From: an uncultured bacterium
GTDB taxonomy: Bacteria; Patescibacteriota; JABMPQ01; CAVVCK01
Direction: 5' to 3'
Assembly (NCBI GenBank): GCA_963746775.1
Contig: CAVVCK010000002.1
Coordinates: 139,571 to 203,570, forward strand
Length of the DNA stretch: 64,000 nucleotides
Below, one piece after another: positions 1 through 64,000 of this stretch. Positions within the stretch are counted from its first letter, which is position 1. Each line of letters begins with the position of its first letter. The notes below the pieces were generated by a model. It was not told the origin of the DNA. It did not search any database and saw nothing but the letters and a program-made list of their open reading frames with translations. The position numbers were made by a program, and so were the translations under genes.

Positions 1-129
1 GCAAAATAAGCTATAATTAGTAAGATTTTTCTTATTTTAACTTACTGATAGAATATATTAAATGAGATAAATTTGTAGAAATTTTTAAATCTACCTTTCT
101 AGACAGGGGTGCAATTCCCCTCATCTCCA

Positions 130-270
130 ATACGTACGAAATTCTGTGGTTATTAATAAAAACCATATAAATTTACATAAATAGATTAGTCCGAAAAGAA
201 TTTTTCTATAACATCAGAATTTCGTACGTATTCCACCATAATTCACCAGTTATCTTGGAATTTCATACGT
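130..270. repeat. 18-bp perfect inverted repeat (129-146 / 215-232) with a third direct copy of the motif at 258-270, in ORF-free leader
   Basis: atacgtacgaaattctg at 130-146 is the exact reverse complement of cagaatttcgtacgtat at 215-231. A related gaatttcatacgt motif sits at 258-270. No ORF of 60 aa or more lies in 1-316. Confidence 0.6.
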
Positions 271-316
271 GGTGCACCGTTGATATACCACAAAATCATC
301 AAAACAAAAATAAATA

Positions 317-574
317 ATGTTTTACTATACTTATTTAATAGAAAACAATAGGAATAATTGGTATATAGGATCAACAAATAACCTAAAAAGAAGATTTTCA
401 GAACATACTAGTGGTAAAGTATATACTACTAAAAGATTAGGAGGTAAATGGCATTTGGTATATTATGAAGCTTGTTTAAACAGAAATAATTCTAAAGCAA
501 GAGAAAAATATTTAAATACAGGAATGGGTTGGCGATATTTAAAAGCAAGATTAAAAAATTTTAGAAATAATTAA
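317..574 (+). CDS. GIY-YIG nuclease superfamily small protein (UPF0213/YhbQ-like)
   Basis: 85 aa. N-terminal YTY...YIGST...RR..EH matches GIY-YIG core residues (GIY, YIG, Arg, Glu). The size is typical of standalone small GIY-YIG proteins. Confidence 0.7.
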   Translation: MFYYTYLIENNRNNWYIGSTNNLKRRFSEHTSGKVYTTKRLGGKWHLVYYEACLNRNNSKAREKYLNTGMGWRYLKARLKNFRNN

Positions 575-584
575 CAACAAAACA

Positions 585-1121
585 ATTTACAAAAATTTTA
601 AAAAAAACTTTAATAAGAATAGAACCTGGGTTAATGATCAAATAAGAATACCTAGAGTTCAGGTTATTGATGAAAATGGAGAACATATAGGAGAAATGGA
701 TACTCAACGCGCACTATCAATGGCTCGTGAAAAAGGATTAGATTTAGTAGAAATTGCGCCAAATGTAAAGCCACCTGTTTGTAAACTAACTGATTACGGT
801 AAATATAAATATGAACAGATGAAAAAGGGGCGCAAGCAAAAAGCTAAATCCAAAAAAGTAGAAGTAAAGGGTGTCAGAATATCACCTAGAATTTCCCAGA
901 ATGATTTAGAATTTAAAGCAAAACAAGCAGATAAATTTTTAAAAGAAGGAAATAAAGTCAGAATAGAATTAATGTTACGAGGCAGAGAAAATATGCACCG
1001 GGACCTAACTCGTGAAACTTTTGATAAGTTTATAGAAGCTATGCAAGAAGAAATAAAAGTTGAGCAGGAACCAAAAAGACAAAGACTGGGCCTAGCAATG
1101 ATAGTTACTAAAGCTAAATAA
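585..1121 (+). CDS. infC: translation initiation factor IF-3; start inferred at ATT 585 (non-AUG), tracked ORF begins at internal ATG 696
   Basis: ORF 696-1121 carries the IF3 C-terminal and linker regions (LDLVEIAPNVKPPVCKLTDYGKYKYE...). The same frame stays open upstream to 555. It encodes NDQIRIPRVQVIDENGEHIGEM, the conserved IF3 N-terminal domain. No ATG lies in that stretch; in-frame ATT/ATA codons are at 558, 567, 570 and 585. infC is known to use AUU starts. Confidence 0.75.
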   Translation: MYKNFKKNFNKNRTWVNDQIRIPRVQVIDENGEHIGEMDTQRALSMAREKGLDLVEIAPNVKPPVCKLTDYGKYKYEQMKKGRKQKAKSKKVEVKGVRISPRISQNDLEFKAKQADKFLKEGNKVRIELMLRGRENMHRDLTRETFDKFIEAMQEEIKVEQEPKRQRLGLAMIVTKAK

Positions 1122-1132
1122 ATATTAATTAT

Positions 1133-1342
1133 ATGAAAAATAAACTAAAGACCAAGAAAGCAGCTGCTAAAAGAATAAGAGTATCTGGCAGTAAAAGAAA
1201 GAAAAAATATATTCAAAGAGCTTGCACGCAAGATCATTTTAATGCCCGCGATAAAGGGAAAGACACAACTGCTAAAAGATTAGATAAAACTATAACTAAA
1301 ACACTAAATAAGCATCTAAAGAGATTGTTGCCCTATAGTTAA
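1133..1342 (+). CDS. rpmI: 50S ribosomal protein L35
   Basis: 69 aa, highly basic, with MKNKLKTKKAAAKR...LKRLLPY matching the L35 pattern. It sits in the canonical infC-rpmI-rplT order. Confidence 0.85.
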   Translation: MKNKLKTKKAAAKRIRVSGSKRKKKYIQRACTQDHFNARDKGKDTTAKRLDKTITKTLNKHLKRLLPYS

Positions 1343-1415
1343 ATTTAGATTCTAAATAGCAAATTTTAAGTAGTTTGCAATTTTTTATATTTATCAATAA
1401 TTATTATACAAATAC

Positions 1416-1763
1416 ATGACAAGAGTAAAACGTGGCGTTATGGCCAGTAAAAGAAGAAAAAATCTTTTAGAAGATACTAAAGGTTATTTGCTAGGTAGAA
1501 GTAAAAAATTTAGAGAAGCGAAACAAGCATTTTTAAAAGCTGGCTCATATGCTTACCGAGATAGAAAAGCAAAAAAAAGAACTTTTCGCCGGCTTTGGAT
1601 TACTAGAATTAATATTGCTTGCCGAGAGAGAGAAATAACTTATAGAAGTTTTATTAATTTGTTAGATAAGAAAAAAATAGAATTAGATCGTAAAATTTTA
1701 GCAGAAATCGCTGTAAATCATCCTGCTGTCTTTGATGAAATTGTAGCTGAAGTTAAGAAATAA
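1416..1763 (+). CDS. rplT: 50S ribosomal protein L20
   Basis: 115 aa. MTRVKRGV...KGY..GRSK...KAGSYAYRDRK.KKR.FRRLWI.RINIA is a near-canonical L20 sequence. Confidence 0.9.
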   Translation: MTRVKRGVMASKRRKNLLEDTKGYLLGRSKKFREAKQAFLKAGSYAYRDRKAKKRTFRRLWITRINIACREREITYRSFINLLDKKKIELDRKILAEIAVNHPAVFDEIVAEVKK

Positions 1764-1884
1764 AAGTTCATTTTTTTAGAATATTCACTTATAAAATCAA
1801 GTAATTGGACATTAGATATTTGTAATTAGCTAAAATAAATCTAAAGTTACTAATGACCAATAACTATTTACTAATTACCATCCT

Positions 1885-2841
1885 ATGACCATAAAACAAA
1901 TATACGATTTAGCCATTAAGCTTGGTAAAGAGGCAGATCTTAGAGGATCAGCGCGAGTTGCTAAAAAGTTAAAAAGAATTAGGCAAAAATACGAAGATCT
2001 TAAATCAGAAGAAAAAAAAGAATTTGATCAAGAAAGACTAATTAACCCTTATTCTGATACTAGAATTCTATGTGGTGATAAAAATAATAAGATAAAAAGA
2101 GTTTTAGCTGGCATAGACATTGATTCTGCCGAAATATTATTATCCAGACAGCTAAGTAAAATCAAAGATATTCAGTTAGTTATTTCACATCATCCCAGAG
2201 GCATAGCTCTAGCCCGTCTTGATGATGTTATGGAACTTCAAGTTGATTTGCTAGAGGATTTAGGTATACCTGTTAATGTTGCTGAAAAATTAATGAAAAT
2301 AAGAATGTCTGAAGTTTTCAGAGGTATATCTGGTCTCAATCATTATCAAGTAATTGATACTGCTAATCTTTTACATGAAAATTTAATGTGTGTCCATACT
2401 GCTGCTGATAATTTAGTGGCTAATTATTTGAAAAAAATATTTAACAAAAATAAACCAGAAACAGTTGGAGAAGTTATAAAATTATTAAAAACTATCCCCG
2501 AATATGAACAAGCCTCAAAAATGGGAACAGGACCTGCTATCTTCGCCGGTAATAAAGAAAATAGATGTGGCAGAATAGCTTTCACAGAAGTAACTGGTGG
2601 AACTTCCGGCCATAAAGATATTTATGAGAAATTATCTCAAGCAGGTGTTGGAACTATTGTTGGCATGCATATGTCTGAGGAATATAAAGAAGAAGCTGAA
2701 AAAAATCATATTAACGTAGTAATTGCCGGCCATATTTCATCTGATTCTATTGGCATGAATTTATTTTTAGATGAATTAGAGAAAAAGGGCATTGAAGTTA
2801 TTACTTGCTCGGGGTTAATTAGGGTTAAGAGGTTTAAATAA
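1885..2841 (+). CDS. Nif3-like dinuclear metal centre protein (DUF34/YqfO family)
   Basis: 318 aa. It has the ISHHP motif near residue 100 and the C-terminal HTAAD and AGHISSD motifs characteristic of Nif3/GTP cyclohydrolase I type 2 homologs. Confidence 0.65.
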   Translation: MTIKQIYDLAIKLGKEADLRGSARVAKKLKRIRQKYEDLKSEEKKEFDQERLINPYSDTRILCGDKNNKIKRVLAGIDIDSAEILLSRQLSKIKDIQLVISHHPRGIALARLDDVMELQVDLLEDLGIPVNVAEKLMKIRMSEVFRGISGLNHYQVIDTANLLHENLMCVHTAADNLVANYLKKIFNKNKPETVGEVIKLLKTIPEYEQASKMGTGPAIFAGNKENRCGRIAFTEVTGGTSGHKDIYEKLSQAGVGTIVGMHMSEEYKEEAEKNHINVVIAGHISSDSIGMNLFLDELEKKGIEVITCSGLIRVKRFK

Positions 2842-2860
2842 ATAGATTAAGTCGTTTTTT

Positions 2861-2899
2861 AAAAAAAATACTAGTTAAATATTTAACTAGTATTTTTTA
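2861..2899. terminator. bidirectional intrinsic terminator: perfect 38-nt palindrome A8-atactagttaaat|atttaactagtat-T6 between convergent genes
   Basis: aaaaaaaatactagttaaatatttaactagtatttttt is self-complementary, with the poly-A before and poly-U after on either strand. It lies between the nif3-like stop at 2841 and the minus-strand gene stop at 2918. Confidence 0.6.
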
Positions 2900-2917
2900 T
2901 TGCTAAATTCTGAATTC

Positions 2918-5554
2918 CTATTCTTCCCCCACATAAACCCCACCTCTGAAATTTTCTCCAAAGGCAAAGAAACTAGAATTAATTGCTTTCCCATTACCTT
3001 CAAACATTCTTACCTGCGGACCACCACCATACCCTGCCCCAGTTATTATTTCTGCTAGACCATCTAAATCCACATCACTCACAGCAATATGTGCTCCTAC
3101 CTCCACTCCAGTGCCATAGGCGTTAAATTGTCCTAGAATTGTTTGATCGTTATTATATCTATATACTTTTACCCAGGCTTCACCATCTGATGCTTGAGAA
3201 GCTACTATTTCGTCCTTGCCATCTCCGTCAAAATCCCCTGCCGCTACATTGACACCACCATGAAAATTAGGATGAAAAGCAAAGAATTGTATTGGTTTTA
3301 ATTGTCCGTTTCCTTCAAATACCCTAATCTGTGGACCGCCGCCTCTACCTGCTCCAGCTATTATTTCATCCTTACCATCTTTATCGATATCACCAGCCGC
3401 CACATTAACTCCACCACGAAAATTCTTATCATAGGCAAAAAAACCAGCAGTTATTTTTTGTTTACCTAATTTATCAAATACCCTAATCTGCGGACCGCCG
3501 CCATAGCCTGCCCCAGCAATTATTTCATCTATACCATCTCCATCTAAATCTCCTAAGACTATATTTACTCCGCCACGAAAATTTTTATCATAAGCAAAAA
3601 ATCCAGGATATTTAACTGTGCCATCTTTTTTAAATATTCTAACATGAGGGCCAGCTCCATTGCCTGGTCCGGTAACAATTTCATTTTCTCCATCTCCATC
3701 TACATCACCAGATGCTACTATGACACCTGATCTAATATTTTCAGCATAGGCAAAAAAACTATTTTCTAAATTGCCCGACGTGTTAAATACTCTTACTTGC
3801 GGTCCGCCTGTTGGTCCAGCTCCAGTGATTATAGAAGGAGTACCAGCTGTAATATCAGTAGCTGTTTCTTTTGTGTTGCCTGAGCTATCCTGAACTTTAA
3901 TATTTATATCATGACTACCTTGATTTAGTCCTGATACTGTAAATTTAAAATTTTCTTCACCTGAGTTATAATTTCCATCAAGAGCTGGTACTGCCTGCCA
4001 ATCACCACTACTTAATTGATACCAAATATTTGATATTTTATTAATCGTCGTATTATTCGGATCTACACTATAATAATTATGCACACTGTCTGTATAAGGA
4101 TTAACATTTTTCATTTTACCTACTGTAGCTCTACCACTAACAGTATAAGTACCATTACTGTTTTCTTCTCTGCTGGTTATAGCTATAACAGGCTGAACAT
4201 CTAATATATCTATAATATTATCTCCATCACTATCCCTCCAGCCTATTTGTTCGGCAGCATACTTATCTAAGGAGTTTTGTTGGTAAGGATATACTCCTCC
4301 TCGCATTATGCTTAACTCATTGATAGCACAACCTCCACTATTAGAATTATATTCACTATTTTGATTAGGCGCCCCTATATAACCAGCTGTTTTAGTACAA
4401 TCTTGATTTGCTGCATAATATTGATCTAGCGCATAAAAAGTATGGCCTGTTTCATGAGCTACAATTGCTTCCATATTATTTATGCCATAAACATCATTAT
4501 CATAAGTCATAACCATAAAAGGACCTCCATAATAAGAATAAGCAAATTTACCATCCTGAAAATCACCATCAGCATCATTCTTGCTATCAGTTACAAAAAT
4601 AGTAAATCCCCAGTCTGAATTATCGTTTTTAATCATATCATTATCAAAAGCTAGAGTATTATAAAAATAATCATCGCTTTGATAATTAAAATTACTCATA
4701 ATTTGATTTATCCACAATCCTTGCTGTGCTGTACCCGTGAAAGAAGTTCTATTAATAGGCTCATAGGAAGTTTTAGCCCTATCATCTGTCCTGCCAAAAT
4801 AAGAATGATAAGTAAAGGTTAAATTGATATTCCTCTTTTTAGCTTGCTCAAACCACCAATTTAACCCGCTTTGAATCTCACTCACTACCTGAGTTTCCCT
4901 GGCAGCATCCCAATTTTCAGTTGAGGCATCATAACCCCCTATACTTTCCGGTAAAATTATAGCTACTGACACTTTGCCGGCCATGTATTCTGCTACATCA
5001 TAAAAACTGGCACCATAAGAAGATTCGCCTGGTCCACCAATATTGTTATTTCTTAAGATCTTCGGAAAAGATAGAGCATCATCATTTATTGGCTTAAAAT
5101 CATTTTCTTTTAAATCAACAGTTTGATTAAAACTTTTATTCCAAACATTAAACATCAATTGATAATCTTCACTATAGCTATTAACATCATCAATTTTATT
5201 ACTATAAATATTTTTAATTCTGCTATCATTATCTAAAATTGCTACTATTTCTTTTTGATAATCTAAAATGAATCCATTATTTTCAAATCTATGAGCTATT
5301 TTACCTTTTTTATCTTCAACTATCTTAATAATATCATTCATTTCATCTCTATTGTCTTCATTTAATACAACCAAAACATTTTTATTTAGTATAACACTAG
5401 CATTTGTATTTTTATAATTAAAAATAACTGATATAAATAAAATAAATATTATAAAAAATATAAAATATTTTAAACTAGCTGTTATTTTGTCCGCCTCTGA
5501 CGGCGGATCTGCCGATAGAGATAGATTATCTTGTTTTTTTGTTATTTTGTCCAT
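2918..5554 (-). CDS. secreted/membrane-anchored zinc metalloprotease (HExxH, M64-like motif) with C-terminal FG-GAP beta-propeller repeats
   Basis: 878 aa with an N-terminal TM helix (FIFFIIFILFISVIF). VAHETGHTFYALDQYY fits HExxH.....D.Y as in IgA-peptidase-like M64. The C-terminal ~350 aa hold 6-7 repeats of FFAY...GDxDGDGxDEI..GAG.GGGP.VRVF, which is the FG-GAP type. Confidence 0.55.
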   Translation of the reverse strand: MDKITKKQDNLSLSADPPSEADKITASLKYFIFFIIFILFISVIFNYKNTNASVILNKNVLVVLNEDNRDEMNDIIKIVEDKKGKIAHRFENNGFILDYQKEIVAILDNDSRIKNIYSNKIDDVNSYSEDYQLMFNVWNKSFNQTVDLKENDFKPINDDALSFPKILRNNNIGGPGESSYGASFYDVAEYMAGKVSVAIILPESIGGYDASTENWDAARETQVVSEIQSGLNWWFEQAKKRNINLTFTYHSYFGRTDDRAKTSYEPINRTSFTGTAQQGLWINQIMSNFNYQSDDYFYNTLAFDNDMIKNDNSDWGFTIFVTDSKNDADGDFQDGKFAYSYYGGPFMVMTYDNDVYGINNMEAIVAHETGHTFYALDQYYAANQDCTKTAGYIGAPNQNSEYNSNSGGCAINELSIMRGGVYPYQQNSLDKYAAEQIGWRDSDGDNIIDILDVQPVIAITSREENSNGTYTVSGRATVGKMKNVNPYTDSVHNYYSVDPNNTTINKISNIWYQLSSGDWQAVPALDGNYNSGEENFKFTVSGLNQGSHDINIKVQDSSGNTKETATDITAGTPSIITGAGPTGGPQVRVFNTSGNLENSFFAYAENIRSGVIVASGDVDGDGENEIVTGPGNGAGPHVRIFKKDGTVKYPGFFAYDKNFRGGVNIVLGDLDGDGIDEIIAGAGYGGGPQIRVFDKLGKQKITAGFFAYDKNFRGGVNVAAGDIDKDGKDEIIAGAGRGGGPQIRVFEGNGQLKPIQFFAFHPNFHGGVNVAAGDFDGDGKDEIVASQASDGEAWVKVYRYNNDQTILGQFNAYGTGVEVGAHIAVSDVDLDGLAEIITGAGYGGGPQVRMFEGNGKAINSSFFAFGENFRGGVYVGEE

Positions 5555-7170
5555 TATTTCATAGTTATTTCTTCTTTTTTTTCTCTTATAAAGGTAAAAA
5601 AATCCTCAGAAATTTCTATAAATGCCTTAAATGGCGCATCTATAATAAAATCTAATATAAATACAAAAATATTAATACGAGAAAAATTTAAAGAAAGCCA
5701 ACGTCCTGCTCTTAAAATTGGAATAGCCAAAAAATCAACCATAGTAGTAATAGCCCCCTCCCGCTCTCCTGCAATAATTAATTCTCTAGCTGATTCCCTG
5801 CTTCTAATTCCAAAAAAAGAAACAAGAGATAAAAATAAAATAAAAATAAATATACCCAAAGCCCCAAAACCAAATCTACTTAAAATGTAAATTATTAAAC
5901 CAAAAGAAACAGCATAAGTAATAATATAGAAAAAATTAAATAAAATATTGGAAAATATATTTCTAGTAACAGATGTTTTTATTTTTTGAGCCAAAATGTT
6001 TTCTTCTTCTTCGTATATTATTCTTCTAATATTATCTATAATATTTTCAGTATTTTTTTCCTTGGGTACTCTAATTGATAGGAGTATTAAAAACAATAAA
6101 ATAGGATGAAAAATAACATTAATAATAAGCGGTTTATAGTCAAAGGCTGATGCAAAATACATATCATAAGGTACTTCAATAGCTAGAGCTAAAAGCATTT
6201 TAGTTACAAAAATATAAATAATACTTCTAACCCCGCTGCGTTTTAACTTTGCCCTGGTATCACTATATTTTTCTTCACAGGCTTCTTTGGATTCTTCGGT
6301 TAAAGTTTTAACATTACTCAATATATCTTCAATATCTTCTCCACCTTTTTCTAAAATATCTCTTAAAATAACAAAAGAAGGCAAATATTTTTTTACCACA
6401 GTAATTAATCTACTGGACAAAGGGTGATCAATTTGATCCTCAATAGTCTGATTTAAAAATTCTATATTAGAAGCTATTTCATCTATTATTTCCCCCGAAG
6501 GACTGCCTTTCCAATGCGGATAATATAAATCTATTAGACGATAAGTGATTATTTCTCTATCAGATTTAAGAAGTGCTCTTTGAATAGCAATATATATCTG
6601 AATACTTTTTTCTTCTTTGGTTATTTTACCAGACCAAGCTATATTTTCACTCATCACTTCATACATAAAATCAGCCATAGCTTCATCTTTAACACGCGAA
6701 GCAAATATTTCTTCTATTTCGCAAGCAGCAATGCCCAATATCCAATCCATATAATCTTTTTTTTCATTTTCAGGTTTTTCGCTTTTATTGTGATAGCTAT
6801 TTAATAATAAAATATACTTATTTATTATTTTCTCAACTTTACTAATTTTATTCTCTGAAACAATTTCATTTTCTAAATATCCACCTCTGATTAATTCAAA
6901 AATCATTGGTTCTGAAATCTTTTGAGCACTGCTTTGATTTGTCAGCCTTCTTTTCAATACTCTTTTTATAGCATTTTTTCTTAAAAGATGCTCTTCTTTA
7001 TAATCAATAACGTTTCTAATTTTTTCATACAAAAAAGCAAGTTTAGAAACTGTCCTATTAACTTTTATTTTTGGCGATGCATTTTCTTTCTTGTCTTCTT
7101 TTTTTCTTTCAAAAGCTTGAATTAACTTTTCAGTAGGTTTGGTTAAAGTTCTATATTCGTCTTGTAGCAT
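5554..7170 (-). CDS. hypothetical protein, soluble N-terminal region plus C-terminal multi-pass membrane domain
   Basis: 538 aa. The first ~330 aa are charged and helical; after that there are at least 4 hydrophobic helices. Its stop overlaps the start of the downstream protease gene by 1 nt, suggesting translational coupling. No diagnostic motif was recognised. Confidence 0.45.
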   Translation of the reverse strand: MLQDEYRTLTKPTEKLIQAFERKKEDKKENASPKIKVNRTVSKLAFLYEKIRNVIDYKEEHLLRKNAIKRVLKRRLTNQSSAQKISEPMIFELIRGGYLENEIVSENKISKVEKIINKYILLLNSYHNKSEKPENEKKDYMDWILGIAACEIEEIFASRVKDEAMADFMYEVMSENIAWSGKITKEEKSIQIYIAIQRALLKSDREIITYRLIDLYYPHWKGSPSGEIIDEIASNIEFLNQTIEDQIDHPLSSRLITVVKKYLPSFVILRDILEKGGEDIEDILSNVKTLTEESKEACEEKYSDTRAKLKRSGVRSIIYIFVTKMLLALAIEVPYDMYFASAFDYKPLIINVIFHPILLFLILLSIRVPKEKNTENIIDNIRRIIYEEEENILAQKIKTSVTRNIFSNILFNFFYIITYAVSFGLIIYILSRFGFGALGIFIFILFLSLVSFFGIRSRESARELIIAGEREGAITTMVDFLAIPILRAGRWLSLNFSRINIFVFILDFIIDAPFKAFIEISEDFFTFIREKKEEITMK

Positions 7171-7230
7171 AATTGTTTTATTGGCTATACAAATTTATTT
7201 TACTAGAAACTTTTTATAATTTCTATATTT

Positions 7231-8331
7231 TTATATATTATAAATCTTTAGATACTTATTTATAATTATACTCCAATCATAATTTTTAGCTATTAATTCT
7301 GATTTAAGAGAAAATACTTCATAATTACTAATAACATTATTCATTTTACTAACTATTTCCTCCGTATTTAATTGATCTTCTACAATATAACCATTTATGC
7401 CTGTCTGTACTATATCTGCTAATCCTGAAGCATCTTTGGTTATAACTGTACTTAAACCACTGCTTATAGCTTCCAATAGAGCTAAAGGCAAACCTTCACC
7501 TTTCGATAATAGTAGCAAACAATTTGAATTATCATAATACTTTTTTACATTGCTGCTAAAGCCAATTAGTTTTACCTGCCTTAAATTGTTTTCTTCTATA
7601 TATTCTTTAATTTTATTATACAGAGAGCCATTACCTACTATTAAAAATTCTATTTTTTTGTTACCTTTATATTGTTCTAAAAAAATTTCAAATATTTTAA
7701 CAGTTTCTAATACTCTTTTTCTCACTTCTAATCTGCCAACATATATAAATCTAAAAATATCATTATTTTTTTCCACTAATTTATATTTATTAGTATCTAC
7801 TCCATTCTCTATTATAAAAACATTTTCATTTTTAGTAAGTTTATTAATATAATTTCTAGTATTCCTGGAAACAGCAATAATTGCATCTGATCTTTTAAAA
7901 ATAAATTTTTCTAATTTTATAAATAGAGGATAAATTATATTATAAAATATTGATTCTTTTTTTGATTCTAATCTCTGCAAATATGTATTATGAACAGTAG
8001 TAATATATTTTATGCCTCTTTGTTTAAATAATAAGAATAAAAGATGATTAATACTGTTCCCATGAATAATGCTATAATTTTCTTTTCTTAATTTAAATAA
8101 ATAATAAAAATATGACCAAAATATAAATATTATAGGATTCTGTCCACTGTAATTGATTTCTTTAATTTTAAATTTATTTTTTTTTCTCTCAAGCGATTTA
8201 GTAGTTAAAACAGTTACGTTATAATTATTTTTATTAAACTCATTGGTAATGTTTTCCACAAAAATACCCTGCCCGCCACCTACCGGAGGATAATCTAGGG
8301 ATATTATTAATATTTTATCTTTATTCAACAT
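7231..8331 (-). CDS. glycosyltransferase family 4 (GT-B fold, group 1)
   Basis: 366 aa. The N-terminus ILIISLDYPPVGGGQGIFV is GT4-like. The C-terminal EGLPLALLEAISSGLSTVITKDASGLADIV carries the E-x7-E motif of retaining GT4 enzymes. Confidence 0.75.
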   Translation of the reverse strand: MLNKDKILIISLDYPPVGGGQGIFVENITNEFNKNNYNVTVLTTKSLERKKNKFKIKEINYSGQNPIIFIFWSYFYYLFKLRKENYSIIHGNSINHLLFLLFKQRGIKYITTVHNTYLQRLESKKESIFYNIIYPLFIKLEKFIFKRSDAIIAVSRNTRNYINKLTKNENVFIIENGVDTNKYKLVEKNNDIFRFIYVGRLEVRKRVLETVKIFEIFLEQYKGNKKIEFLIVGNGSLYNKIKEYIEENNLRQVKLIGFSSNVKKYYDNSNCLLLLSKGEGLPLALLEAISSGLSTVITKDASGLADIVQTGINGYIVEDQLNTEEIVSKMNNVISNYEVFSLKSELIAKNYDWSIIINKYLKIYNI

Positions 8332-8375
8332 AAATTTGCTTTTATTTTAGCAAAAAATATTAATTTTATAAAGAA

Positions 8376-8397
8376 AAAAGAGCCTAAAATCTCTTTT
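8376..8397 (-). terminator. candidate intrinsic terminator downstream of pyrF (minus-strand reading: aaaagag-attttagg-ctctttt followed by U-rich tract)
   Basis: 7-bp stem aaaagag/ctctttt with an 8-nt loop, 60 nt past the pyrF stop. The T-rich run follows on the minus strand. The hairpin is AT-rich and weak. Confidence 0.4.
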
Positions 8398-8460
8398 CTT
8401 CTTTAAATAATTTTATTCTAAAACATTGTTACAAATCGAACATTAGAACAATTAAAACAT

Positions 8461-9225
8461 CTATAACCTTTCTTTATAAGCCTTCCAACCAGCTTCTTTA
8501 TATTTACTAGCTTCACTCAACGGATCATCCGCTTCGTATATTCCCCTACCTACTATAATCACATCACTTCCATTTTCTTTTATTACTTTTTCCGGAGTAT
8601 TGTACTGTTGACCTAGATTATCCCCTCCTTCAACTAATTTTACTCCAGGCGTAAAATTAATAAATTTAGGATCATTTAACAATTTTTTCATAGTAATAAA
8701 TCCAATAACAAAATCATTATTTTTTTCAGCCATTTTTAAAGTTTTTTCAGTATACTCTCCAGTAGCTAAATTTCCTTCTGAACTCATTTCTGCTAATAAC
8801 AGTAAACCTCTGCCTTTAGGCATACCGATTTCTTTTAGGCCATCAATAATACCTGGGCCAGATACGCTATGACAATTAATAATATCAGCCCAATCAGCTA
8901 TATGATAAATGCCTTGGGCATATTGCATCTTAACAGTATTACCAATATCAGCAAACTTTCTATCTTCAAAAATTAAGAAATTATGTTTTGCTTTTAAAAC
9001 CACTAGCTTGTCAATTAAATCTCGTGAAAAATCTTCAATAATATCAATGTGCATTTTAGCTACACAAATTTCCGGCCCAATTTTATCCAGTAATTCTAAA
9101 AGTTTTTTTCCTGAAGTAATATCAAAAGCAACAGATAGATTAGTCTTTTTTTCTTCCATCAAATTGAGAAGCTTCTTAGCAGTTGGATTGGTGCACTGCG
9201 AGGCGCGCTCTTTGTAGGTAGACAT
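8461..9225 (-). CDS. pyrF: orotidine 5'-phosphate decarboxylase, long eukaryote-type (URA3-like)
   Basis: 254 aa. It matches yeast URA3 along its whole length from MSTYKERA through [11 protein letters not shown]. The 12-mer [12 protein letters not shown] is identical, the GPxIC..K.H.DI motif is present (KMHIDI here against yeast KTHVDI), and GDNLGQQY corresponds to GDALGQQY. It is unlike the E. coli-type PyrF. Confidence 0.9.
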
Positions 9226-9236
9226 ATATTTTTATA

Positions 9237-9905
9237 TTAGATTCCATATTGCGATCTATATTCTTTAATAATTTTCATTTTCTCATCATCAATATAAATT
9301 TTTCCCTCAACTTTTTTGTTATACAAAACTTCAAATACTTCGTCTAAATCAACAATAGGATAAACTTTTGTATTAAGTTCTTTTTCTAATTTTTCGATGG
9401 CATTCTCTCCATCATTATCTTTTTCCATTCTATTTAAAGATATTAAAATACCTTTTATTTGCGGATTGCCGTTTTCTTTAAGTAATTTTACCAACTCCTT
9501 AATAGAGGTTCCGGCCGTAATTACATCATCAATAAAAACTAATTTCGTTTCACTGGTAATAGGAGCTCCAATTAGCAGATCTTTTTGGCCGTAAGTTTTT
9601 GCTTCTTTGCGATTAAAACAGTAAGATATATTCTTATTAAACTCAGTATACAAAACTGCAACAGTATTAGTAGCTAGAGGTATACCTTTGTAAGCTGGAC
9701 CATATATAACATCAGCTTCAATTTTAGAATCTATGAAAGCTTGAGCATAAAATTTTGATAAATTATGCATGGTCTCTCCAGTGTAAAAACTACCTACATT
9801 CAAAAAATAAGGGGCCGTCCGGCCACTTTTTAATTTAAAAGATCCGAATTTTAGAGCATCAGTTTTTACTAAAAATTTTATAAAGTCTTCTTTGTATTGT
9901 TTCAT
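9237..9905 (-). CDS. pyrE: orotate phosphoribosyltransferase
   Basis: 222 aa. LKFGSFKLKSGRTAPYFLN, the PRPP-binding VFIDDVITAGTS and CFNRKEAKTYG are canonical type I OPRTase motifs. Confidence 0.85.
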   Translation of the reverse strand: MKQYKEDFIKFLVKTDALKFGSFKLKSGRTAPYFLNVGSFYTGETMHNLSKFYAQAFIDSKIEADVIYGPAYKGIPLATNTVAVLYTEFNKNISYCFNRKEAKTYGQKDLLIGAPITSETKLVFIDDVITAGTSIKELVKLLKENGNPQIKGILISLNRMEKDNDGENAIEKLEKELNTKVYPIVDLDEVFEVLYNKKVEGKIYIDDEKMKIIKEYRSQYGI

Positions 9906-9922
9906 ATTTTTAAACCAATTTA

Positions 9923-10735
9923 CTAATAATATTTCTTAACACCTGTCTTATCTCTAAAATAATTCCCAAATTCTTTTATTTTTCTAACTCTCAACCCAGA
10001 AAAAACCGGACCTTCTTGGCAAATACAAATTCCTTCTGGATCTACGCTGCATTGGCCGCAAAGACCAAAACCGCATTTCATATAACGCTCCAAAGACACT
10101 TCACAAGAAACTTTATATTTATAACAAATATCAACTACTTTCTTCATCATAATTTCCGGTCCACAAGTATAGATTTTATTAAATTTATTTTTTTTATTAG
10201 AAAGTTTTTCTTCTAAAATGTCAGTGGTAAAACCTTTATGCCCCTCAGATCCATCATCAGTTGATATTAAACATGATCCAGGCAAGGCTCTTTTAAATAA
10301 AACATCTTTGGAAGTACTTGCTCCGGTAATAAAAGTAATTTGACATTTTTTCCTTTTTGCTTCTTCAGCCAAAAATCTTAAAGGTGCTGAACCACAGCCT
10401 CCACCTACTAAGATAATTTTAGATTTTGGTTTAATATTAAATCCTTTTCCATATGGTCCAGAAATTCCTAATTGATCGCCTACTTTCATATCGAATAATT
10501 TCTGAGTTCCATTGCCTACTTTCATTACTGATAATTCAAAACTATTTTTATTCTGTCTTGATATACTTATTGGAATTTGGTCAACTCGAGGAATCCAGAG
10601 CATTATAAATTGGCCAGGGGTAGCGCCTAAATCATAATCAAATATAAATGTTTTAATTTGCGACGTTTCTTGTTTTATTTTTTTGATTTTTAGGATAGTT
10701 GGTTTTTCTTGTTTTGTAATCATTCTATTTATCAA
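9923..10735 (-). CDS. pyrK: dihydroorotate dehydrogenase electron-transfer subunit (FAD/2Fe-2S)
   Basis: 270 aa. It has a ferredoxin-reductase-like FAD/NAD fold (GGGCGSAPL) and a C-terminal C-x4-C-x2-C...C cluster (CGFGLCGQCSV...C.C). It overlaps pyrD by 11 nt. Confidence 0.85.
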   Translation of the reverse strand: MINRMITKQEKPTILKIKKIKQETSQIKTFIFDYDLGATPGQFIMLWIPRVDQIPISISRQNKNSFELSVMKVGNGTQKLFDMKVGDQLGISGPYGKGFNIKPKSKIILVGGGCGSAPLRFLAEEAKRKKCQITFITGASTSKDVLFKRALPGSCLISTDDGSEGHKGFTTDILEEKLSNKKNKFNKIYTCGPEIMMKKVVDICYKYKVSCEVSLERYMKCGFGLCGQCSVDPEGICICQEGPVFSGLRVRKIKEFGNYFRDKTGVKKYY

Positions 10736-11639
10736 TTACCTTACCAATTATTGATTGTAAATTTTGGATTTTCTCTTCTTCCATTATTTTTTTTACATCT
10801 TTCATCATTTTCCCAAATATTTTCCTATTGGAAAAATAAACAGCAGACCCTACACCAACCAAAGTTGCTCCAGCCAACATCATTTCCATTACATCTTCAC
10901 CCGTAGTTACTCCTCCCGTTCCAATTATTGGAATTTTTACAGCCTGAGCAATATCATAAACTGCTTTAACAGCCATAGGTTTTATAGCAGGTCCAGATAC
11001 TCCACCAAAACGATTAGTTAGAACAAATTTACGCGTTCTGACATCTATTAATGTTCCGTTAAAAGTATTAACAGCGCAAATAGCATCTGCTCCTGCACCC
11101 TCTACTGCCTTGGCAATTTCAGCAATGCTAACTACATTGGGCGATAATTTTACAATAACTTTTATCTTAGTATTTTTCTTAACTATTTTAGTTACTTCAG
11201 AAGCTAATTTAGGATCAGAAGCAAAAGGCTTCCCAAATTCGTCCTTAACATTAGGACAAGAAATATTCACCTCTATAAAATCAGGCTTGGCCTCTGATAT
11301 TTTTCTAGCTAATTTGCCAAATTCATCTACCTCCCCTGCAAAAATACTAGCAATTAGAGGTGCTCTACAATTTTTTTTATAATATTCAATTTCTTTAATA
11401 CTTTTTTCTACTCCAGCATTAGATAGGCCAACCGCATTAATTACAAAACAACTACCAGTTGTAATAGTAGGATTAATATGACCTTCGCGCGATTCTATTG
11501 ATACTGACTTCATAGTAACCCCGCCTGCTCCTTCTTTAATGTTTCTAACCATGCATGATCCAGTCACACCCAATATGCCCGAGGCGACCACTATAGGATT
11601 GTCAAATTTTTTACCTAGAAAATTTATTTGGGTATTCAT
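10725..11639 (-). CDS. pyrD: dihydroorotate dehydrogenase catalytic subunit (class 1B)
   Basis: 304 aa with a TIM-barrel DHODH signature: NPIVVASGILG, the active-site Cys/Ser region NISCPN, and GTGGV near the C-terminus. Confidence 0.85.
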   Translation of the reverse strand: MNTQINFLGKKFDNPIVVASGILGVTGSCMVRNIKEGAGGVTMKSVSIESREGHINPTITTGSCFVINAVGLSNAGVEKSIKEIEYYKKNCRAPLIASIFAGEVDEFGKLARKISEAKPDFIEVNISCPNVKDEFGKPFASDPKLASEVTKIVKKNTKIKVIVKLSPNVVSIAEIAKAVEGAGADAICAVNTFNGTLIDVRTRKFVLTNRFGGVSGPAIKPMAVKAVYDIAQAVKIPIIGTGGVTTGEDVMEMMLAGATLVGVGSAVYFSNRKIFGKMMKDVKKIMEEEKIQNLQSIIGKVIDK

Positions 11640-11675
11640 ATTTCTAATTTCTAATTTTTCTATTTATACACTTAT

Positions 11676-13289
11676 TTATCTTTTTTTCCTCAAAAGTTTA
11701 TTAATAGTATCGATAGCTACATCAACATTCGTTACTAAGGGTATGTCTTTTTCTAAAACCTTTGTTCTTATCAACTGTCCATCTGTTATAGATTTTTTCT
11801 TTTTACCATTAGGAATATTTATTACTAAATCAAATCTCTTATATTTAATAAAACTGGATATATTTGGTTTCTTTTTTTGTGATATTTTATACAAAACACT
11901 TACATTTTTTAATCCATTTTGCTCTAAATATTTAGCAGTACCTTCTGTGGCATATAATTTAACTTTTTGTTCAGCTAATTTTTTCACAAATGGCATTAAC
12001 TTACTCTTATCTTTGTTTTTACCAATACTGATTAAAATATTCTTTTTAATTCTTTTGGACATTTTCATTTGCAAGGTCCATAGCTCAATAAATCCAGGGC
12101 TAGCATTTTGATTAAATATTTCTGACTTCATAAAGGTAGCCATCTTTTCATCAAATAGAGCATCGGGAGATTTAATTGCTACCACTTCACAATTACCTTT
12201 GTATAATCTTAAAGTAACTATACCATTCACTTTTTTATTTACTTCATCTAAATAAGCATTCAAACTTTTCATTAATGGTTCATACCAAAATCCTCCATAA
12301 CATAAATAGGCCCACTCTTGATCTACTATAGTTTTAAATTTATTTTCTTGCCTAGTACACATAAATTTCTCAATTTCTCTGTGTGCTTTAATAATAGTAT
12401 GAGCAGCTGGCATCTCATATATTCCTCGTACTTTCAAGCCCACCACTCTATCTTCCAAATGATGAGAAATGCCTATTCCATGTCTGGCGGCTAATTTATT
12501 TAATTTAATAATCAAATCAGATAACTTCATTTCTTTGCCATTCAACGCAACTGGGATTCCTTTTACAAATTCTAATTTAATTTTTTCAGATTTATTCGGA
12601 GCTTTTTGAGGCAAGGTACATACTTGTAAAATTTTTTCCAAAGGAGGAATTAATTCTGGATTTTCTATTTCACCCCCTTCACCAGTTACACCCCACATAT
12701 TATCATCCCAGGAATATGGAACTGGCGTAGTTTTTTTAATTGGAATATTATGCTTCTTAGCATATTCTATTTCTTCTTCACGTCCCATGCCCCATTCTCG
12801 AACAGGTGCTATTACTTTCATATCAGGATTTAAGGTTATAACAGTACCTTCAATTCTTACTTGATCATTTCCCTTACCAGTACATCCATGAGCAATCGTA
12901 TCTGCCTTTTCTTGCTCTGCAACTTCAACGGCTATTTTGGCAAGCAAAGGACGGCCTAAGGGAGTAGATAAATGATATTTGCCTTGATAAGAAGCATTAG
13001 CTTTTATGCCCTTAGCTACATATTCTTCAGCAAACTCATCTTTTGCATCTACTACTATGCTTTTTAAAGCACCGAGTTTTATAGCTTTTTTTCTTATCTC
13101 TTCTAGATCATCCGCTTGCTGACCAATATCAATACATAATGCTATTACCTCTGCTTTATATACATCCTGAATCCACTTCAACATTACCGAAGTATCGAGA
13201 CCTCCTGAATAAAGTAAAACTACTTTATGAACTTCAGAAGGATCTGGTTCATAATAGGCTACCTTCACATACTTGTGTTCTTTTTGCAT
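11676..13289 (-). CDS. argG: argininosuccinate synthase fused to a C-terminal MGS-like (CarB/PurH-type) domain
   Basis: 537 aa. Residues 1-~400 align with ASS: PP-loop LLYSGGLDTS, AHGCTGKGNDQVRIE, GIYEMPAAHTI. Residues ~410-537 read ILISIGKNKDKSK...KLYATEGTAKYLEQNGL...DLVINIP...IRTKVLEKDIPLVT. This matches the MGS-like fold (CarB ATHGTA, PurH TGGTAKLL). Confidence 0.8.
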   Translation of the reverse strand: MQKEHKYVKVAYYEPDPSEVHKVVLLYSGGLDTSVMLKWIQDVYKAEVIALCIDIGQQADDLEEIRKKAIKLGALKSIVVDAKDEFAEEYVAKGIKANASYQGKYHLSTPLGRPLLAKIAVEVAEQEKADTIAHGCTGKGNDQVRIEGTVITLNPDMKVIAPVREWGMGREEEIEYAKKHNIPIKKTTPVPYSWDDNMWGVTGEGGEIENPELIPPLEKILQVCTLPQKAPNKSEKIKLEFVKGIPVALNGKEMKLSDLIIKLNKLAARHGIGISHHLEDRVVGLKVRGIYEMPAAHTIIKAHREIEKFMCTRQENKFKTIVDQEWAYLCYGGFWYEPLMKSLNAYLDEVNKKVNGIVTLRLYKGNCEVVAIKSPDALFDEKMATFMKSEIFNQNASPGFIELWTLQMKMSKRIKKNILISIGKNKDKSKLMPFVKKLAEQKVKLYATEGTAKYLEQNGLKNVSVLYKISQKKKPNISSFIKYKRFDLVINIPNGKKKKSITDGQLIRTKVLEKDIPLVTNVDVAIDTINKLLRKKR

Positions 13290-13298
13290 TTTTTTAAA

Positions 13299-14270
13299 TT
13301 ATTTTATATTTAATAAATTTATACCGTTAGTAGTTGCAATATTTACCAATTGATCGAAATCGTAATACCGGCAAGCTTCTTGAATCATTCTTACTTCAAA
13401 CCATATATTTCCATCATTGAATGGATTATAGAAATCACAAATATTATCAATCCCTAAGGCGACCGTTACTCCCGCCTCTATCATTTCGGGAATATTGGCT
13501 ATAGAATTATGAACTGGGGCACTATATTGATCTAATTGTTTCATACTAAGTGCTGCTGATGGGCAAACCACTACTCCGATTCCTGCATCAATTAAGCCTT
13601 TATAAATTTCTTGCCTGTATTTTTTATCTTGAGCTGCAACCGATAAAGCGTGAATTGCTACCACTCTTCCTTCATATTTATATTTTTTTGTATATTTTAT
13701 CAATTTCTCTGTATCACGCTCATTAGGATTATTTTCTTGGTCTATATGTACATGAATAGGTTTATTTAAATTTCTTGCTATGGAAAATAAATAATCAAAA
13801 TTTTTATTATCCTCTGGCCTATCCTTTGAAGGAAGACCACCGGCTACATCTGCTTTAGCTGTTATTTCTTCATAAATTTTCCTCTCATTACTATCCACTA
13901 ATCCCCCCAAGGATTGAGTTATAGTTTTAAAATTAATTTTATTTTTATATTCTTCTTTTACTTTTAGGACTGCATCTATATTTTTATGTCCCACAGCGCT
14001 ATAGGCATCTATAAAACTGCATGTATTTTTACATCCTTGAGCAATTAATATATCTAAAGCCGTTTTAATTCTATCCATTACTTCTTCCTCGGTTGATTTT
14101 TTCTTTATATCATCACTCATAAGCCATTTCTCTTCCATATCAACCATGCTCTTATTAAGTCCTTCGCGAGTTATATAAAAAGCTTTATCAAAATGTCCAT
14201 GGCAATTTACAAATCCGCCTTTATCTTTTACTTTTTCTAAAAATTGTTTTTTTAAGTTCCACTTTTCCAT
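13299..14270 (-). CDS. amidohydrolase-superfamily metallo-hydrolase, cytosine-deaminase (CodA)-like
   Basis: 323 aa. N-terminal HGH (CHGHFDK), HVHIDQENNPNE (cf. CodA VHCDEIDDEQ), AIHALS (cf. ASHTTA) and ALGIDNICDFYNPFNDGN (cf. CFGHDDVFDPWYPLG). It differs from the dihydroorotase motif set (no ATDHAPH). Confidence 0.55.
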   Translation of the reverse strand: MEKWNLKKQFLEKVKDKGGFVNCHGHFDKAFYITREGLNKSMVDMEEKWLMSDDIKKKSTEEEVMDRIKTALDILIAQGCKNTCSFIDAYSAVGHKNIDAVLKVKEEYKNKINFKTITQSLGGLVDSNERKIYEEITAKADVAGGLPSKDRPEDNKNFDYLFSIARNLNKPIHVHIDQENNPNERDTEKLIKYTKKYKYEGRVVAIHALSVAAQDKKYRQEIYKGLIDAGIGVVVCPSAALSMKQLDQYSAPVHNSIANIPEMIEAGVTVALGIDNICDFYNPFNDGNIWFEVRMIQEACRYYDFDQLVNIATTNGINLLNIK

Positions 14271-14293
14271 TTTTTTACTTAAATTTTTTACTT

Positions 14294-14320
14294 AAAAAAA
14301 CACCCCCGATTTAGGGGGTG
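14294..14320 (-). terminator. rho-independent terminator (minus strand: CACCCCC-uaaauc-GGGGGUG + U7)
   Basis: 7-bp GC-rich stem, 6-nt loop, then 7 U on the minus strand. It lies 210 nt past the ribBA stop and only ~25 nt before the start codon of the CodA-like gene. Confidence 0.6.
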
Positions 14321-14533
14321 CTATTGTTAAAACTGATAGAGACGACCAATGAATATATGATCCTCCATTGATTTATGATATTGAATTTTATTCTTGATTT
14401 TCAATTTTTACTTTATTAAATACCCCGCAAATTTCTTACGAGGTAATTTTTATTACTTTTATTTATTTTATTCTATATTTAATGCTATGTCAAAGGGGTA
14501 GTTATCCACAAGGGATTATGATCCACAGAATTT

Positions 14534-15724
14534 TTATAGTTTATGCCCCATCCTATCCTTCTTAGTTTTTAAATACTTCTTATTATACTTATTAGCTTTT
14601 ATTTTAACTGGAACAACTTTATTGATTTCTAACCCATACCCTTCTAACCCTATGACCTTACATGGATTATTAGTCATTAAATTAATCGATGTAAGCCCTA
14701 AATCTGTTAAAATTTGTGCCCCGATCCCGTAGTCTCTTAAATCACATTTATAGCCTAGCTTCTTATTGGCATCTACGGTATCCAACCCCCGATCTTGCAA
14801 ACCATAAGCTTTTAATTTTGCTTCCAGTCCAATTCCTCTTCCTTCTTGTCTCATATATAGAATTACTCCCTGCCCTTTCTCTTGAATTATTTTCATAGCT
14901 TCTTGTAATTGTTCCCCACAATCACATCTTTTGGAATAAAAAACATCCCCAGTTAAACATTCCGAATGCACCCTTACCAAAATATTTTTTTTATTTTTTA
15001 CCTGACCCTTTATTAAGGCTAAATGTAAATAATTATCAATTTTTGACTCATAAAGCTTAATTCTAAATTCTCCAAAATCTGTAGGAAGTTTTGTCTCAAC
15101 AACTTTTTTTATTAATTTTTCACGCGACTGTCTATACCTAATCAAATCAGCTATCGATATTATTTTTAATTTGTGCAGTTTAGCAAATTTTCTCAATTCA
15201 GGAAGTCTTGCCATTGTTCCATTTTCATTCATAATCTCACATATTACTCCAGCAGGATATAATCCAGATAGTCTTGCTAAATCAACAGCGGCTTCCGTAT
15301 GTCCGGCTCTTTTTAATACCCCGCCTTCTTTAGCACTTAAGGGAAATAAATGCCCAGGACGAGCTAAGTCTTTGGGTTTAGTTTTTGAACTTATTAAAGC
15401 TTTAACTGTCTTAGCTCTATCAGAAGCAGATATCCCTGTAGTTGTTCCCATTTTTACATCAACAGATACTGTAAAAGCAGTTCCATGTACATCCTCATTT
15501 TTCTGCAGCATGGGATTAATATCAAGCTCACTTAATCTCTTAGCCTCCATAGGCATACATATTAATCCTCTGCCAAAACACGCCATAAAATTTATGGCTT
15601 TACTGTTTGCATATTTTGCAGCCACTATTAAATCACCTTCGTTTTCTCTATCTTCATCATCAACGACTATTATAAATTTGCCTGATTTAAAATCTTTTAT
15701 GGCTTGTTGTATAGTGTTTAACAT
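14534..15724 (-). CDS. ribBA: bifunctional 3,4-dihydroxy-2-butanone-4-phosphate synthase / GTP cyclohydrolase II; start placed at internal Met (tracked ORF extends to 15808)
   Basis: RibB motifs [11 protein letters not shown] and RAGHTEA, then RibA C..CDCG zinc motif and [10 protein letters not shown]. The first 28 codons of the tracked ORF are hydrophobic junk that overlaps an intergenic repeat element. Met29 ([12 protein letters not shown]) fits RibB N-termini. Confidence 0.85.
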
Positions 15725-15750
15725 ATTTATGATATGAAAATTTGTTATTT

Positions 15751-15860
15751 GGAAAATAGAAATTAGTAATAAATACTTGAAATTAGAAAATAGTTTATCA
15801 ATTCCCATTTTCTATTTTCTATTACCATTTTCCAACTTCTAAATAGCTATTTTCCTTCTT
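15751..15860 (-). repeat. ~110-bp AT-rich intergenic repeat element, copy 1 (paralogous to 22215-22324)
   Basis: Read on the minus strand both copies begin AGGAAAATAG(C/T)TATTT(A/G)GAA. They share ...TAAT.GAAA.TAGAAAATAG...TATTTTCTAATTTC.AGT, and each contains an internal inverted repeat gaaattagaaaatag/ctattttctaatttc. Confidence 0.5.
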
Positions 15861-16932
15861 TTACAAATCCCCTCACCATCAAATTATCCTCCAATCTCTT
15901 AATTTCAACATCCTTTAACTTTAAAATCTTATCAAGCTTATCTAAAATTGGCAATTCTCCTTTTCCAAACATTTCCAAAGCTATAAATAAATATATTTCA
16001 TCAATCAGCTTTTGATTTATAAATTCAGTAGCAGTTTTTTGTCCTCCTTCAACTAATAAGCTAATAATTTTTAACTTACCTAATTCTTTTAATAATCTTT
16101 TTAAATCAAATTTATTATTTTTAATATCTAACTCTAAAAATCTTATCCCCTTTCTTTCCAGCTGCTTAATTTTATTAGATGCTAAATCTTTTTTTACAAC
16201 CATAACAGTTCCCTTTCGCAAAACCTTAGATTTTAAATCAATTTTTAAATTAGGATCTAAAATTATTGGAATAATTTTACTTTTACTATTTTTTAATCTC
16301 ACATTTAGTTCGGGGTTGTCATTCTTAATAGTATTTATGCCCACTAAAATAGCATCTATGCTACTTCTTATTTTATGAACATATTCTAAAGATTTTTTAT
16401 TAGTTATATATTTATCACTGGAATGAGTAATTTTACCATCCAAACTCATCCCACTTTTCCAAATTATATAAGGCCTACCAGTTTTTATATATTTAAAAAA
16501 ATATTTATTTAAATCAATCGCTTCTTTTTTCATTAAGCCTAATTCAGCTTCAATATTATTTTCTCTTAATTTTTTTATTCCCCTACCGTTCACTTTTTTA
16601 TTTGGATCTTTACAGGCTACTATAACTTTCTTAATTTTTCTTTTTATAATTTCATTAACACAAGGAGGAGTATTCCCAAGGTGGCAACATGGCTCTAAAT
16701 TAACATATAAGATTGAGCCATTTATTTTATTTTTATTACCTCGATTTATAGCATCTTCTATAGCTTCAATTTCCGCATGATTCGAGCCATATTCTTTATG
16801 ATATCCTTGACCAATTATCTTATTATTTCTAATTAAAACAGCACCAACTAAAGGATTTGGTGAAACTTCACCTTCACCCAATTTAGCTAGTTCTATTACT
16901 TTTTCCATTATAGTCTTATCTTTATCAATCAT
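15847..16932 (-). CDS. ribD: bifunctional riboflavin biosynthesis deaminase/reductase
   Basis: 361 aa. The CMP/dCMP-type zinc deaminase motifs HAEIEAIE and PCCHLGNTPPC are followed by a reductase (RibG-like) domain. It is adjacent to ribBA. Confidence 0.85.
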   Translation of the reverse strand: MIDKDKTIMEKVIELAKLGEGEVSPNPLVGAVLIRNNKIIGQGYHKEYGSNHAEIEAIEDAINRGNKNKINGSILYVNLEPCCHLGNTPPCVNEIIKRKIKKVIVACKDPNKKVNGRGIKKLRENNIEAELGLMKKEAIDLNKYFFKYIKTGRPYIIWKSGMSLDGKITHSSDKYITNKKSLEYVHKIRSSIDAILVGINTIKNDNPELNVRLKNSKSKIIPIILDPNLKIDLKSKVLRKGTVMVVKKDLASNKIKQLERKGIRFLELDIKNNKFDLKRLLKELGKLKIISLLVEGGQKTATEFINQKLIDEIYLFIALEMFGKGELPILDKLDKILKLKDVEIKRLEDNLMVRGFVKEGK

Positions 16933-17042
16933 AAATATTGGCTATTTATATATTATTATTTTACTGTTATAATACATTTTATAAATAATATTCAGTATTA
17001 TTTAGTATATTAATATTAGTTAAACAAAGCAAATAAAAACAC

Positions 17043-17456
17043 ATGCTGCCCCTTCAAAAACAAAAAAACTATGGTTTTACCTTAGTTGAACTACTAGTAG
17101 TGATAGCTATTATTGGTATTTTGGCTTCTTTGATGTATGTTTCTTTTGTTAGAACCAAACAAAAAGGTCAAGATGCTAGTATTAAAAGTGACTTAAGACA
17201 AATTGCTCTAGCTATGGAAATGGCTTATGACCACAATCAAGCCTACCTCACTTCTGAAAATATCCCCGCTTCTATTACAGTTGATGGTAATGAATATTTG
17301 AGGAATATTCCAGAAAACCCACAAGGCAATAATTATGACTGGACTAATAATATAGAAAATAGTCAAACATATTGCGCAGGCTCAGATTTGAAATTAGAAG
17401 ATTATTTTAGGTGTGATGAAAATGGGTGTAAGGAAACTACAAATGTTTGTCCTTAA
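17043..17456 (+). CDS. type IV pilin / pseudopilin (prepilin-type N-terminal cleavage-methylation domain)
   Basis: 137 aa. NYG|FTLVELLVVIAIIGILASL gives a class III signal with Gly-1, Phe+1, Glu+5 and a hydrophobic helix. C-terminal Cys pair. Confidence 0.75.
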   Translation: MLPLQKQKNYGFTLVELLVVIAIIGILASLMYVSFVRTKQKGQDASIKSDLRQIALAMEMAYDHNQAYLTSENIPASITVDGNEYLRNIPENPQGNNYDWTNNIENSQTYCAGSDLKLEDYFRCDENGCKETTNVCP

Positions 17457-17509
17457 CTTTATCATTAAATATATTTTAATTTAATAAATTTGGGCAATGT
17501 TAATTAAAT

Positions 17510-17541
17510 AAAAAAAGAGATCAGAAGATCCCTTTTTTTAT
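17510..17541. terminator. weak bidirectional terminator-like hairpin (A7-gagatc-agaa-gatccc-T7) between convergent pilin and surface-protein genes
   Basis: The hairpin is imperfect and AT-rich, flanked by an A-run and a T-run. Confidence 0.4.
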
Positions 17542-17609
17542 TTAGCCACAGATTTAGCAAATTAAATTATTAAAAATCTTTTCTTATTCAAGATTCTAAA
17601 TTCTATTCC

Positions 17610-20098
17610 CTAATTCACTCCATGCCAATTTTCTATAACTGCTATATCTGCTCCGTTTCTTAAGGTTTCATCGCCAAAAGCAAAGAAATTAGGCCATGTC
17701 CTCCATTTTCCAGTGGGCTCAAAAGCTAGCACTTGCGGCCCATTAGAACCTATAGGGGAAATTAAAAGTTCATCTTTGCCATCAAGGTCAATATCACCTG
17801 GAATATTCTTAAAGTTTCCTCTAACATTCTGTTGGTAAACCCACCAGAAATTCTTTCTAGCACCATTCTTATCAAAAACATTAACTTGAGAAGAGCCATT
17901 ATTGGGAGTAGTGTAAATTCTATCTTCTATGCCGGCAGCAGTTAAACCCTGGTTTATAGGAGCATCATAAGCCCAAAAGTCTTTCTTAAGAGTCCCACCT
18001 ACGGTATAGATCCAGACCTTGGGTTCAGCTACACCATGATTAGGGGTAACTAATAATTCTTCTGCCCCGTCATCATACTGGAATGTTCCTAAGTTGCAGC
18101 CATTAGCGCCATATGGAGCATCAAATTGATTAATTAATTCCCAGTTATCTACGCCAGTAGCATCTTTAAATATTTTAACGCGTGGACTGTAATCTCCTGT
18201 GAGACAAGCTGCTATGTCATCTTGAAAACCATCATTATCAAAATCTCCGGAAACCATAGAAAGACCATCTCTAATAGAGCTGGTATTAGCTTTATCATCG
18301 GGTTTTTGGAAAAGGAACATTTGTCCTTTAAGTACTAGAGAACCATCTTCTCTGAGGCCCATAACTCTTGCTTGAGGACCACCATTATTAATCGCAAAGA
18401 TTACAAACTGATCCTTTACTCCATTATTGTTTTGATCAATGGACACTATGCCTGCTCCACCAAGATAAGAAGGTGGGAAAAGACCTTCGTTAATTTTAAC
18501 ATCCGTTGCATTACCATGTCTATCATAAGCCCAAAGACGAGTTGTCTCTCCTGGACCGGAGGTGGTGAGGATTTTGGGGGAGAGGATGGGGGTAAGATCA
18601 GTATCAGTATCTGTATAGTATCAGTATCAGTATCAGTATCAGTATCTGTATCAGTTGTATCTGTGTCATCGCCTGTGGAAGTATCTAGAATGATAGTATC
18701 TGATATGATACTACTTGCTCCTTGAGCATTGCCTATTCTTGCATAGACTGTTTTTGTGCCATCTCCTGTAGTTAAGGTGTGAGTGGTCGTTGCACTAAAT
18801 GGTATGGCTGTACCATCTGATAAATCTGATTGGTTGCCTATTATCATGTAGGTAGCACCGCTATAGGATGAAAAAGTTAGGTCTACTTCTCTGATAGTGG
18901 TAGTGGAGGCTGCGGAGTTTATGGAGAGAGTGGGGTTGGAGGGGGATGTCGAGGTGGTGGCGTATTTAAGGGAGCCGGCTGTTTCATCATAATAGCTAAT
19001 GTGTAGATTATCTGATGAGTCAAGAGCGATAGAAGTATATAACCCAACACTATCAGCACCACCATTATCTACTACTGTACTTACCCAGCTACCTGATTGG
19101 TTGGTGGAATATTTTAGATCACCATCTGTAAAATCACCATAGCTAATGTGTACCTTATCCGAAGAGTCGAGAGCTATAGAAGTACAAAAACTAACATCAT
19201 TAGTACCTCCTCCATTATCTACTACTGTACTTACCCAGCTACCTGATTGGTTAGTGGCATATTCTAGAACACCATCTGAAGCATCACCATAGCTAATATG
19301 TACATTATCTGAAGAGTCGATAGCGATAGAAGTATCATATCCAACAGCATGAAGACTATCATCTACTGCTGTACTTACCCAGCTACCTGATTGGTTAGTG
19401 GCATATTTTAGATCATTATCTGTATAATCTTGATAGCTAATATGTACCTTATCTAATGAGTCGAGAGCTATGGAAGTATAAATTCCAACTCTATTAGCAC
19501 CACCATTATCTACTATCTCATTTTCAAAACTACCTGATTGGTTAGTAGCATATTTTAGATCATGATCTGTAAAATCACCATAGCTAATGTGTACCTTATC
19601 CGAAGAGTCGAGAGCTATAGAAGTAAAAATTCCAACACTATTAGCACCACCATTATCTACTATCTCATTTTCAAAACTACCTGATTGGTTAGTAGCATAT
19701 TTTAAATCACCAGCTATTTCATCACCATAGCTAATATGAACATTATCTGAAGAGTCGAGAGCTATGGAAGTATAAACTTCACTATGAATTTCAGTAGTAC
19801 CTACTCCATTATCTACTACTGTACTTACCCAGCTACCTGATTGGTTGGTAGTATACATAAGATTGCCTAATTCATGATTATAATAGCTTATATGAACATA
19901 ACCCAAAGAATCTATTGCTATTGAATCAAATTCACCATAATTAGTGGAACTATAATCTATATCTTCTATTGTCCAAGAAGCAGCTTTTACTTGATTTGGA
20001 AAACTTAAATTAATTACACCACATAGAGATGTTACTGTTATGATTGATATTAGCAGTAGGAATGATTTAGAGAAAAATGTTTTAATTCTTTTTTTCAT
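17610..20098 (-). pseudogene. large secreted surface protein (signal peptide, ~8 tandem ~44-aa beta-propeller-like repeats, (DT)n linker, shared FG-GAP-like C-terminal domain) interrupted by a 1-nt frameshift in a (GATACT)n tract near 18615
   Basis: Tracked ORFs 18446-20098 (550 aa) and 17610-18446 (278 aa, GTG start) are in different frames. The downstream frame reads open upstream as YYTDTDTDLTPILSPKILTTSGPGETTRLWAYDRHGN...GGAGIVSIDQNNNG. That is collinear with the paralogs at 20245-22173 and 29776-32829 (PKIITTSGPGE...GGAGIVSIDSNNNG). The unit gtata at 18611-18615 is one base short of the surrounding gtatca hexamers. Restoring one base fuses the two ORFs in frame. Confidence 0.55.
18601..18660. 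repeat. hexanucleotide microsatellite (GTATCA/GATACT)x~9, encodes (Asp-Thr)n linker; contains the frameshift
   Basis: Plus strand gtatca gtatct gtata gtatca gtatca gtatca gtatca gtatct gtatca. Confidence 0.8.
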
Positions 20099-20187
20099 AT
20101 TTTATTTATTTTAATAAATTATTATGCTTTATTATACTTCAATTTGTTAAATATGTCATTAATGAGAGCTGTGGATAAAATTTCAAT

Positions 20188-20224
20188 CAAAAAAGAGACC
20201 TCATTACAAGATCTCTTTTGTATT
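20188..20224 (-). terminator. candidate intrinsic terminator after 642-aa surface protein gene
   Basis: Minus strand: aaaagaga-tcttgtaatgagg-tctctttttt. The stem is imperfect, ~8 bp, followed by U6. Confidence 0.4.
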
Positions 20225-20244
20225 TTCTAATTACTAACCACACT

Positions 20245-22173
20245 CTAATTAACCCCATGATAATTATCTATTACCGCTATCCCCACTCCATTGCGAAGTG
20301 TCTCATCGCCAAAAGCAAAGAAATTAGGCCAGGTTCTCCATTTGCCTGAGGGCTCATAGGCTAGAACTTGGGGACCGTTAGAGCCTATAGGAGAGACTAA
20401 CAATTCATCGATGCCATCTAAATCGATATCTCCGGCAACATTGGTATAATCTCCTCTAATATGTTCCTGATAGGCCCACCAGAAGTTCTTTCTATTACCC
20501 TCTCTGTCAAAAACATTTATTTGGGAAGAACCGTTATTGGGAGTAGTATAGATTCGATCTTGAATACCAGAAGCTGTAAGTCCTGACTGAACACCTGCAC
20601 CATAGGCAGCAAATTGTTTTTGCAAAGTTCCATTTATCCAGTAAATATAAACATTAGGTGAAGCCATACCATGATTAGGAGTAACCAGAAGATCATTTCC
20701 CCCGCTATCATATTGAAAAGTGCCCAAATTACAGCCTACATTACCAAATGGTGCGCTAAATTCATGGGCTAGGTTCCAATTATCTATGCCTCTAACATCA
20801 GTATATACTCTAACTATAGGAACTCTATTCCCTGTTAAACAAAAAGCCGCATCATCTTGATAGCCATCATTATCAAAATCTCCACTAGTGGCTGATAAGC
20901 CATCTCTAATGTTAGAATCAAAAACAAATTGCTGTCCTAAGTAAGAAATAGTTTTATCTTCTTTAATGCCTATTACTCTGGCCTGAGGGCCACCGTTATG
21001 GATCGCGAAAATTAAGGCTTGATCCTTGACGCCATTGTTATTGCTATCGATAGATACTACTCCAGCACCACCAGCGTAGGAATCAGGGAAAAGTCCGGTA
21101 ATTACATCCCCCGTAGCAACACCTTTTCTATCATAGACTTGAGCCCTGGTTACCTCTCCGGGACCAGAAGTAGTGATTATTTTAGGAGAAATAGTAGCAC
21201 CAGATTCGGTAGTACGGGAGGCAGTGTCTTCATCTGAAGAGCTATCATCGGAGGAGTCATCGGAATCGTCTGAATCGTCTGAGCTATTACCAGCTAATTG
21301 CGCCATCATACTCCAAAAAGCCTGGCCTTTCTGATAGCAGTTAAAACAATGAGTATGGGCACAGCAGGTCTCGGGAGTACAATAACTGCAATAAGGGCTA
21401 CTGGAATGGCTGGCGCACCAGGTAGCACACCAGCTGCATTTTTCTGTTTCATTGGGATAAAAATTACCATCCGGGTCATAGCTTTCGATATCAGCAAAAT
21501 CATACAAAACTTTATTATTAGCTCGAGCTAGAGTTCTTATCTGTTCGTTGCGAGCATCGGTATTGGTTTTATCGCCATATGGCCAGTCATCATCATATAA
21601 ATGGCTAGTCATATAAACAAAGGTTACATTGGGATAATCTGCCTCTAATTTTCCCATTTCACTAAAATATCTATTAATACCTGCTTCTGTCGCATCTTGT
21701 ACTCCTGCACACCAAGACCACATTACTACATTAATAGATGAATCTGCATCTAATGCTTCACGGGTAATATAATACCAATCAGTGTAATCATAGGGATTCC
21801 AATCGCCTGTATGACCCAAATCAGTCTCGTAATGATCATCAATATATAACGAACCTGATTCACTGCCTGAGGTGTGATATTTATAAATACCCCCCTCAAC
21901 TTCTTCTATTCTGGAAAGTCCGGTAATAACTTGGCTTCCATGAGAAGTATGATTATAATATACCCTCAAATTTGATTTAGCATTATTGATAGCCGTCTCC
22001 GAAAGACCGCTTAGCGTTGCATCATTATGGTCAATAATTAAAGGGCTTGTTCGAGCTGCTTTTGCTTCTTTGGGCGTTTTAGAAAAAAATCCTCCCCAAA
22101 AAAACAAAGCTGTTACTAGAAAAAATACCATGCTATATACAAGATACTTTTTCTTTCTAAACATTTTTTTCAT
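20245..22173 (-). CDS. secreted surface protein: signal peptide, N-terminal Cys-rich domain of unknown function, acidic (SDD)n linker, shared ~300-aa FG-GAP-like C-terminal domain
   Basis: 642 aa. The N-terminus MKKMFRKKKYLVYSMVFFLVTALFF is a signal/anchor. A Cys cluster follows (CSWCATWCASHSSSPYCSYCTPETCCAHTHCFNCYQ), then an SDDSDDSDDSSDDSSSDED linker. The C-terminal domain is about 60-70% identical to those of the 17610 and 29776 genes and ends with the same final motif (HGVN or EVN). Confidence 0.6.
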   Translation of the reverse strand: MKKMFRKKKYLVYSMVFFLVTALFFWGGFFSKTPKEAKAARTSPLIIDHNDATLSGLSETAINNAKSNLRVYYNHTSHGSQVITGLSRIEEVEGGIYKYHTSGSESGSLYIDDHYETDLGHTGDWNPYDYTDWYYITREALDADSSINVVMWSWCAGVQDATEAGINRYFSEMGKLEADYPNVTFVYMTSHLYDDDWPYGDKTNTDARNEQIRTLARANNKVLYDFADIESYDPDGNFYPNETEKCSWCATWCASHSSSPYCSYCTPETCCAHTHCFNCYQKGQAFWSMMAQLAGNSSDDSDDSDDSSDDSSSDEDTASRTTESGATISPKIITTSGPGEVTRAQVYDRKGVATGDVITGLFPDSYAGGAGVVSIDSNNNGVKDQALIFAIHNGGPQARVIGIKEDKTISYLGQQFVFDSNIRDGLSATSGDFDNDGYQDDAAFCLTGNRVPIVRVYTDVRGIDNWNLAHEFSAPFGNVGCNLGTFQYDSGGNDLLVTPNHGMASPNVYIYWINGTLQKQFAAYGAGVQSGLTASGIQDRIYTTPNNGSSQINVFDREGNRKNFWWAYQEHIRGDYTNVAGDIDLDGIDELLVSPIGSNGPQVLAYEPSGKWRTWPNFFAFGDETLRNGVGIAVIDNYHGVN

Positions 22174-22214
22174 TTTGTTTTATATTATTTAAATGTAAGA
22201 AATTAGCTGTATAG

Positions 22215-22324
22215 AAATTTGAAGTTGGTAATAGAAACTGGAAATTAGATAAAAGATTTTCACTACTTTCTATTTTCTAATTTCCATTACAAATTTCTAT
22301 TTTCCAAATAACTATTTTCCTTTG
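22215..22324 (-). repeat. ~110-bp AT-rich intergenic repeat element, copy 2 (paralogous to 15751-15860), upstream of the 642-aa surface protein gene
   Basis: See copy 1. It starts 35 nt after the GNAT gene stop and ends ~40 nt before the start codon at 22173. Confidence 0.5.
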
Positions 22325-22358
22325 TATTCTGTGTATCTTAGTAAAATAATAATTATTA

Positions 22359-22688
22359 TTATAGATCTATCCGAAACTCCTTCCCATGATCGCTAAATCC
22401 TAATTTTTCATAAAGCCCATGAACTTTTTCTTTTTCGTACCTGCTTGTACAAACTAATTTATAACAATTATTTTCTTTAGCTTTTTTAATTATTTCATTG
22501 ACTAATCTTTTACCAATTCCCTTACCTCGAAAATCTTCATTAACAAAAACATCTTCCATAAACCCAAAAGGTTTCTCGTGTAAATCGTTGTAAAGCAAAT
22601 ATAAATAAGCTCGGCCAATATTTTTACCGTCTTGTTCTGCAACGATTTTAATTCCCTTACGATCTTTATTTTCAAATTTTATATTCAT
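22359..22688 (-). CDS. GNAT family N-acetyltransferase
   Basis: 109 aa. VFVNEDFRGKGIGKRLVNEIIKKAKENNCYKLV is the acetyl-CoA binding R/Q-x-x-G-x-G/A motif of GNAT motif A. Confidence 0.8.
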   Translation of the reverse strand: MNIKFENKDRKGIKIVAEQDGKNIGRAYLYLLYNDLHEKPFGFMEDVFVNEDFRGKGIGKRLVNEIIKKAKENNCYKLVCTSRYEKEKVHGLYEKLGFSDHGKEFRIDL

Positions 22689-22920
22689 AAATTAATTTAT
22701 TTACTCTTATAATTTAGCATATTTTAAATATTTAGAAAATACAAGATTTCTTGACTTTTGTTTTTACGCTAATGTTCTTTATATAGGCAGGATAATATAG
22801 ATAAAAATCCTCTTTTCTTTAAAACAAGGTCATTTTTCTCATCTTTTCATTCTGTTCTTAACTTTCGACATATTTTTTCTATCAATTTGCTTGACATCAA
22901 TATATATATTTATATAATAA

Positions 22921-23440
22921 TAAAGTTATTGTTCTTTCCATAATCATAGGCCGAAAGGCCTTAAATAGACGAGATAAAAATCTTTTTTATTTAAGACCTT
23001 TTCGGTCATAAATTTCTCTGGTATTAGCTTGGGTGCTGTATCTTTTGGACCCTTCGGGGGCAAGACGTACTTCTCTTCATGAGAAAACGCCATCCGGCTA
23101 GTATCAGAGAATTAATTTTCCTAAAGTCTGTGAGCTAGAATGAGTGCTGGTGATGATCAGGCCGTTCAAAAAAAGCTTAAGACAATAGGAGAAAGTCTCT
23201 AAGATTTTCGTATTTTGTTGGGATTTTCCCAGGAAAAATTACGGAGATTAAGGAGACACATCGCGAGGCAGTAGCGGAAGAGAAAGGAAGAGGTCAGAGG
23301 AGGCCTGTTTGGCTCCCTCACTCTCAAACCTTCAAAGGTGGAATCTCTCGACTTCTGCTGCCTCGCATTTTCTTTTGCCTATTTATAAAAATAGCCAGAA
23401 GAATTATAAAAACCCTTTATTTAAAAAGGGTTTTTATAAT
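22921..23440. ncRNA. candidate structured non-coding RNA locus (identity unassigned) within a ~1-kb ORF-free region
   Basis: GC content is clearly above the flanking DNA. There are multiple tetraloop-type hairpins (ggccgaaaggcc, gaccttttcggtc, ggacccttcgggggc) and long-range complementarity (gcgaggcagtagcgg at 23260 with ctgctgcctcgc at 23352). A 10-bp terminator-like hairpin sits at 23408-23435. No ORF exceeds 71 aa. Strand undetermined. Confidence 0.3.
23408..23435. terminator. terminator-like hairpin aaaaaccctt-tatttaaa-aagggttttt
   Basis: Perfect 10-bp stem with A5 before and T5 after, at the 3' edge of the GC-rich region. Confidence 0.4.
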
Positions 23441-23497
23441 TGGAAAATTGTTTTATTAGATAAAATATTTTATAATATTAACAACGTTCTTTTTATT

Positions 23498-23554
23498 AGC
23501 CACCATGGCCATAAATATTTATAAATTATTATAGCTATCTACGGCCATGGTGGC
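23498..23554. repeat. inverted repeat agccaccatggcc / ggccatggtggcc (13 bp, 12/13) around AT-rich 32-nt spacer; each arm itself palindromic (CCATGG core)
   Basis: Read directly from the sequence. No ORF context. Confidence 0.5.
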
Positions 23555-23695
23555 CACTCCCTCCTGGTTTATTCCCGCTACCCCATAACTGTCTTACAAA
23601 AAAATCAATAAAAAAGAAAACAAACTTGGGATGCCGGAAAAGAAACCAGGAGGGATCCAATTTATATCAACATAGTAAAGTATAAATAAATTTAT

Positions 23696-24856
23696 CTATA
23701 AAAATTTATTTATACTTCTTAAATTTTCAACAATCTCTTCTGCCAACTTCTGCCCGATATCTTTTATTTTCAATATTCCGTTCAGTCCTTCTTTTTTATA
23801 AATTACATCTAATCCTTCTTCTAATTCTTCCAAATTCCAAGCAGCTTTTCTATAAGCCCACTCTCTATATTTCATATTACCTGCAATTTGCATTTCTCTA
23901 GCTTTTAAATAAAATTTAGAAGCTATTTTTTTATTTATTTGTAAATCTTTTGGATAATAATTAACTTCTCTTAAAATATAATTTCTAATTTCATATTTCT
24001 TACAATATTTTTGAACCAGCTTATGTACTTTTATTGAATAATCACTAAATTCTTTTTCATTACTATATAAGTTTTTATATTTCAAAACTAAATCAGACTT
24101 ATATTTCTCTAATATTTTATAATAATAAGTTCCGCAATATCCCCATAGGGTCAGTCCCCCATCTAGAATATATTGCCCTCCGCTCTCTTTAGTTTTTGCA
24201 ACTACTTCTTCTATATTTTCTTCTGTATCATATATAAATGGCAAGATAGGCATAAAAACTGTGCCAGTAAATATATCCGCATCAGCTAACTTTTTCATAG
24301 CTTCAAAGCGAGAAGTTACCGAAGGAGATTTTGGTTCGAATATTCTTTTCACTTGATCATCCCTGGTAGTAATAATAGACCAACCAATATTTAAATAAGA
24401 TGCTTTAGATATTTTTTTTAATAATTCTAAATCTTCTAATAAATCAGGTGATTTTTCATTAAGAAAAACCGGAAATTTATGCTTTAGACAAATTTCTAAT
24501 AGTTTTCTAACTAATTTATATTCTCTATCAATATTTAAATAACCAGTCAGATAAATCAAATCTTTTTCTCTTCTTGGTAATATTCTATCTAATAGTTCCG
24601 GCGCATTTATTTTTATTTTTATATATTGTGAAAAAGGATCTTCTAAATTCTGAATCTCCGGATCAGCTGCTGCTCTGGAATTTTTATAAGGATTATATTT
24701 TTCATCTCTTTCATAGCAATAGCTACATCCCCATTCGCAACCCATATAAGGAGAGACAGAATATTTAGTCCAAAACCAACCGCCATCAACATGTTTTTGA
24801 GTATTTAGAATAGTTTTGGGTTTATATTCTTGGTAGATTATTTTTTTGCTTTTCAT
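23696..24856 (-). CDS. radical SAM DNA-repair photolyase-like protein (SplB/COG1533 family) with C-terminal extension
   Basis: 386 aa. The N-terminal region has SPYMGCEWGCSYCYER, a CxxxCxxC cluster. GCxxGCxYCY is typical of spore-photoproduct-lyase-like radical SAM proteins. Confidence 0.6.
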   Translation of the reverse strand: MKSKKIIYQEYKPKTILNTQKHVDGGWFWTKYSVSPYMGCEWGCSYCYERDEKYNPYKNSRAAADPEIQNLEDPFSQYIKIKINAPELLDRILPRREKDLIYLTGYLNIDREYKLVRKLLEICLKHKFPVFLNEKSPDLLEDLELLKKISKASYLNIGWSIITTRDDQVKRIFEPKSPSVTSRFEAMKKLADADIFTGTVFMPILPFIYDTEENIEEVVAKTKESGGQYILDGGLTLWGYCGTYYYKILEKYKSDLVLKYKNLYSNEKEFSDYSIKVHKLVQKYCKKYEIRNYILREVNYYPKDLQINKKIASKFYLKAREMQIAGNMKYREWAYRKAAWNLEELEEGLDVIYKKEGLNGILKIKDIGQKLAEEIVENLRSINKFL

Positions 24857-25544
24857 ATAATTTTTTTAATCGATCTTGAATTATTTTACTTTGCAATTCT
24901 TTTAAAGCATCTGTAGCAATCCACTTTGCAGTTTTATTTTCAATTTTCTCAATTTCTCGAGCAAACTTTATAGCTTCCCTATTTAAATTTAAATTTTTCT
25001 TGCCAATATTTCTTAGAGCCCAATTAACCGCCTTTCTAACAAAATTTCGATCATCAGTTACACCTTCTTTTATTATAGGGAAAAACTTTATAAAATAAGT
25101 ATCATTAGCCTCTTTATTATGCCAAGCTAAACAAGCAATTAAAGCATAAGCTGTTCTTTTTACAAATTCTTTGTCACTTTTATACCATTTATTTATTTTT
25201 TCTAAAGCATAAGATGTTTTCTCTAGTAAATTCATACACAACATATCACATACATCCCAATCCTGAATTTGTAATACCCATATATCTGCATCTTTGGATA
25301 TTAATTTTTTAGCATCACCTATAATAGAAGCTAGGATCATTGCCTCAGGAATTTTTGTCTCCCAAAGCTCAAGGGCTAAATTATGGTTTGTGCCAATTTC
25401 TTTGCCTATTTTCCTGATATTAGGTACTGAAACACCTAATCTACCCTTACCAGTTACACCAAAATTTTTGGAACTTTCAAAATATTTTTTGCTAGTTTTT
25501 GATTTTAGTTTATTTAAAACTTCTTCCAAATTATAATTTTTCAT
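24822..25544 (-). CDS. DNA alkylation repair protein (AlkC/AlkD-like HEAT-repeat glycosylase family)
   Basis: 240 aa, all-helical. The WVLQIQDWDVCDMLCMNLL and VRKAVNWALRNIGKKN motifs resemble the AlkD family (DNA_alkylation PF08713). Confidence 0.65.
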   Translation of the reverse strand: MKNYNLEEVLNKLKSKTSKKYFESSKNFGVTGKGRLGVSVPNIRKIGKEIGTNHNLALELWETKIPEAMILASIIGDAKKLISKDADIWVLQIQDWDVCDMLCMNLLEKTSYALEKINKWYKSDKEFVKRTAYALIACLAWHNKEANDTYFIKFFPIIKEGVTDDRNFVRKAVNWALRNIGKKNLNLNREAIKFAREIEKIENKTAKWIATDALKELQSKIIQDRLKKLYEKQKNNLPRI

Positions 25545-25644
25545 TTTATTTAATTATGGATTAACAAATTAAACATAGCGAAATTCGCGATTGAGTAGTA
25601 AAATAACAAATTTCGCTCCACTCAATTTGTCACTCCTATATTAT

Positions 25645-26385
25645 TTATTGAACTTTTTCTCTATCCTTTTTCTCCAATTTCTCCAAAGCTTTTCTCTTCA
25701 TCGTCCCTGAAAGTTTTTTACCCCCTTTAATTTGTTTTATTAAAAATTCACTGGCTATTTTAGAATGATATTTACCAATAGTTTTTAATCCCCAGCCAAT
25801 TCCTTTAACTACATCAATTTGCTTTTCTTCTATATAAGGCTCAACTAATTTTAAAAGTTTTTTAGTTTTTTGCGGATCATCAAGAACTCTTTTACTAAAA
25901 AAATGAATAGCTACTCCTACGCTTCTCCTGACCCATTTGTTTTCATCTTTTAGAAATTTTTTAAATACTAATAAAGTTTCATCGAAGTAATCAATCAAAG
26001 CATAACCCAAACTTCGCTCCCCAATAATATCACAAACATACCAAATATCACCTTCTATAATATATTCCCTACTTTTCTCCATTACTTTTTCGAAATGTTT
26101 ATCTAGAAAACCTATTAAAGCTCTGCCTGCTATCACATAAGAACCCATAGCATCATACTCAATTAATTTATCAAAAAATAAATAAAATTTATTATAATTT
26201 CCTTTGCCTTTCTCACCAATTGATTCCCCTATCTTGTCTAACTTAGCAAAAGCAATTTTATTATCTAAAATAGGCTTTAATATTTTTAAAGCCCGACTAT
26301 CTTTATTATTTAATACAAGATTAACTATTTCATCAGTAATTTTCTCGATTTCCTCTGGAGAAATTTTGGTCATATTTATTTTCAA
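25645..26385 (-). CDS. second AlkD-like DNA alkylation repair protein (paralog)
   Basis: 246 aa. GDIWYVCDIIGERSLGYAL and NKWVRRSVGVAIHFF sit in positions matching the neighbouring AlkD-like gene. Confidence 0.6.
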   Translation of the reverse strand: MKINMTKISPEEIEKITDEIVNLVLNNKDSRALKILKPILDNKIAFAKLDKIGESIGEKGKGNYNKFYLFFDKLIEYDAMGSYVIAGRALIGFLDKHFEKVMEKSREYIIEGDIWYVCDIIGERSLGYALIDYFDETLLVFKKFLKDENKWVRRSVGVAIHFFSKRVLDDPQKTKKLLKLVEPYIEEKQIDVVKGIGWGLKTIGKYHSKIASEFLIKQIKGGKKLSGTMKRKALEKLEKKDREKVQ

Positions 26386-26458
26386 TATTATTGGAAATAT
26401 AATATAATATGTGTTATTGTATCATAGGTTAAAATAATTTAAATTAAAATAAATAAAT

Positions 26459-27583
26459 ATGGGAGAAAACAATAAATCCCACGAATTTCGTGGAAAAAGA
26501 GACTACAAAAAATATTATCTATTATTATTACCGCTAGCCTTGTTGTTCGGTTTCGTAGGTTATTGGCAAATAACTTCTACCCAAGGTAAAGAAGTAAAGT
26601 ACGAAACAAAAACAGTCAAAGAAGATACTCTGGAAATTAAAGTATCTGGATCCGGAACTATTGTTGCTCCTGAGAAAAAGGAAGTTAAGTCTGATATAAA
26701 TGGTACCATTGAGGAAATTTTAGTAAAAGAAGGTGACCAGGTAGAGAAGGACCAGGAATTATTAAAAATAAAAAACGATGAGCTAGATGCAATCAAAGCA
26801 GCTAAATGGGCTGAATATTTAAAAGCTGTTGAAGATTTGGATAAAATTAATGCCAATCCTGATGCTCTGCCAAGTGAAAAGAATTCAGGAGAAGCTAATA
26901 AAGAATCAGCTAAGTTAAATTATAATTTAGCTGAGGCAGCAGTAAATAAGAAGACCGTTAAATCGCCCATTGAAGGTACTATTACAAAATTGAACGCTAA
27001 AGTTGGTGATTCAATTAATATTGGCAACAGTTCAGAAAATAATACATTAGAAACAAATACTAATAAAGAAAATACTACTGTTCTATTATCAGTAGTAAAT
27101 TTAAAAAAATTAGAAGCTCAAATTGCCATAGATGAAAAAGATCTGCCAAAAGTAAGTATCAGCCAGGCAGCAACTCTAAGTCTAGACGCTCTAAAAGATA
27201 AAACATTGATTGGAGCAGTATCTAGTATTGAAAGTATTGGTAAAATTAATAAAAGCCAAGTTACTTATAATGTTAATATTGCTATTGAAGATCTGGGAGA
27301 AAATGTTATTAAACCAGGCATGAGCGTTAACGCTCTAATTAACATTAACAGAGAAAGAAATGTATTGCTAGTTCCTAATGATGCCTTAAAAAAAGAAGGA
27401 GATAGGTATTATGCCGAAGTATTAATTAATAACTCACCTCAAAAAAGAGTAATAAAGATAGGACTAAGCAATGAAAAATATACTCAAGTTTTAGACGGAT
27501 TAAAGTTAGGTGAGGAGGTTATAGTAGGCATGACAGAAAAAAATATGGAAAGTAATATTTTAAAGGCTATTAAGAATTTTTAA
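26459..27583 (+). CDS. HlyD/MacA-family periplasmic adaptor (membrane fusion protein) of an efflux system
   Basis: 374 aa with an N-terminal TM anchor. The biotin-lipoyl-like hairpin halves are IVAPEKKEVKSDINGTIEEILVKEGDQVEKDQELLKI and VKSPIEGTITKLNAKVGDSIN, separated by a coiled coil. Confidence 0.7.
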   Translation: MGENNKSHEFRGKRDYKKYYLLLLPLALLFGFVGYWQITSTQGKEVKYETKTVKEDTLEIKVSGSGTIVAPEKKEVKSDINGTIEEILVKEGDQVEKDQELLKIKNDELDAIKAAKWAEYLKAVEDLDKINANPDALPSEKNSGEANKESAKLNYNLAEAAVNKKTVKSPIEGTITKLNAKVGDSINIGNSSENNTLETNTNKENTTVLLSVVNLKKLEAQIAIDEKDLPKVSISQAATLSLDALKDKTLIGAVSSIESIGKINKSQVTYNVNIAIEDLGENVIKPGMSVNALININRERNVLLVPNDALKKEGDRYYAEVLINNSPQKRVIKIGLSNEKYTQVLDGLKLGEEVIVGMTEKNMESNILKAIKNF

Positions 27584-27603
27584 ACGGCTTATCTTATTTA
27601 AAT

Positions 27604-27640
27604 AAAAAACCCAACAAACCGCTGGGTTTTTTTATTTTTT
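27604..27640 (+). terminator. intrinsic terminator after adaptor gene (aaaaccca-acaaaccgc-tgggtttt + T-run)
   Basis: 8-bp stem and 9-nt loop followed by tttttttatttttt, 20 nt past the stop codon. Confidence 0.55.
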
Positions 27641-27687
27641 AATAATTAGACATTTATTTGCATCAATAGACATCACATTCCAAAAAT

Positions 27688-27714
27688 AAACTTACTTAAA
27701 GACGAAACCTCAAG
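27688..27714 (-). terminator. hairpin aaagacgaaacc-tcaa-ggtttcgtctt (11-bp perfect stem) downstream of minus-strand gene 27780-28559
   Basis: On the minus strand it is followed by a U-rich tract that is not contiguous. Confidence 0.45.
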
Positions 27715-27779
27715 GTTTCGTCTTCGTAAAATATAGTTAGTTTTATTTTGAAATAATAGATCTATTTATGCTTGTAGCT

Positions 27780-28559
27780 TTAGAAATTCAAACATTGTAT
27801 CTCCTTTATTTTCCATTCTCCGTCCTGTTGTACTAATATAAAATTCCAAAATGGTTGAAAATCATCTGTTCCATATTTAGCATCTACCATAACATACGCA
27901 AACCCACCAGCCTCAATTTCAGAACTTATCATTACGTCATCCGGACCTTGTTGTATACAATAATTCAAAGGAACAAAACCATCACTATTATAATCTACCT
28001 TCATATTAATAGTTAAATGATCTTTGGCTACACTATCTTTATCACCTGCTGGACATTGCTGAGGTATAGTACCTAGAGTACAAGACATAAATTCCTCTAC
28101 TACTTCACTGGGCTTTTGTGTAGGTGTACTACCTGTTGTCTCTTGATCAGTAGTCGAATTATTTAAAGTATCATCTAATTTATCTTCTAGATTGTTTTTA
28201 ATTTCATCTTGTTTGTTTTTTAATTCTTCTTCACTTTTCTGTTGTAGCTCATCTAGTCCATTTATATTTTCTGTCCAGCCATCTTGAGCTTTATTAATTT
28301 CATCCTTAGCAACATTCAAGCCTTTTTTGACTAAAATATAGCCAACGATTCCAGCAGCTATAAGTAAAACAACGAAAATAACTAAACAGCCTAATAATAT
28401 TTTTACTCCTGTAGATTTTTTCTTTTTTGGGATTGCTGGTTGTGGTGAGGATTGCGATTGATTTGATTGAGCTTGGGGCTTAGCCTCTATTTTATTTCCG
28501 CATTTGCCGCAAAAACTTTTTCCCTTTTTAATTTCAACTCCACATTTTGAACATTTCAT
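27780..28559 (-). CDS. zinc-ribbon membrane protein of unknown function
   Basis: 259 aa. The N-terminus has CSKCG...CGKCG (C4 zinc ribbon). A Gln/Ser-rich linker, one TM helix (ILLGCLVIFVVLLIAAGIVGYILV) and a C-terminal extracytoplasmic domain follow. Confidence 0.45.
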   Translation of the reverse strand: MKCSKCGVEIKKGKSFCGKCGNKIEAKPQAQSNQSQSSPQPAIPKKKKSTGVKILLGCLVIFVVLLIAAGIVGYILVKKGLNVAKDEINKAQDGWTENINGLDELQQKSEEELKNKQDEIKNNLEDKLDDTLNNSTTDQETTGSTPTQKPSEVVEEFMSCTLGTIPQQCPAGDKDSVAKDHLTINMKVDYNSDGFVPLNYCIQQGPDDVMISSEIEAGGFAYVMVDAKYGTDDFQPFWNFILVQQDGEWKIKEIQCLNF

Positions 28560-28619
28560 AGTTTAAATTATTAATAAAATATTTGTATATTTATGCATTC
28601 TTATTTTCAATTCAAAATT

Positions 28620-29600
28620 TTAACTTCTTGATTCTTTCTTTTTCTTAATTCTTCTTATAATTAATTTCACAATAATATACACAGCCACAATTACTGGTCC
28701 CAAGAAAATTATTACCCAAATTCCTACATTTATCAATCCTTGTAAAAATATAATCCAAGTTCGAAAAGCTTGCTTTAGTGTTTCATAAGGTTTCCATTCT
28801 TTAGTAGGGATATCTATTCTAGTTTCTTCACTTAAAGACACAGTGATAGTCGACATATCAGTTTGCCCTTCTAAATATTTTATTCTACCTTGAGTTGTTT
28901 CAATATAGCCTCGAACCACAGATAATTTTTCTGTAACTTTTAAAATATCCTCAACAGTGTCTGCTTTTTCTAAAATTGTTAAATATTGTTCTTCTTCGGC
29001 TTTATAATTCTTTAATTGTGCTTGTAAATCTGAATATTGTTCAGTCACATCTTGACCCGTTGAACTCTCGCTTTGTGTATCACCCAATTTTTTAATCTCA
29101 TTTATTGTCTCTTCATATCTGGTAACTGGAACTTTTAAAATAACTGTTCCCGATTGTGTTTCATCAGAACTAGTATATAAAGATGATGATAAAATAAAAC
29201 CATCTCTAGCTTTAGCTAGGTTAGTTAAACTAGTAACAGTGTTTCCCGCTTTTTCTACTTGTAAGCTTATATTACCAGTTTTAATAACTTTTTGTTCAGT
29301 TAATTCATCCTCACTATTATCTAAACTTGATCCAGCCGCTGTATTTGCTGGCATTGCTTCAGAAGAAATAGATTTCTCTTCCAAGTCCATTGGCATTGTA
29401 GTTCCCGTCCGACTTAAACTAGAATTAGATTCTAAACTGTTATAACTATAACCACTACCTGAAGAACTATATTGATTAGAAAAATAAACACCAACAATAA
29501 ACAATCCTATAACCAAACAAGCTGACACCGTCCCAGTTATTCCTAATATAATCCATAATTTCTTTTTTGATTTTTGTTTTGGAATTTGTGTTTCTGACAT
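28620..29600 (-). CDS. hypothetical membrane-anchored protein (N- and C-terminal TM helices, coiled-coil middle)
   Basis: 326 aa. TM helix near residue 15-40 and another at the extreme C-terminus. No catalytic motif was seen. Confidence 0.4.
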   Translation of the reverse strand: MSETQIPKQKSKKKLWIILGITGTVSACLVIGLFIVGVYFSNQYSSSGSGYSYNSLESNSSLSRTGTTMPMDLEEKSISSEAMPANTAAGSSLDNSEDELTEQKVIKTGNISLQVEKAGNTVTSLTNLAKARDGFILSSSLYTSSDETQSGTVILKVPVTRYEETINEIKKLGDTQSESSTGQDVTEQYSDLQAQLKNYKAEEEQYLTILEKADTVEDILKVTEKLSVVRGYIETTQGRIKYLEGQTDMSTITVSLSEETRIDIPTKEWKPYETLKQAFRTWIIFLQGLINVGIWVIIFLGPVIVAVYIIVKLIIRRIKKKKESRS

Positions 29601-29775
29601 TCTTTTATTTTATTATTTTATAATTATATTATAATCTATTTTTCGTTTGATTAATAGATCTAGCCACAGATTTAGCAGATTAAATTGCTAAATTAGTGAA
29701 TAGTTATTAATAGTTAGTAGTTGGACATTAATGCTTTATTTTTGATTCATGATTCTAAATTCTAGATTCTATCTC

Positions 29776-32700
29776 CTAATTCACCTCATACCAATTATCA
29801 ATAACCGCAATACCTACTCCATTTCTTAAACTTTTATCACCAAAGGCAAAGAAATTAGGCCAAGTTCTCCATTTGCCAGTAGACTCAAACGCTAGCACTT
29901 GGGGTCCATTAGATCCAATAGGTGAAATTAATATTTCATCCTTACCATCCAAATCAATATCTCCAGGAACATTTTTGAAATCACCTCTGATGTGCTGCTC
30001 ATACGCCCACCAGAAATTTTTACGATTGCCATCTTTATCAAAGACATTAATTTGAGATGAACCATTATTGGGAGTAGTATAGATCCTCTCCCCTATACCA
30101 GAAGGAGTAAGACCAGATTGCACACCTTCGCCATAAGCTGGAAAATATTCTTTTAAAGTTCCACCTACCGTATAGATATAAACATAAGGATCTGCTGGAC
30201 CATGGTTAGGTGCTACTAATATCTCCGAAGGGCCAGAATCATATTGAAATGTCCCTACGTTACAACCAACATTGCCAAAAGGCGCTGTGAAATCACCTAT
30301 TTTTTCCCAGTTATCAACTCCTTTTATATCTCTATAGATTCTAACATTTGGTGTTCGATCACCAGTTAAACAAGTGGCAATATCATCCGCATAACCATCG
30401 CCATCAAAATCACCAGCAGCCATTGATAAGCCATCTCTAATTGAACTATCAAAAACAAACATTTGTCCCAATAAATCTAAATCATTATCAGATTTTTGGG
30501 CCAATATTCTGGCTTGTGGTCCGCCATTTTTTAGAGCAAATATTACCATTGCATCTTTAAGTCCATTATTATTAGAATCAATAGAAACTATACCTGCTCC
30601 ACCTTTATAATTTGGTGGAAAAATATTATAAATCACTGATCCGGCAACATTACCTTGACGATCATAGGCTTGTAATTTAGATATTTCCCCCGGCCCTGAA
30701 GTAGTAATAATTTTAGGATCTATTGGTATATTTGTAATTGTGAAAGACCAGCTGCTTGATACTAAATTGTTATTATTATCAGCTGCTTCAATATTAACAA
30801 TTACTACCTCATTATAATCAAAATTTTCATCTGGATTTATACTTACCTCATAACCATTAGAATCATTAGGAGTCATAGTTATACTATATCCGGTTTGAAA
30901 AGTACTATTTACTATTACCTCTTCACTACTAATAGTTACGTGAATAGTAGCTGGATTTATACCAGCATTATCATCATTAATTGAAAATGTGATATTAGTA
31001 TCTTTAGCAATATCAGCAGCTCCATCAGCAGGATCTTGTCCGGTGATTTCAGGAGCATTAGTATCTCCACAACCAGGTATTACTCGATCGATACTACTAC
31101 ATTGTCCTCCTTGATTTATTTCAACTGACATTAAGGCTTGATTAGTCGCTACACAAGTAGTACTAGTTGATCCATATAAATCAGCACAAGCAGTATTAAG
31201 TGCATTATAGGCGCCATTAAAATCCATATTAGTAGTAAAATAATTAGTCAGGGCTCTATAAAAAATTTGTTCCATTTTATCACGTCCAATAGCACTTATT
31301 GTACAAGTATTATTAGTACCTCCTTCAGCCATTAAATAAGCAGCGTGGGAAATAACAGTACTATTATGATGGACACCACCATTATCATCATCACCACAAT
31401 ACATAAAATCACTATAAAATCTATCTGGCTGAGGACCAAGAATATCACTTACACTCTTCGGATCTGCTAAACTTCTAATAGGCCCTTGAAATGTTCCTGC
31501 ATTTATATTTTCACCCATTAACCAATTACCATCACCTGTCACATAATCCTCTACCTGAGCTCCAAAAATATCCGAATAAGCTTCATGTAATGCTCCTGAT
31601 TCATTTAAATAAGTAAGACCTCCGGGAATAGAATAATGAACTACCCCATGACTATACTCGTGAGCAGAGACATCTATGTCAACCATCCCATCACAAAAAT
31701 TAATCGAAAATCCATCGAAAAAGGCGTTTGGACAATCAAAAGCAGGATCAACCAAGGCTATTGGATCCAAATAAACCCAACCATCTGAATTTTCTACAGC
31801 GCTATAAGTCCCATCTCCTAATCCTCCCTGATTATTAGCTCCATTTCTGGAAAATCTTTCTTGAAAATAATTATAAGTAGAATTCATTATGCTATACAAA
31901 TTATCCGTATCTTTTAGCCCATAGATGGCATCTGGATTATTACCTCTGGCAGCTTGTCCTTCAGATCTTCCATAAATATAACCCATATAAAGAGTATCCA
32001 ACCCACAGCCAGCTCCGCCAGAATAAGGATAGTAATAACAATCTATTATCCTTCTATTTATATTGTAAGTTCCTGTAATTTGATAAACTAAACTTCCGCT
32101 ATGTGCATCTATATAAAAATATTCATGGCTTACCGGCTCCTTAATTAATTCTACTTCATAAACTAAATAATTCTTATTATCAGTCTTATTTTCAATAATC
32201 CCTTTATTAAATATTGTTAATTCATTCTTTAAAACTTTTACATTATTGGATGTTTTAAATTGTTTCTGCCAACTTTCCATAGCTTTATTCACCGCTTCTT
32301 CTTTTGATATATCGGGATTTGTATCTATATTAATATCAGGCACAATAATGCCATTAGCTGAAGAAATTTCTAGATTTTCTTTAACATGAACTGACATTTG
32401 TCCGGCAAAAACTGGAATATCTTTATATCTTTGGCTATACCAAAAATGTTTCATTCCTAAATTATCTTCTTTTTTATCTACTAACTTAGTTTCTTCTCTA
32501 GAATTACTTAAACCAAAATAACCACCATATTCAGCTACAAATTGATTAGCCATAGCTGCTGGTGTAAGATTTTCACTCGGATATTCTGCCAAAGTTATAC
32601 TTTGATTTTTACCTAAAGAATTAATAAAGGTTATTTTGCCGGTATTTTTATCCACAGCATATTCAAAATTATGCTTGTCTTTAAATTCTATCCCCTTGAT

Positions 32701-32829
32701 ACTCTTATTTATATTCGGATTATTATTAGCCAAAACTAAACCAGAACATATTATTAACGACAAACATAAAATAGTAACAAAAAGGCACAGGATTTCGGCC
32801 TTTTTAGCTAATTTTGTTAGTTTATTCAT
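29776..32829 (-). CDS. secreted thermolysin-like (M4 family) zinc metalloprotease with Ig-like middle domain and shared FG-GAP-like C-terminal domain
   Basis: 1017 aa with a signal peptide. VSAHEYSHGVVHYSIPGGLTYLNESGALHEAYSDIFG matches the thermolysin HExxH...NESGAINEAISDIFG motif (third ligand ExxxD). An Ig-like segment follows (PEITGQDPADGAADIA...). The C-terminal 300 aa are paralogous to the 17610 and 20245 genes. Confidence 0.7.
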   Translation of the reverse strand: MNKLTKLAKKAEILCLFVTILCLSLIICSGLVLANNNPNINKSIKGIEFKDKHNFEYAVDKNTGKITFINSLGKNQSITLAEYPSENLTPAAMANQFVAEYGGYFGLSNSREETKLVDKKEDNLGMKHFWYSQRYKDIPVFAGQMSVHVKENLEISSANGIIVPDINIDTNPDISKEEAVNKAMESWQKQFKTSNNVKVLKNELTIFNKGIIENKTDNKNYLVYEVELIKEPVSHEYFYIDAHSGSLVYQITGTYNINRRIIDCYYYPYSGGAGCGLDTLYMGYIYGRSEGQAARGNNPDAIYGLKDTDNLYSIMNSTYNYFQERFSRNGANNQGGLGDGTYSAVENSDGWVYLDPIALVDPAFDCPNAFFDGFSINFCDGMVDIDVSAHEYSHGVVHYSIPGGLTYLNESGALHEAYSDIFGAQVEDYVTGDGNWLMGENINAGTFQGPIRSLADPKSVSDILGPQPDRFYSDFMYCGDDDNGGVHHNSTVISHAAYLMAEGGTNNTCTISAIGRDKMEQIFYRALTNYFTTNMDFNGAYNALNTACADLYGSTSTTCVATNQALMSVEINQGGQCSSIDRVIPGCGDTNAPEITGQDPADGAADIAKDTNITFSINDDNAGINPATIHVTISSEEVIVNSTFQTGYSITMTPNDSNGYEVSINPDENFDYNEVVIVNIEAADNNNNLVSSSWSFTITNIPIDPKIITTSGPGEISKLQAYDRQGNVAGSVIYNIFPPNYKGGAGIVSIDSNNNGLKDAMVIFALKNGGPQARILAQKSDNDLDLLGQMFVFDSSIRDGLSMAAGDFDGDGYADDIATCLTGDRTPNVRIYRDIKGVDNWEKIGDFTAPFGNVGCNVGTFQYDSGPSEILVAPNHGPADPYVYIYTVGGTLKEYFPAYGEGVQSGLTPSGIGERIYTTPNNGSSQINVFDKDGNRKNFWWAYEQHIRGDFKNVPGDIDLDGKDEILISPIGSNGPQVLAFESTGKWRTWPNFFAFGDKSLRNGVGIAVIDNWYEVN

Positions 32830-32941
32830 TTGTTTTTTTGTTTTTGTTTTTTCTTACGAAATATATTTTATAAAATTCGTAAGGTAGAATTATCGAAAAA
32901 ATAACTATTTACTTACATCTATTATAGCATAATTTAACATT

Positions 32942-35900
32942 CTATTCAATATCAAACACTCGTACCTGTGGACTACCTAATGATCCTGGCATAGTCATCA
33001 CCTCATCCTTTCCATCACCATCAGTATCACCAGCCGCTACCACTGCTCCACCTATATGGCTCGAAGGATAAGCTAAGAATGTTTTCATAATACTTTGATC
33101 CTGCCCTCTATAAATTTTTACCCAGGCCTGCCCTTGCGTTCTTTGTGAAACTATTATTTCTTCTTTGCCATCGCCATCAACATCACCGCCTGCCAAAGAT
33201 AAACCTCCTCGAAAATCAGAAGAAAATGCATAAAAGCCTGGATTTAATCTGACTACTTTATTTGTCAGAGTGTTAAACATCTGTACGTGCGGAGCTCCCA
33301 CTTCCGGCCCAGTTAATATCTCAAATCGGCCATCATTATTAAAATCAGCCGTAGCTAATCTAATTCCTCCTCTAAAATTTTTGTCATAAGCCATTTCCGA
33401 AGCAATTAACTGCCCTTTATAATTATGTACAGTAAAATGCGGTCCACCACCTGCTGCTGCTGCTACAATTATTTCTGGCCGGCCATCCATATTAACATCT
33501 CCGCAAGCAATATTAGCTCCACCTTGAAATTTACCATCTAGTGCAAAAAATCCAGCATTAACTGTTGGCTCCCCTTTAGCATTAAATATTCTGATATGCG
33601 GCCTGCCCCCCTTACCCGGTGCTGTTACAATTTCATCTGTACCATCCATATCTAAATCACAAGTGGCTACTCTAACACCAGACCTTAAATGCTCAGCATA
33701 AGCAAAAAATCTACTTACAACATTTCCATTTCCATCAAAAATAGATACTTGCGGACCAAATCCTTCTGATGTACCCGTAATTATTTCATTAGGGCTAAGT
33801 ACTCCACCTATCACATTCCCAGAATAAATATGGTATCCACCCCGTAATCTTGTATCATAAGCATTAAAATCTAATTTACTTTCTTCTACTTGATCATCAG
33901 GCGGAAGAGAACCATCTTTATTTAAAATTATAAAACATCTTTCACAAATCCCAACTTGTCCATCCAAATTACTTACTTTTACATCATAATAGGCTGGAGG
34001 CATTAAACCAATAGGTGCTTCTACTGTTAATTTATTACTAGCATTAACTAATGTTTTAACAGATGATAATGATCCAAACATAGCAGTTGCTCCATAACTA
34101 AAGTTAGAACCATTAATATTTAACCAAATTGTTTGTGAAGAATTATCAGCTGGCGTATATCTATCTTTTGGTGAAACACTAGTCGGCTTTGGAGCTGGAT
34201 CAACATAAGGCGGTTCATTACCTTCCAGGGAAATTTCTCGAATTAAATCATTCCAATTATCAGCTATATACAACTTATTATGAGCTATATCAGGTAATAA
34301 ACCTTTGGGATTATTAAATCTAGATTCTAAGTTTTTACCATTCTTAAAACCTCTTTCGGTTTTACCGGCTATTGTTCGAACACTTCTTGATTCTATATCC
34401 ATATACTTAACTATTTGACTGCCAACTTCTGTAAAATATAAATTACCATCAGCCCCTACTTTGACATATTCTGGATAAGATAATACTGCTGTAGTACCAA
34501 TAGCATCACGATAACCATTATTACCATTACCAGCTACTGTTGTAACTTCAGTAGTTTCAATTTCTACTCTTCTTATCCGCTGATTATTACTATCAGCTAC
34601 ATATAAATATTTTCCACTTAAATCAATATCAATTCCAAATGGTCGATTAAACTTAGTAGCTATTCCCTTACCATCTGCAAAACCAGCACTTCCCGAGCCT
34701 GCTACTAAAGATGTTTGACCGTCAGCTATTTTTATTTTTCTAATTCTATTATTACCTGTATCTGAAACATATAAATATTCATCATTTGGTGATATTACTA
34801 TTCCTCCGGGTACATTAAATTTTGCCTCTGCCCCATTTCCTTCTGTATATCCATTACATGACTGATTGCAATCAGTTGATCCTCCCCCAGCTACTAGAGA
34901 TGTTTCTAGCGTACTTAAATTAATTTTTCTTATACGATTATTCCATCTATCCGCCACATATAAATTACTGCCAGAACTATCGATCGTTAAACTGGTAATG
35001 TTACTAAATCTAACCCTATCACCATCCCCCTCACGATAAGCATCCACTACACTACCAACAATATGAGTAGTACTGCCATCAGCTATTGTTATTCTTCTGA
35101 TAAAATTATTTTCTGCTAAGTAAATATATTGGCCGTCAGGCGACATAACTAAATCATTAGGCCGGCCTACTTTTGAATCAGCCTTTGAACCAAATTCATA
35201 ATTAAATCTATTTTTACCTGCTACCCGATCTTCTTCAGCTGAAACTGCTTCCTTTTCTTTATGAAATCTTTGAATAGTACCAATACCAGAATTAGCTACA
35301 TAAACATAATCTCCACTAGATGCAATTCCTTTGGGATAATTAACAGTAGACATCGCTGCGTCTTCGGCTAGAGTTGTAACATTGTTATTAGATAAATTAA
35401 TTTCACGAACGTAATCAGAATACCCATCACCATCGGTAACATATAAATAATTGCGGCCGGAATCTAGAGCTACACCAACAATATTTCTAAATTGAGCAGA
35501 AGTTCCAGCACCATCACTATAGCCAGCGCTGCCTGAGCCAGCAATTGTATTTTTTGAACCACTAGCAAGATCAATTTTAACAACTTGATAGCTTCCGCCC
35601 TCAGCTACATATAAATAATTGCCGCTAGAGTCTGTGGTTAATTTTTTAGGTGAACTTACTGAAGCATTAACAATACTCATGGTTCCTCCAGAAGTTGAAA
35701 TTTTTTTCACAGCATTATTGCCAGTATCAGAAATATATAAAGTTGATCCCTTTATGTAAAGACCTTCGGGATAGGATAATCCTTCGGAAACTAGAGTTGA
35801 TACTTGTCCTCCGGATATTTTTTTAATTTTATGATTATACGTATCGGCCACAAATACCGTATCACCTGAGACAGCAATACCCTTAGGTAAAGCAAATTCG

Positions 35901-36196
35901 GCACCAGAGTTTGATCCGGTTTTATCACCATAAGATCCGGATCCGGCCAAAGTGGAAATTTTATTAGAAGTATTAATCTTTCTTACTACATTATTATAAG
36001 TATCCGCAATATACATATTGCCGCTAGAATCATAAACTAAATCCTCGGCAAAATCTAAATAAGCATCTTTGGCATTTCCTCCATCACCCGAATAAATACT
36101 GCTCATATAAGTAGATACATCTCCATAGGCTGCCAAAGATAGGGTAGGAAGTAATAACAAAATTCCCGATAATATCAAAACTTTACCAATCCTCAT
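32942..36196 (-). CDS. secreted NHL-repeat beta-propeller protein with C-terminal FG-GAP repeats
   Basis: 1084 aa with a signal peptide (LSLAAYG). At least 10 NHL repeats are present (LYVADxxNNRIRKI, VFVADTYNHKIKKI, LYISDTGNNAVKKI). The C-terminal ~380 aa carry FG-GAP repeats (FFAY...GDVNMDGRPEII, GDTDGDGKDEV). Confidence 0.65.
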   Translation of the reverse strand: MRIGKVLILSGILLLLPTLSLAAYGDVSTYMSSIYSGDGGNAKDAYLDFAEDLVYDSSGNMYIADTYNNVVRKINTSNKISTLAGSGSYGDKTGSNSGAEFALPKGIAVSGDTVFVADTYNHKIKKISGGQVSTLVSEGLSYPEGLYIKGSTLYISDTGNNAVKKISTSGGTMSIVNASVSSPKKLTTDSSGNYLYVAEGGSYQVVKIDLASGSKNTIAGSGSAGYSDGAGTSAQFRNIVGVALDSGRNYLYVTDGDGYSDYVREINLSNNNVTTLAEDAAMSTVNYPKGIASSGDYVYVANSGIGTIQRFHKEKEAVSAEEDRVAGKNRFNYEFGSKADSKVGRPNDLVMSPDGQYIYLAENNFIRRITIADGSTTHIVGSVVDAYREGDGDRVRFSNITSLTIDSSGSNLYVADRWNNRIRKINLSTLETSLVAGGGSTDCNQSCNGYTEGNGAEAKFNVPGGIVISPNDEYLYVSDTGNNRIRKIKIADGQTSLVAGSGSAGFADGKGIATKFNRPFGIDIDLSGKYLYVADSNNQRIRRVEIETTEVTTVAGNGNNGYRDAIGTTAVLSYPEYVKVGADGNLYFTEVGSQIVKYMDIESRSVRTIAGKTERGFKNGKNLESRFNNPKGLLPDIAHNKLYIADNWNDLIREISLEGNEPPYVDPAPKPTSVSPKDRYTPADNSSQTIWLNINGSNFSYGATAMFGSLSSVKTLVNASNKLTVEAPIGLMPPAYYDVKVSNLDGQVGICERCFIILNKDGSLPPDDQVEESKLDFNAYDTRLRGGYHIYSGNVIGGVLSPNEIITGTSEGFGPQVSIFDGNGNVVSRFFAYAEHLRSGVRVATCDLDMDGTDEIVTAPGKGGRPHIRIFNAKGEPTVNAGFFALDGKFQGGANIACGDVNMDGRPEIIVAAAAGGGPHFTVHNYKGQLIASEMAYDKNFRGGIRLATADFNNDGRFEILTGPEVGAPHVQMFNTLTNKVVRLNPGFYAFSSDFRGGLSLAGGDVDGDGKEEIIVSQRTQGQAWVKIYRGQDQSIMKTFLAYPSSHIGGAVVAAGDTDGDGKDEVMTMPGSLGSPQVRVFDIE

Positions 36197-36233
36197 TAGT
36201 TTTTATTTTAATTTTATTATTTAATTATTAATT

Positions 36234-36461
36234 TTAATTACTAGATTCTCCCTTAAGTTCATCTATCATTCTAATTAGAGTAACCGCAACTTTTCTCCTA
36301 TCTTCACTGGAAAGCTGCTTAATATCTAATTTACTGCCTAAATTATTTACTAACCTATTCACTTCGTCCACACTAAAAAATTGATCCCCTTCTAGATCAG
36401 GTGCTGATAAATTCTCTCTAGGCTTATCAGGAGAATGCCCTCCTGTTTCTATTTGTGTCAT
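36234..36461 (-). CDS. hypothetical small acidic protein
   Basis: 75-aa ORF between two minus-strand genes. Composition is protein-like. No motif. Confidence 0.3.
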   Translation of the reverse strand: MTQIETGGHSPDKPRENLSAPDLEGDQFFSVDEVNRLVNNLGSKLDIKQLSSEDRRKVAVTLIRMIDELKGESSN

Positions 36462-36540
36462 ATTTTTTATTCTAATTATTAATTTTAAACTTTACATTTT
36501 AAATTCCCATTTGATATCATAGTATTTTTTAAATCACTTC

Positions 36541-37332
36541 TTAATTTTTATCTTCCCTCATCCTTTTTATTTTCTCCTCTAAATCTTGTAGCATACTCAT
36601 AACAAATTCTTTATGTTTCCTCTTATTTTCCTCTAATTGATTATTTATCTCACTAACTTTCTGTCTTTCTTGTTCCAACTCCTTTTCTTTTTGATTATTT
36701 ATTTCTTTTTCTTGTTCTAACTCATTTGTAATTTTATTTAGCTCCTTCCTGCCTGCTGTCAACTCCTCATTTTTCTGATTAATTTCATTTTGCAATTCAT
36801 CTTTTAACTGTTTTAATTTGTCTGAAGCTAGATTGGCTATATTAAAAAGTTCATTAAAATTATTCTCACCCTCTGGTAATTCAACTTTTTCATCTAATTT
36901 TCCTTGAGATAAATTATTAAATAATGGCGTTAATAAAGAGATTGCTTCCTCCATTTCTTTGATCAATTTTTCTTTTTCTAATTCACAGCTTTTCTCGTTA
37001 GTTGTATCCCAAGAAATACCTAAAATCCCCGATGGTTCATTGCTTCCATCCTTCAGGGGAATTAATATTTCCTTAAGCCAAACAATATTTTCTCCTTCTT
37101 TATATTTTTGATCAAATTCTTTAACTTTGCCTATTTCCATAATTTTCTTCTCGTCAGCAATCCTTTGCTCAGCATCTTTCTTAGAATAAAAATTATAATC
37201 AGATTTTCCTTCTATTTCTTCTGACTTAATATTTAGGGCCCTGGCACAGCTTTCATTACACCATAAATACATAGAACTTCTGTCCTTTATAAATATTTTT
37301 CTTTCGGTTTTTTTCTTAAAAATGTTGAACAT
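36541..37332 (-). CDS. PAS-domain protein with long C-terminal coiled coil (sensor/chemoreceptor-like fragment without recognisable output domain)
   Basis: 263 aa. A PAS-like fold occupies the N-terminal ~110 aa (YLWCNESCARALNIKSEEIEGKSDYNFY...WLKEILIPLKDGSNEPSGILGISWDTT). Heptad-rich E/K/Q repeats follow. Confidence 0.5.
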   Translation of the reverse strand: MFNIFKKKTERKIFIKDRSSMYLWCNESCARALNIKSEEIEGKSDYNFYSKKDAEQRIADEKKIMEIGKVKEFDQKYKEGENIVWLKEILIPLKDGSNEPSGILGISWDTTNEKSCELEKEKLIKEMEEAISLLTPLFNNLSQGKLDEKVELPEGENNFNELFNIANLASDKLKQLKDELQNEINQKNEELTAGRKELNKITNELEQEKEINNQKEKELEQERQKVSEINNQLEENKRKHKEFVMSMLQDLEEKIKRMREDKN

Positions 37333-37424
37333 CTCTATAATTTGTTTTATACTTAAATATTATACCATAAAAATAATAAAAAAAGATAGGCTATAAACCT
37401 ATCTTTTTAAATTAGAAAATCAAC

Positions 37425-38342
37425 CTAGTATACTATAAACATAATATTAGCATTGGCTGCTACTCCCGTATCATCATAAGAACCAATTGCAACAACATTA
37501 TCTGCTGCTAGAGGCTGTACTATTCTAATATCATCAGTAGCAACTGCTGTATAGTAACGAGTATCAACATCAAAAGTATCATCAAACGTCACAGTATAGT
37601 CACCTGCTCCATTTCTCTCACAAGTAACATCTGTATCATTGGCTGTCCAAGATTTTTCTAAACAATCGGCAGCATCACCATTAATTTCTACCATAGCTTT
37701 TACTGCTCCGTTAGCTGTTAAATCCTGTTCAATATCACCAGAAGTGGATATGCCTCCGGCTGTAACTGTACCATCAGCAATAATATCACCATCAGTACCA
37801 ATAGTTACACCATCAACACCTTCTCCACCACCACCACCAACAGCTATATAATCATCTACATTTAATTCATCACCTATAGTAACAGCACTACCAACAGCAA
37901 GAGTACTAGTAATAGTAGCTGCTCCACCATATAAATTAGTAGCCCTAACACTTCTAAACACATTGGCTTCTGTACCTAAATCATACATATTAGTAGTTTC
38001 CGGTCTAATAGTATCTGCTAATTTAAGAGGATTATCTCCACCAACTTCTGTTCTAAATAATGTACCATCTATTCTAACATCATCACCAAAAGCTACAGGA
38101 TTACCACTGCCATCATCAGTTGTAGTTGCATTTATGATAGTACCATTAAAGAAAGTAACACCTCCTACTCCTTGCTTACCAATATAAACAGAATCAAATC
38201 TTCCTGTAGCATTAACTACTAATTCTTCATTGTAAGTAATAGTAGAAGCTGGTTGAAGTACATCTGCGGTAGAAGCAGAAACTGAACCGACAATTAAAAA
38301 CAATCCAAAAACAATTCCTAAACTTAAAATTAATTTTTTCAT
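37425..38342 (-). CDS. secreted protein, paralog family A (conserved N-terminal module, Gly/Asp/Thr-rich beta-rich body, C-terminal Cys pair)
   Basis: 305 aa with a signal peptide. SASTADVLQPAS and GGVTFFNGTIINATT...PVAFGDDVRIDG are shared with the 38495 gene. Confidence 0.5.
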   Translation of the reverse strand: MKKLILSLGIVFGLFLIVGSVSASTADVLQPASTITYNEELVVNATGRFDSVYIGKQGVGGVTFFNGTIINATTTDDGSGNPVAFGDDVRIDGTLFRTEVGGDNPLKLADTIRPETTNMYDLGTEANVFRSVRATNLYGGAATITSTLAVGSAVTIGDELNVDDYIAVGGGGGEGVDGVTIGTDGDIIADGTVTAGGISTSGDIEQDLTANGAVKAMVEINGDAADCLEKSWTANDTDVTCERNGAGDYTVTFDDTFDVDTRYYTAVATDDIRIVQPLAADNVVAIGSYDDTGVAANANIMFIVY

Positions 38343-38494
38343 TTTATTTTCACCTCCCTTCGTTATAAGTTTTTATTTACCGTGCTTAAGTATTATAGCA
38401 GATTGGCAAATTTATTTATCCACAGGCTCTTGCTAAAATATAAAAGGCAGAATAGAACAATTCTGCCTTTCTGCTTTAATTCTTTAAATTTTTA

Positions 38495-39553
38495 CTAATA
38501 AATAGTTAACATAAAGCTAGAGGTACTGTAAGTATCAGCTCCTTCAGAATCATGAAATAATGATACCCATATCTGTTTGCTATTGCCAAAAGGGTCCATA
38601 TAAGCTGTTGCTTCTGTAGAAAGATCATCGCCAGTTATAGGATTAGGAGCAGGAGTAACCTGCCAAAATCTATTATTAATATTAAAATTAAAAGTTACCT
38701 TATAATAAATAATCCCTTCTCCAGCAACGGTACGATTACAGGTTATAGTAGATCCATTATAAGTCCACTGCCTACCATTACTAGAAGTACAATCACCATC
38801 GGCAGGAACATAAATCATAGCCTTGACTGCACCATGGTCTTCTAAATCCTGTGTAATATCACCTGTAGCTGTAATAGTGTCAACATTTAAATCAGCAGAA
38901 GAAGAAATATCACTGCCAGTAATTGTTCCGTTAATAATCTTAGCTGAAGTTATAGCATCATCAGCTAAATTAGTTGTGGCTATAGTTCCATTAGCAATCT
39001 TAGCTGAAGTTATAGCATCATCAGCTAAATTAGTTGTGGCTATAGTTCCATTAGCAATCTTAGCTGAAGTTATAGCATTATCAGCTAAATCAGCTGTGGC
39101 TATAGTAGCATTTAAAATATTATCAGAATCAACTATGCCAGTTCCTACTAAACCTCCTACGGTTAAATCACCAGTTATCTCCATATCATCATTAACAATA
39201 AGTTCTCGATCATCATTTAATCCTGGTCCGGCATTTTCTCCTCTCCAAATACGTCCATCTATTCTGACATCATCGCCAAAGGTAACAGGTTGTTCTGCCC
39301 CTGTATCTACATTAGTAGTCTCATTAATAATTGTACCATTGAAAAATGTTACACCGCCAGAACCCTGACTACCAATACGCACAGAATAAGCTCTAGCTGT
39401 TCCCAGTACTTGCAACTCATCCTTAATAATTTGAACTGAAGCTGGTTGAAGTGTTTCTGCTGTAGATGCAGAAACAGCTTCTACAAAAGCAAACACACCA
39501 AAAATCGCAATCAAAACTCCCAGTTTCCCTATAAAGGGTTTATAAATTTTCAT
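38495..39553 (-). CDS. secreted protein, paralog family A, with 20-aa tandem repeats (IATTNLADDAITSAKIANGT)x3
   Basis: 352 aa with a signal peptide. The N-terminal module reads SASTAETLQPAS...GGVTFFNGTIINETT...PVTFGDDVRIDG. The repeats are encoded by perfect 60-bp DNA repeats. Confidence 0.5.
   Translation of the reverse strand: MKIYKPFIGKLGVLIAIFGVFAFVEAVSASTAETLQPASVQIIKDELQVLGTARAYSVRIGSQGSGGVTFFNGTIINETTNVDTGAEQPVTFGDDVRIDGRIWRGENAGPGLNDDRELIVNDDMEITGDLTVGGLVGTGIVDSDNILNATIATADLADNAITSAKIANGTIATTNLADDAITSAKIANGTIATTNLADDAITSAKIINGTITGSDISSSADLNVDTITATGDITQDLEDHGAVKAMIYVPADGDCTSSNGRQWTYNGSTITCNRTVAGEGIIYYKVTFNFNINNRFWQVTPAPNPITGDDLSTEATAYMDPFGNSKQIWVSLFHDSEGADTYSTSSFMLTIY
38921..39120. 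repeat. 60-bp tandem repeat, two perfect copies (38941-39000, 39001-39060) plus diverged flanking copies, in-frame within CDS
   Basis: tagctgaagttatagcatcatcagctaaattagttgtggctatagttccattagcaatct is repeated exactly. Confidence 0.85.
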
Positions 39554-39656
39554 TTTGTTTTTGTCTCCTTATTAGTCCGCCAAAGCTTTAACAAAAGCGG
39601 ATTTATTTATTAAATTAATAACTATTTTACTTAACCATTATAGCAGATTGGAAAAA

Positions 39657-40409
39657 TTACTTATCCACAACTAGGCTTTTAACTTTTTTAATATTAATAT
39701 AAAGCCAATAAACATAAATAACAAAAAATATACCGGACAAAAAATTAATAACCATATTGGCTAAAGGAATAAAACTAGAAAACACTATAATAACTGTGAA
39801 TGCAAAAAACACCAATATATGTTTCCATAATAGATCTAAAAAATTATCTTTCACTAGAATAAAACTCTCTTTAATACACTCGGTAATTTTCTTATTTTCT
39901 AAAATTAATAAATAAGGTGCAAACATCATGCAAAAACCTATAATAATCCCCGGAATAATTAAAAATATAAAACCAACCATAGTGAGCAAGAAAGATAAAA
40001 AATATACCCCCCATATCTTCCATTTTAAATTCCAGACAAAATAAAAATATTCTTTTATAGTTCTCTTTTGATCCTTTGCTGCATCGTCAGTTGCTTTTAT
40101 TAAAGCTGCCTGACCCAAAAGAGGCAAAAAGGTAATAGTAATTATATAAAATAATATTAATAATGCTATTACTAAAACTAGTAAAATATTAAATACTATA
40201 TTATTGCCAAAAGGGGCTGCTTCTATAAAAAAAAGTGCCCCCATTCCAAAAGCAAATCCTAAAGCTAAAAATAATATAACTATTCCAAAAGTTACACCCA
40301 TTATAATGCCCATTATAATTAAAAATGTTTCAATTTTTTTAGAAAAGGTGTCCAGGGTTTTACTTAATAAATCCTGAATTGTAATAAATCTGCTTTCATT
40401 GCTTGCCAT
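39657..40409 (-). CDS. hypothetical multi-pass integral membrane protein
   Basis: 250 aa with at least 6 hydrophobic helices. No motif recognised. Confidence 0.45.
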   Translation of the reverse strand: MASNESRFITIQDLLSKTLDTFSKKIETFLIIMGIIMGVTFGIVILFLALGFAFGMGALFFIEAAPFGNNIVFNILLVLVIALLILFYIITITFLPLLGQAALIKATDDAAKDQKRTIKEYFYFVWNLKWKIWGVYFLSFLLTMVGFIFLIIPGIIIGFCMMFAPYLLILENKKITECIKESFILVKDNFLDLLWKHILVFFAFTVIIVFSSFIPLANMVINFLSGIFFVIYVYWLYINIKKVKSLVVDK

Positions 40410-40452
40410 TTTAATTAACTTAAATTTAATTAATCATATCCAAATAATATTC

Positions 40453-41175
40453 TTATTTGTTTAAATAATCAATCGGGTTATACCACTTATCTAGCTCCCC
40501 CTTACTCTGCACATACCCTCTTAAATCCAGACTGCTCCCTTTTAATATAGCAAAATGTAAATGCTTTCTTTCATTATCAGTCTCATTAGTAAATCCTCTA
40601 CCCAATATTCCTATCTTATCGCCCTTTTTAACTTCGCTATTTATATTGATTAAAGAATCTGGATTTAAATGTCCGTATAAAGAGATAATATTTTCATTAT
40701 TTATATTATGAGTTATAGCTAAAAACCCTCCGTAACCAGATACCCATCTAGATAAAATTACGTTTCCATCTGCTATAGAAAAAACCTCAACCTCATTTTC
40801 AACATCTTCATATTCTACATCGGATCCAGTATGATAGCCCTGAAACCTTTCTGGCTGCACTGGAGAATTTTGGGGGGTTATATAAATTCCAAAAGGTTTC
40901 TTGGTAATTCTTTTTTCAAATTCTGCTATTGGCTCTATAGGTTTATTATTATCTACTTTTTCAGCTTCTGTATTAATATTGTTTTCCGTTTCATTTATAT
41001 TTATTTTATTTTCATTATTATCAACATTATTAACATCTTGTTTCATTTCTTTATTTTCTGGTAATTGATTTTCATTATTTTGTTTTTCATTTCTAAATTT
41101 AAAATAAAAAAATATTGTTATAGCTATAGTTATAACAATTATAATTACAATTAAAAATAAGCTAACTTTTTTCAT
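40453..41175 (-). CDS. M23 family (LytM/lysostaphin-like) peptidoglycan endopeptidase
   Basis: 240 aa with an N-terminal TM anchor. The YHTGSD (HxxxD), LYGHL and ERKHLHFAI (HxH) motifs are present. Confidence 0.75.
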   Translation of the reverse strand: MKKVSLFLIVIIIVITIAITIFFYFKFRNEKQNNENQLPENKEMKQDVNNVDNNENKININETENNINTEAEKVDNNKPIEPIAEFEKRITKKPFGIYITPQNSPVQPERFQGYHTGSDVEYEDVENEVEVFSIADGNVILSRWVSGYGGFLAITHNINNENIISLYGHLNPDSLININSEVKKGDKIGILGRGFTNETDNERKHLHFAILKGSSLDLRGYVQSKGELDKWYNPIDYLNK

Positions 41176-41396
41176 TTAACGTTGTTTATTTTTTATATTT
41201 TATTTGTGTTTTATATATAAAATTATAAAAATTAGAGATAGAAGCAGGGTCTCCTGTACTTCAAGAAAGGTATAAAGAACATTTAGATGTATAGCTTTAT
41301 TAGGTTGGATTTTTTGCTCAAAGATTCATCTGCTATTCAACGAAGACGTCAAAGAAGAAAATATTGTCCTCACAGTATAATATCTTTGGTTAGACT

Positions 41397-41591
41397 CTAT
41401 AATGTCTCGACATCCTTATTTTCTTTTAGCCTGCGTAAAAGTTCTTTCTTTATCTGATTACACCTCTTTTTTTCTTCCTCATAACCACCAGGCTTCGGAT
41501 TCAAGTGCCCCCGGGCAAGAGTGCTCGATAGGCTTTCGAATTCATCGAGCAACTCTTCGCAAGACAATTTTTCTAGCGTCTCTCCACTCAT
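41397..41591 (-). CDS. hypothetical small protein (64 aa), uncertain
   Basis: ORFs of equal length exist on both strands here. The minus-strand product (charged, helical) looks more protein-like than the plus one. Confidence 0.25.
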   Translation of the reverse strand: MSGETLEKLSCEELLDEFESLSSTLARGHLNPKPGGYEEEKKRCNQIKKELLRRLKENKDVETL

Positions 41592-41670
41592 AATATCCTC
41601 TCTTTCTAACAGCCTAAAGCTATGGTTTATTTATATATAAAAGGAAGTCGCTTGTCAATTAAAGCTCTTT

Positions 41671-41994
41671 TTATTTATATCTTTTATCAATTTCTTTTAT
41701 CTTATGTTCTAGAGCCTTTTTAATATCAACATCCATTGATTTTGCTAGAAGCAAGGCAGTAATAATAACATCAGCAAATTCTTTGGGTAAATTATTTTTA
41801 GTATGCCCGTCTAATTTCTTTTTTCTCTGAAAAGAACAATGAGCTAAAATCTCATCGCATAATTCACTTACCTCTTCATTTAATTTAACTGTTCTAGCTA
41901 AAATCCTTTTTTCATGGTCAGGGTAATTACCATAATATTTTTTTAATCTTACGTCTTCAGTTTCTATAAATTTTAATAAGTCTTTAAATTCCAT
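41671..41994 (-). CDS. MazG-like all-alpha NTP pyrophosphohydrolase domain protein
   Basis: 107 aa. LNEEVSELCDEI is the EExxE/D metal-binding motif, followed by a second helix KEFADVIITALLLAK. Confidence 0.5.
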   Translation of the reverse strand: MEFKDLLKFIETEDVRLKKYYGNYPDHEKRILARTVKLNEEVSELCDEILAHCSFQRKKKLDGHTKNNLPKEFADVIITALLLAKSMDVDIKKALEHKIKEIDKRYK

Positions 41995-41999
41995 AAATT

Positions 42000-42305
42000 T
42001 TATTCATCTTTAGTTCTGGTGAGCTTATCATTAATTTTTTTATATTCTCTTTTCTTATTTTTCTCTACTTTATTTAAAATCTCTTTTTCTAAATTAATTC
42101 CTAAAATTTCCGAAAGCCCCAAAAGATAAATAGCTACATCAGCTATTTCTTCACCCAAGTCATCTTTTTTCTTTAAATAAGCTTGGTGCGCCTCTGCCAA
42201 TTCATCAAAAGTCAAAGCAAATTCTAAATTAATATCTTTTACGTTGAAACTTTTTTTAACTTTATTACTATAGACTTCTTTTTGTAATTTTTTTAAATCA
42301 ATCAT
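42000..42305 (-). CDS. second MazG-like NTP pyrophosphohydrolase domain protein
   Basis: 101 aa. FDELAEAHQAY...LGEEIADVAIYLLGL. Tandem with the preceding gene, with a 5-nt gap. Confidence 0.45.
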   Translation of the reverse strand: MIDLKKLQKEVYSNKVKKSFNVKDINLEFALTFDELAEAHQAYLKKKDDLGEEIADVAIYLLGLSEILGINLEKEILNKVEKNKKREYKKINDKLTRTKDE

Positions 42306-42410
42306 TGTTTTTTATTATTATTCTAAATATTAACAGATTATATTAATATTTAAAACAAAAAGAGGTAGAACAATGTTCTGCCTCTTTTTTTCTATAAATC
42401 TCTAATTATT

Positions 42411-43397
42411 CTATTTAAACATAGCCTTCACTAAATGTTCAGCCACGGGGAATGGTTTTCCTTTATACGGCACTTCATGTATATCAAAGCCTGGTGTTTC
42501 ATTTAACTCTATTATTCCAAATTTCTCATACTTTCCAATATCAGCTGCTATTAAATCAACAGCACAAAACCTTATTTGAAAAATCTTGGCTAATTTGATA
42601 GCTAATTTTTTATATTCAGGATTTACCTTACTATCACATTCGAAAGAACGACCGCCAGTACTAACATTGGCGTTTTTTCTTAAATAAACTACCTTGTCTT
42701 TTAAAATTACAGTATCTTCTGATAATCCTTGCGTATGCAAATTTCTTTCAAATTCGTAATCTCTAACAATAGGACACAAAGGCTGGTCTTTACTCACTCC
42801 TTCTTGACTATTATATTCATCTATCAATTCTCTTATTGTTTTTATACCATCACCAACAACATAAGCTGGCTTTCTCAACAGAGTAGTTAAAACTTTCCCA
42901 TCAAGAACTAAAATACGATAATCACCACCAGGTACATATTCTTCTATCAAAAATGAATTAGGCCTACCTTTCTTACGACGATTGCACTTATGTACTTCTC
43001 TAATTGCTTTAGCAAGAAATTCTTTATTATTTATATCAACAGCAACTGCTTGTCCTTGGCTACCATCTACTGGCTTCACTACTAAAGGAAATTTTAGTTC
43101 TCCATTATCAATCATATCTAGAGCTTTTTTTAAATTTTTTAATGCCCATCCCTTTGGAGTAGGAATATTATTTTTTTCTAAAATACATTTCGTTAAACAC
43201 TTATTATTTACAATATTTGAAGAAACAAGGCTGTTTAAGTCAGGAACGTGTACTTTTACAAAAAAACTTTTCCCTTTTTTATGGAAAATTCTTAAGCTTT
43301 TTTCTTTATGTATCAATTCTACTCTAACACCAAATTTTTTAGCTGCTTCAAGCAATGATCCAACACAATTAAATTTTGTACGCGGAATTTTTTTCAT
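42411..43397 (-). CDS. ATP-grasp domain ligase (RimK/cyanophycin-synthetase-like)
   Basis: 328 aa with ATP-grasp signatures: KFPLVVKPVDGSQGQAVAV, LIEEYVPGGDYRILVLDGKV, GIIELNETPG. Confidence 0.6.
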   Translation of the reverse strand: MKKIPRTKFNCVGSLLEAAKKFGVRVELIHKEKSLRIFHKKGKSFFVKVHVPDLNSLVSSNIVNNKCLTKCILEKNNIPTPKGWALKNLKKALDMIDNGELKFPLVVKPVDGSQGQAVAVDINNKEFLAKAIREVHKCNRRKKGRPNSFLIEEYVPGGDYRILVLDGKVLTTLLRKPAYVVGDGIKTIRELIDEYNSQEGVSKDQPLCPIVRDYEFERNLHTQGLSEDTVILKDKVVYLRKNANVSTGGRSFECDSKVNPEYKKLAIKLAKIFQIRFCAVDLIAADIGKYEKFGIIELNETPGFDIHEVPYKGKPFPVAEHLVKAMFK

Positions 43398-43818
43398 TTT
43401 TATTTAATCTTTCCATTAAAAAAGACACCTTTTCCAGCTGTCTTTTTTGATTTTAGAGAATTATTTATTCAATTATAATTATATATTACATTATATTTAT
43501 AATTTGTCAAATTTTTAAGTCATTTAGTACCTTTAAAATAGCTAAAAAAATACGCCCCTTAACCAAAATAAGGCTTAAAAAGCCTTATTTTAAAAATCAA
43601 ATATTTTACACGATTTATGGCGTATAATTGACCTTCCTAATCTCTGTAATCTCTTCATTCTTTAATTCCCCTTCAATTAAATCATAACCCATCAATCCAA
43701 AGATCCTTCCTGAATAAAATATTGGCCTAGAATTATCGTACCAATCAACCTACCTCTCATTATTTATTGTATTTTATCCTCCTACATTATACACTACTAG
43801 CATAAAAAATGAAAAAAT

Positions 43819-45057
43819 ATGCCTAAAAACATACCAGAATTACTCTCCCCAGCCGGCTCCCTGGAAAAAGCTAAATACGCCTTAGATTTCGGCGCAGACG
43901 CTATCTACTGCGGTACTAATATCTTTGCCCTCAGATCATATAAGGGTAATTTTGATATGAGCGAATTGGAGAAAATTATCAATTACGCTCATCAGCACAA
44001 AAAGAAAGTCTACATAACTTTAAATATCTTCGCTCACAATTATCATATAGATATCATAAAAAAAGCTTTAAAAAAATTAAAAGCAATAAAGCCTGATGCT
44101 TTTATAATATCCGATCCGGGAGTATTCAGCCTGGCCAAAAAATTAGCACCAAATATTCCCATCCATATCTCTACTCAAGCTAACACTTTGAATATTGAAA
44201 GCGTAAAATTCTGGAAAAGACAAAGAGCTGAGCGAGTAATACTTGCTCGAGAATGTAATCTAAAAGAAATAGAAGAGATTAATAAGAAAGTTAAAGAAAT
44301 CGAGTTGGAAACATTTATCCATGGTGCCCAGTGCATGGCCTATTCTGGAAGATGTATGCTTACTTCCGCCTTAGGAAATCAAGGCCGATCTAATATTGGT
44401 ACTTGTAAAAATGCTTGCCGCTGGCAATACAGAGAATTAGAAGAATTTATGCGGCCGGGCATTAAAGTCCCTGTTAAGGAAGATCTAAATGGCACTTATA
44501 TTTTCAATGCCAATGATATGTGTATGATTGAATATCTGCCGGATTTAATTAAGGCTGGTATTTCTTCTTTTAAAATTGAAGGAAGAGGCCGTAGTTTATT
44601 TTATGTAGCGCAGGTTACCAAGGCTTACAGAAAAGCTTTGGATCTAATCAAAAATAATTCGAAAAATTATAAAAAAGAAGCTCAAAAATTAAAAAAGCAA
44701 TTTGAATTATCTAATCAAAGAGAATTTGATGAAGGATTTTTCTTTAGTGCTCCCAGACAAACTACCACTCATGGCAAAATGGATCCGCCTCATATTTTCG
44801 CGGGAAAATTAATTAAAAAAATAGATGATTATACCGGTAGATTTTTAATTATAAATGAAATTTATCAAGGAGAAAAAGTAAATATATTAACTCCGCAAAA
44901 CGAGTATGAAATGAAAATTGATAAATTGACTTTAGCTTCTAATCAAAAAAAAGTTGAATCGGTTCATGGGGGGAATAAAGATGAAATAATCCTGAAACTG
45001 CCTAAAAAGGTTCAGCAAAAAACTATTATTTGGCTAGATAAAAGTAGGAGAGAATAA
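43819..45057 (+). CDS. peptidase U32 family protein (collagenase-like, YhbU/RlhA type)
   Basis: 412 aa. PELLSPAGSLEKAKYALDFGADAIYCG is the U32 N-terminal signature. There is a Cys cluster (CMAYSGRC...C.NAC.W) and a C-terminal beta domain. Confidence 0.8.
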   Translation: MPKNIPELLSPAGSLEKAKYALDFGADAIYCGTNIFALRSYKGNFDMSELEKIINYAHQHKKKVYITLNIFAHNYHIDIIKKALKKLKAIKPDAFIISDPGVFSLAKKLAPNIPIHISTQANTLNIESVKFWKRQRAERVILARECNLKEIEEINKKVKEIELETFIHGAQCMAYSGRCMLTSALGNQGRSNIGTCKNACRWQYRELEEFMRPGIKVPVKEDLNGTYIFNANDMCMIEYLPDLIKAGISSFKIEGRGRSLFYVAQVTKAYRKALDLIKNNSKNYKKEAQKLKKQFELSNQREFDEGFFFSAPRQTTTHGKMDPPHIFAGKLIKKIDDYTGRFLIINEIYQGEKVNILTPQNEYEMKIDKLTLASNQKKVESVHGGNKDEIILKLPKKVQQKTIIWLDKSRRE

Positions 45058-45103
45058 AAAGACCTGGTAATTCAGGCCTTTTTTTAAATTAAATTTAGTA
45101 TTT

Positions 45104-45388
45104 TTATTTACCAGCGATTTCCTCAGTTTCTTCTTTCCCTTTCTTTAATTCTTCTACTTGTTCACTATCCCGTTCCAATAACATGGCTTGAAATTCTCCA
45201 ACGTGTGTTTTTTCTTCTTTGGCTACCTCCATGAAAACTTTTTTTAAATTTTCATCGTCGGTAGTTGCAGCCATTTGTTCGTATAAATTAATAGCATCTA
45301 ATTCTGCCAATATGCCAGCGCGAAGTAATTCTAAGTCAGTCTGCTCTTTTGATAAATTACTTTCTTTAGTGGGAATTTTTGATAGCAT
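45104..45388 (-). CDS. small ferritin-like/rubrerythrin-like half-domain protein (EncFtn-like), tentative
   Basis: 94 aa, two helices carrying E...E and ExxH (AKEEKTHVGEF), as in half-ferritin diiron ligands. Confidence 0.35.
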   Translation of the reverse strand: MLSKIPTKESNLSKEQTDLELLRAGILAELDAINLYEQMAATTDDENLKKVFMEVAKEEKTHVGEFQAMLLERDSEQVEELKKGKEETEEIAGK

Positions 45389-45543
45389 GGTTTTTTATTT
45401 AATTTTTTATATTTTTAAATTTTTATTTATATCCAAAGCTCCCCTTGATAAATAAACTTAGAACACTAGATTGGGATAAGATTAAAAATGAATTAAGTAT
45501 TTTGCAACAGAATAATGCAATTCTAGCCAATAAATTACTACTC

Positions 45544-47346
45544 TCAAAATGTTACTCTAACTTTATTTAAAATTATATCAAAAGAAATGTTTTTGTCCAA
45601 AATTTCCCTTATTTCATTTACAGAAAAATTAGGCTTACGTTCAATATCTTCGTCAATCTTGCCCTTCAATGCTCTTGCTATTTTGCTTTCTTTCTCGTTT
45701 AATTTTCGAGAAATCCTATACACTATATCAATCGTTACCTTACTGCCAGGATAGTTAAATCTAGGATATTCAAAGGAAAATTCACTATTTTCACAATCAA
45801 TGAACCAATCACCATTTTTTTCTGTTAACTTAAAAAGTCTAGTCACACCCTTTTTAAGTTCTTCTAATTCTTTCTTAAAACTATCCTTTTCTCTATCCCG
45901 ATAAAGAAGAACAGCGATCCTACCAGTTTTAAAGTCTCCTATTGCTTTTTCTAGCGAAGTACTTTTTATCCTTACAAGATCGTCTAATGATATTTTTCTT
46001 ATCTTGCCATTTTCACTAAAATTATTTTTTACTTCCTCAAGTACTTTTTGTTCAATATCTTCTCTTGTTGTTTTCCCTCTGTCCCTAACTAATCTCAATT
46101 TTGATTTATCACCTTCTGTTCTGGCTTGCTTCTCTGTCTCGATTAAGTCATGAAACTCTTTTCTTTTTTTATTAATATATTTTGCACTCTTAAAATTTTG
46201 TAACTCAAGAACTACTTCCGATTTATCATCTAAAATAATTATCCTTCTTTCATTGTCTTTATCTAATAACCTAATAGAATTTATTGGATTACTCCTCCAA
46301 TCTCCTACCGATAGCCTTTGAAAAGAGATTGGAACTAAAAAATCGGCTAAAACTCTTTCCAATTTTTCTCCTTTTCTAATTTCTCTCCTTTTTAATCCTT
46401 CAAAAGGAACAATTTCTAACCCCTGGGGATTTTTTTCAGTAATAATGGTTTGTATGACATTAAATAATCCCCTTGGAGTTATTAACATCCCATCAAAACA
46501 AGCAATACCTCTTGTAACTTCTTCCTTCTTCCTCATTGAAGAAACTCCTATACCCATTTGATGTTCCTCCTCAATACCAGTTAAGCTAATATCCTTATAC
46601 TGCTCAAAAATTCGATCTATATTTTCCTTTTTTTGTCCATATACGCTAGCTCTGACCTTTCTTTTTTTGCCCAATAAGTTAAGAAATTCCAGCCATTGTT
46701 CATCATCAATTTCTTTTGAAGTTACATGAGGAGCATAACCAGCATATTTTTCAGCCAACTCATGAACATCCTCATATGTTTTATCATCAATATTATAATC
46801 AGATGGCTCTGAAGCCCAATATAATAATGGTCTAGTCTTGCCAATTTGTTTTCCATAGTCTTGGAACATTTTTGCTAATTGGGCATAAGGGATATAATCT
46901 CTCACCCCTGGAACGGCATCAAGACCACAAAAAGGACATCCTTTCGAACATCCATGGGTTAGTTGAATTGCACCTACGTTAGATAGAATTATCTCTAATT
47001 CTTCATTAGAAAACTTTTTATCTAGTTCTAGTGGCATGCTTTCTTTATCACCAGGATACATCTCTTTCTTCCTTGAAATAAGTCCTTCAAACAAATCCCG
47101 TTGTTGTTTTTTTAGCCACTTTTCCCAATAGCTAAGTTGTGCAACAAGAATTTCATCATCTATCGCTCTTTCAAGAAAAGGCTGCAATTGGTCATTTTCT
47201 TCTAAATCAATAAAGTATTCTCTTAATTGTTTTGGTGTCATATCAATAATTTCTTGTCTATCTTTTGTTTCCGACTTAACTTCCTTCTCCTCAACTTGAG
47301 GATGTTCTTTCCCACCATTAATTGACTTTTCTAGTTCCCCTCTCAT
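45544..47346 (-). CDS. radical SAM-like protein of unknown function
   Basis: 600 aa. IQLTHGCSKGCPFCGL is a CxxxCxxC motif in a GCxxxCxFC context. WASEPSDY is a possible GGEP-equivalent. There is no SPASM-like C-terminal Cys cluster. The C-terminal 300 aa are charged. Confidence 0.45.
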   Translation of the reverse strand: MRGELEKSINGGKEHPQVEEKEVKSETKDRQEIIDMTPKQLREYFIDLEENDQLQPFLERAIDDEILVAQLSYWEKWLKKQQRDLFEGLISRKKEMYPGDKESMPLELDKKFSNEELEIILSNVGAIQLTHGCSKGCPFCGLDAVPGVRDYIPYAQLAKMFQDYGKQIGKTRPLLYWASEPSDYNIDDKTYEDVHELAEKYAGYAPHVTSKEIDDEQWLEFLNLLGKKRKVRASVYGQKKENIDRIFEQYKDISLTGIEEEHQMGIGVSSMRKKEEVTRGIACFDGMLITPRGLFNVIQTIITEKNPQGLEIVPFEGLKRREIRKGEKLERVLADFLVPISFQRLSVGDWRSNPINSIRLLDKDNERRIIILDDKSEVVLELQNFKSAKYINKKRKEFHDLIETEKQARTEGDKSKLRLVRDRGKTTREDIEQKVLEEVKNNFSENGKIRKISLDDLVRIKSTSLEKAIGDFKTGRIAVLLYRDREKDSFKKELEELKKGVTRLFKLTEKNGDWFIDCENSEFSFEYPRFNYPGSKVTIDIVYRISRKLNEKESKIARALKGKIDEDIERKPNFSVNEIREILDKNISFDIILNKVRVTF

Positions 47347-47498
47347 TTTTTTATGTTTTTTAATTGTTTTCGATATTTTTTAACATTTTGTAATTGTTTT
47401 TCATAAACATTAAGGCTCCCTAGTTGTTTTTCTAGATTAATAATATCTTTGACAATATTACGAATATTCTTAATTTTTTTCTTATTTTTATCAGACAT
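47343..47498 (-). CDS. 51-aa Lys-rich small ORF translationally coupled (ATGA overlap) to the radical SAM-like gene; hypothetical
   Basis: MSDKNKKKIKNIRNIVKDIINLEKQLGSLNVYEKQLQNVKKYRKQLKNIKK*. Its TGA stop overlaps the ATG at 47346. Not in the supplied track (<60 aa). Confidence 0.3.
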   Translation of the reverse strand: MSDKNKKKIKNIRNIVKDIINLEKQLGSLNVYEKQLQNVKKYRKQLKNIKK

Positions 47499-47620
47499 AA
47501 ATTTAAAAATCTAAATGATTATTGTATTTTAGCAAAAAATTATAGTTATGACTATTTTATCTTTATTCTAGTAAATATCAATTAAAAAATCTATGAGATT
47601 CTAAGCTATCCAAAGGGTAT

Positions 47621-47652
47621 AAAAAAATCATCCTTGTTTAAGGATGATTTTT
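47621..47652 (-). terminator. intrinsic terminator after tRNA-Asn (minus strand: aaaaatcatcctt-aaac-aaggatgattttt + U-run)
   Basis: 11-13-bp perfect stem with a 4-nt loop. The U tract is contiguous on the minus strand. Confidence 0.6.
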
Positions 47653-47655
47653 CAT

Positions 47656-47727
47656 CTCCGAGGGTGGGATTCGAACCCACGACCAATTGGTTAACAGCCA
47701 ACTGCGCTACCACTGCGCTACCTCGGA
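47656..47727 (-). tRNA. tRNA-Asn (anticodon GUU)
   Basis: Minus strand: TCCGAGG-TA-GCGC-AGTGGTA-GCGC-A-GTTGG-CTGTTAA-CCAAT-TGGTC-GTGGG-TTCGAAT-CCCAC-CCTCGGA-G. The acceptor stem is 7 bp, the T-loop is canonical, and the anticodon loop CU-GUU-AA is as expected. CCA is not encoded. Confidence 0.85.
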
Positions 47728-47791
47728 ACATTGAATATAAATTGTAAAAATGAACTAATTCTAAATTTTACATTATAAATTATAAATTCTT

Positions 47792-49261
47792 CTAGTATTC
47801 TTTAAGCTTCTGCACAAATTCATGCGCCCTAATTTTTTCTAACGCCTTTGCTTCAATTTGTCTAATTCTCTCCCGTGTTACACCAAATTCCTGGCCAACT
47901 TCTTCTAAAGTATGCCCCACTCCATCTACTAAACCAAATCTCATTTCCAAAATTTTCTGCTCTCGGGGAGTTAAATATCTAATTACTTCTTTAATATGAT
48001 CCTTCAGTAGTCTTCTGGCAGCAGATTGATCAGGTGAGATTGATTTAACATCCTGAATAAAATCAGACAATTTACTATCATCCTCGTCATCGCCGACTGA
48101 AGTATCCAAAGATACTGTATCTTGTGAGATTTTAATAATTTCACGAACTTTGTCAATATCGACTCCCATTTCTGCCGCAATCTCTTCGGGCATAGGTTCT
48201 CTGCCTAAATCTTGTACCAGCCTTCTTTCTAATTGAGTAAATTTATTAATCGTCTCTACCATATGCACCGGAATACGGATTGTTCTTGATTGATCAGCTA
48301 GTGCTCTAGTAATAGCCTGCCTGATCCACCAGGTAGCATAAGTAGAAAATTTATAACCTTTTTTATAATCAAATTTTTCTACAGCTCGAAATAATCCTAA
48401 ATTTCCTTCCTGAATTAAATCAAGCAAGGTTAAATTTCTACCAGTATATTTTTTGGCGATAGACACAACTAATCTTAAGTTGGCTTCAATTAATTTCTTA
48501 AATCCATCTTTGTCTCCCTTATCTTTTTTCTTAGCTAATTCCACCTCTTCTTGAGCAGTCAGAAGGCTGATTTTTCCTATTTCTTTCAAGTACATCTGTA
48601 TAGAATCTGGTGAAATCATAGAAAGATCAACTTTTGGTTTAGATGCTTTCTCTTTTGTATCCATTTCCACTATTGACAGTAATTTTTCCTGAGATCTGAC
48701 TATATCAATCCCAAATTTAAACAGTTTCATAATAAATTCTTCCACCTCATCTAAATGCTCTTCCACATCAGGAATATTATGTAAGATTTCATCTTCGGTA
48801 ACAAAGCCCTGCCCTCTCCCCTTTTCTACCAAATAATCTATTTTGGTTTGATCAATAGGTTTTACTTCAAATTTTTCTTCTCTAACTTTTATCTCTTTTT
48901 TCCCAAACTTTTCTTTCTTCAATACTATTTTTTTAGGTTTAATTTCTTTTCTGGTTATCGGTTTTGAATGTTCTCTCCCTATCTTCGAACTTTTAGTATG
49001 ATATTTCCTGCAAGAACGACAATAATAAACACTAGGCTCTGCTTTTGCTTTAGATTTTTTATTCTTAGGCTTATTTTGAGTCTTATTTCTTTTGCTTGGC
49101 CTATTGCTTTTTTTAGAAATACTTTTCTTTTTTTTCTTGATTATAGTCTTTTTGGATTTCTTCAATGTTTTTTTTTCTCTTTTCTTAGATTTTTTAGATT
49201 TCACCTTTTTAATAATTTTTCTTTTTGTTTTCCTTTTTAATTTAGGCTTTTTTTTGGGCAT
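47792..49261 (-). CDS. rpoD: RNA polymerase sigma-70 factor RpoD with ~110-aa poly-Lys N-terminal extension
   Basis: 489 aa. Region 2 is [40 protein letters not shown]; region 4 is [24 protein letters not shown]. The N-terminus is [27 protein letters not shown]..., where the usual acidic region 1.1 would be. Confidence 0.9.
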
Positions 49262-49282
49262 TTATTTAAAAATGTTTGAAAA

Positions 49283-51067
49283 TTATTTAAAACTTGATGA
49301 TATTTTATTAAAATCAGCAGTTAATTTAGTTATTTTATTATCGTCGCCTATGCTTTCTGCCTCTTTCATCTCTTTTTCTATTTCTTCTAATTTTTGGCTT
49401 GTATAAATTCTTTCAAGCCTTTTCGCTATTAATAAGGCTTCTCTTTTCAATTCTTCAAAATCTGATAATTCTTCTTCGGTAAATTCGCTTTCAAAATATA
49501 ATAAAAACTCTTTTGCTTTAAAGGCAATTTCCTGATTATTTTTCTCTATTTTCTCTATAAATTTGTTGCTGTCAAAATTATTTTCTAAGTTATTATACTC
49601 ATTTATTAACTCGCTGTAAAGTGGAATAATGTTTTTTGGTAAAAAGCTTGACTCGATATTATTTTTAACAAATTCCATAAGCTTGCTTTTCCCCAAGAGC
49701 ATGCTAAGAAGCCTTCTGGCCAAAATATCAGCTTCCTTTTCTTTTTCACTAATGACATCTTTTTCTGCTTCTTTTTCATGATTTCTCTCATTCCTCTGTT
49801 TATTCATAGTTTCCCGCAATATATTCTCCTCTACATTCAATAGTCCGGCTAATTTTTGCAGATAATGAACTTGCTCAATTTTATCAGGAATATTTTTTAT
49901 TTGAGCAAGCAATCCGGCAGCAGCGAACTTCTTATCTTCTACCTTATTTAAATCTAAATTTTTTAAAATATTCTCGAAATAATAATCCATAATAGATTTG
50001 GCAGACTTAATTGATTCCTTCCATAATTCCACATTCTCCTTAATACATTCATCTGGATCCTTGCCAGAAGGTACTTGTAAAATCTTAATATTCATACCTT
50101 TGATTTGCGCCATATCAATCCCCCTTTTGGTAGCCAGATCCCCGGCTGCATCCATATCAAAACTAAGCACTAAATTATTAGTATATCTTTTTAATAAGTC
50201 TATTTGTTCACCTGTGAGTGCTGTACCTGAAGCTGATACTACATTCTTTATACCCGCTTCATGAGAAGTAATAGTATCCATATATCCTTCTACGACTATA
50301 GCTTGATCTTTCTTTCTAATTTCTTGGCGAGCTTTATTTATTCCGTATAAGATGCGCGATTTATCGTAAACAAAACCCTGTGGGCTATTAATATATTTAG
50401 CCTGCTTTTCATCGCCAATTAAAACTCTCCCACCAAAGCCAATCACATTACCATGCACATCCCAAATGGGAAACATTAATCGGCCGCGAAATCGGTCATA
50501 ATATCCTAATCCGTTATCTTTGCGCACTACTAAACCAGACTCCGCTATTTCCTCATCTTTAAATCCCTTCCTCTTTAAAAAGCGGGTTAACATATCCCAG
50601 GAGTCAGGGGAATAACCAATCATAAATTCATCTTGGGTAATACTTTCCATTTTTCTTTTGGCTAAATAATCTCGAGCTATTTTTCCCTCTTTACTTTCGA
50701 ATAAGGCTTTATTAAAAAATTTACTGGTTAAATCTAGAATTTCTAATATTCTATTTCTTTTAGTCTGCTCTTTCGGATCCTGTCTTCTTAACTCCACTCC
50801 AGCTTTATCAGCTAACAATTTTAAGGCATCTATAAATTCTATGCCTTCTATTTTCATAATAAAGGAAAATACGTCCCCACCTTCCGAACATCCAAAACAT
50901 TTGAAAATTTGCTTTTCCTCCGAAACCATAAAAGAAGGAGTTTTTTCATTATGAAAAGGACAACAAGCGCGATAATTCTGGCCTGCTTTCTTAAGCTGTA
51001 CATATTCTCCTACGATATCAACTATATTTAGCTTTTGTTTTATTTCCTCTGAGGGTTTGTCGAGCAT
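49283..51067 (-). CDS. dnaG: DNA primase
   Basis: 594 aa. CHC2 zinc finger (CCPFHNEKTPSF...CFGC), TOPRIM (VVEGYMD, D.D..GD), C-terminal helical domain. It sits in the conserved dnaG-rpoD order. Confidence 0.9.
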   Translation of the reverse strand: MLDKPSEEIKQKLNIVDIVGEYVQLKKAGQNYRACCPFHNEKTPSFMVSEEKQIFKCFGCSEGGDVFSFIMKIEGIEFIDALKLLADKAGVELRRQDPKEQTKRNRILEILDLTSKFFNKALFESKEGKIARDYLAKRKMESITQDEFMIGYSPDSWDMLTRFLKRKGFKDEEIAESGLVVRKDNGLGYYDRFRGRLMFPIWDVHGNVIGFGGRVLIGDEKQAKYINSPQGFVYDKSRILYGINKARQEIRKKDQAIVVEGYMDTITSHEAGIKNVVSASGTALTGEQIDLLKRYTNNLVLSFDMDAAGDLATKRGIDMAQIKGMNIKILQVPSGKDPDECIKENVELWKESIKSAKSIMDYYFENILKNLDLNKVEDKKFAAAGLLAQIKNIPDKIEQVHYLQKLAGLLNVEENILRETMNKQRNERNHEKEAEKDVISEKEKEADILARRLLSMLLGKSKLMEFVKNNIESSFLPKNIIPLYSELINEYNNLENNFDSNKFIEKIEKNNQEIAFKAKEFLLYFESEFTEEELSDFEELKREALLIAKRLERIYTSQKLEEIEKEMKEAESIGDDNKITKLTADFNKISSSFK

Positions 51068-51077
51068 ATGAAGATTA

Positions 51078-52046
51078 TTATTTTTTTAACATCAACAAAA
51101 TCAACCCAATCATTTTGTCTTTTTCTTGAGGTTTAGATTCGGCAATAAACAGCGTAATAGCAGTTAGGGCTTCCGGAGTTATTTTATTCCTATAGTCAAA
51201 TCTTATTTTATTTAAAAACCAAATAAATATAAAAGCGCCGGTTCTTTTATTACCGTCACTGAATGGATGATTTTTTACAGAAAAATATAATAGATGAGCC
51301 GCCTTTTCTTCAATAGTTTCATAAACTTCAGTACCAAAAACAGCTTGAAAAACATTGCCTATGATGCCTTCTAAACCCTTTTTGCTTCTTTCCTGTGCAA
51401 ATAACCCTGTAGCTAATTTTTTCTTAATTAATTGTCTTTTAAATATTTCAATATCTTTATAAAGCTGATCAACTTGTATCCTAACATCTTTTTTAGTATA
51501 GCCATTTTGGGGTAGATTATCTTCGTCAAAAGACTCCAAAGAAAACCAGGTTGAAGCAAATGATTTTATTAATTCTAAAATATTTTCATTGGAAATTTTA
51601 TTTCCCTTTGGCAGTAATCTTTGCACTTTCTCTACCGCATCCATAAAAGACTGATAGTTTTTTTCAATTATTTTGGGATTTATAGTGTAGCCTTTTGTTA
51701 TGTGTTGCTTTAGGATTTTTGTAGCCCATTTCCTAAATTCAATAGCTTTTGCTGAATTTGTTCTGTAGCCAACGGCTAAAATAATATCTAAATTATAAAA
51801 ATTTGTATTATATGTTTTTCCATCTTCTGCAGTATGTGCAAAATTTGCACATACTGCTTTTTTATTCAGTTCTTCATTAGAAAAAATATTGTTTACGTGT
51901 TTTGTGATAACAGATCTCTCAACTCCAAAAACATCCGCAATCTGTTTTTGCGTTCCCCAAATAGTATCTTTGGAAAAATCTCCTCTAAACTTTATTTCTC
52001 CGTTTTTACCTTGATATATTACTATTTTGTTTTTTAATTTTTTCAT
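51078..52046 (-). CDS. RhuM-like N-terminal domain fused to Fic/DOC domain protein
   Basis: 322 aa. The N-terminal half resembles the virulence-protein RhuM family. The C-terminal HPFSDGNKRTGAF matches the Fic motif HxFx(D/E)GNGRxxR with one conservative change. Confidence 0.7.
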   Translation of the reverse strand: MKKLKNKIVIYQGKNGEIKFRGDFSKDTIWGTQKQIADVFGVERSVITKHVNNIFSNEELNKKAVCANFAHTAEDGKTYNTNFYNLDIILAVGYRTNSAKAIEFRKWATKILKQHITKGYTINPKIIEKNYQSFMDAVEKVQRLLPKGNKISNENILELIKSFASTWFSLESFDEDNLPQNGYTKKDVRIQVDQLYKDIEIFKRQLIKKKLATGLFAQERSKKGLEGIIGNVFQAVFGTEVYETIEEKAAHLLYFSVKNHPFSDGNKRTGAFIFIWFLNKIRFDYRNKITPEALTAITLFIAESKPQEKDKMIGLILLMLKK

Positions 52047-52055
52047 TTTATAAGC

Positions 52056-52925
52056 TTAAATATTATCCAACGGACTTCTTATATTTTTTAAAGCTGGGTT
52101 AGTTACTTGAGTATAAATTTGAGTCGTTCTAATATTTTGATGTCCGAGTAATTCTTGAACATAACGTACATCGGTTCCATTTTCCAATAAATGAGTAGCA
52201 AAACTATGACGTAGTGAATGAAAGGTTGCCTCCTTTTTTATTTCTGTCTTTTCAAGCGCCCTATGAAAAACTTTTTGCAAAGAAGCAGTTGTTAGTTTAC
52301 CACCACGATTACTTTCAAATATAAAATCATTATTATTTTTTCCAACTATTAAATTTTGAATATTATTTTTTAATTTTTCTGGAAAAACTGTAATGCGATC
52401 TTTTTTACCCTTGGCGTTTTTAATATGAATAATTAATTCTTCTAAATCAATATCTTTTACTTTAAGATTTATGACTTCGCTGACTCTAAGTCCAGCAGCA
52501 TATCCCAGGGAAACCATTAGCTTGTGTTTGAAATTATTTATTTGTAAAATAACTTTTTCGATTTCTCCCCTAGATAAAACAACTGGCAATTTTTTACTTC
52601 TCTTGGCACATTTAAAATTAATTTTATCATTCGATTTTAAAACTTCACGATAAAGAAATTTAATGGAATTTAGGGCCAAATTAATTGTTTGGGACGAATT
52701 TCCCTTCTCTTGTTTTTCTATTAAAAACAATTCAATAGCTTTATTCTTTTCTTTTATCATTTTTATTTTAGCAAAATCAAGATATTCTTCTATATAAAAT
52801 AAATAAGATTTTATAGTTTTTCTGCTGTAATTTCTTAATTTTAATAAATTTTCTGTTTTTTTTAAAATTGATTGCACGTTTATTGATAAATTAGTATAAT
52901 TCCAAGTATAGATAAAATATATCAT
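52056..52925 (-). CDS. tyrosine site-specific recombinase (XerC/XerD / phage-integrase family)
   Basis: 289 aa. Core-binding domain (KTIKSYLFYIEEYLDF). Catalytic residues lie in GLRVSEV (Arg), HSLRHSFATHLLENGTDVRYVQELLGHQNIRTTQIYTQV (HxxR, Tyr). Confidence 0.8.
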   Translation of the reverse strand: MIYFIYTWNYTNLSINVQSILKKTENLLKLRNYSRKTIKSYLFYIEEYLDFAKIKMIKEKNKAIELFLIEKQEKGNSSQTINLALNSIKFLYREVLKSNDKINFKCAKRSKKLPVVLSRGEIEKVILQINNFKHKLMVSLGYAAGLRVSEVINLKVKDIDLEELIIHIKNAKGKKDRITVFPEKLKNNIQNLIVGKNNNDFIFESNRGGKLTTASLQKVFHRALEKTEIKKEATFHSLRHSFATHLLENGTDVRYVQELLGHQNIRTTQIYTQVTNPALKNIRSPLDNI

Positions 52926-53019
52926 AAGTTAGTATAATATACAATTTATTGATATTAAAAAATAAAAAGTTTAGATAATAACCAGTTGGACGAAATTGTT
53001 CTAATTTTTTATCAAATAT

Positions 53020-53703
53020 ATGAATGATGTTTTTTTAGTTTTCGGGTACGGAGTTCCCAAGAATATCCTGAAAGACGAAAATTATAATTTTTATTTAAAA
53101 ATGGCCTTTAATAAGATTTATAGTTTTGTGGTAAAAAACAAGATTGATAAACCGATAATCATTACTTGTGGTGGCGAAACAGATATGTTGAAACCATACA
53201 AGCGTACTGAAGCCGATGAGATGATAAAATTGTTTGGTGCTTTGATTAAGGAACGACCATTTTTAAAACCAATGACCAAAAATTGGCTTTTTATTCCGGA
53301 AAATAAATCCCTTTCGACTTTGGAAAATTTATTAAACAGTAATGAGATAATTCAGAAACGGAAAATTAAAAATGCCAATTTTTTCATCTTCTGCGAGCAA
53401 ACACGTGAGAAGCGAATTAAGGTTTTGGCTAAAAAAATACTTGATAAAAATTATAATTTTCTAGTGGTGCCAATAGACTTTGATGTGTCAGCAAACAGGT
53501 ACTTACCTGCGGAATATCTGGTCAAAAAAGAAAGTGTCGAACTTAAGCATTCGTTGTGGGCTTTACAGAGTCCCGAAAACTTAAAAAAACATCATAAAGT
53601 TTTTGAGGAGAAGTTTGAATATTTCAGAAAAGTTGGTCATAAAGCACACATCAACGCCGTAAAAGAATGGTGGGATCAAAAACTTAAGGAATTAAAAAAT
53701 TAG
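53020..53703 (+). CDS. hypothetical protein, possibly DUF218/YdcF-like
   Basis: 227 aa. FLVFGYG and PIIITCGGET resemble the two Gly-rich segments of DUF218. Weak. Confidence 0.35.
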   Translation: MNDVFLVFGYGVPKNILKDENYNFYLKMAFNKIYSFVVKNKIDKPIIITCGGETDMLKPYKRTEADEMIKLFGALIKERPFLKPMTKNWLFIPENKSLSTLENLLNSNEIIQKRKIKNANFFIFCEQTREKRIKVLAKKILDKNYNFLVVPIDFDVSANRYLPAEYLVKKESVELKHSLWALQSPENLKKHHKVFEEKFEYFRKVGHKAHINAVKEWWDQKLKELKN

Positions 53704-53791
53704 AACAACATCGCACAACACGGCACATGCAGTTCGGAAATTTTGCGCAATTATAATTCAAGGTTTGCAAAATTTCCTCTCCCAAATTGCG

Positions 53792-53821
53792 CTGACGAAA
53801 TGGCAGGTTTAGTGATATAAT
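53792..53821 (+). promoter_or_regulatory. candidate sigma-70 promoter with extended -10 (cTGACG-N18-TGaTATAAT)
   Basis: TATAAT at 53816-53821 is preceded by TG at -15/-14. A TTGACA-like hexamer lies 18 nt upstream. It sits in a GC-richer leader with 10-bp inverted repeats (cggcacatgc at 53723 / gcatgtgccg at 53872). Confidence 0.35.
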
Positions 53822-54003
53822 CAAGTAAAGTGATATTAACAAATTTAATCAATAATCCACGGCGCAACTTCGCATGTGCCGATACGTTATGTGAAATAGC
53901 CAGAGATTTCTTTGTTATTTTTTAAATTTTTTGGCAATTTATTTCAACGGTCGACATAACTTACGATATTATATTAATAATTTAATTTTAACTAATATAA
54001 CTA

Positions 54004-54392
54004 TGAAAAATGAAGAAATGGGTATGGGCGTACCTGAACAAAAAACGCCTGAAATGTCTCCCGAAAAACGCGGAGAAAAAGCCAATGATTTAGTTGCAAA
54101 AATGTTAAGCAATGAAGAATGGTTAAAAAATGAAGCTGAAAGAGTCGATGCATTGATAAAAGAAAATCTATCAAAAGAGGCTAAAGGCATGGAGCACGCG
54201 TGGGTAAAATCAACAGATCCAGATTATAAAGAAAAAGTTATAGATAATTGGCTTTATCTTGGTATAGATGGCCTTGAAGAAACGAAGGAAACTTTTGGTC
54301 AAGATAGATTCGAACTTAAATGGGATATATTTAAAGCACTAAAAAGCCAAGGAGCTGCCAAAAAGGTACTAGAGATTATCGAGGGAAAATAA
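54004..54392 (+). CDS. hypothetical protein (start placed at internal MKNEEMGMG)
   Basis: The tracked ORF starts at 53931 with an implausible N-terminus. The composition downstream of Met at 54004 is protein-like. No motif. Confidence 0.4.
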
Positions 54393-54631
54393 ATTGCCAA
54401 AAAATTCTTTTTTAAAGGAATAGAAATTTCTGGCTACATTACATAACAGCGTGTATCTGGCTACGGAAAATTGGCGTCAATTAAATCCTATAGGAGTGCC
54501 AATTTTCCTCCGCCCAAATTTTCATCCCTTTATTTGATGAAGGTTTGGGTGGAGTTTAAAATATTAAGCTTATCTGATAATCAAAATAATTCCGCTAAAG
54601 TCGGGATGAAAACTTCAGATACACGCAAACA

Positions 54632-54768
54632 TTATCCAAAATTCCGCTCCGCTCCATTTTGGATAATGGGGCGCGGATGATGGGGGTTAAAGTATATTTA
54701 CCAAATAAAAAATAGTCACTAGTGCTACTCACGGAACATCGGATAACAGCGCATAAACGAAATTGCCT
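54632..54768 (+). repeat. 137-bp direct repeat copy A (about 90% identical to 55760-55895), containing perfect 11-bp palindrome TTATCCAAAAT-N13-ATTTTGGATAA
   Basis: The alignment of ttatccaaaattccgctccgctccattttggataatggggcgcggatg(a/g)tgggggttaaagtatatttaccaaataaaaaa...acatcggataaca(g/a)cgcata(a/g)ac(g/a)aaattgcct was read directly. Only the 22-nt central block differs. Confidence 0.75.
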
Positions 54769-54879
54769 AATATTCCGCTTCGCTACATATTAGACAACTT
54801 CGTTTATCCGCGCCCCATTGGACGCAATACATAACTTTACCGATAATATTTAGTTTAATTTTATTAAAAGGACAGAAAA

Positions 54880-55524
54880 ATGAATATTAACCACGCAATT
54901 AAAAAAACAGCAACCTCTTTCTGTATACTTAGTGGTGTCGCAAGTATCATTCATGGTTTTTTTGAAATACTACAGGGAAATGTGCCAGTAAAAATAGGGA
55001 AGATCTTGGCAATAGGTCCAGCGCATCGCTTCTGGGAATTCGGAGGGGAGCCAGCATTAACTATAATCCCAAATTATTTAGTAACTGGAATACTTGCTAT
55101 CATAATAAGCGTATGTTTGTTTGTATGGGCATTTATATTTATTGATAAAAAGCACAACCTTTTATGGATAGTTTTATTGACAATATCAATATTGTTATTC
55201 GGAGGTGGATTAGCACCTCCGACATTTATGATCATTTCCATTGCTGCAATATTGTTTATAAAACGAGACTTAGTATTCCGTAAATCTTCATTTATGGGAA
55301 AAATATTAAATTATTTTTCGTTCCTCTGGCCTGGTATTCTGTATTTTCAATATGTCCTTTTTCTTATAGCAATTATATCAGGTGTTAGTGGATATCCATT
55401 TTTGTGGGTCTTTGATGCAGGGAATTCTATAAAATATTTGCGTATTTATGGGTTGATTGTAACATTTATAATGGGGCCATTAACTATTATTTCTGCAATT
55501 GCAAATGATGCAAAGAAGATTTAA
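54880..55524 (+). CDS. hypothetical integral membrane protein
   Basis: 214 aa, 5-6 hydrophobic helices. It lies between the two direct repeats. Confidence 0.5.
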   Translation: MNINHAIKKTATSFCILSGVASIIHGFFEILQGNVPVKIGKILAIGPAHRFWEFGGEPALTIIPNYLVTGILAIIISVCLFVWAFIFIDKKHNLLWIVLLTISILLFGGGLAPPTFMIISIAAILFIKRDLVFRKSSFMGKILNYFSFLWPGILYFQYVLFLIAIISGVSGYPFLWVFDAGNSIKYLRIYGLIVTFIMGPLTIISAIANDAKKI

Positions 55525-55759
55525 TTATATTTTACATAAAGGACATGGTTTTAAAGTTTTACCATTGCAAATTTAGCATTGTGCTTACTATAAATCCTAA
55601 TATCTTTTAAATGGTAAAGTTATGTACTTCGCACAACAGCCGCTATACGCTCCGCTCCTCGCTCCCGTTGGTCGCTGCGGTGCTCGGGCTTCGCCACATT
55701 TTTTCTGCGCCTGCCTTCGGCTTATTCGGCGCAGAAAAAACGTTGCATAGCGGCGAACG

Positions 55760-55895
55760 TTATCCAAAATTCCGCTCCGCTCCATTTTGGATAATGGGGC
55801 GCGGATGGTGGGGGTTAAAGTATATTTACCAAATAAAAAAAGTCGGAGAGTTTACTTACGAAACATCGGATAACAACGCATAGACAAAATTGCCT
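55760..55895 (+). repeat. 137-bp direct repeat copy B (see 54632-54768)
   Basis: Same palindrome at 55760-55770 / 55784-55794. It is preceded by a 13-bp perfect GC-rich hairpin (ttttttctgcgcc...ggcgcagaaaaaa, 55699-55740). Confidence 0.75.
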
Positions 55896-55920
55896 TTCAT
55901 TTTTTAAACCAATCAATATT

Positions 55921-56265
55921 ATGTCCGAAGAACAAAAAGCATTCGAAAACAAAGAATCTACAGAACCAACACCTCGCCCCAATTTATTAGATGTTGTCAA
56001 AATTGATGGACGTTGGGCACAAACAATTCTTGGTGGCGAATGCGTCAGATATCTAGATGATGATAGTAAAGTGTTTATAAATTGGGACGACTTTATATTC
56101 GTCAAAGATTGGAAAACATTACCGGTCTGGAAAGTTAAAGAATCAACAAGTTTTACCAAAAAAGAACTGAGACAAATTCATTGGGGACCAGAGCAAGAAA
56201 AACATCCTTATCTTAGAGAAGCGGTTAGAGTTTTTGGTGAGTTTGAAAAAAGAGATAGAAAATGA
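55921..56265 (+). CDS. hypothetical protein
   Basis: 114 aa with balanced composition. The overlapping minus-strand ORF 55815-56159 is Ser/Leu-rich and antisense-like. Confidence 0.45.
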   Translation: MSEEQKAFENKESTEPTPRPNLLDVVKIDGRWAQTILGGECVRYLDDDSKVFINWDDFIFVKDWKTLPVWKVKESTSFTKKELRQIHWGPEQEKHPYLREAVRVFGEFEKRDRK

Positions 56266-56402
56266 AAGAAAGAATCGCCTAACACTGAATATCAGCAAAG
56301 GCCGAAACCACATCCGCTAAGACGAACGTCGGATCTTCAGATACGTTAAGTAAAATAAATAAGAAACATTTTATAAACCATTTATTTATATCAAAAACAA
56401 TT

Positions 56403-57029
56403 ATGCTAAAAGAAATAATAAAACCGACACGCATTAAAATTTTACTTGATTTAGCTATAACCATATTATACCTGGTTATAATTACCAATATTCCAACCTG
56501 GGGTTACGGTCAAATATTCTCCAATCTATCTTTAACTAAATTTATTTTGATTATTGGCTTAAATTTAATCTTAGTTGGCATCGTGTATTATCCATTTGTT
56601 TGCGGTTTAATCGGAATTTATAAATCAATTCATAAACCCTTTAATTACCATCATTTCCTAGTATCAGTTATTATTGTCCTAATTTTAAACCCATTTTCTT
56701 TTTATTTTATTTCAATTTTATTTATAAAAGATAACCAGCCACCAATTGAAAATCAACAAACAAAAACTTGCGGTTTGACTGTCATAAGTTTTGCTGATTT
56801 TTCAAAAGCAGAAAGTTCCGGACTAATGGTTGGCGATATTGTAACCGATGTTGATGGATCAAAAATCAACAGCGTTAATGACCTGATCGAAAATTCACAG
56901 CAGAAACAGCCAGGTGATATGACTAGCCTAGATACAGATCGTGGCATATTCAAAGTAGAGATTGTGCGCGACCCGAATAATAATGGTCCAGTTTTAGGAA
57001 TAAAATTTAAAGAAATAGATTGCCAATAA
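56403..57029 (+). CDS. membrane protein with C-terminal PDZ domain
   Basis: 208 aa with 3-4 TM helices. PDZ-like GLMVGDIVTDVDGSKINSVNDLIE...GPVLGIKF. Confidence 0.55.
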   Translation: MLKEIIKPTRIKILLDLAITILYLVIITNIPTWGYGQIFSNLSLTKFILIIGLNLILVGIVYYPFVCGLIGIYKSIHKPFNYHHFLVSVIIVLILNPFSFYFISILFIKDNQPPIENQQTKTCGLTVISFADFSKAESSGLMVGDIVTDVDGSKINSVNDLIENSQQKQPGDMTSLDTDRGIFKVEIVRDPNNNGPVLGIKFKEIDCQ

Positions 57030-57068
57030 AGATAGCTTAACAATATATAAAAATTTAATAATTCGGAG

Positions 57069-57659
57069 ATGCCTAAAATAAAAGTATTAATTGAGGGTTA
57101 TGTCAAAGAAATTAATCATAATGAATATGCTTCTTCATCAGTTACTCTTATTCACGACCATAATCTTAATATCTTAGTAGATACCGGCCTGAATCGTAAA
57201 TTATTAATTACTTCTCTGAAAAATGAAAATCTTAGTCCCCTAGATATCAATTATGTTGTGCTGACTCATACTCATCTTGATCACTGCCTCCTAGCTGGTA
57301 TTTTTGAAAATGCTCAAATTATAGATAATAGCTCTATCTATTCTTTTGATGGTAAAATCGTAGAACATAAGCATAAAATACCCGGCACTAATATCAAAAT
57401 TATTTCCACTCCCGGCCATGATCAATTTCATTGCTGTGTTTTAGTAGATACCAAAGGATATGGCCAAGTTGCCATTGCTGCTGATTTATTCTGGTGGCCG
57501 GATAATAAAATACAGCATACAGATAAAAAAAGTTTATTAAATCTTAATGATCCATACATAAAAAATAAAATTGCCTTACGCAAAAGCAGGAATAAAATTT
57601 TAAAAATTGCAGACTATATAATCCCTGGCCACGGAAAACCATTTAAAGTAGCAAAATAA
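57069..57659 (+). CDS. metallo-beta-lactamase fold hydrolase
   Basis: 196 aa. VVLTHTHLDHC is the HxHxDH motif, and downstream His residues fit (ISTPGHDQFH, PGHG). Confidence 0.75.
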   Translation: MPKIKVLIEGYVKEINHNEYASSSVTLIHDHNLNILVDTGLNRKLLITSLKNENLSPLDINYVVLTHTHLDHCLLAGIFENAQIIDNSSIYSFDGKIVEHKHKIPGTNIKIISTPGHDQFHCCVLVDTKGYGQVAIAADLFWWPDNKIQHTDKKSLLNLNDPYIKNKIALRKSRNKILKIADYIIPGHGKPFKVAK

Positions 57660-57661
57660 TC

Positions 57662-57907
57662 ATGTATCACCTCTACATCCTCAAATGCTCCGACAACACT
57701 CTCTATACCGGCATCACCACTAATTTATCCAGAAGAATCAAGGAGCATAATTCATCAAAGTTAGGTGCAAAATATACGCGTAATAGGCAACCGGTAAAAT
57801 TAGTTTACTCTGAAAAATTTAATAACCGTTCCCAAGCTTCAAAAGAAGAAATGCGCATAAAAAAATTATCAAGAGAGGAAAAGTTAGATTTGATTTATAA
57901 AAAATAG
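57662..57907 (+). CDS. GIY-YIG nuclease superfamily small protein (second paralog in window)
   Basis: 81 aa. LYILKCSDNTLYTGITTNLSRRIKEHN. Begins 2 nt after the MBL gene stop. Confidence 0.7.
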   Translation: MYHLYILKCSDNTLYTGITTNLSRRIKEHNSSKLGAKYTRNRQPVKLVYSEKFNNRSQASKEEMRIKKLSREEKLDLIYKK

Positions 57908-57948
57908 TATACTTATATTATATTAACAAAAAATAATTAACTAAAAAC

Positions 57949-58203
57949 ATGAATGAACAATTTAGGGAAAATCCTGAAAATGAAAAAGATAAAAGTTATG
58001 AAGCAATAATAACAGCTATGGAAAAACAAAGAATTACACTTGAAAAAATAAATGAAGAACAAAGAAAAGACAATCCTGATACTGAACTTTTAAAAACTCT
58101 TATGGAACAAATGGAAGAAGCAAACAAAGAGGCTGGAATAGCTTGGAGCATTTTTAAAAAATCTATGGAAAATAGCCATGAGCAAGAGGTAGCTGGAGAA
58201 TAA
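57949..58203 (+). CDS. hypothetical acidic helical protein
   Basis: 84-aa ORF, E/K-rich. No motif. Confidence 0.3.
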   Translation: MNEQFRENPENEKDKSYEAIITAMEKQRITLEKINEEQRKDNPDTELLKTLMEQMEEANKEAGIAWSIFKKSMENSHEQEVAGE

Positions 58204-58331
58204 TTATTATAAGTAAATATTTATTTTGCCCATGTTTTAAATATTTTTCATTACTAATATCCTTGAGATCACCCGCGAGATAAAAATTAGAAATATCCTG
58301 AGAATAAATTGTCTGTATAAAAAATAAATTT

Positions 58332-58700
58332 ATGCAAAATAATAAAACAAATGCCACTAGAAATGACTGGCAGAAAATAGTTCCCCTGCCCCCTGAAAAG
58401 GAAAGGCTGGAAATTGAATTAGAATATAATTCCGCTGAAATTGAAAAAATAAAGAAAGGTTTTATTCCCAGGCAAATGGAAGATAAGTGGTTTATATTTT
58501 ACGAAAAAAATATATTATACTTCCACCGAAGTTGGACTGGCTATTGTATATATGAAGTTCATTTTGAGAAATATGACGATCTTTATAAATCAGTAAAAAT
58601 ATATACAAATAGAAATACAGACCAGCATAAAAACACAGATGCAGATTACGATCAGAAGCTATTAGTTTCTTTAGTTGATATATTTTTATTAAAAAGATAA
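58332..58700 (+). CDS. hypothetical protein
   Basis: 122-aa ORF on the same strand as its neighbours. No motif. Confidence 0.35.
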   Translation: MQNNKTNATRNDWQKIVPLPPEKERLEIELEYNSAEIEKIKKGFIPRQMEDKWFIFYEKNILYFHRSWTGYCIYEVHFEKYDDLYKSVKIYTNRNTDQHKNTDADYDQKLLVSLVDIFLLKR

Positions 58701-58788
58701 TTTTTCTAATTTATTTTAGCAATTAATTCTCTAATTCAAATAGTCTTAATAAACAAGAAGGCTATTTATATATAATTAAAATTAAAAA

Positions 58789-59418
58789 ATGAAAACAAAA
58801 CTAACGGAAATTGATCTTAAAAAATCATATTCTGATCTTCTGGAATATTTTGCCCGATATGATTTTTATTTTTTTATTTTTACTATTTGTGCCACAACCA
58901 TCTGTTTTATAGGATTTGTCATGGGCAGTTCAGCCATAATTATTGGATCAATGGTGCTATCACCCTTGTTATATCCTGTTATTGCTATTGTGATTTCTCT
59001 TTTCCAAGGTGATTGGAAAGTTTTTATAAAATCATTATTTCTTTTATTGATCGGTTTTGTCTTAGTAATAGCATTATCATCTATATTAGCCATGTTTTTT
59101 AAAATCGACCTTGGGGGGAAAGAGCTAATAGAAAGAATAGAAGCTGATATAATTTTGTATTTTATTGTTGCTTTCGTGTCAGGATTTGCAGGAATGTTTT
59201 GCTTCTTATGGCCAAAAGCATTGGAAGCTATGACTGGTATTGCTATAGCTATTGCTCTGCTACCTCCCCTGGTAATTTTAGGAATATCCTTTTCTAATAA
59301 TCACATTTTCTTTCAACAATCACTGGAAATAGTATTAATAAATAGCGCCGGCATACTGCTGGGAGCAATGTTGGCCTTATTTTTAGTTAAAATAGGTAAG
59401 AGATTAACACAGTCTTAG
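58789..59418 (+). CDS. integral membrane protein, possibly DUF389 family
   Basis: 209 aa, 6 TM helices. MVLSPLLYPV resembles the conserved SPLM.P segment of DUF389. Weak. Confidence 0.4.
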   Translation: MKTKLTEIDLKKSYSDLLEYFARYDFYFFIFTICATTICFIGFVMGSSAIIIGSMVLSPLLYPVIAIVISLFQGDWKVFIKSLFLLLIGFVLVIALSSILAMFFKIDLGGKELIERIEADIILYFIVAFVSGFAGMFCFLWPKALEAMTGIAIAIALLPPLVILGISFSNNHIFFQQSLEIVLINSAGILLGAMLALFLVKIGKRLTQS

Positions 59419-59508
59419 TCTAATTATTCGCAGAAAATAAAACATGGCCTTAGTAAAACAATAATTTTACTTAAACGAAGGTTAAAAACTTAATTAATCA
59501 GATCCCTT

Positions 59509-59748
59509 ATGTCCCAAATCCCCAAATGCATGAGCACTCAACATCCTGATAATGTTAATTCTCCTTTCTTTGCTGAAAGCACAGAGCTAGATAGCGAAGA
59601 TGAAATACAAGAAGCTTATGATTATAAAACCAACAAAAAGCACAAAGAAATAACTGATAATATTTTAGAAAAACTTAAAAAATGCAATGACGATAATTTA
59701 AGCGAAAGTATTTTGCGAGCTGCTCATGTAAGAAAATTTTTGGGATAA
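59509..59748 (+). CDS. hypothetical small protein
   Basis: 79-aa ORF. No motif. Confidence 0.3.
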
Positions 59749-59774
59749 ATTTATTCATAAATAATTAAAACAAA

Positions 59775-60677
59775 ATGCATATCCCCAGCCACATGGTCCA
59801 AGGACCAATTTGCCCGATCACTGCCGCTGTTAGCGTAGCCGGAATTTCTCTCGCCGCTTATTTAGTAATAAAATCAAAGAATAAGCCGAGAGCTTTATAT
59901 ATCGCCGCCGTAGCTGCTTTTATTTTTGCTAGTCAAATGATTAATTTTCCAGTGCAAAATGGAACATCGGGTCACTTACTTGGAGCAACCCTAGCCACAG
60001 CCTTGCTTGGCATGCCTTTAGGTATTTTAGTTATGAGTATCGTTTTAACTATCCAATGCTTAATTTTCGCTGATGGCGGACTCTCAGTTTTGGGTGCTAA
60101 TATTTTAAATATGGCTATTATTGGATCACTGGCCGGAGGATTTATTAATCAATATTTTTTAAAAACAAAAATATCTATCTTAAAAAAATACTCTTACTTA
60201 GGTCTGGCTTCTTGGATATCCGTTGTCATGGTAACTCTCGCCTGCAGCCTAGAATTAACTTTTTCTAAAACAATAGAATTATCTAAAGTTTTACCAGCTA
60301 TGCTTAGCGTTCATGCTCTAATAGGAATTGGCGAAGCCTTAATTACAGTGGGAGCTTTTTATTTATTTTCTTCTAAAGTATTAATAAAATCTAAAAAGTT
60401 TTCTTTTGGTTTACCGTTAATCACAGCTGCTATAATCGGATTAATGTTAAGCCCTTTTGCTTCTTCTTATCCCGATGGCTTAGAATGGGCAGCAGAAAAA
60501 TATGAATTTCTACATGAAGCAGCGCCAGCCTTTGTTACTCCCCTGCCTGATTACACTATTCCTGCAATTAATAATGAAATAATATCAAGTGGATTAGCTG
60601 GGCTGTTAGGAGTTGTGATAACTTTTTTATTGGTTTTAGGTACAACAAAATTAATTACTCAATTTCAAAATAAATGA
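59775..60677 (+). CDS. ECF-type metal transporter substrate component CbiM/NikM-like fused to C-terminal PDGLE domain
   Basis: 300 aa. The N-terminal MHIPSHMVQGP is the CbiM MHIxEG start. There are 6-7 TM helices. The C-terminal domain contains SSYPDGLEWAAEKYEF (PDGLE motif). Confidence 0.65.
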   Translation: MHIPSHMVQGPICPITAAVSVAGISLAAYLVIKSKNKPRALYIAAVAAFIFASQMINFPVQNGTSGHLLGATLATALLGMPLGILVMSIVLTIQCLIFADGGLSVLGANILNMAIIGSLAGGFINQYFLKTKISILKKYSYLGLASWISVVMVTLACSLELTFSKTIELSKVLPAMLSVHALIGIGEALITVGAFYLFSSKVLIKSKKFSFGLPLITAAIIGLMLSPFASSYPDGLEWAAEKYEFLHEAAPAFVTPLPDYTIPAINNEIISSGLAGLLGVVITFLLVLGTTKLITQFQNK

Positions 60678-61210
60678 AAATAACCTTCGAAAAAAACATA
60701 AAAGAAAACCAAGTAAAAAATATTGCTGAAAAAATGTTAATTGCAGCTCGTACTGCTCCTAAAGCCCACGGCATTGATAATTTGGAAATTGCCTTATTAG
60801 AAAAAGAAGGAATAAAAGAAGTCTCGAATAAATTGATAGAAATGGCTGAAAAAGAAAATGCTCCGGAATTCTTTAAGCGCGATGCTCAAAATATTCTTCA
60901 AGCAGAATGTCTTGTTTTAATTGGTACAAAAATATGCCCTATGGGGCTTGATTGCAAATTATGCGGATTTAAGAGCTGCAGAGAAAAAAAAGAAAATCCC
61001 AGTCATCCTTGTATTTTCAATACTGGAGATCTAGGTATAGCTATCGGTTCTATGGTAAGTAAGGCTTCCGATAACCGAATTGATAATAGAATTATGTATT
61101 CTGTAGGACAAACAGCAGTAAAAATGAAATTATTAGGAGAAGATATAAAAATTGCTTACGGCATTCCTCTATCAGCTAAAGCTAAAAATCCATTTTTTGA
61201 TAGAAAATAA
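60674..61210 (+). CDS. hypothetical Cys-containing soluble protein coupled to cbiM (ATGA overlap); possibly DUF2148-like
   Basis: 178 aa. CPMGLDCKLCGFKSC cluster. The start overlaps the upstream stop. Confidence 0.4.
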   Translation: MKITFEKNIKENQVKNIAEKMLIAARTAPKAHGIDNLEIALLEKEGIKEVSNKLIEMAEKENAPEFFKRDAQNILQAECLVLIGTKICPMGLDCKLCGFKSCREKKENPSHPCIFNTGDLGIAIGSMVSKASDNRIDNRIMYSVGQTAVKMKLLGEDIKIAYGIPLSAKAKNPFFDRK

Positions 61211-61219
61211 TTTAAATAT

Positions 61220-61615
61220 ATGAATATTCTCCATATTCTATTTTCCGGCTTTATTGTTTCTATTGCTTGGTTTTTGATAGGATCTGTTTTATATGTTAAT
61301 CCTACCGTTGGAAAAATTTACAAAAGATTAGAAAACGATCCAGGCATGAAGAAGTGGAAAAGCAAAACAAAATACATAACTTATATGTACCTTTTAGGAA
61401 CACTAGCCCCTTGTCTAATTATGGCTATTTTCTACGAATTCATTGCCCCTATTAACCCTCTGCAATTCGGACTAATATTAATCGGCATTAGAATTATTCC
61501 TCGTTTCTTCGATATGTGGATTCAATCTTCCTATCCTAACAAGCTTCTATATGTTGAAATTATTAATGGAACTATTTTAAGCTTTATGGCAGCTTTGGTT
61601 TTAAATTATACTTAA
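61220..61615 (+). CDS. hypothetical membrane protein
   Basis: 131 aa with 3-4 hydrophobic helices. Confidence 0.35.
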   Translation: MNILHILFSGFIVSIAWFLIGSVLYVNPTVGKIYKRLENDPGMKKWKSKTKYITYMYLLGTLAPCLIMAIFYEFIAPINPLQFGLILIGIRIIPRFFDMWIQSSYPNKLLYVEIINGTILSFMAALVLNYT

Positions 61616-61621
61616 AAAATT

Positions 61622-62098
61622 ATGAAACAATCATTAAAAACCGGACTTAGTTTCGGCCTAACTTCAGGGATAATAACTACTTTAGGCCTAATAGTCGGTC
61701 TTAATGCTGGTACTGGATCTAGGATTACTGTTATTGTCGGTATTTTGATTATTGCCATCGCCGATGCTATGTCAGATGCTTTAGGCATCCATATTTCCGA
61801 AGAAGCCGAGAGAAGAAATACCACCGGAGAAATATGGGAATCAACTATATCTACTTTTATAACTAAATTTGCCTTCGCTATTACTTTTATTTTTCCAGTT
61901 TTATTTCTGCCCCTAGATATTGCTGTTATAATAAGCGTTACCTGGGGACTTTTGTTACTTGGTGCCTTCAGTTTTTACATTGCTAAAGTACAAAGAGAAA
62001 GTGCCGGACGAATAGTTACTGAACACTTATTAATTGCTATTTTAGTAGTCCTAGCTACAAACTATATAGGTTCTAAAATTAATGTTATCTTTAAATAA
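61622..62098 (+). CDS. VIT1/CCC1-like (DUF125) membrane protein, tentative
   Basis: 158 aa. GLSFGLTSGIITTLGLIVGL and ADAMSDALGIHISEEAE resemble VIT-family helices. Confidence 0.45.
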   Translation: MKQSLKTGLSFGLTSGIITTLGLIVGLNAGTGSRITVIVGILIIAIADAMSDALGIHISEEAERRNTTGEIWESTISTFITKFAFAITFIFPVLFLPLDIAVIISVTWGLLLLGAFSFYIAKVQRESAGRIVTEHLLIAILVVLATNYIGSKINVIFK

Positions 62099-62100
62099 TC

Positions 62101-62850
62101 ATGGATCTTTATATAATCATTATTGCCAGTCTTGTTACTTTTATAAGCGCTTGGTTTAGTTCTTTAGCGGGCGGAGGAGGATTAATTGTTACACCGGTAT
62201 TAATTTCTTTAGGCATACCCTTACCTATAATTTTAGGTTGCCGAAGACTAACGGTTCTAGGTGGAAATATTACTGGCTTTATTAAATTTTCCCAGTGGAA
62301 AAAAATTGATTATAAGATTACTATATTTTTATCTATCTTTGGAATAATAGGTGCAGTTATTGGTAATTTATTTGTAGAAAATATAAATGAGTTTATTTTA
62401 AAGAAAATTATTGGTTCAATAATAATAATTTTTGCCATATTATTATTTCTTGAAAATAAAGCCTTTATAAAAAATTTAAAGGGTAAATTATACAAACATA
62501 GAAAAATTATCGGTCCGCCTATGGCAATACTGGCTATATTTTTGAGCGTTATAATAGGTGGTGGCGGAGCTGTTGTGTTTACTTATCTTTTGATTATGAT
62601 ATATAGCAACACCATCTTAGAATCATCGGGTAATAGAAAAATGCCTATTTTCTTTGGCAGCTTGATTTCTCTAATTTTATTTATTAAAGCAGGATTTATT
62701 AACTATCCCTTAGCAATTTCTATGTTTATTGCACATGCCCTGGGAGGCTGGTTTGGTTCTCAGTTTTTCCTTAAAAAAGGTGAAAAAGGAGTTAGAACCT
62801 TCTTTTTTATTATAATAATAATTTTAGGTTTTAAAATATTATTTTTCTAA
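62101..62850 (+). CDS. TauE/SafE (TSUP, DUF81) family anion exporter
   Basis: 249 aa. SLAGGGGLIVTPVLISLGIP at the N-terminus and GGGGAVVFTYLL internally are repeated Gly-rich motifs of TSUP proteins. Confidence 0.7.
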   Translation: MDLYIIIIASLVTFISAWFSSLAGGGGLIVTPVLISLGIPLPIILGCRRLTVLGGNITGFIKFSQWKKIDYKITIFLSIFGIIGAVIGNLFVENINEFILKKIIGSIIIIFAILLFLENKAFIKNLKGKLYKHRKIIGPPMAILAIFLSVIIGGGGAVVFTYLLIMIYSNTILESSGNRKMPIFFGSLISLILFIKAGFINYPLAISMFIAHALGGWFGSQFFLKKGEKGVRTFFFIIIIILGFKILFF

Positions 62851-63388
62851 TATGAATAAATTTGTAATTAAAAACAGTCAATTAATTAAGTCAGAAAAAG
62901 CTAATATTTCAGTCTTTAATAAGGCTTTATTTTTGATTTTGTTGTTTATTCTAACATGATGGAAATATTAGAGAAGGTACTAGATCCAGCTTTTTTGTTA
63001 TAAAAAATAATATTTTGATAATCCCACCCAAAAAGAAGATATTACTCGTAAAATAATTTTAGAAATTGCACCACAAATCCTAAAAGTAAAAGAAGATGAT
63101 ATTCCTCTGAAAAATATTAAAAATTATGATGAATATTTTATAGACAATGCTAGCATAAATATAATGCCAGTTAGACAAATAGATAATACGATTTTATTAG
63201 AAAGTACTGGTAAAAATACTAAAAAATTGATAGAATTATATAAATGCTATAGAACATAAGTATTTTTATTATTTTTACTAAATCCGTTTTATTCCGCATT
63301 ATCCGCTATTTTGCTATAGCAGATAATGCGGATTTAAGCAGATAAGCGGAAAATATGTAAATTTTTCAATTATTATAAATATAAATAA

Positions 63389-64000
63389 ATGTACCAAAAA
63401 ACAAAAAAATATATATTTAATATATTAGAGGCATCTTCTCCGCAAAATATTTTTAGCCGTTTATTTGATAGTTTCATCATGATCTTAATCATTTTTAATG
63501 TACTATTTATTATATTAGAAACTGTCCAAAGTATCTCCGCCAGTTATGATTATTACTTTAAAATATTTGAAACCGTCTCTGTTATCATTTTTACAGTTGA
63601 ATATCTCGTTCGTCTCTGGTCATGCAATGCTGATGAGCGATATAAGGGCTTAATTAAAGGAAGATTAAGATTCGCTCTACAGCCTATTATTTTAGTAGAT
63701 TTAATTGCTATCCTGCCTTTTTATTTACCCATGTTTATGACTTTCGATTTAGTTATTCTGCGAGCTCTGCGATTAGTCAGATTATTTAGATTATTTAAAA
63801 TGGAGAGATATGTTAAATCCTTAAAGATTATTAGAAGGGTAACAAAATCTAAAAAAGAAGAGTTGCTAGTTGCTATTTTTGTAGTGCTGATATTATTAGT
63901 GATAACTTCCAGCATGATGTATTTTATTGAACATAAAGCGCAACCAGAGGCTTTTGCTAATATACCAGCCGCTATGTGGTGGGGTGCTTCTACTCTAACT
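63389..64000 (+). CDS. voltage-gated ion channel (Kv-like), 5' part; continues beyond window end
   Basis: Open frame from ATG 63389 to the window edge. S4 voltage sensor LRALRLVRLFRLFK (Arg every third residue). S5 follows, and the pore helix is approaching (AMWWGASTLT...). It is absent from the ORF track because no stop lies in the window. Confidence 0.75.
   Translation, partial: MYQKTKKYIFNILEASSPQNIFSRLFDSFIMILIIFNVLFIILETVQSISASYDYYFKIFETVSVIIFTVEYLVRLWSCNADERYKGLIKGRLRFALQPIILVDLIAILPFYLPMFMTFDLVILRALRLVRLFRLFKMERYVKSLKIIRRVTKSKKEELLVAIFVVLILLVITSSMMYFIEHKAQPEAFANIPAAMWWGASTLT

Follow-up and report, generated by a model that had tools for sequence, protein, structure and literature searches.

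Argininosuccinate synthase fused to a CarB-type allosteric domain suggests that many ultra-small bacteria make pyrimidines from citrulline without carbamoyl phosphate

Why should an argininosuccinate synthase carry a methylglyoxal-synthase-like (MGS) domain and lie in a block of pyrimidine genes? This question was raised by a gene, hereafter called ArgG-MGS, in a 64,000-nucleotide stretch of DNA from an uncultured member of the Patescibacteriota (the window). The features collected below suggest that many ultra-small bacteria make pyrimidines from citrulline without carbamoyl phosphate. An original prediction, made from the letters of the window, had placed the gene between an amidohydrolase upstream and pyrD-pyrK-pyrE-pyrF downstream and had noted that no argH was in the window. 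The list of open reading frames and Pfam searches agreed with these neighbors (Table 1), and tblastn of the whole 64-kb window, which belongs to a 547-kb contig, returned no argH, nor any carA, carB catalytic part, pyrB, pyrC, OTC or DDAH-like gene. From the partner amidohydrolase (hereafter AH) to pyrF the operon is tightly packed, with intergenic gaps of 9, 36, -11, 17 and 11 bp.

Table 1 Features of the ArgG-MGS operon, in positions of the window.
Feature	Position	Strand	Details and evidence
ArgG-MGS fusion gene	11676..13289	-	537 aa, ATG start, stop codon included; ORF list, Pfam, NCBIfam, at least 120 homologous clusters
ArgG catalytic part, aa 22-410	12060..13226	-	PF00764 and PF20979; PRK00509, 522 bits; 1j1z alignment
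CarB-type MGS-like allosteric domain, aa ~415-537	11679..12047	-	PF02142, 72 bits; CarB 933-1044; 2yvq; 1bxr
PRK06886-type amidohydrolase (AH), 323 aa	13299..14270	-	9 bp upstream of ArgG-MGS; NCBIfam PRK06886
pyrD, dihydroorotate dehydrogenase catalytic subunit	10725..11639	-	36 bp downstream of ArgG-MGS; PF01180, E 7e-71
pyrK, DHODH B electron-transfer subunit	9923..10735	-	PF10418, PF00175, PF00970
pyrE, orotate phosphoribosyltransferase	9237..9905	-	Pfam Pribosyltran, scored on the identical gene in L001
pyrF, OMP decarboxylase	8461..9225	-	Pfam OMPdecase, scored on the identical gene in L001
Operon leader	14299..14493	-	consensus scans; promoter-like site 14493-14465, terminator-like hairpin with U-run 14322-14299

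The catalytic part of the protein contains the Pfam domains Arginosuc_synth (residues 22-183, E 7e-69) and Arginosuc_syn_C (residues 192-410, E 3e-67), and its assignment to ArgG in the original prediction was correct. Both NCBIfam argG equivalog models were passed (PRK00509 with 522.5 bits against a cut-off of 334, TIGR00032 with 463.8 bits against 268.2), the motifs SGGLDTS (the PP-loop, residues 28-34) and HGCTGKGNDQVR were found, and the argininosuccinate synthase (ASS) of Thermus thermophilus, 1j1z, was matched nearly end to end (E 2.5e-104). The citrulline and aspartate ligands of human ASS1, which we take to be Y87, T119, N123, D124, R127, S180, S189, E270 and Y282, were compared with positions located via 1j1z, namely Y101, T137, N141, D142, R145, S193, T202, E279 and Y291. 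These are invariant in the family, T202 being a Ser-to-Thr change at the ASS1 S189 position. The alignment shows every ligand position for citrulline, aspartate and ATP to be conserved, and the identity of the catalytic part as ArgG is, at the level of sequence, solid. An altered substrate specificity was considered and rejected, as no residue separated the fusion ArgGs from close non-fusion ArgGs at the thresholds used; the DDNMWGVTGEGG signature is a property of the whole CPR/DPANN-type clade. With canonical ArgG/ASS1 (EC 6.3.4.5; 1j1z, 2nz2) the fusion shares the full-length catalytic domain, PP-loop, ligand positions and C-terminal oligomerisation helix. It differs in its additional C-terminal MGS domain, in having an AtzC/CodA-like amidohydrolase rather than argH as its partner gene, and in being embedded in a pyrD-K-E-F operon.

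The tail is MGS-like, as had been proposed, with PF02142 covering residues 431-520 at E 4.5e-20 (72 bits; gathering score 24.1). It had been described as of "CarB allosteric / PurH-type", and the first half of that description stood whereas the second did not. The tail aligned to CarB 933-1044 with E 8e-15 (NCBIfam) and matched the human CPS1 domain (2yvq, E 1e-10) and E. coli CarB (residues 944-1042, 1bxr, E 7e-5) in the PDB. A PurH-type tail was rejected, the PurH matches being marginal: the models reached E 6e-5 and 21-22 bits (cut-offs 402 and 528) over about 40-50 residues, and PurH structures in the PDB gave E values of 0.17-0.73. The MGS domain is appended past the C-terminal helix of ArgG, which is intact. 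The seven residues S948, K954, T974, T977, K993, N1015 and D1025 of E. coli CarB, which we take to be its IMP/UMP phosphate and ribose binders, align with S421, K428, T448, T451, K468, N491 and D503 of the fusion; the retention of ligand-binding residues had been suggested as a structural check. CarB T1017 corresponds to a position that is not conserved in the MGS tail. The nucleotide-site residues of CarB are kept both in ArgG-MGS and in the MGS-AH proteins described below. UMP or IMP-type nucleotides are the most likely ligands of the tail, perhaps with ornithine as a further one. The residue conservation is in line with the earlier suggestion that the fusion serves either allosteric control of a nucleotide type or some new role.

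Insofar as a known counterpart exists, it is the allosteric domain of CarB and CPS1 (PF02142; 1bxr, 2yvq), with which the tail shares its fold family, its location at the C-terminus of an ATP-using enzyme that commits a carbamoyl or ureido unit, and the presumed nucleotide-binding residues of E. coli CarB. K468 is as in bacterial CarB, whereas CPS1, which binds N-acetylglutamate, has Trp there. Unlike the CarB/CPS1 domain, the tail sits on a PP-loop synthetase rather than on ATP-grasp synthetase domains, and its module also occurs on AH and on PyrD. In a full-length AlphaFold2 model (pLDDT 71.6) the MGS domain scored about 85 and linker residues 380-414 below 50; the model contained no ArgG/MGS domain interface and did not give the relative placement of the MGS domain.

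The ArgG-MGS architecture was found in at least 120 clusters at 90% identity and in 43 of the 80 genome loci retrieved. Because it recurs in so many independent clusters, an assembly or frameshift artefact was rejected and the fusion is taken to be real. The clusters share this architecture at 64-82% identity, their named matches are almost all from CPR/Patescibacteria, and every one of them bears the plain database name "argininosuccinate synthase". A full-text literature search found neither a description of the fusion nor a link from argininosuccinate to pyrimidines, in agreement with the original prediction, which was aware of no described ArgG-MGS fusion, but the fusion is not rare: the ArgG-MGS family is widespread in the CPR, and databases already list its members under the plain ArgG name. 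ArgG-MGS and AH are both encoded, for example, in the complete or near-complete genomes CP011210.1, CP066689.1 and JACPSK010000001.1.

Forty-one non-redundant fusion loci were compared with 36 non-fusion loci, at up to about 21 kb per locus. AH was present in 37 of the 41 fusion loci and in none of the 36 non-fusion loci (Fisher p = 1e-17), and pyrD in 27 and none, respectively; pyrE-like and pyrF-like genes were seen in 25/41 and 22/41 fusion loci. An ArgH-like gene accompanied only 7/41 fusion loci, against 30/36 non-fusion loci, where the close non-fusion ArgGs adjoin argH. Where at least 3 kb was available on either side (n = 32), a separate AH was found in 30 loci, an AH-PyrD fusion in L010 and another cog0402 deaminase in L004. 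A true argH lies within or close to the operon in L007, L008, L015, L029 and L030/31. The genes carA, carB, pyrB and pyrC were missing from the 64 kb of the window and from 40/41 fusion loci (up to about 21 kb each), and a scan of ten unassigned neighbors uncovered no hidden PyrB or PyrC. The arginine-pathway role that had been assumed for the gene is thus doubtful: fusion ArgGs sit with AH and pyrD/E/F, their non-fusion relatives with argH, and arginine synthesis is probably not the pathway that ArgG-MGS serves here. Lyases resembling ArgH or PurB, as well as PurA, often occur as neighbors, and L004 is a variant cluster with an 8-oxoguanine-deaminase-like enzyme, two PRTases and a 454-aa protein.

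The partner amidohydrolase passes the NCBIfam model PRK06886 (371.3 bits, cut-off 340), a family currently named "hypothetical protein", and the AH half of one AH-PyrD fusion, P0394, scored 420 bits against the same model. Its closest PDB structures are AtzC (2qt3) and CodA (1k6w), with Foldseek E 2e-18 and TM 0.79-0.84. AH shares with both the TIM-barrel and the mononuclear metal site (HxH, strand-5 His, strand-6 His, strand-8 Asp), the metal ligands H24, H26, H175 and D275, plus H207, being retained, and it shares the HxHxDK and DNxxD motifs with AtzC. The latter enzyme, of all solved structures the nearest to AH, is N-isopropylammelide isopropylaminohydrolase, which removes an alkylamine by hydrolysis from a ring carbon of amidine type. 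AH differs from the two in having no N-terminal beta-sandwich (AH has 323 aa, the other two about 400-430 aa), in its own invariant HIDQENNP motif, and in its context of pyrimidine synthesis as opposed to triazine or cytosine catabolism. Q178 occupies the position of the catalytic Glu217 of CodA and L121 that of its substrate-binding Gln156, so AH does not simply share the chemistry of CodA or AtzC. The original designation as a CodA-like hydrolase does not extend to function, since the best cytosine deaminase model scored 98.9 bits where 403 are required; on this score and on the missing Glu217 and Gln156 equivalents, a cytosine deaminase was rejected. Dihydroorotase PyrC was rejected as well, no dihydroorotase model or structure appearing among the NCBIfam and Pfam matches of AH or its top 50 Foldseek PDB matches.

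We propose that ArgG-MGS would be the nucleotide-regulated, ATP-dependent entry enzyme of a carbamoyl-phosphate-free route to dihydroorotate, a role that we regard as having an even chance of being correct. In the first step, for which the sequence evidence is strong, argininosuccinate would be made from citrulline, aspartate and ATP by the ArgG part. In the second, AH, with its mononuclear metal site of the AtzC/cytosine-deaminase type, would attack the guanidino carbon with ornithine as the leaving group, yielding either dihydroorotate or N-carbamoyl-aspartate that is cyclised afterwards. The atoms of argininosuccinate are those of dihydroorotate and ornithine taken together, so the direct option would be net water-neutral. 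We know of no precedent for the release of ornithine from argininosuccinate by an amidohydrolase. In favor of the scheme, each of its parts is tied to another by a gene fusion (ArgG-MGS, MGS-AH, AH-PyrD or MGS-PyrD), and the recurrent AH-PyrD fusions point to dihydroorotate as the probable product. UMP would then be reached via ordinary PyrD/PyrK, PyrE and PyrF, with carbamoyl phosphate, PyrB and PyrC bypassed, and the MGS domain would be the allosteric module of CarB shifted to a new committed step, where it would give feedback control. Citrulline would come from scavenged arginine; the operon of some lineages includes a DDAH/arginine-dihydrolase-like gene. In lineages that have kept argH, arginine and pyrimidines would both branch off from argininosuccinate, which would play the part that carbamoyl phosphate has in ordinary bacteria.

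The Bacillus-type operon carA-carB-pyrB-pyrC-pyrK-pyrD-pyrF-pyrE, a canonical type that also occurs in loci L097 and L018, has the same downstream pyrD/K/E/F half and operon logic: the first ATP-dependent enzyme bears an MGS domain, and a TIM-barrel amidohydrolase either immediately precedes PyrD or is fused to it. It differs in that ArgG-MGS, sometimes a DDAH-like protein, and AH stand for CarA, CarB, PyrB and dihydroorotase in the fusion loci, and the carbamoyl donor that these imply would be citrulline, via argininosuccinate, rather than carbamoyl phosphate. More tentatively, and with a chance somewhat short of even, many CPR/Patescibacteria and some archaeal-looking, Oligoflexia- or Chlamydiae-labelled genomes may encode an undescribed pyrimidine route in which argininosuccinate replaces carbamoyl phosphate, aspartate transcarbamoylase is dispensed with, UMP-type feedback acts via ArgG-MGS, and AH releases dihydroorotate and ornithine.

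It is also conceivable, if unlikely, that ArgG-MGS is an ordinary arginine-biosynthetic ArgG with a CarB-like regulatory tail. Its adjacency to pyr genes would then reflect co-regulation, AH would be either an unrelated deaminase of pyrimidine salvage or a dihydroorotase that has diverged, and other parts of the genome would encode carAB, pyrB and argH. The ArgG part is indeed indistinguishable from its argH-linked relatives, argH is found inside some fusion operons, and in L018 ArgG-MGS and AH are followed directly by CarA, CarB, PyrB, dihydroorotase, PyrD and PyrF, so that the canonical and ArgG-MGS/AH sets can coexist. Against this, the share of loci with argH drops from 30/36 outside the fusion clade to 7/41 within it, that of loci with AH climbs from 0/36 to 37/41, and AH remains far below the cytosine deaminase cut-off and has no Glu217. 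The MGS domain is also fused to AH, in MGS-AH proteins that carry a remnant of the ArgG C-terminal helix, and to PyrD, in MGS-PyrD fusions that include AsnRS-like-MGS-PyrD proteins, and the module therefore belongs with pyrimidine genes and not with arginine synthesis. The MGS-AH and MGS-PyrD genes lie with pyrD or pyr genes and have no ArgG nearby, a point against the proposed route. Two mirror-image operons bear on the same point. The order in L096 is ArgG-MGS, DDAH-like, AH-PyrD, PyrF, PyrE and that in L097 is CarA, CarB(MGS), PyrB, DHOase-PyrD, an unassigned gene, PyrE, PyrF; the PyrD halves of the two fusions are 59% identical and the N-terminal halves unrelated. These operons argue for in-place replacement and not mere co-location.

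A somewhat less probable alternative divides the second step, with a DDAH/amidinotransferase-fold or other enzyme splitting argininosuccinate to ornithine and N-carbamoyl-aspartate, and AH acting as a non-canonical dihydroorotase in ring closure only. Release of ornithine from a guanidino carbon is within the capability of amidinotransferase-fold enzymes, AH holds the exact position of the dihydroorotase in the L097 DHOase-PyrD fusion, and the order ArgG-MGS, DDAH-like, AH(-PyrD) in eight loci mirrors such an order of steps. However, about 33 of the 41 fusion loci, including the 64 kb of the window, are without a DDAH-like gene, and the top structural and sequence matches of AH, an enzyme of mononuclear deaminase type, include no dihydroorotase. 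The DDAH-like protein is closest to dimethylargininase and arginine dihydrolase models, and these scores fit a supply of citrulline from arginine equally well. Other pyrimidine-related chemistry, for example the PurA/PurB-style use of aspartate to aminate or otherwise modify a pyrimidine or ureido compound, the nucleotide substrate being bound by the MGS domain, would agree with the adenylation by PP-loop enzymes of carbonyl oxygens on nucleobases as well as on citrulline, with the lyases and PurA nearby and with the contents of the L004 cluster, but is very improbable given the conserved citrulline and aspartate positions, the lack of any specificity shift from true ArgGs and the AH-PyrD fusions that indicate dihydroorotate as product.

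The route proposed here, through argininosuccinate and AH to dihydroorotate, can be set against current knowledge of pyrimidine supply. Carbamoyl phosphate is considered the precursor of pyrimidine nucleotides in all domains of life, and in CPS-less Thermococcales arginine-derived carbamoyl phosphate feeds pyrimidines via ArcE and ArcB/OTC (PMC13260591, 2026). The Thermococcales route is likewise without CPS and takes the pyrimidine carbamoyl unit from arginine or citrulline, but it passes through carbamoyl phosphate and the normal pyrimidine pathway, whereas the ArgG-MGS loci have no accompanying OTC or ATCase and the proposed intermediate is argininosuccinate. If correct, the proposal would add a second way into the pyrimidine ring, by an arginine-cycle enzyme and an uncharacterised PRK06886 amidohydrolase, and could explain why pyrimidine synthesis may seem incomplete in CPR genomes with pyrD, pyrE and pyrF. 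The predicted auxotrophies of a very large uncultured bacterial group would change, and CPR nucleotide supply would be tied to scavenged arginine or citrulline. The allosteric domain would be a cassette moving among non-homologous enzymes of one pathway (CarB, ArgG, AH, PyrD), and corrections would be due to thousands of annotations as "argininosuccinate synthase" or "cytosine deaminase-related".

The operon leader was compared with Rfam, where no family reached its gathering threshold and matches were at chance level only. Its hairpin, which ends about 29 nt 5' of the AH start codon, may be an attenuator, and in 13 other fusion loci a similar hairpin lies upstream of the first gene.

The argininosuccinate synthase of the window lies at the position originally predicted, on the minus strand, and both parts of the predicted fusion (ArgG, and a C-terminal MGS-like domain; together ArgG-MGS) were confirmed by Pfam and NCBIfam HMM scans. 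Pfam matched argininosuccinate synthase domains at residues 22-183 (E 7e-69) and 192-410 (E 3e-67). It also placed an MGS-like domain at residues 431-520, with 72 bits against a gathering score of 24.1. Residues 19-415 exceeded the cut-offs of the NCBIfam argG equivalogs (PRK00509, 522.5 vs 334; TIGR00032, 463.8 vs 268.2). The ArgG part is full length, with a C-terminal helix that aligns to its counterpart in T. thermophilus ASS (1j1z, E 2.5e-104) and is followed by the MGS domain. The tail corresponds to CarB positions 933-1044 in NCBIfam (E 8e-15). Among solved structures it matches two allosteric domains, that of human CPS1 (2yvq, E 1e-10) and, at residues 944-1042, that of E. coli CarB (E 7e-5). 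PurH models gave it only about 22 bits. By these scores the domain is of the CarB type and not the PurH type, both of which the original prediction had allowed for; the fusion itself is confirmed, and the interpretation given with it was partly right. The AF2 model of the full-length protein is of middling quality (pLDDT 71.6, below 50 in the linker) and gives no information on domain contacts.

Features of the window and of genome loci fetched for comparison (L-numbers)
Locus	Position	Strand	Feature
Window	11676..13289	-	ArgG-MGS ORF, 537 aa
Window	14299-14493	-	Operon leader: promoter-like site, then hairpin with U-run
Window			Operon AH, ArgG-MGS, pyrD, pyrK, pyrE, pyrF; spacings 9, 36, -11, 17, 11 bp
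Window	14534-16932	-	ribBA (DHBP synthase/GTP cyclohydrolase II) and ribD
Window	17043-17456	+	Type IV pilin-like gene (N_methyl)
Window	17610-18446	-	FG-GAP-like protein, 278 aa
Window	18446-20098	-	Secreted-looking repeat protein, 550 aa
L004	4706-12354		Variant cluster (Roizmanbacteria)
L012	6346-8631		Late-pyrimidine multi-enzyme fusion
L015	2782-5539		Neighbours of fusion and argH
L016	7294-9195		Late-pyrimidine multi-enzyme fusion
L029	11279-12382		Neighbours of fusion and argH
L094	8001-10502		AsnRS-like-MGS-PyrD
L094			Order: ArgG-MGS, AH, AsnRS-like-MGS-PyrD, PyrF, PyrE
L095	8001-9506		MGS-PyrD
L096			Order: ArgG-MGS, DDAH-like, AH-PyrD, PyrF, PyrE
L097			Order: CarA, CarB (with MGS), PyrB, DHOase-PyrD, unassigned ORF, PyrE, PyrF

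A survey of database domain architectures, suggested with the original prediction, found the same three-domain architecture in all of the best 120 matches (64-82% identity) from a search of 5.8 billion proteins. The named ones among these are nearly all Patescibacteria/CPR (Magasanik-, Moran-, Roizman-, Microgenomates, Torokbacteria and others), all annotated only as 'argininosuccinate synthase', and full-text literature searches found no paper describing the fusion. A scan with one genome per species gave 80 loci, with 43 fusion ArgGs and, from the same CPR/DPANN-type clade, 38 non-fusion ones, of which two are truncated fusions. A few fusion loci carry the label Oligoflexia, Silvanigrellales or Chlamydiae. 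Many loci among L018-L085 that combine a fusion ArgG with typical CPR genes come from records (binchicken co-assemblies) named 'uncultured Gammaproteobacteria' or 'Pseudomonadales'; this taxonomy is apparently a placeholder or wrong, and unfit for inferring distribution.

Positions that we take, from published structures, to bind ATP, citrulline and aspartate in human ASS1 are kept through the 1j1z alignment and invariant in the family, and an alignment of 43 fusion and 36 non-fusion sequences revealed no position separating the two groups at the thresholds used, so that the predicted product is almost certainly argininosuccinate. Most fusions group together in a neighbour-joining tree, as a single clade within the non-fusion CPR-type ArgGs; two Beckwithbacteria-like fusions are placed separately.

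By every sequence test ArgG-MGS belongs to the canonical ArgG family, but it lacks that family's contextual pairing with argH. ORFs were called in all loci, over about 20 kb around each, and clustered, and removal of duplicates left 41 fusion and 36 non-fusion loci. Gene context separates the two. A PRK06886-type amidohydrolase of 323 aa (AH) occurs in 37 of the 41 fusion loci, usually as the immediate same-strand neighbour, and in none of the 36 others (Fisher p = 1e-17). Likewise pyrD (27/41), pyrE-like (25/41) and pyrF-like genes (22/41) are confined to fusion loci, whereas ArgH-like genes (7/41 vs 30/36) and ATCase/OTC homologues (1/41 vs 14/36) are commoner in the non-fusion loci. Of the 32 fusion loci flanked by 3 kb or more on both sides, 30 have a separate AH gene; the other two have AH fused to PyrD (L010) or a different cog0402 deaminase (L004). 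Tblastn found no CarA, CarB, PyrB, PyrC, ArgH, OTC or dimethylargininase/arginine-dihydrolase-like (DDAH-like) gene within the 64-kb window, the one expected match being that of CarB's MGS domain to the ArgG-MGS tail.

The clearest single comparison is that of L096 and L097. The PyrD halves of their fusion proteins share 59% identity across 350 residues; the N-terminal halves are unrelated, matching PRK06886 (420 bits) in L096 and dihydroorotase models in L097. As judged from these gene orders, ArgG-MGS (with or without the DDAH-like gene) and AH stand in place of CarAB, PyrB and DHOase, a replacement in place. The absence of pyrB, pyrC and carAB is shown for the 64 kb of the window and about 20 kb around each locus, L018 excepted. 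There ArgG-MGS and AH are directly followed by CarA, CarB, PyrB, a DHOase, PyrD and PyrF, so the canonical and ArgG-MGS/AH sets coexist at least once.

AH passes the equivalog PRK06886 (371 bits vs 340), which is named only 'hypothetical protein'. It falls below the cut-offs of all cytosine deaminase models (at most 98.9 bits vs 403). By sequence and by Foldseek with a good AF2 model (pLDDT 85.6), its nearest solved relative is AtzC (2qt3, E 2e-18, TM 0.79), followed by cytosine/5-methylcytosine deaminases and, further down, imidazolonepropionase, TrzN and adenosine deaminase; the top 50 structural matches include no dihydroorotase. AH retains the mononuclear metal ligands H24, H26, H175 and D275, plus H207, and shares the HxHxDK and DNxxD motifs with AtzC. 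Unlike CodA, it has Gln178 at the position of catalytic Glu217 and Leu121 at that of Gln156, and an invariant HIDQENNP motif is its own. AtzC removes an alkylamine from a ring carbon of the amidine type; by analogy, releasing ornithine at the guanidino carbon of argininosuccinate, or of its six-membered cyclic anhydride, would call for chemistry of this type.

Further fusions link the same parts. A search of 1.84 billion representatives found several AH homologues (~480 aa) with an N-terminal MGS domain (E 1e-8 to 1e-17), preceded by a remnant of the ArgG C-terminal helix; their genes are convergent to pyrD in non-CPR contigs. AH-PyrD fusions (687-923 aa) form at least seven clusters, and MGS-PyrD (~501 aa) and AsnRS-like-MGS-PyrD proteins (~807-853 aa) also exist. 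Within this gene set the MGS module therefore moves from one enzyme to another. Residues that we take to bind the phosphate and ribose of IMP/UMP in E. coli CarB (S948, K954, T974, T977, K993, N1015, D1025) are matched by S421, K428, T448, T451, K468, N491 and D503, kept in an alignment of ArgG-MGS and MGS-AH.

The AsnRS-like-MGS-PyrD proteins (P0411-P0419 and P0444-P0447) have a class II synthetase core without anticodon domain, with weaker matches to archaeal asparagine synthetase A, and some add a PRTase domain (~1130 aa). It is pure speculation that this core adenylates the beta-carboxylate of the aspartyl moiety, driving ring closure. The MGS-PyrD of L095 (also P0433-P0439) belongs to a PyrD-PyrF-PyrE-Prs-PyrG operon; ArgG, AH, CarB and PyrB are all absent within 8 kb. 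Other late-pyrimidine fusions in CPR (including P0399 and P0402) are PyrK-PyrE-PyrF (761 aa), PyrD-PRTase (633 aa) and PyrD-PyrE-PyrF (~850 aa).

ArgG-MGS is a putative regulated ASS within a variant of de novo pyrimidine synthesis. In the proposed route it would turn citrulline, aspartate and ATP into argininosuccinate, a step well supported by sequence. AH would then release ornithine to give dihydroorotate, or carbamoyl-aspartate that is then cyclised; the atoms balance, argininosuccinate (C10H18N4O6) equalling dihydroorotate (C5H6N2O4) plus ornithine (C5H12N2O2). PyrD/K, PyrE and PyrF would lead on to UMP, and the MGS domain would exert CarB-like feedback control at the new committed step. 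The citrulline would come from arginine, possibly through the DDAH-like gene found in eight loci; alternatively, the DDAH-like enzyme may itself cleave argininosuccinate. Operons that also contain argH (L007, L008 and others) would feed argininosuccinate to both arginine and pyrimidines. According to PMC13260591, carbamoyl phosphate is regarded as the pyrimidine precursor in every domain of life. The closest precedent in biology comes from the same paper: in Thermococcus without CPS, arginine gives the carbamoyl unit for pyrimidines, but still via carbamoyl phosphate and OTC. It is a real possibility, if somewhat short of an even chance, that the system represents a genuinely new way into pyrimidine synthesis.

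Some loci have other neighbours. The variant cluster of L004 holds ArgG-MGS, a DDAH-like gene, an 8-oxoguanine-deaminase-like amidohydrolase (447 aa), a 454-aa protein without family match, a PRTase, a UPRTase-like protein and another protein without assignment; beside these genes is a divergent CTP synthase. The cluster lacks pyrD and pyrF, and its product may be different. In L015 and L029, two fusion loci with argH as well, the neighbours include Mur-ligase-domain, ATP-grasp and AlaDH/PNT-N-domain proteins, a set that may be cyanophycin-like or ornithine-handling.

The promoter-like site of the operon leader is strong (TTGACA-17-TAAAAT). The GC-rich hairpin behind it, with its U-run, ends about 29 nt before the AH start codon, and a possible 13-codon mini-ORF immediately precedes the hairpin. 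No Rfam family matched the leader. In 13 other fusion loci (L007, L021, L022, L024, L027, L028, L032-L035, L039, L048, L063) a similar terminator-like hairpin precedes the first gene by 25-90 nt. The upstream neighbour is divergent in three of these 13, so the hairpin there is not that neighbour's terminator. The leader may be a pyrimidine-responsive attenuator. Directly upstream of the window operon, on the same strand, are ribBA and ribD, and the L014 fusion likewise adjoins a GTP-cyclohydrolase-II-domain protein. Farther along, the secreted-looking protein has about eight copies of a ~45-aa repeat (…SIALDSSDKVHISY…KYATNQSGSW…) and a C-terminal (TD)n run, adjoins the FG-GAP-like protein and has the pilin-like gene nearby; the (SV)n ORF opposite it is probably spurious.

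What the first reader, a model, noticed from the sequence alone, without database searches (positions are those of the whole stretch)
17610..36196. Island of giant secreted proteins built from swappable N-terminal modules on a shared FG-GAP-like C-terminal domain, with conserved 3' UTRs
Three genes (17610-20098, 20245-22173, 29776-32829) end in a ~300-aa domain that is about 60-70% identical. The domain runs from TTSGPGE...GGAGIVSIDSNNNG to the final motif HGVN or EVN. Their N-terminal modules are unrelated: beta-propeller-like 44-aa repeats, a Cys-rich domain, and an M4 thermolysin-like protease with an Ig-like segment. Acidic low-complexity linkers ((DT)n, (SDD)n) sit at the junctions. About 100 nt of 3' flank is also conserved between copies. 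The motif tagccacagatttagca(a/g)attaaatt occurs at 17543 and 29660, and gattctaaattcta...cctaattcac occurs at both loci. This indicates recent duplication or recombination of the C-terminal cassette together with its terminator region. Two further neighbours (2918-5554 M64-like protease, 32942-36196 NHL protein) also end in FG-GAP repeats. In an organism with little biosynthesis (inferred), such an array plausibly mediates attachment to or degradation of host or partner surfaces. The architecture may be undescribed.
Basis: partly seen in the sequence, partly recalled or inferred. Interest (0 to 1): 0.7.

Follow-up and report, generated by a model that had tools for sequence, protein, structure and literature searches.

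The report
Shared propeller domain on secreted enzymes
Several exported proteins of this small-genome (Patescibacteria-like) bacterium carry different enzyme or repeat modules in front of one shared, unannotated six-bladed calcium-loop beta-propeller, which probably acts as a common binding or tethering module and has been copied between genes at least once very recently.

Summary
The core observation is real. Three minus-strand genes end in a ~315-aa domain that is 69% identical in protein and 68% in DNA, behind unrelated N-terminal modules.

- Gene A (17610-20098) is broken by a 1-nt deletion in its (DT)n linker.
- B's "Cys-rich domain" has an SGNH/GDSL esterase-like fold.
- "M64-like" is not supported.
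- The genes are 640-1085 aa and form two pairs separated by 7.6 kb of unrelated genes.
- Only A and C share 3' flank sequence.

The domain is a confident six-bladed beta-propeller with FG-GAP/VCBS-type DxDxDG calcium loops. It is a distinct subfamily: about 25 clusters at 50% identity among 1.84 billion representatives, seen only in a few Patescibacteria/Parcubacteria MAGs. There it is fused to at least 10 partner modules, and it also occurs N-terminally or alone.

A, B and C are old paralogs, because their synonymous sites are saturated. Cassette exchange is nevertheless real:
- A fourth gene recorded on a contig of the same length, taken to be the same contig (P0161), has a 322-aa cassette 100% identical to A's behind an unrelated N-terminus.
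- B's cassette is 88% identical to one on a different protein in another organism, and DNA homology starts in the linker and stops at the stop codon.

The function, a shared tether or ligand-binding module for exo-hydrolases, is inferred. I rate this a new variant of a known kind, of moderate interest.

The parts
18446..20098 (-). Gene A, N-terminal ORF (550 aa). It contains a signal peptide, at least 6 copies of a 49-aa propeller-type repeat (18992-19846), a spacer and a (DT)n linker. The reading frame is lost inside the linker.
   Evidence: Orthologous N-termini fused in frame to the cassette exist elsewhere: P0035 at 54% and P0023 at 47%.
18597..18655 (-). (GATACT)10 hexanucleotide repeat encoding the (DT)n linker. 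One G is missing at about 18616/18617, which shifts the frame between gene A's N-terminal module and its cassette. This is either a pseudogenising lesion or a sequencing error.
17610..18587 (-). Cassette A: a six-bladed FG-GAP-like propeller (325 codons plus stop), in a different frame from the upstream ORF. From 'PKILTT' to the end (322 aa) it is 100% identical in protein to residues 612-933 of P0161, a 933-aa protein recorded on a contig of the same length (547,535 bp), taken to be the same contig.
20245..22173 (-). Gene B (642 aa): signal or anchor sequence, SGNH/GDSL-fold esterase-like module with a Cys-rich tail (21286-22056), (SDD)n linker, then the cassette (20245-21192).
   Evidence: The cassette is 88% identical to that of P0019, whose N-terminus is unrelated. 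DNA homology covers exactly 21252-20247.
29776..32829 (-). Gene C (1017 aa): signal peptide, FTP and PepSY propeptide, M4 thermolysin-type metalloprotease (HEYSH ... EAYSD), Big_5 Ig-like domain, then the cassette (29776-30723) joined directly with no acidic linker.
   Evidence: Orthologs with the same architecture are in L001, L003, L004, L005, L006 and L020.
32942..36196 (-). NHL-repeat propeller protein (1084 aa) ending in six canonical FG-GAP repeats, immediately upstream of gene C. The order 'NHL gene then cassette gene' recurs in L007 and L011.
2918..5554 (-). HExxH zinc-metalloprotease-like protein (878 aa; the family is not M64 by any test run here) ending in six canonical FG-GAP repeats.
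17540..17574 (-). Conserved non-coding block in the 3' flank of A, 31/35 identical to 29658-29692. It lies just upstream of A's terminator.
29658..29692 (-). Conserved non-coding block in the 3' flank of C. It lies about 60-90 nt upstream of the next gene (DUF4349, 28620-29600).
17583..17609 (-). GAATYTA-type heptamer repeats directly after A's stop codon. The same feature is at 29749-29775 after C and at 2904-2917 after the 2918-5554 gene.
17505..17544 (.). Bidirectional intrinsic terminator (A-run, hairpin, T-run) shared by gene A and the convergent pilin-like gene (17043-17456).
   Evidence: MFE -26.5 kcal/mol, z = -5.2.
20191..20219 (-). Intrinsic terminator hairpin plus T-run after gene B.

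Best explanation
**What it is**
- The shared segment is an autonomous, lineage-specific six-bladed beta-propeller of the FG-GAP/VCBS (integrin-alpha-type) kind.
- It keeps two canonical DxDxDG calcium-binding loops and one DxNxNG variant.
- In a narrow group of Patescibacteria/Parcubacteria it serves as one common module on many Sec-exported proteins.
- The other modules on these proteins are mostly hydrolases or binding repeats: M4 protease, SGNH/GDSL esterases, metallophosphoesterase, beta-helix, BNR-like and other propellers, Calx-beta, and Big_5 spacers.

**How it most likely works (inferred)**
- The propeller binds one common ligand, most plausibly an envelope glycan or surface protein of the cell itself or of its host.
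- That keeps or concentrates a battery of exo-enzymes at that surface.
- This parallels the choline-binding, CWB2, SLH and dockerin modules of other bacteria.

**How the family evolves**
- It grows by duplication, often tandem.
- The whole cassette is also replaced from time to time by recombination. The 5' breakpoint lies at or in the linker just before 'PKILTTSGPGE'. The 3' breakpoint lies at the stop codon.
- In this genome A, B and C are old paralogs.
- A's cassette appears to have been overwritten very recently by a copy of the cassette of a fourth gene, P0161. A is now out of frame in its (DT)n linker, so it is a probable pseudogene unless the missing base is a sequencing error.
For: **Shown: fold and family**
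- The three cassettes are 69% identical in protein.
- The AlphaFold2 model has pLDDT 88 and pTM 0.89, is all-beta, and has 23 strands, consistent with six 4-stranded blades.
- The DxDxDG loops are conserved in 41-46 of 46 family members at the blade 2/3 and 5/6 junctions.
- The profile search finds about 25 full-length 50%-identity clusters at E<=1e-125. There is then a gap to 1e-47, followed by a tail of 3588 multi-repeat proteins that mostly match the last blades.
- The window's own canonical FG-GAP proteins match the cassette profile at E 6e-39 and 1e-24.

**Shown: modularity**
- Partner modules were identified.
- The cassette is N-terminal in P0002 and P0025, and stands alone after a signal peptide in L023.

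**Shown: exchange**
- A and P0161 are 100% identical over 322 aa with unrelated N-termini.
- P0161's N-terminus has an ortholog in P0018 at 72%, whose cassette is 78% identical to A/P0161. A's N-terminal orthologs carry other cassettes.
- B and P0019 are 88% identical over 328 aa with unrelated N-termini. DNA homology of 79% runs exactly from the linker to the stop codon.
- A and P0018 DNA homology covers only 18584-17611.

**Shown: age of A, B and C**
- Identical-codon fractions are 0.49-0.52, against 0.48 expected.

**Support for the tether reading**
- B's SGNH-like module belongs to a family of more than 7000 proteins. In other phyla members are free-standing or carry Pfam domains I recognise, from memory, as T9SS sorting, FlgD-Ig and dockerin domains (PF18962, PF13860, PF00404).
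- A beta-propeller pilus protein mediates host binding in a cultivated Saccharibacterium (PMC11623550).
Against: - No ligand, localisation or expression data exist. The binding or tether role is by analogy only.
- Signal peptides were judged by eye.
- The cassette falls below the Pfam gathering scores for FG-GAP and FG-GAP_3 and has six blades rather than the seven of integrins.
- No solved structure is a sequence relative.
- The DNA of P0161 could not be retrieved. The A/P0161 identity is therefore known only at protein level, and an assembly artefact at a repeated 1-kb segment cannot be excluded.
- Many architectures (M4+Big_5+cassette, GDSL+cassette) are stable across genomes and cluster together in the cassette tree, so exchange is occasional rather than rampant.
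- That tree is neighbour-joining without support values.
Confidence: 0.6

Rival explanations
1. The propeller is a host-targeting adhesin or lectin, not a self-anchor. It directs the enzymes to the surface of the host or partner cell, so the family is an attack or attachment toolkit of an episymbiont.
For: - The VCBS/FG-GAP supercluster includes sugar-binding lectins (tachylectin, PVL) and integrins (PMC8023676).
- A beta-propeller pilus protein is needed for host binding in Saccharibacteria TM7x (PMC11623550).
- The domain occurs alone as a secreted protein (L023) and at the N-terminus (P0002, P0025), which suits a free binding module.
- Cargo such as an M4 protease and peptidoglycan/carbohydrate-esterase-like SGNH modules would act on foreign envelopes.
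Against: - No ligand is known.
- The same facts fit self-anchoring.
- In other phyla the SGNH-like module carries sorting or anchoring domains rather than adhesins.
- This rival differs from the main explanation only in whose surface is bound.
Confidence: 0.3
2. The identical A/P0161 cassettes and the frameshift are assembly or sequencing artefacts. On this view a 1-kb repeat was mis-resolved in a metagenome-assembled genome, and gene A is really intact with a cassette of its own.
For: - The identity is known only from predicted proteins recorded on contigs of the same length.
- Perfect 1-kb repeats are hard to assemble.
- The frame is broken by a single missing base inside a hexanucleotide repeat. 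Slippage would not produce that, but an indel error could.
Against: - Both genes are recorded on a contig of the same 547,535-bp length, taken to be one contig. That implies the repeat was spanned.
- An independent second case of cassette exchange (B versus P0019, in a different organism and sample) does not depend on this assembly.
- The identity starts exactly at the domain boundary, as expected for biology and as seen for B/P0019 and A/P0018.
Confidence: 0.15
3. The loci form a programmed cassette-variation system. Conserved boundary sequences (linker repeats at the 5' end, heptamer repeats or GC hairpins at the 3' end) promote frequent gene conversion. Frameshifted copies such as A act as silent donors, as in pilE/pilS-type antigenic variation.
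For: - Exchange breakpoints coincide with the cassette boundaries.
- GAATYTA repeats follow the stop codon of family genes in several low-GC genomes: 4 of 26 family ORFs against 5 of 160 other ORFs, p=0.02.
- In relatives, a GC-rich hairpin and a relic second copy of the last 8 codons follow the stop at five gene ends.
- A and C share a 35-nt non-coding block although their synonymous sites are saturated.
Against: - A, B and C have diverged to saturation, so conversion is rare.
- No recombinase or dedicated machinery is evident nearby.
- The variable part here is the enzyme module, not an exposed epitope.
- The heptamer statistic is weak, and B lacks these features.
- No relic copies occur in the window.
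Confidence: 0.07

Closest known systems
FG-GAP / VCBS beta-propellers (integrin alpha N-terminal domain; Pfam PF01839 and PF13517; VCBS supercluster of PMC8023676)
   Same: - Four-stranded blades.
- DxDxDG-type calcium loops at blade junctions.
- The 'GGPQ.rv...FFAF...G..ia.gD.D.DG..E' repeat pattern.
- Extracellular location.
- The profile cross-matches thousands of FG-GAP-repeat proteins, including two in this window.
   Different: - Six blades, not seven.
- Individual blades are strongly diverged.
- Below Pfam gathering scores.
- Fixed length with characteristic ends: PKILTTSGPGE at the start and NWHGVN at the C-terminus.
- Confined to about 25 clusters at 50% identity in a few Patescibacteria MAGs.
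Families of surface proteins with one shared wall-binding module and varied functional modules: pneumococcal choline-binding proteins, Clostridioides difficile CWB2 (Cwp) proteins, SLH-domain proteins, dockerin-bearing cellulosomal enzymes (from my own knowledge)
   Same: - Many paralogs per genome.
- Diverse hydrolase or adhesin modules joined by linkers to one conserved non-catalytic module that can sit at either end.
- Tandem gene arrangement.
   Different: - The shared module here is a single closed propeller, not a string of short repeats.
- Its ligand is unknown.
- The anchoring function is not demonstrated.
Vibrio cholerae biofilm matrix proteins Bap1 and RbmC (FG-GAP/VCBS propeller adhesins; retrieved among the full-text hits, details from my own knowledge)
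   Same: A secreted FG-GAP-type propeller that mediates adhesion to polysaccharide or surfaces.
   Different: - Eight-bladed propeller with an inserted beta-prism lectin.
- Not used as a common module on enzymes.
- Unrelated lineage.
C-terminal cassette swapping in polymorphic toxins (Rhs, CdiA; from my own knowledge)
   Same: Recombination at a conserved boundary motif that exchanges one end of a large secreted protein. Orphan or out-of-frame cassettes occur.
   Different: The polarity is reversed: here the C-terminal cassette is the constant part and the N-terminal module varies. There are no toxin or immunity genes.

Membership tests
FG-GAP / VCBS beta-propeller superfamily | Beta-propeller fold built of 4-stranded blades | tested here: met
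FG-GAP / VCBS beta-propeller superfamily | Ca2+-binding DxDxDG motif in blade loops (PMC8023676) | tested here: met
   D104-F-D-N-D-G109 and D254-I-D-L-D-G259 are conserved in 41-46 of 46 family members. There is also a D48-x-N-x-N-G variant. The other three blades are degenerate. Calcium binding itself was not tested.
FG-GAP / VCBS beta-propeller superfamily | Match to Pfam FG-GAP (PF01839) or FG-GAP_3 (PF13517) at the gathering score | tested here: not met
   A scores 24.8, B 22.9 and C 23.2 bits against 26.9 for FG-GAP_3. Scores are 19-21.4 against 22.1 for FG-GAP. Homology is nevertheless supported by the profile search.
Integrin-alpha-type propeller (narrow sense) | Seven blades | tested here: not met
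   Six repeat units in the sequence and model. The best structural neighbours are six-bladed.
Peptidase M4 (thermolysin), for gene C | M4 catalytic and helical domains, HExxH plus downstream Glu, FTP/PepSY propeptide | tested here: met
   Peptidase_M4_C 144 bits, Peptidase_M4 34 bits, FTP 39.8 bits and PepSY 31.8 bits, all above cut-off. The HEYSH and EAYSD motifs are visible.
   No M64 hit at E<=5. Only Reprolysin_5 at E=0.03. No NCBIfam hit. No PDB sequence relative. An HETGH motif is present.
NHL-repeat propeller, for 32942-36196 | NHL repeats above threshold | tested here: met
   NHL 117 bits against a cut-off of 20. TEN_NHL 75.6 bits.
SGNH/GDSL hydrolase fold, for the N-terminal module of B | SGNH alpha/beta fold, plus catalytic Ser and Asp/His blocks | tested here: inconclusive
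Wall-anchoring or sorting modules (functional class) | Demonstrated binding to an envelope polymer, or recognition by a sorting machine | not testable with these tools
   Only indirect: the same SGNH-like module carries what I take to be T9SS sorting, FlgD-Ig or dockerin domains in other phyla.

The most novel reading that the evidence does not exclude
The cassette and its boundaries may form a dedicated exchange system. Repeat-rich linkers on the 5' side, and conserved 3' elements on the other side, would act as recombination handles that let a small-genome symbiont re-deal one surface-binding propeller among its exo-enzyme genes. The 3' elements are GAATYTA heptamers, the shared 35-nt block, and, in relatives, a GC hairpin next to a relic copy of the last eight codons. 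Out-of-frame copies such as gene A would serve as silent donors.
Probability: 0.08. Interest if true: 0.7.

Novelty: new variant of a known kind. Interest (0 to 1): 0.42.

Why it matters
- Patescibacteria (CPR) depend on other cells, yet how they hold on to partners and feed on them is largely unknown.
- This family gives a concrete, testable handle. One compact, confidently modelled propeller is shared by a protease, esterases, phosphoesterases and binding repeats, so a single ligand-identification experiment would place a whole set of exo-enzymes.
- It also defines an unannotated domain family with clear boundaries that current Pfam models miss.
- It documents domain-level gene conversion in a very small genome.
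- The principle of a shared non-catalytic module on varied secreted enzymes is well known in other bacteria, so the advance is incremental rather than conceptual.

Tried and rejected
- **Alternative genetic code for the break in gene A.** Rejected. The downstream frame is shifted rather than interrupted by one stop type, and the lesion is a missing G in the GATACT repeat.
- **Recent duplication of A, B and C.** Rejected by synonymous-site saturation.
- **Gene conversion at the 3' ends of A and C.** Only marginal: 26 of 42 identical codons in the last 54 codons, against 0.48 expected.
- **Shared RNA structure or Rfam family in the conserved 3' block.**
  - There are no Rfam hits in the window except one tRNA.
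  - The block forms a hairpin in C but not in A.
- **Conserved 17-nt core in relatives.** Absent from the 15 loci fetched at that point.
- **Retrieval of the DNA of P0161, or of the window's own contig.** Not on record.
- **3' flank of the P0161 ortholog (P0018, L032).** It does not share the A/C block.
- **Phage origin.** No relatives in IMG/VR.
- **Solved-structure relatives by sequence.** None for the cassette, B's module or the 2918-5554 protease.
- **AFDB fold search.** The library was unavailable.
- **GC hairpin in relatives as a known RNA.** No Rfam match. Its folding energy is not distinct from shuffles in most copies.
- **A DGR reading of that hairpin.** Considered and dropped. The duplicated piece is only about 24 nt, and no template repeat or reverse transcriptase was seen in the fetched loci.
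- **Promoter formed by the gene end.** TTGGCA (inside the N-W-H codons), 17 nt, then TAGAAT just after the stop was flagged for both A and C. Promoter-like sites are no more frequent here than in shuffles, so I leave it as a note.


Full report
**1. What is in the sequence**

The region lies on the minus strand of a 29-33% GC window. The cassette-bearing genes themselves reach 35-39% GC.

Three genes end in the same ~315-aa segment:
- A: 17610-18587
- B: 20245-21192
- C: 29776-30723

Pairwise identity is 68.9-69.8% in protein and 67.8-69.0% in DNA, rising towards the 3' end. The segment runs from PKI(I/L)TTSGPGE to (W/Y)HGVN or WYEVN. It is not low-complexity.

The N-terminal parts are unrelated:
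- C has an FTP/PepSY propeptide, an M4 thermolysin-type protease and a Big_5 Ig-like domain, all above Pfam cut-offs.
- A has at least 6 copies of a 147-nt (49-aa) repeat.
- B has no Pfam or NCBIfam match.

The NHL protein (32942-36196) and the protein at 2918-5554 end in six canonical FG-GAP repeats.

**2. Corrections to the observation**

Gene A is not one open reading frame.
- Table-11 ORFs are 18446-20098 (550 aa) and 17610-18446 (278 aa, GTG start).
- Reading the sequence shows ...GATACT GATACT|ATACAG ATACTG.... One G is missing at about 18616/18617 inside the (GATACT)10 array that encodes the (DT)n linker. Downstream of it the cassette continues in another frame as ...DTDTDLTPILSPKILTTSGPGE.
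- A hexamer repeat cannot change frame by slippage. The lesion is therefore a point deletion (a pseudogene) or a sequencing error.

Other corrections:
- "M64-like" is not supported. No M64 model matches, and the best hit is Reprolysin_5 at E=0.03. An HETGH motif is present.
- The genes are 640-1085 aa, not giant.
- They do not form one island. A+B and C+NHL are two tandem pairs. Between them lie genes for a GNAT (my reading of the ORF at 22359-22688; it was not scanned), a radical-SAM protein, two DNA-alkylation-repair proteins, an HlyD-type protein and a DUF4349 protein.

**3. The 3' flanks**

- Local alignment of the whole flanks gives a 35-nt block at 31/35 identity between A and C. Its score is 50, against a maximum of 38 in 500 shuffles.
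- A-B and B-C are not better than shuffles, apart from generic terminator-like stretches.
- The first 27 nt from the stop codon onward are 22/27 identical between A and C by my count on the sequences. They consist of GAATYTA-like heptamers. In C about 50 extra nt separate this stretch from the 35-nt block.
- A has a strong bidirectional terminator (17505-17544, z = -5.2) shared with a convergent pilin-like gene. B has its own terminator. The shared A/C block forms no common structure.
- So "about 100 nt of conserved 3' UTR" reduces to roughly 60 nt in two pieces, for one pair only.

**4. What the cassette is**

- Pfam gives only sub-threshold FG-GAP and FG-GAP_3 hits.
- An AlphaFold2 model built on 12 family sequences is confident (pLDDT 88, pTM 0.89). 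It is all-beta with 23 strands.
- The sequence divides into six units with the FG-GAP pattern.
- Canonical DxDxDG loops at residues 104-109 and 254-259 of the B cassette are conserved in 41-46 of 46 family members. A DxNxNG variant at residues 48-53 is also conserved. These are the calcium-loop hallmarks of the integrin/VCBS group (PMC8023676).
- No PDB entry is a sequence relative.

**5. How big and how distinct the family is**

- A word-indexed search of 5.8 billion proteins found 15 clusters. Sources name them Parcubacteria or Patescibacteria.
- An exhaustive profile search of 1.84 billion representatives found about 25 full-length members at E<=1e-125. There is then a gap to 1e-47, followed by a tail of 3588 multi-repeat proteins that mostly match only the last blades.
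- The window's own canonical FG-GAP proteins fall in that tail, at E 6e-39 and 1e-24.
- In one genome per species of GTDB the cassette occurs at 13 loci. These come from about seven MAGs, nearly all labelled Patescibacteria, Parcubacteria or Saccharibacteria. Two low-coverage contigs are binned as Pedobacter. Several genomes hold several copies.
- JGI metagenomes add 16 loci, many of them duplicates of the GTDB loci.
- None occurs in IMG/VR.

**6. Modularity**

Partner modules in the family include:
- M4 protease with Big_5
- GDSL lipase/esterase
- metallophosphoesterase (with the purple-acid-phosphatase C domain)
- right-handed beta-helix
- BNR_4-like and SBBP propellers
- DUF7948
- Calx-beta
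- CARDB with CHB_HEX_C
- DUF7035
- Big_5 alone

Position and linkers:
- In P0002 and P0025 the cassette is N-terminal, straight after a signal peptide, and is followed by a (GD)n linker and another module.
- In L023 it stands alone after a signal peptide.
- Linkers before the cassette are very often acidic or proline-rich low-complexity strings of different kinds.
- When the cassette is C-terminal, the protein almost always ends ...(E/D)N(W/Y/F)HGxN.

Arrangement in relatives:
- Tandem pairs of cassette genes recur in L001, L003, L005 and L006.
- The order "NHL gene then cassette gene" recurs in L007 and L011.

**7. B's module**

- It has more than 7000 homologs at about 50% identity in many phyla. 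They are mostly 270-300-aa proteins with no Pfam annotation.
- Some carry Pfam domains I recognise, from memory, as T9SS sorting, FlgD-Ig, dockerin or DUF11 domains (PF18962, PF13860, PF00404, PF01345).
- The "Cys-rich domain" is therefore an esterase-like fold with a Cys-rich tail. Its catalytic residues were not verified.

**8. Old paralogs, but real cassette exchange**

A, B and C are old.
- Among identical amino acids, 49-52% use the same codon. Codon usage alone predicts 48%.
- So A, B and C diverged long ago.
- C has same-architecture orthologs in other genomes.

Two observations nevertheless show whole-cassette exchange.

(i) A and P0161:
- An exact-sequence look-up showed that the 90% cluster of A's second ORF contains one other protein, P0161 (933 aa). 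It is recorded on a contig of the same 547,535-bp length.
- Residues 612-933 of P0161 are 100% identical to A's cassette from PKILTT to the end (322 aa). Its first 610 residues (another propeller repeat plus two Big_5 domains) are unrelated to A's N-terminus. They are not encoded in the window except for generic Big_5 similarity to gene C.
- P0161's N-terminus has a 72% ortholog, P0018, whose cassette is 78% identical. A's N-terminal orthologs (P0035 at 54%, P0023 at 47%) carry in-frame cassettes only 66-71% identical to A's present one.
- The simplest reading is that P0161's cassette recently overwrote A's. This is an inference; the DNA was not retrievable.

(ii) B and P0019:
- B and P0019, from a different metagenome (L016), are 88% identical over the last 328 aa, starting inside the linker (EDTASRxTESG). 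Their N-termini are unrelated.
- DNA homology of 79% covers exactly 21252-20247 and stops at the stop codon.
- Likewise, A and P0018 DNA homology covers only 18584-17611.

The neighbour-joining tree of cassettes mostly groups M4 genes together and GDSL genes together. Architectures are thus usually inherited, with occasional swaps (no support values).

**9. Mechanism**

Shown:
- The fold.
- The calcium-loop motifs.
- The family limits.
- The modular use.
- The exchange breakpoints.

Read by eye, no predictor run:
- Exported-looking N-termini.

Inferred:
- The propeller is a non-catalytic binding module. It ties a set of exo-hydrolases and binding proteins to one ligand on the producer's own envelope or on a host surface.

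The inference rests on four points:
- The module is attached to many unrelated catalytic domains.
- It can sit at either end or stand alone.
- It belongs to a superfamily rich in lectins and adhesion receptors.
- The same SGNH-like cargo carries what I take to be anchoring or sorting domains in other phyla.

Whether the ligand is self or host cannot be decided here.

**10. Literature**

- Full-text searches for FG-GAP with Patescibacteria or Candidate Phyla Radiation found nothing on this family.
- The only hit is a passing mention of two FG-GAP-annotated large Cys-rich proteins in Peregrinibacteria (PMC4736985).
- The VCBS/FG-GAP propeller supercluster is described in PMC8023676. A host-binding propeller pilin in Saccharibacteria is described in PMC11623550.

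**11. Verdict**

The cassette and its modular use are real and recombination does happen, but A, B and C are not recent copies, and the conserved 3' flank is limited.
- The object is a previously unannotated, lineage-restricted six-bladed variant of the FG-GAP/VCBS propeller, used as a common module of secreted proteins.
- It is a new variant of a known kind, with moderate interest for CPR surface biology.

Noticed in passing
L001:3899-3980; L005:10946-11045; L006:2430-2490 and 5528-5600; L007:10946-11027; L023:1218-1285: In relatives with higher GC (41-46%; L023 is 37%), cassette genes end in TGA (TAA in L023). A GC-rich hairpin of about 45 nt follows (core CCTGCCCGCCACGCTAGCCGAGTCTGCGAGGCGTTGCGGGCGGG). 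After it comes a second, diverged copy of the last 8 codons (for example GAGAATTGGCATGGGGCGAATTAG, which reads ENWHGAN*). In three cases the hairpin sits inside that relic at the Trp codon (GAGAATTG|hairpin|GCAYGG), and the L023 variant is similar. The hairpin core was found only at these gene ends in all fetched loci. There is no Rfam match and no such relic in the window. It could be a recombination scar, a small insertion that brings its own gene end, or something else. Unexplained.
   Followed up: partly
window 17583-17609, 29749-29775, 2904-2917; L016/L017 and L020 after the cassette stop: Tandem GAATYTA-type heptamers start at or just after the stop codon of FG-GAP-ending genes in the low-GC genomes, with up to about 9 units in L017. 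They occur after 4 of 26 family ORFs against 5 of 160 other ORFs (Fisher p=0.02); one of the five 'other' hits is the FG-GAP-ending gene at 2918-5554. The gene end plus the first heptamer also reads as a sigma-70-like site: TTGGCA or TTGGTA, 17 nt, then TAGAAT.
   Followed up: partly
window 17540-17574 and 29658-29692: A 35-nt non-coding block is 89% identical between the flanks of A and C, although synonymous sites in the adjacent coding sequence are saturated. It has no shared secondary structure and no other copy in the window or in the 15 loci fetched at that point. The reason for its conservation is unknown.
   Followed up: partly
window 21286-22056 (-): The N-terminal module of B belongs to a very large family (more than 7000 proteins) that is widespread across phyla. 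It has invariant TSHGxQ, WSWC and CxH motifs and a predicted SGNH-like fold, but no Pfam or NCBIfam model. It is a candidate for a new esterase family definition.
   Followed up: partly
window 17043-17456 (+): A type IV pilin-like gene (N-terminal methylation motif, PF07963) converges on gene A and shares its bidirectional terminator. This may be relevant because pili mediate host contact in cultivated Patescibacteria.
   Followed up: no
window 18992-19846 (-): The 49-aa propeller repeats of gene A are 77% identical to each other in DNA over 5.8 copies. That suggests fairly recent internal amplification or homogenisation of blades.
   Followed up: no
P0015 (JGI, 338 aa): A Ser/Thr kinase N-terminus is joined mid-blade to the last three blades of the cassette on a 2.2-kb contig. 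This is probably a chimeric assembly rather than a real fusion.
   Followed up: no
window 24822-25544 and 25645-26385 (-): Two adjacent paralogous DNA-alkylation-repair (PF08713) genes lie between the two cassette gene pairs.
   Followed up: no
window 18001-22000 and 30001-36000: Cassette-bearing and FG-GAP genes are 34-39% GC, against 26-33% in most of the rest of the window. This may reflect Gly/Asp/Pro-rich composition rather than foreign origin. It was not tested.
   Followed up: no

Follow-up and report, generated by a model that had tools for sequence, protein, structure and literature searches.

The minus strand between positions 20098 and 17610 of the 64,000-nt stretch of DNA analysed here (the window) carries one 829-codon gene that is split into two ORFs as deposited. 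The gene is disrupted by a frameshift, as homology to intact single-ORF relatives runs on in a second frame past one point, and the missing base lies in a hexanucleotide array that encodes an acidic linker. The lesion is an ordinary gene-breaking change or a sequencing-consensus error, and very probably not a genetic switch. We give about an even chance to a non-programmed, recent deletion that would be real in the sequenced population and thus present in the cells. For annotation, the 550-aa and 278-aa ORFs are best handled as one disrupted gene, and the 278-aa stand-alone “protein” is very likely not real.

The upstream ORF (18446..20098, minus strand) starts with ATG, ends with a TAG stop at 18448-18446 and encodes 550 aa. 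Residues 1-494 are authentic and the final 56 aa (18616..18449) are out of frame; the first-pass annotation had put this tail at 44 aa, which is too short. The downstream ORF (17610..18446, minus strand; P0121) encodes 278 aa from a GTG start and is called in the public record, where it is annotated on a 547,535-bp NCBI/ENA contig together with the 642-, 1017- and 361-aa proteins of the window. Its frame is open for 336 codons from stop to stop, and the earliest start codon is indeed the GTG at 18446, with no ATG, as had been noted before. In the overlap zone (18449..18616, minus strand) the upstream frame reads as the nonsense tail (IQILILILPPSSPPK...), and the downstream frame encodes the conserved end of the linker and the first propeller blade (TDTDTDLTPILSPKILTTSGPGETTRLWAYDRHGN...GGAGI). 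If a G is added behind the fifth perfect GATACT unit, the two frames join into one ORF of 829 codons (...DTDTDTDTDLTPILSPKILTTSGPGE...; in-frame junction DTDLTPILSPK). Over its last 324 aa, the repaired protein shares 67% identity with the C-terminal ends encoded by the 642-aa (20245..22173) and 1017-aa (29776..32829) ORFs. The repaired ORF is collinear with both of these window paralogs, which bears out the earlier proposals that both ORFs derive from a single surface-protein gene, one following the other, and that a single added base restores the frame. The GTG start comes 56 codons after the beginning of the C-terminal module and corresponds to residue 49, in the fourth strand, of the propeller model. 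A 278-aa product would therefore lack blade 1 as well as a signal peptide, and the downstream piece cannot stand alone. Upstream of the gene, a promoter-like site (ATGACA-17-TATAAT, 11/12 matches; 20131..20159, minus strand) lies about 33 nt from the ATG at 20098; it is a consensus match only, and such sites are no more frequent in the region than expected by chance. On the other side, a pilin-like gene follows downstream of 17610.

The array, a (GATACT)n/GATACA microsatellite that encodes a disordered (Asp-Thr)n linker, was delimited by Tandem Repeats Finder to 18597..18655 on the minus strand (period 6, 10.0 copies, 88% matches, score 97). The first-pass annotation was thus right about its existence but not about its boundaries, for which it had given 18601-18660. 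The array is the sole sizeable microsatellite of the gene, making up about 2.4% of its length, and the one strong microsatellite of the window. The sequence GATACTGATACT, searched with at most one mismatch, occurs six times, always within the array, against 0.16 occurrences expected by chance. Two blocks of the array are out of register by 5 nt, which fixes the position of the lesion: the unit at 18612..18616 (minus strand) has only five nucleotides, ATACA on the coding strand (tgtat on the plus strand), and the missing G is placed between 18616 and 18617, outside any homopolymer. This phase break agrees with the earlier location of the frameshift at a 5-nt unit inside the hexamer array. Acidic low-complexity linkers are common at the position of the array among family members.

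The predicted product consists, in order, of a signal peptide, a seven-bladed lectin-like beta-propeller, an Ig-like domain, the acidic linker and a six-bladed FG-GAP-like propeller. The Sec-type signal peptide was read from the sequence at residues 1-39 (MKKRIK...NQVKA|AS; 19982..20098, minus strand); AF2 models residues 11-23 as a helix and assigns a low pLDDT to residues 1-38, and the leader of the homolog P0006 is near-identical. The N-terminal propeller (residues 42-382; 18953..19975, minus strand) is built of units of about 49 aa (147 nt) that are also visible as a DNA repeat (Tandem Repeats Finder period 147, 5.8 copies). Its AF2 model has 28 strands with pLDDT mostly above 90, and Foldseek against PDB matched it to 5c9l, 5mxh and 6rg2 (E 5e-15, TM-score on the target 0.71-0.75). 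As modelled, the fold is closest to the Photorhabdus PLL/PHL fucose lectins, and homologs of this propeller carry PF15892 BNR_4. The Ig-like beta-sandwich (residues 391-471; 18686..18928, minus strand), which contains a GDGTKTVY motif, is delineated by AF2 strands with pLDDT of about 50-56, and the DNA of this region is 82.5% identical to the P0006 gene. The C-terminal module of 322 aa (17613..18578, minus strand) was modelled with 24 strands (pLDDT 88.9, pTM 0.89). It scores above the Pfam cutoff for FG-GAP_3 (29.9 against 26.9 bits) and contains DxDxDG-like motifs, and its Foldseek matches are beta-propellers, integrin alpha (alphaV) among them. For both modules, sequence identity to the structurally matching solved structures is 9-14%.

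The comparison with orthologs that the first-pass annotation had recommended was run: P0001 (702 aa), P0006 (659 aa, partial) and the 844-aa gene of L162 have matching architecture, are unbroken and are collinear with the repaired ORF. Full-length homologs are single ORFs in every case. A search of 1.84 billion library proteins returned 26 with the C-terminal module at E ≤ 1e-30, counted as one protein per cluster at 50% identity, and all matches with a source name are from Parcubacteria/Patescibacteria. The six-bladed propeller is narrowly distributed and forms the C-terminal module shared by a small family of Parcubacteria proteins. At least four genes of the 547-kb genome encode it, and the cargos joined to it comprise a lectin-like propeller, an M4 protease, a domain without Pfam match and Kelch-like repeats. 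When genome and metagenome contigs were scanned with a degenerate pattern of the junction segment, the family members that turned up (L001, L080) belonged to other species and no locus was conspecific; the bulk of the matches was due to the very common GDGTKTVY Ig-like motif. A homolog search with the same segment was dominated by Asp-Thr low-complexity words and gave no informative relative. The exact 550-aa, 642-aa, 278-aa (P0121) and 933-aa (P0147) proteins had no match in the contig index, and exact look-up of the 829-aa protein repaired by one nucleotide returned no ON variant on record. Proteins of 186-278 aa that consist of the C-module alone were weighed as a sign of an independent product and rejected, as P0130 is a truncation at a contig end and P0143 is part of a multiply frameshifted gene in another assembly. 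We also rejected a foreign origin of the C-rich patches: all surface-protein genes have a raised GC content (0.36-0.40; window 0.316), and since it tracks the content of Pro, Ser, Thr and Gly it is not evidence of transfer.

The C-terminal module has an identical second copy. P0147, a third paralog that the first-pass annotation had not noted and that is encoded elsewhere in the same 547,535-bp genome, is an intact 933-aa protein whose C-terminus, compared at the protein level, is identical to that of the focal gene in 322 of 322 residues; its N-terminal part is not encoded in the window. The window paralogs, in contrast, are only 62-64% identical to the focal module in DNA, with a longest identical run of 29 nt, and 67% in protein. 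Comparison of DNA with orthologs from other species places a mosaic switch point at 18554..18555 (minus strand; TCC GGT|CCA GGA), in the conserved TSGPGE motif and about 62 nt 3' of the frameshift. The 33 nt on the 5' side match the P0006 type at 29 positions and the P0015 type at 20, while the 51 nt on the 3' side match the P0006 type at 22 and the P0015 type at 46. The affinity thus changes from the P0006/L001 type to the P0015/P0147 type. An identical tract (at the protein level) in two non-allelic genes whose other paralogs are far more diverged, with a sharp border and differing affinity on either side, is the pattern of gene conversion. From these comparisons, P0147 rather than the focal copy appears to be the donor, since P0147 is 75.7% identical to P0015 overall and the focal module, identical to that of P0147, is 79% identical to the P0015 module. 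We infer both this direction and the recency of the conversion. The two identical modules themselves show directly that copies within this streamlined CPR genome recombined very recently.

In the explanation that we prefer, a single G would have been lost from one GATACA unit of the linker-coding array, breaking the frame. As written, the gene would give a secreted 550-aa protein in which the lectin-like propeller and the Ig-like domain are retained, 56 nonsense residues follow at the end and the second propeller is missing, and the downstream 1 kb would give no useful expressed product. The intact P0147 paralog would recently have overwritten the focal C-terminal module by gene conversion, and the 5' end of the tract would fall within the TSGPGE motif, some 62 nt away from the missing base. 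The downstream part would then be intact because the conversion refreshed it, and its intactness would not date the frameshift. The deletion may have arisen as a side effect of this recombination, or it may be tolerated since at least three other genes of the genome carry the module.

The main rival holds that the gene is intact in the cells and that the missing base is a consensus, polishing or assembly artefact, created by merging reads of differing repeat composition or by mis-mapping reads of the P0147 copy at the border of the 1-kb module. We regard this as a serious possibility, somewhat short of an even chance. Read mis-mapping and polishing errors concentrate at just such places as the site of the lesion, which falls within the only strong microsatellite of the window and some 62 nt away from the edge of an exact repeat of about 1 kb (identity known at the protein level). 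The reading frames on both sides are flawless, which gene conversion would explain equally well for the downstream one. Moreover, replication slippage typically adds or removes whole units and would not normally take a single base out of a hexamer array, and an indel of part of a unit would fit a gapped-alignment consensus better than slippage in vivo. There is also a CPR precedent for misassembly at a hypervariable coding repeat (PMC6851277). On the other hand, an array of 59 nt is shorter than any modern read, De Bruijn assemblers invent no k-mers, and no second frameshift was seen in the 64 kb despite many long A/T homopolymers. The window has 62 ORFs and is 87% coding, and the focal gene is the only one that is visibly split; its 152 homopolymer runs (A/T of at least 7, G/C of at least 5) are associated with no further visible breaks. 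Three of the four other pairs of abutting or overlapping same-strand ORFs were compared with Pfam; the fourth pair is 9923-10735/10725-11639. The pairs 23696-24856/24822-25544 and 41671-41994/42000-42305 are complete, separate genes by Pfam; in the pair 5554-7170/2918-5554, the ORF 5554-7170 matched nothing in Pfam, and 2918-5554 carries a hydrophobic N-terminal segment of its own. As no second split gene was present among the pairs checked, we rejected the idea that the assembly is rich in indels throughout.

The readings that give the split a function fare worse. The first-pass annotation had offered an on/off switch in a hypermutable repeat, i.e. a contingency locus whose instability toggles the C-terminal module so that the protein is anchored in some cells and released in others. 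The gene does have a tandem repeat in a surface-protein coding sequence with the frame broken in the tract, and family members repeatedly have acidic repeat linkers at the corresponding site. The unit itself speaks against the idea: with 6 nt, gain or loss of whole units never alters the frame, so such a unit is unable to act as an on/off switch, and the 1-nt loss within one unit could only be reverted by a precise 1-nt insertion. Together with the empty look-up of the repaired protein and the contig scans without conspecific loci, this makes a switch very unlikely. If reads did show heterogeneity of the tract, the locus would be a useful marker of the microevolution of surface proteins in uncultured episymbionts. 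Programmed -1 frameshifting could in principle yield a full-length protein with an altered 17-aa linker and a trans-frame peptide PPK-ILTTSG, since a canonical heptamer, C CCA AAA (X XXY YYZ; 18572..18578, minus strand), precedes the stop in the upstream frame, and slipping back by one nucleotide there would lead into the correct frame. We reject it as very unlikely: the window contains 17 copies of the heptamer where 16.7 are expected, the 82 nt downstream have no unusual structure (MFE -14.6 kcal/mol, shuffle mean -16.5, z = +0.69), the same nucleotides occur in a different frame of the intact P0006 gene, and homologs are all unbroken single ORFs that lack the split two-frame arrangement. 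The heptamer was judged to be a chance by-product of conserved Ser-Pro-Lys-Ile codons. We consider it equally improbable that each ORF yields a functional product of its own, or that the C-terminal part is deliberately maintained as a silent cassette from which other surface-protein genes are supplied by recombination. Stop and start overlap (ATAGTG) with a GGAG 8 nt upstream, and the identical module in another gene shows that copies recombine. The GGAG, however, belongs to the coding sequence of a conserved Gly-Gly-Ala-Gly present in all paralogs, the GTG product would lack the first blade and a signal peptide, the short stand-alone members in databases are contig-end truncations where checked (P0130), and it is P0147 that appears as the donor. 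Lastly, the FG-GAP-like propeller might be a mobile cassette shuffled by gene conversion, with the acidic linker as a hinge and frameshifted copies as intermediates or reservoirs; we consider this unlikely, though less so than the preceding three. If it were true, the family would be a system that diversifies the cargo displayed or released on the episymbiont surface, and the acidic repeat linker would be a hinge prone to recombination and mutation in Parcubacteria surface-protein genes.

Compared with known systems, the gene resembles a frameshift pseudogene or truncated paralog in a multigene surface-protein family, as homology continues across the break, redundant paralogs are present in the genome and the downstream piece has neither an independent start nor an export signal. 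It differs in that the downstream module is undecayed, with a protein sequence that matches the module of an intact paralog at 100% of positions; since conversion keeps the module fresh, the age of the lesion cannot be read from it. In contingency loci such as lic1 of Haemophilus influenzae (CAAT repeats) and opa of Neisseria (CTCTT repeats) the units are not multiples of 3, and changes in copy number toggle the frame. The focal gene shares with these the tandem repeat in a surface-protein coding sequence and the loss of frame in the tract, but its unit is 6 nt long and the lesion is a partial unit. In -1 frameshifting of the dnaX and IS-element type, the zero frame contains an X XXY YYZ heptamer ahead of its stop. 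The focal heptamer likewise is in the zero frame, 5' of the stop and leads into a continuing frame, but it occurs at chance frequency and has no stimulatory structure and no conserved split. At the level of domains, the C-terminal module has a fold similar to that of integrin-alpha FG-GAP propellers and scores above threshold for FG-GAP_3, but has about six blades; the N-terminal module shares its fold with the seven-bladed Photorhabdus PLL/PHL lectins at a sequence identity of 11-13%, so that the likeness is one of fold. A literature search for phase variation or gene conversion in CPR bacteria returned one precedent, the PTD-repeat gene of a Gracilibacterium, where a hypervariable coding repeat was misassembled at first and nucleotides vary from cell to cell (PMC6851277). 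Both genes come from CPR bacteria, contain short coding repeats (in Gracilibacterium for an Asp/Thr/Pro-rich coil) and encode a predicted extracellular protein (PMC6851277). The Gracilibacterium array, however, is long, has 9-nt units and is in frame under purifying selection (PMC6851277), whereas the array described here is 59 nt long, has 6-nt units and is frameshifted.

The focal gene is read on the minus strand (20098..17610) as two abutting ORFs: an upstream ORF of 550 aa with an ATG start (20098..18446) and a downstream ORF of 278 aa with a GTG start (18446..17610). Between them lies a microsatellite at 18597-18655 (period 6, 10.0 copies, 88% matches, score 97 in Tandem Repeats Finder), the sole strong short-unit microsatellite in the 64-kb window. 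GATACTGATACT, allowing at most one mismatch, occurs six times against 0.16 expected, every time inside this array. The coding-strand sequence of the array is GAT ACA ACT GAT ACA (GAT ACT)x5 ATACA (GAT ACT)x2 GAT CTT. The blocks of perfect units are offset in register by 5 nt, so one unit (18612-18616) is without its G, between 18616 and 18617, and putting this base back gives one ORF of 829 codons. The first-pass annotation had described a frameshift here, and the register break and one-base repair bear it out. It also correctly placed the only start of the downstream part at the GTG at 18446, the first possible one in a frame that is open for 336 codons from stop to stop, but the upstream ORF ends in 56 aa of nonsense sequence (18616..18449), where the annotation gave 44 aa. 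The break is publicly recorded: NCBI/ENA lists the 278-aa product as a called protein (P0121) on a contig of 547,535 bp, and the 642-, 1017- and 361-aa proteins of the window are on a contig of equal length.

The reading of both pieces as one gene is right, as three relatives that share its architecture are single ORFs with which the repaired protein is collinear: P0001 (702 aa, 52% identity, 90% of the query covered), P0006 (partial, from a Parcubacteria MAG, 55% identity, 82% covered) and an 844-aa protein adjoining P0006 in L162, a locus of a relative. The signal peptide of P0006 is near-identical to that of the repaired protein and its linker is unbroken (...LDTSTDTDDDSDDSDDSSTSTPSLSPKILTTSGPGQ...). 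AlphaFold models built on family alignments place a signal helix before a 7-bladed propeller (residues 42-382, confident), followed by an Ig-like sandwich (residues 391-471, lower confidence), a disordered Asp-Thr linker and, over the C-terminal 326 aa, a confidently modelled all-beta module with 24 strands (pLDDT 88.9, pTM 0.89), which in the model is consistent with about six blades. Two C-rich patches of the coding strand (18540-18600 and 18840-19020, minus strand) have a GC content of 0.44-0.50 in a window of 31.6% GC, and both code for Pro/Ser/Thr-rich stretches between domains. The junction codons CTC TCC CCC AAA ATC CTC ACC ACC TCC GG have near-identical nucleotides in the genes of P0006 and of L001, a relative's locus (both from other species), despite the rarity of C-ending codons.

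The C-terminal propeller, hereafter C-module (17613-18578, minus strand), has an exact counterpart. P0147, a 933-aa paralog that belongs to the 90% cluster of P0121 and is on a contig of likewise 547,535 bp, combines Kelch-like repeats and Big_5 domains with an acidic linker and a C-module, and over its final 322 residues it matches the focal downstream frame at every position (322/322). Its N-terminal part has no match anywhere in the window, and P0147 is therefore encoded by another gene, at a different place in the genome. The three C-modules in the window (17613-18578, 20248-21192 and 29779-30723, all minus strand) share only 62-64% DNA identity, with identical runs of at most 29 nt. P0147 is 75.7% identical overall to its ortholog P0015 from another metagenome and the shared C-module is 79% identical to that of P0015, which suggests P0147 as the original carrier of the module and the focal copy as the overwritten one. 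In the 33 nt around the codons for Pro-Lys-Ile-Leu-Thr-Thr-Ser-Gly, 29/33 positions agree with the P0006 gene and 30/33 with L001, against only 20/33 with the P0015 gene, whereas in the following 51 nt the P0015 gene matches at 46/51 and the P0006 gene at only 22/51. This supports a mosaic switch at TCC GGT / CCA GGA (~18555/18554), ~62 nt 3' of the frameshift. Identity to the P0006 gene is 82.5% at the DNA level in the upstream Ig-like region and 64-68% in the propeller. Together, these sequence comparisons point to recent non-allelic gene conversion between P0147 and the focal gene in a streamlined CPR genome. As conversion would refresh the downstream frame, its flawless state says nothing on the age of the frameshift and is no evidence of sequencing error either. 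In two relatives, a pyruvate phosphate dikinase (PPDK) gene is followed directly by family genes, in the order PPDK, 844-aa gene, P0006 in L162 (GCA_013203555.1) and PPDK, P0015 in L163 (JGI Ga0395805_0032071). The window has no PPDK gene, and the P0147 locus therefore probably adjoins PPDK elsewhere in the genome.

Programmed readings of the break are, all together, improbable. Slipped-strand mispairing gains or drops whole repeat units. Since the unit is 6 nt, such copy-number changes never shift the frame, and the on/off switch considered in the first-pass annotation is unsupported: the lesion is one base within a unit, with no easy route of reversal. An exact look-up of the repaired 829-aa protein found no intact version of the focal gene in the public record, and pattern scans of genome and metagenome contigs with the junction segment found no conspecific locus. 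A -1 slip on the upstream-frame codons CCC CCA AAA, an X XXY YYZ heptamer at 18578-18572, would reach the correct frame. Chance predicts 16.7 copies of this heptamer in the window and 17 are present, the 82-nt stretch after it has no more stable a fold than shuffled versions (z = +0.69), the same nucleotides are read in frame as Ser-Pro-Lys-Ile in the unbroken P0006 gene, and the homologs are all single ORFs; we treat the heptamer as coincidence. As for a stand-alone 278-aa product, its start codon (GTG, 18446) overlaps the TAG stop, and a GGAG lies 8 nt before it. This GGAG is part of the sequence for a Gly-Gly-Ala-Gly conserved in all paralogs, and the product would begin within the fourth strand of the propeller model (residue 49) and thus be without the first blade and an export signal. 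Short database entries that share this start are artefacts: P0130 begins 55 nt away from the end of its contig, and P0143 is part of a gene with two more frameshifts in another assembly. A smaller gene in L161 (3100-4732; ENA ERZ1757541 contig_6554, 1.05 Mb), which shares the architecture of the focal gene (BNR-like blades, a Ser/Asp linker and a C-module), has two frameshifts in its N-terminal repeats, while polA and uvrB beside it are intact. It is either another disrupted family member or a case of repeat-specific assembly errors.

We give an even chance to a real, recent, non-programmed deletion. The focal gene is the only visibly split one among the 62 ORFs of the window (87% coding). Four other ORF pairs abut or overlap on the same strand, and the three of them that were checked against Pfam show no apparent split gene. 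No other break is visible in the window despite its 152 homopolymer runs, the lost base is not part of a homopolymer, and the array, at 59 nt, is shorter than any read. These points count for a deletion. A consensus error remains a serious contender at somewhat below even chance, as the lesion falls within a repeat that makes up ~2.4% of the gene length and near the border of a ~1-kb exact repeat, where reads of the other copy may mis-map. The P0147 copy also has a GAT-rich acidic linker, and polishing may introduce partial-unit indels. There is also a CPR precedent for misassembly at a coding repeat: the first assembly of PTD, a hypervariable repeat of 9-nt units in a predicted extracellular protein of a CPR bacterium, was wrong (PMC6851277). 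The lesion itself is ordinary.

Large secreted repeat proteins beyond the focal family are abundant in the region: an 878-aa protein with many FG-GAP/VCBS-like repeats (2918-5554), a 538-aa ORF (5554-7170) that shares 1 nt with it and has no Pfam match and a 1084-aa protein with NHL repeats and FG-GAP (32942-36196), all on the minus strand. Convergent with the focal gene, the stretch 17043-17456 (plus strand) encodes a type IV pilin-like protein that has an N-terminal methylation motif (PF07963). The riboflavin biosynthesis genes ribBA (DHBP synthase and GTP cyclohydrolase II) and ribD (14534-16932, minus strand) are somewhat notable in a 547-kb CPR genome. A 352-aa ORF (38495-39553) contains an in-frame 60-nt tandem repeat (38925-39106, minus strand; 3.0 copies, 95% identical), and a tRNA (47656-47727, minus strand) is the sole Rfam match of the window at the gathering threshold.

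Beyond the original finding, we consider the evidence of recent gene conversion between two C-module genes in a 547-kb genome and the presence of a clade-restricted C-terminal propeller on several cargo proteins the most interesting. At least four genes of the genome carry a C-module of ~322 aa, six-bladed and FG-GAP-like, ending in ...VIENWHGVN, and two of them are further window members at 67% protein identity. Their N-terminal cargos are unrelated: the lectin-like propeller, a domain without Pfam match (642-aa ORF), an M4 thermolysin-like protease (1017 aa) and the Kelch-like repeats with Big_5 of P0147. Among 1.84 billion sequences, 26 representatives (one per 50%-identity cluster) match the C-module at E <= 1e-30, almost always at the C-terminus, and every member with a source name is from Parcubacteria/Patescibacteria; the family is very narrow and clade-restricted. 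Across it the module is joined to SGNH lipase, M4 protease, Big_5, Calx-beta and metallophosphoesterase, commonly with an acidic low-complexity linker directly before ...PKILTTSGPGE. A possible role of the C-module is clade-specific surface anchoring or host binding. The C-module passes the threshold for Pfam FG-GAP_3 (29.9 bits, threshold 26.9). The nearest folds to the N-terminal propeller are the Photorhabdus PLL/PHL fucose lectins (E 5e-15, TM-score 0.71-0.75), followed by BNR-type hydrolases, and the C-module matches generic propellers, integrin alpha among them.
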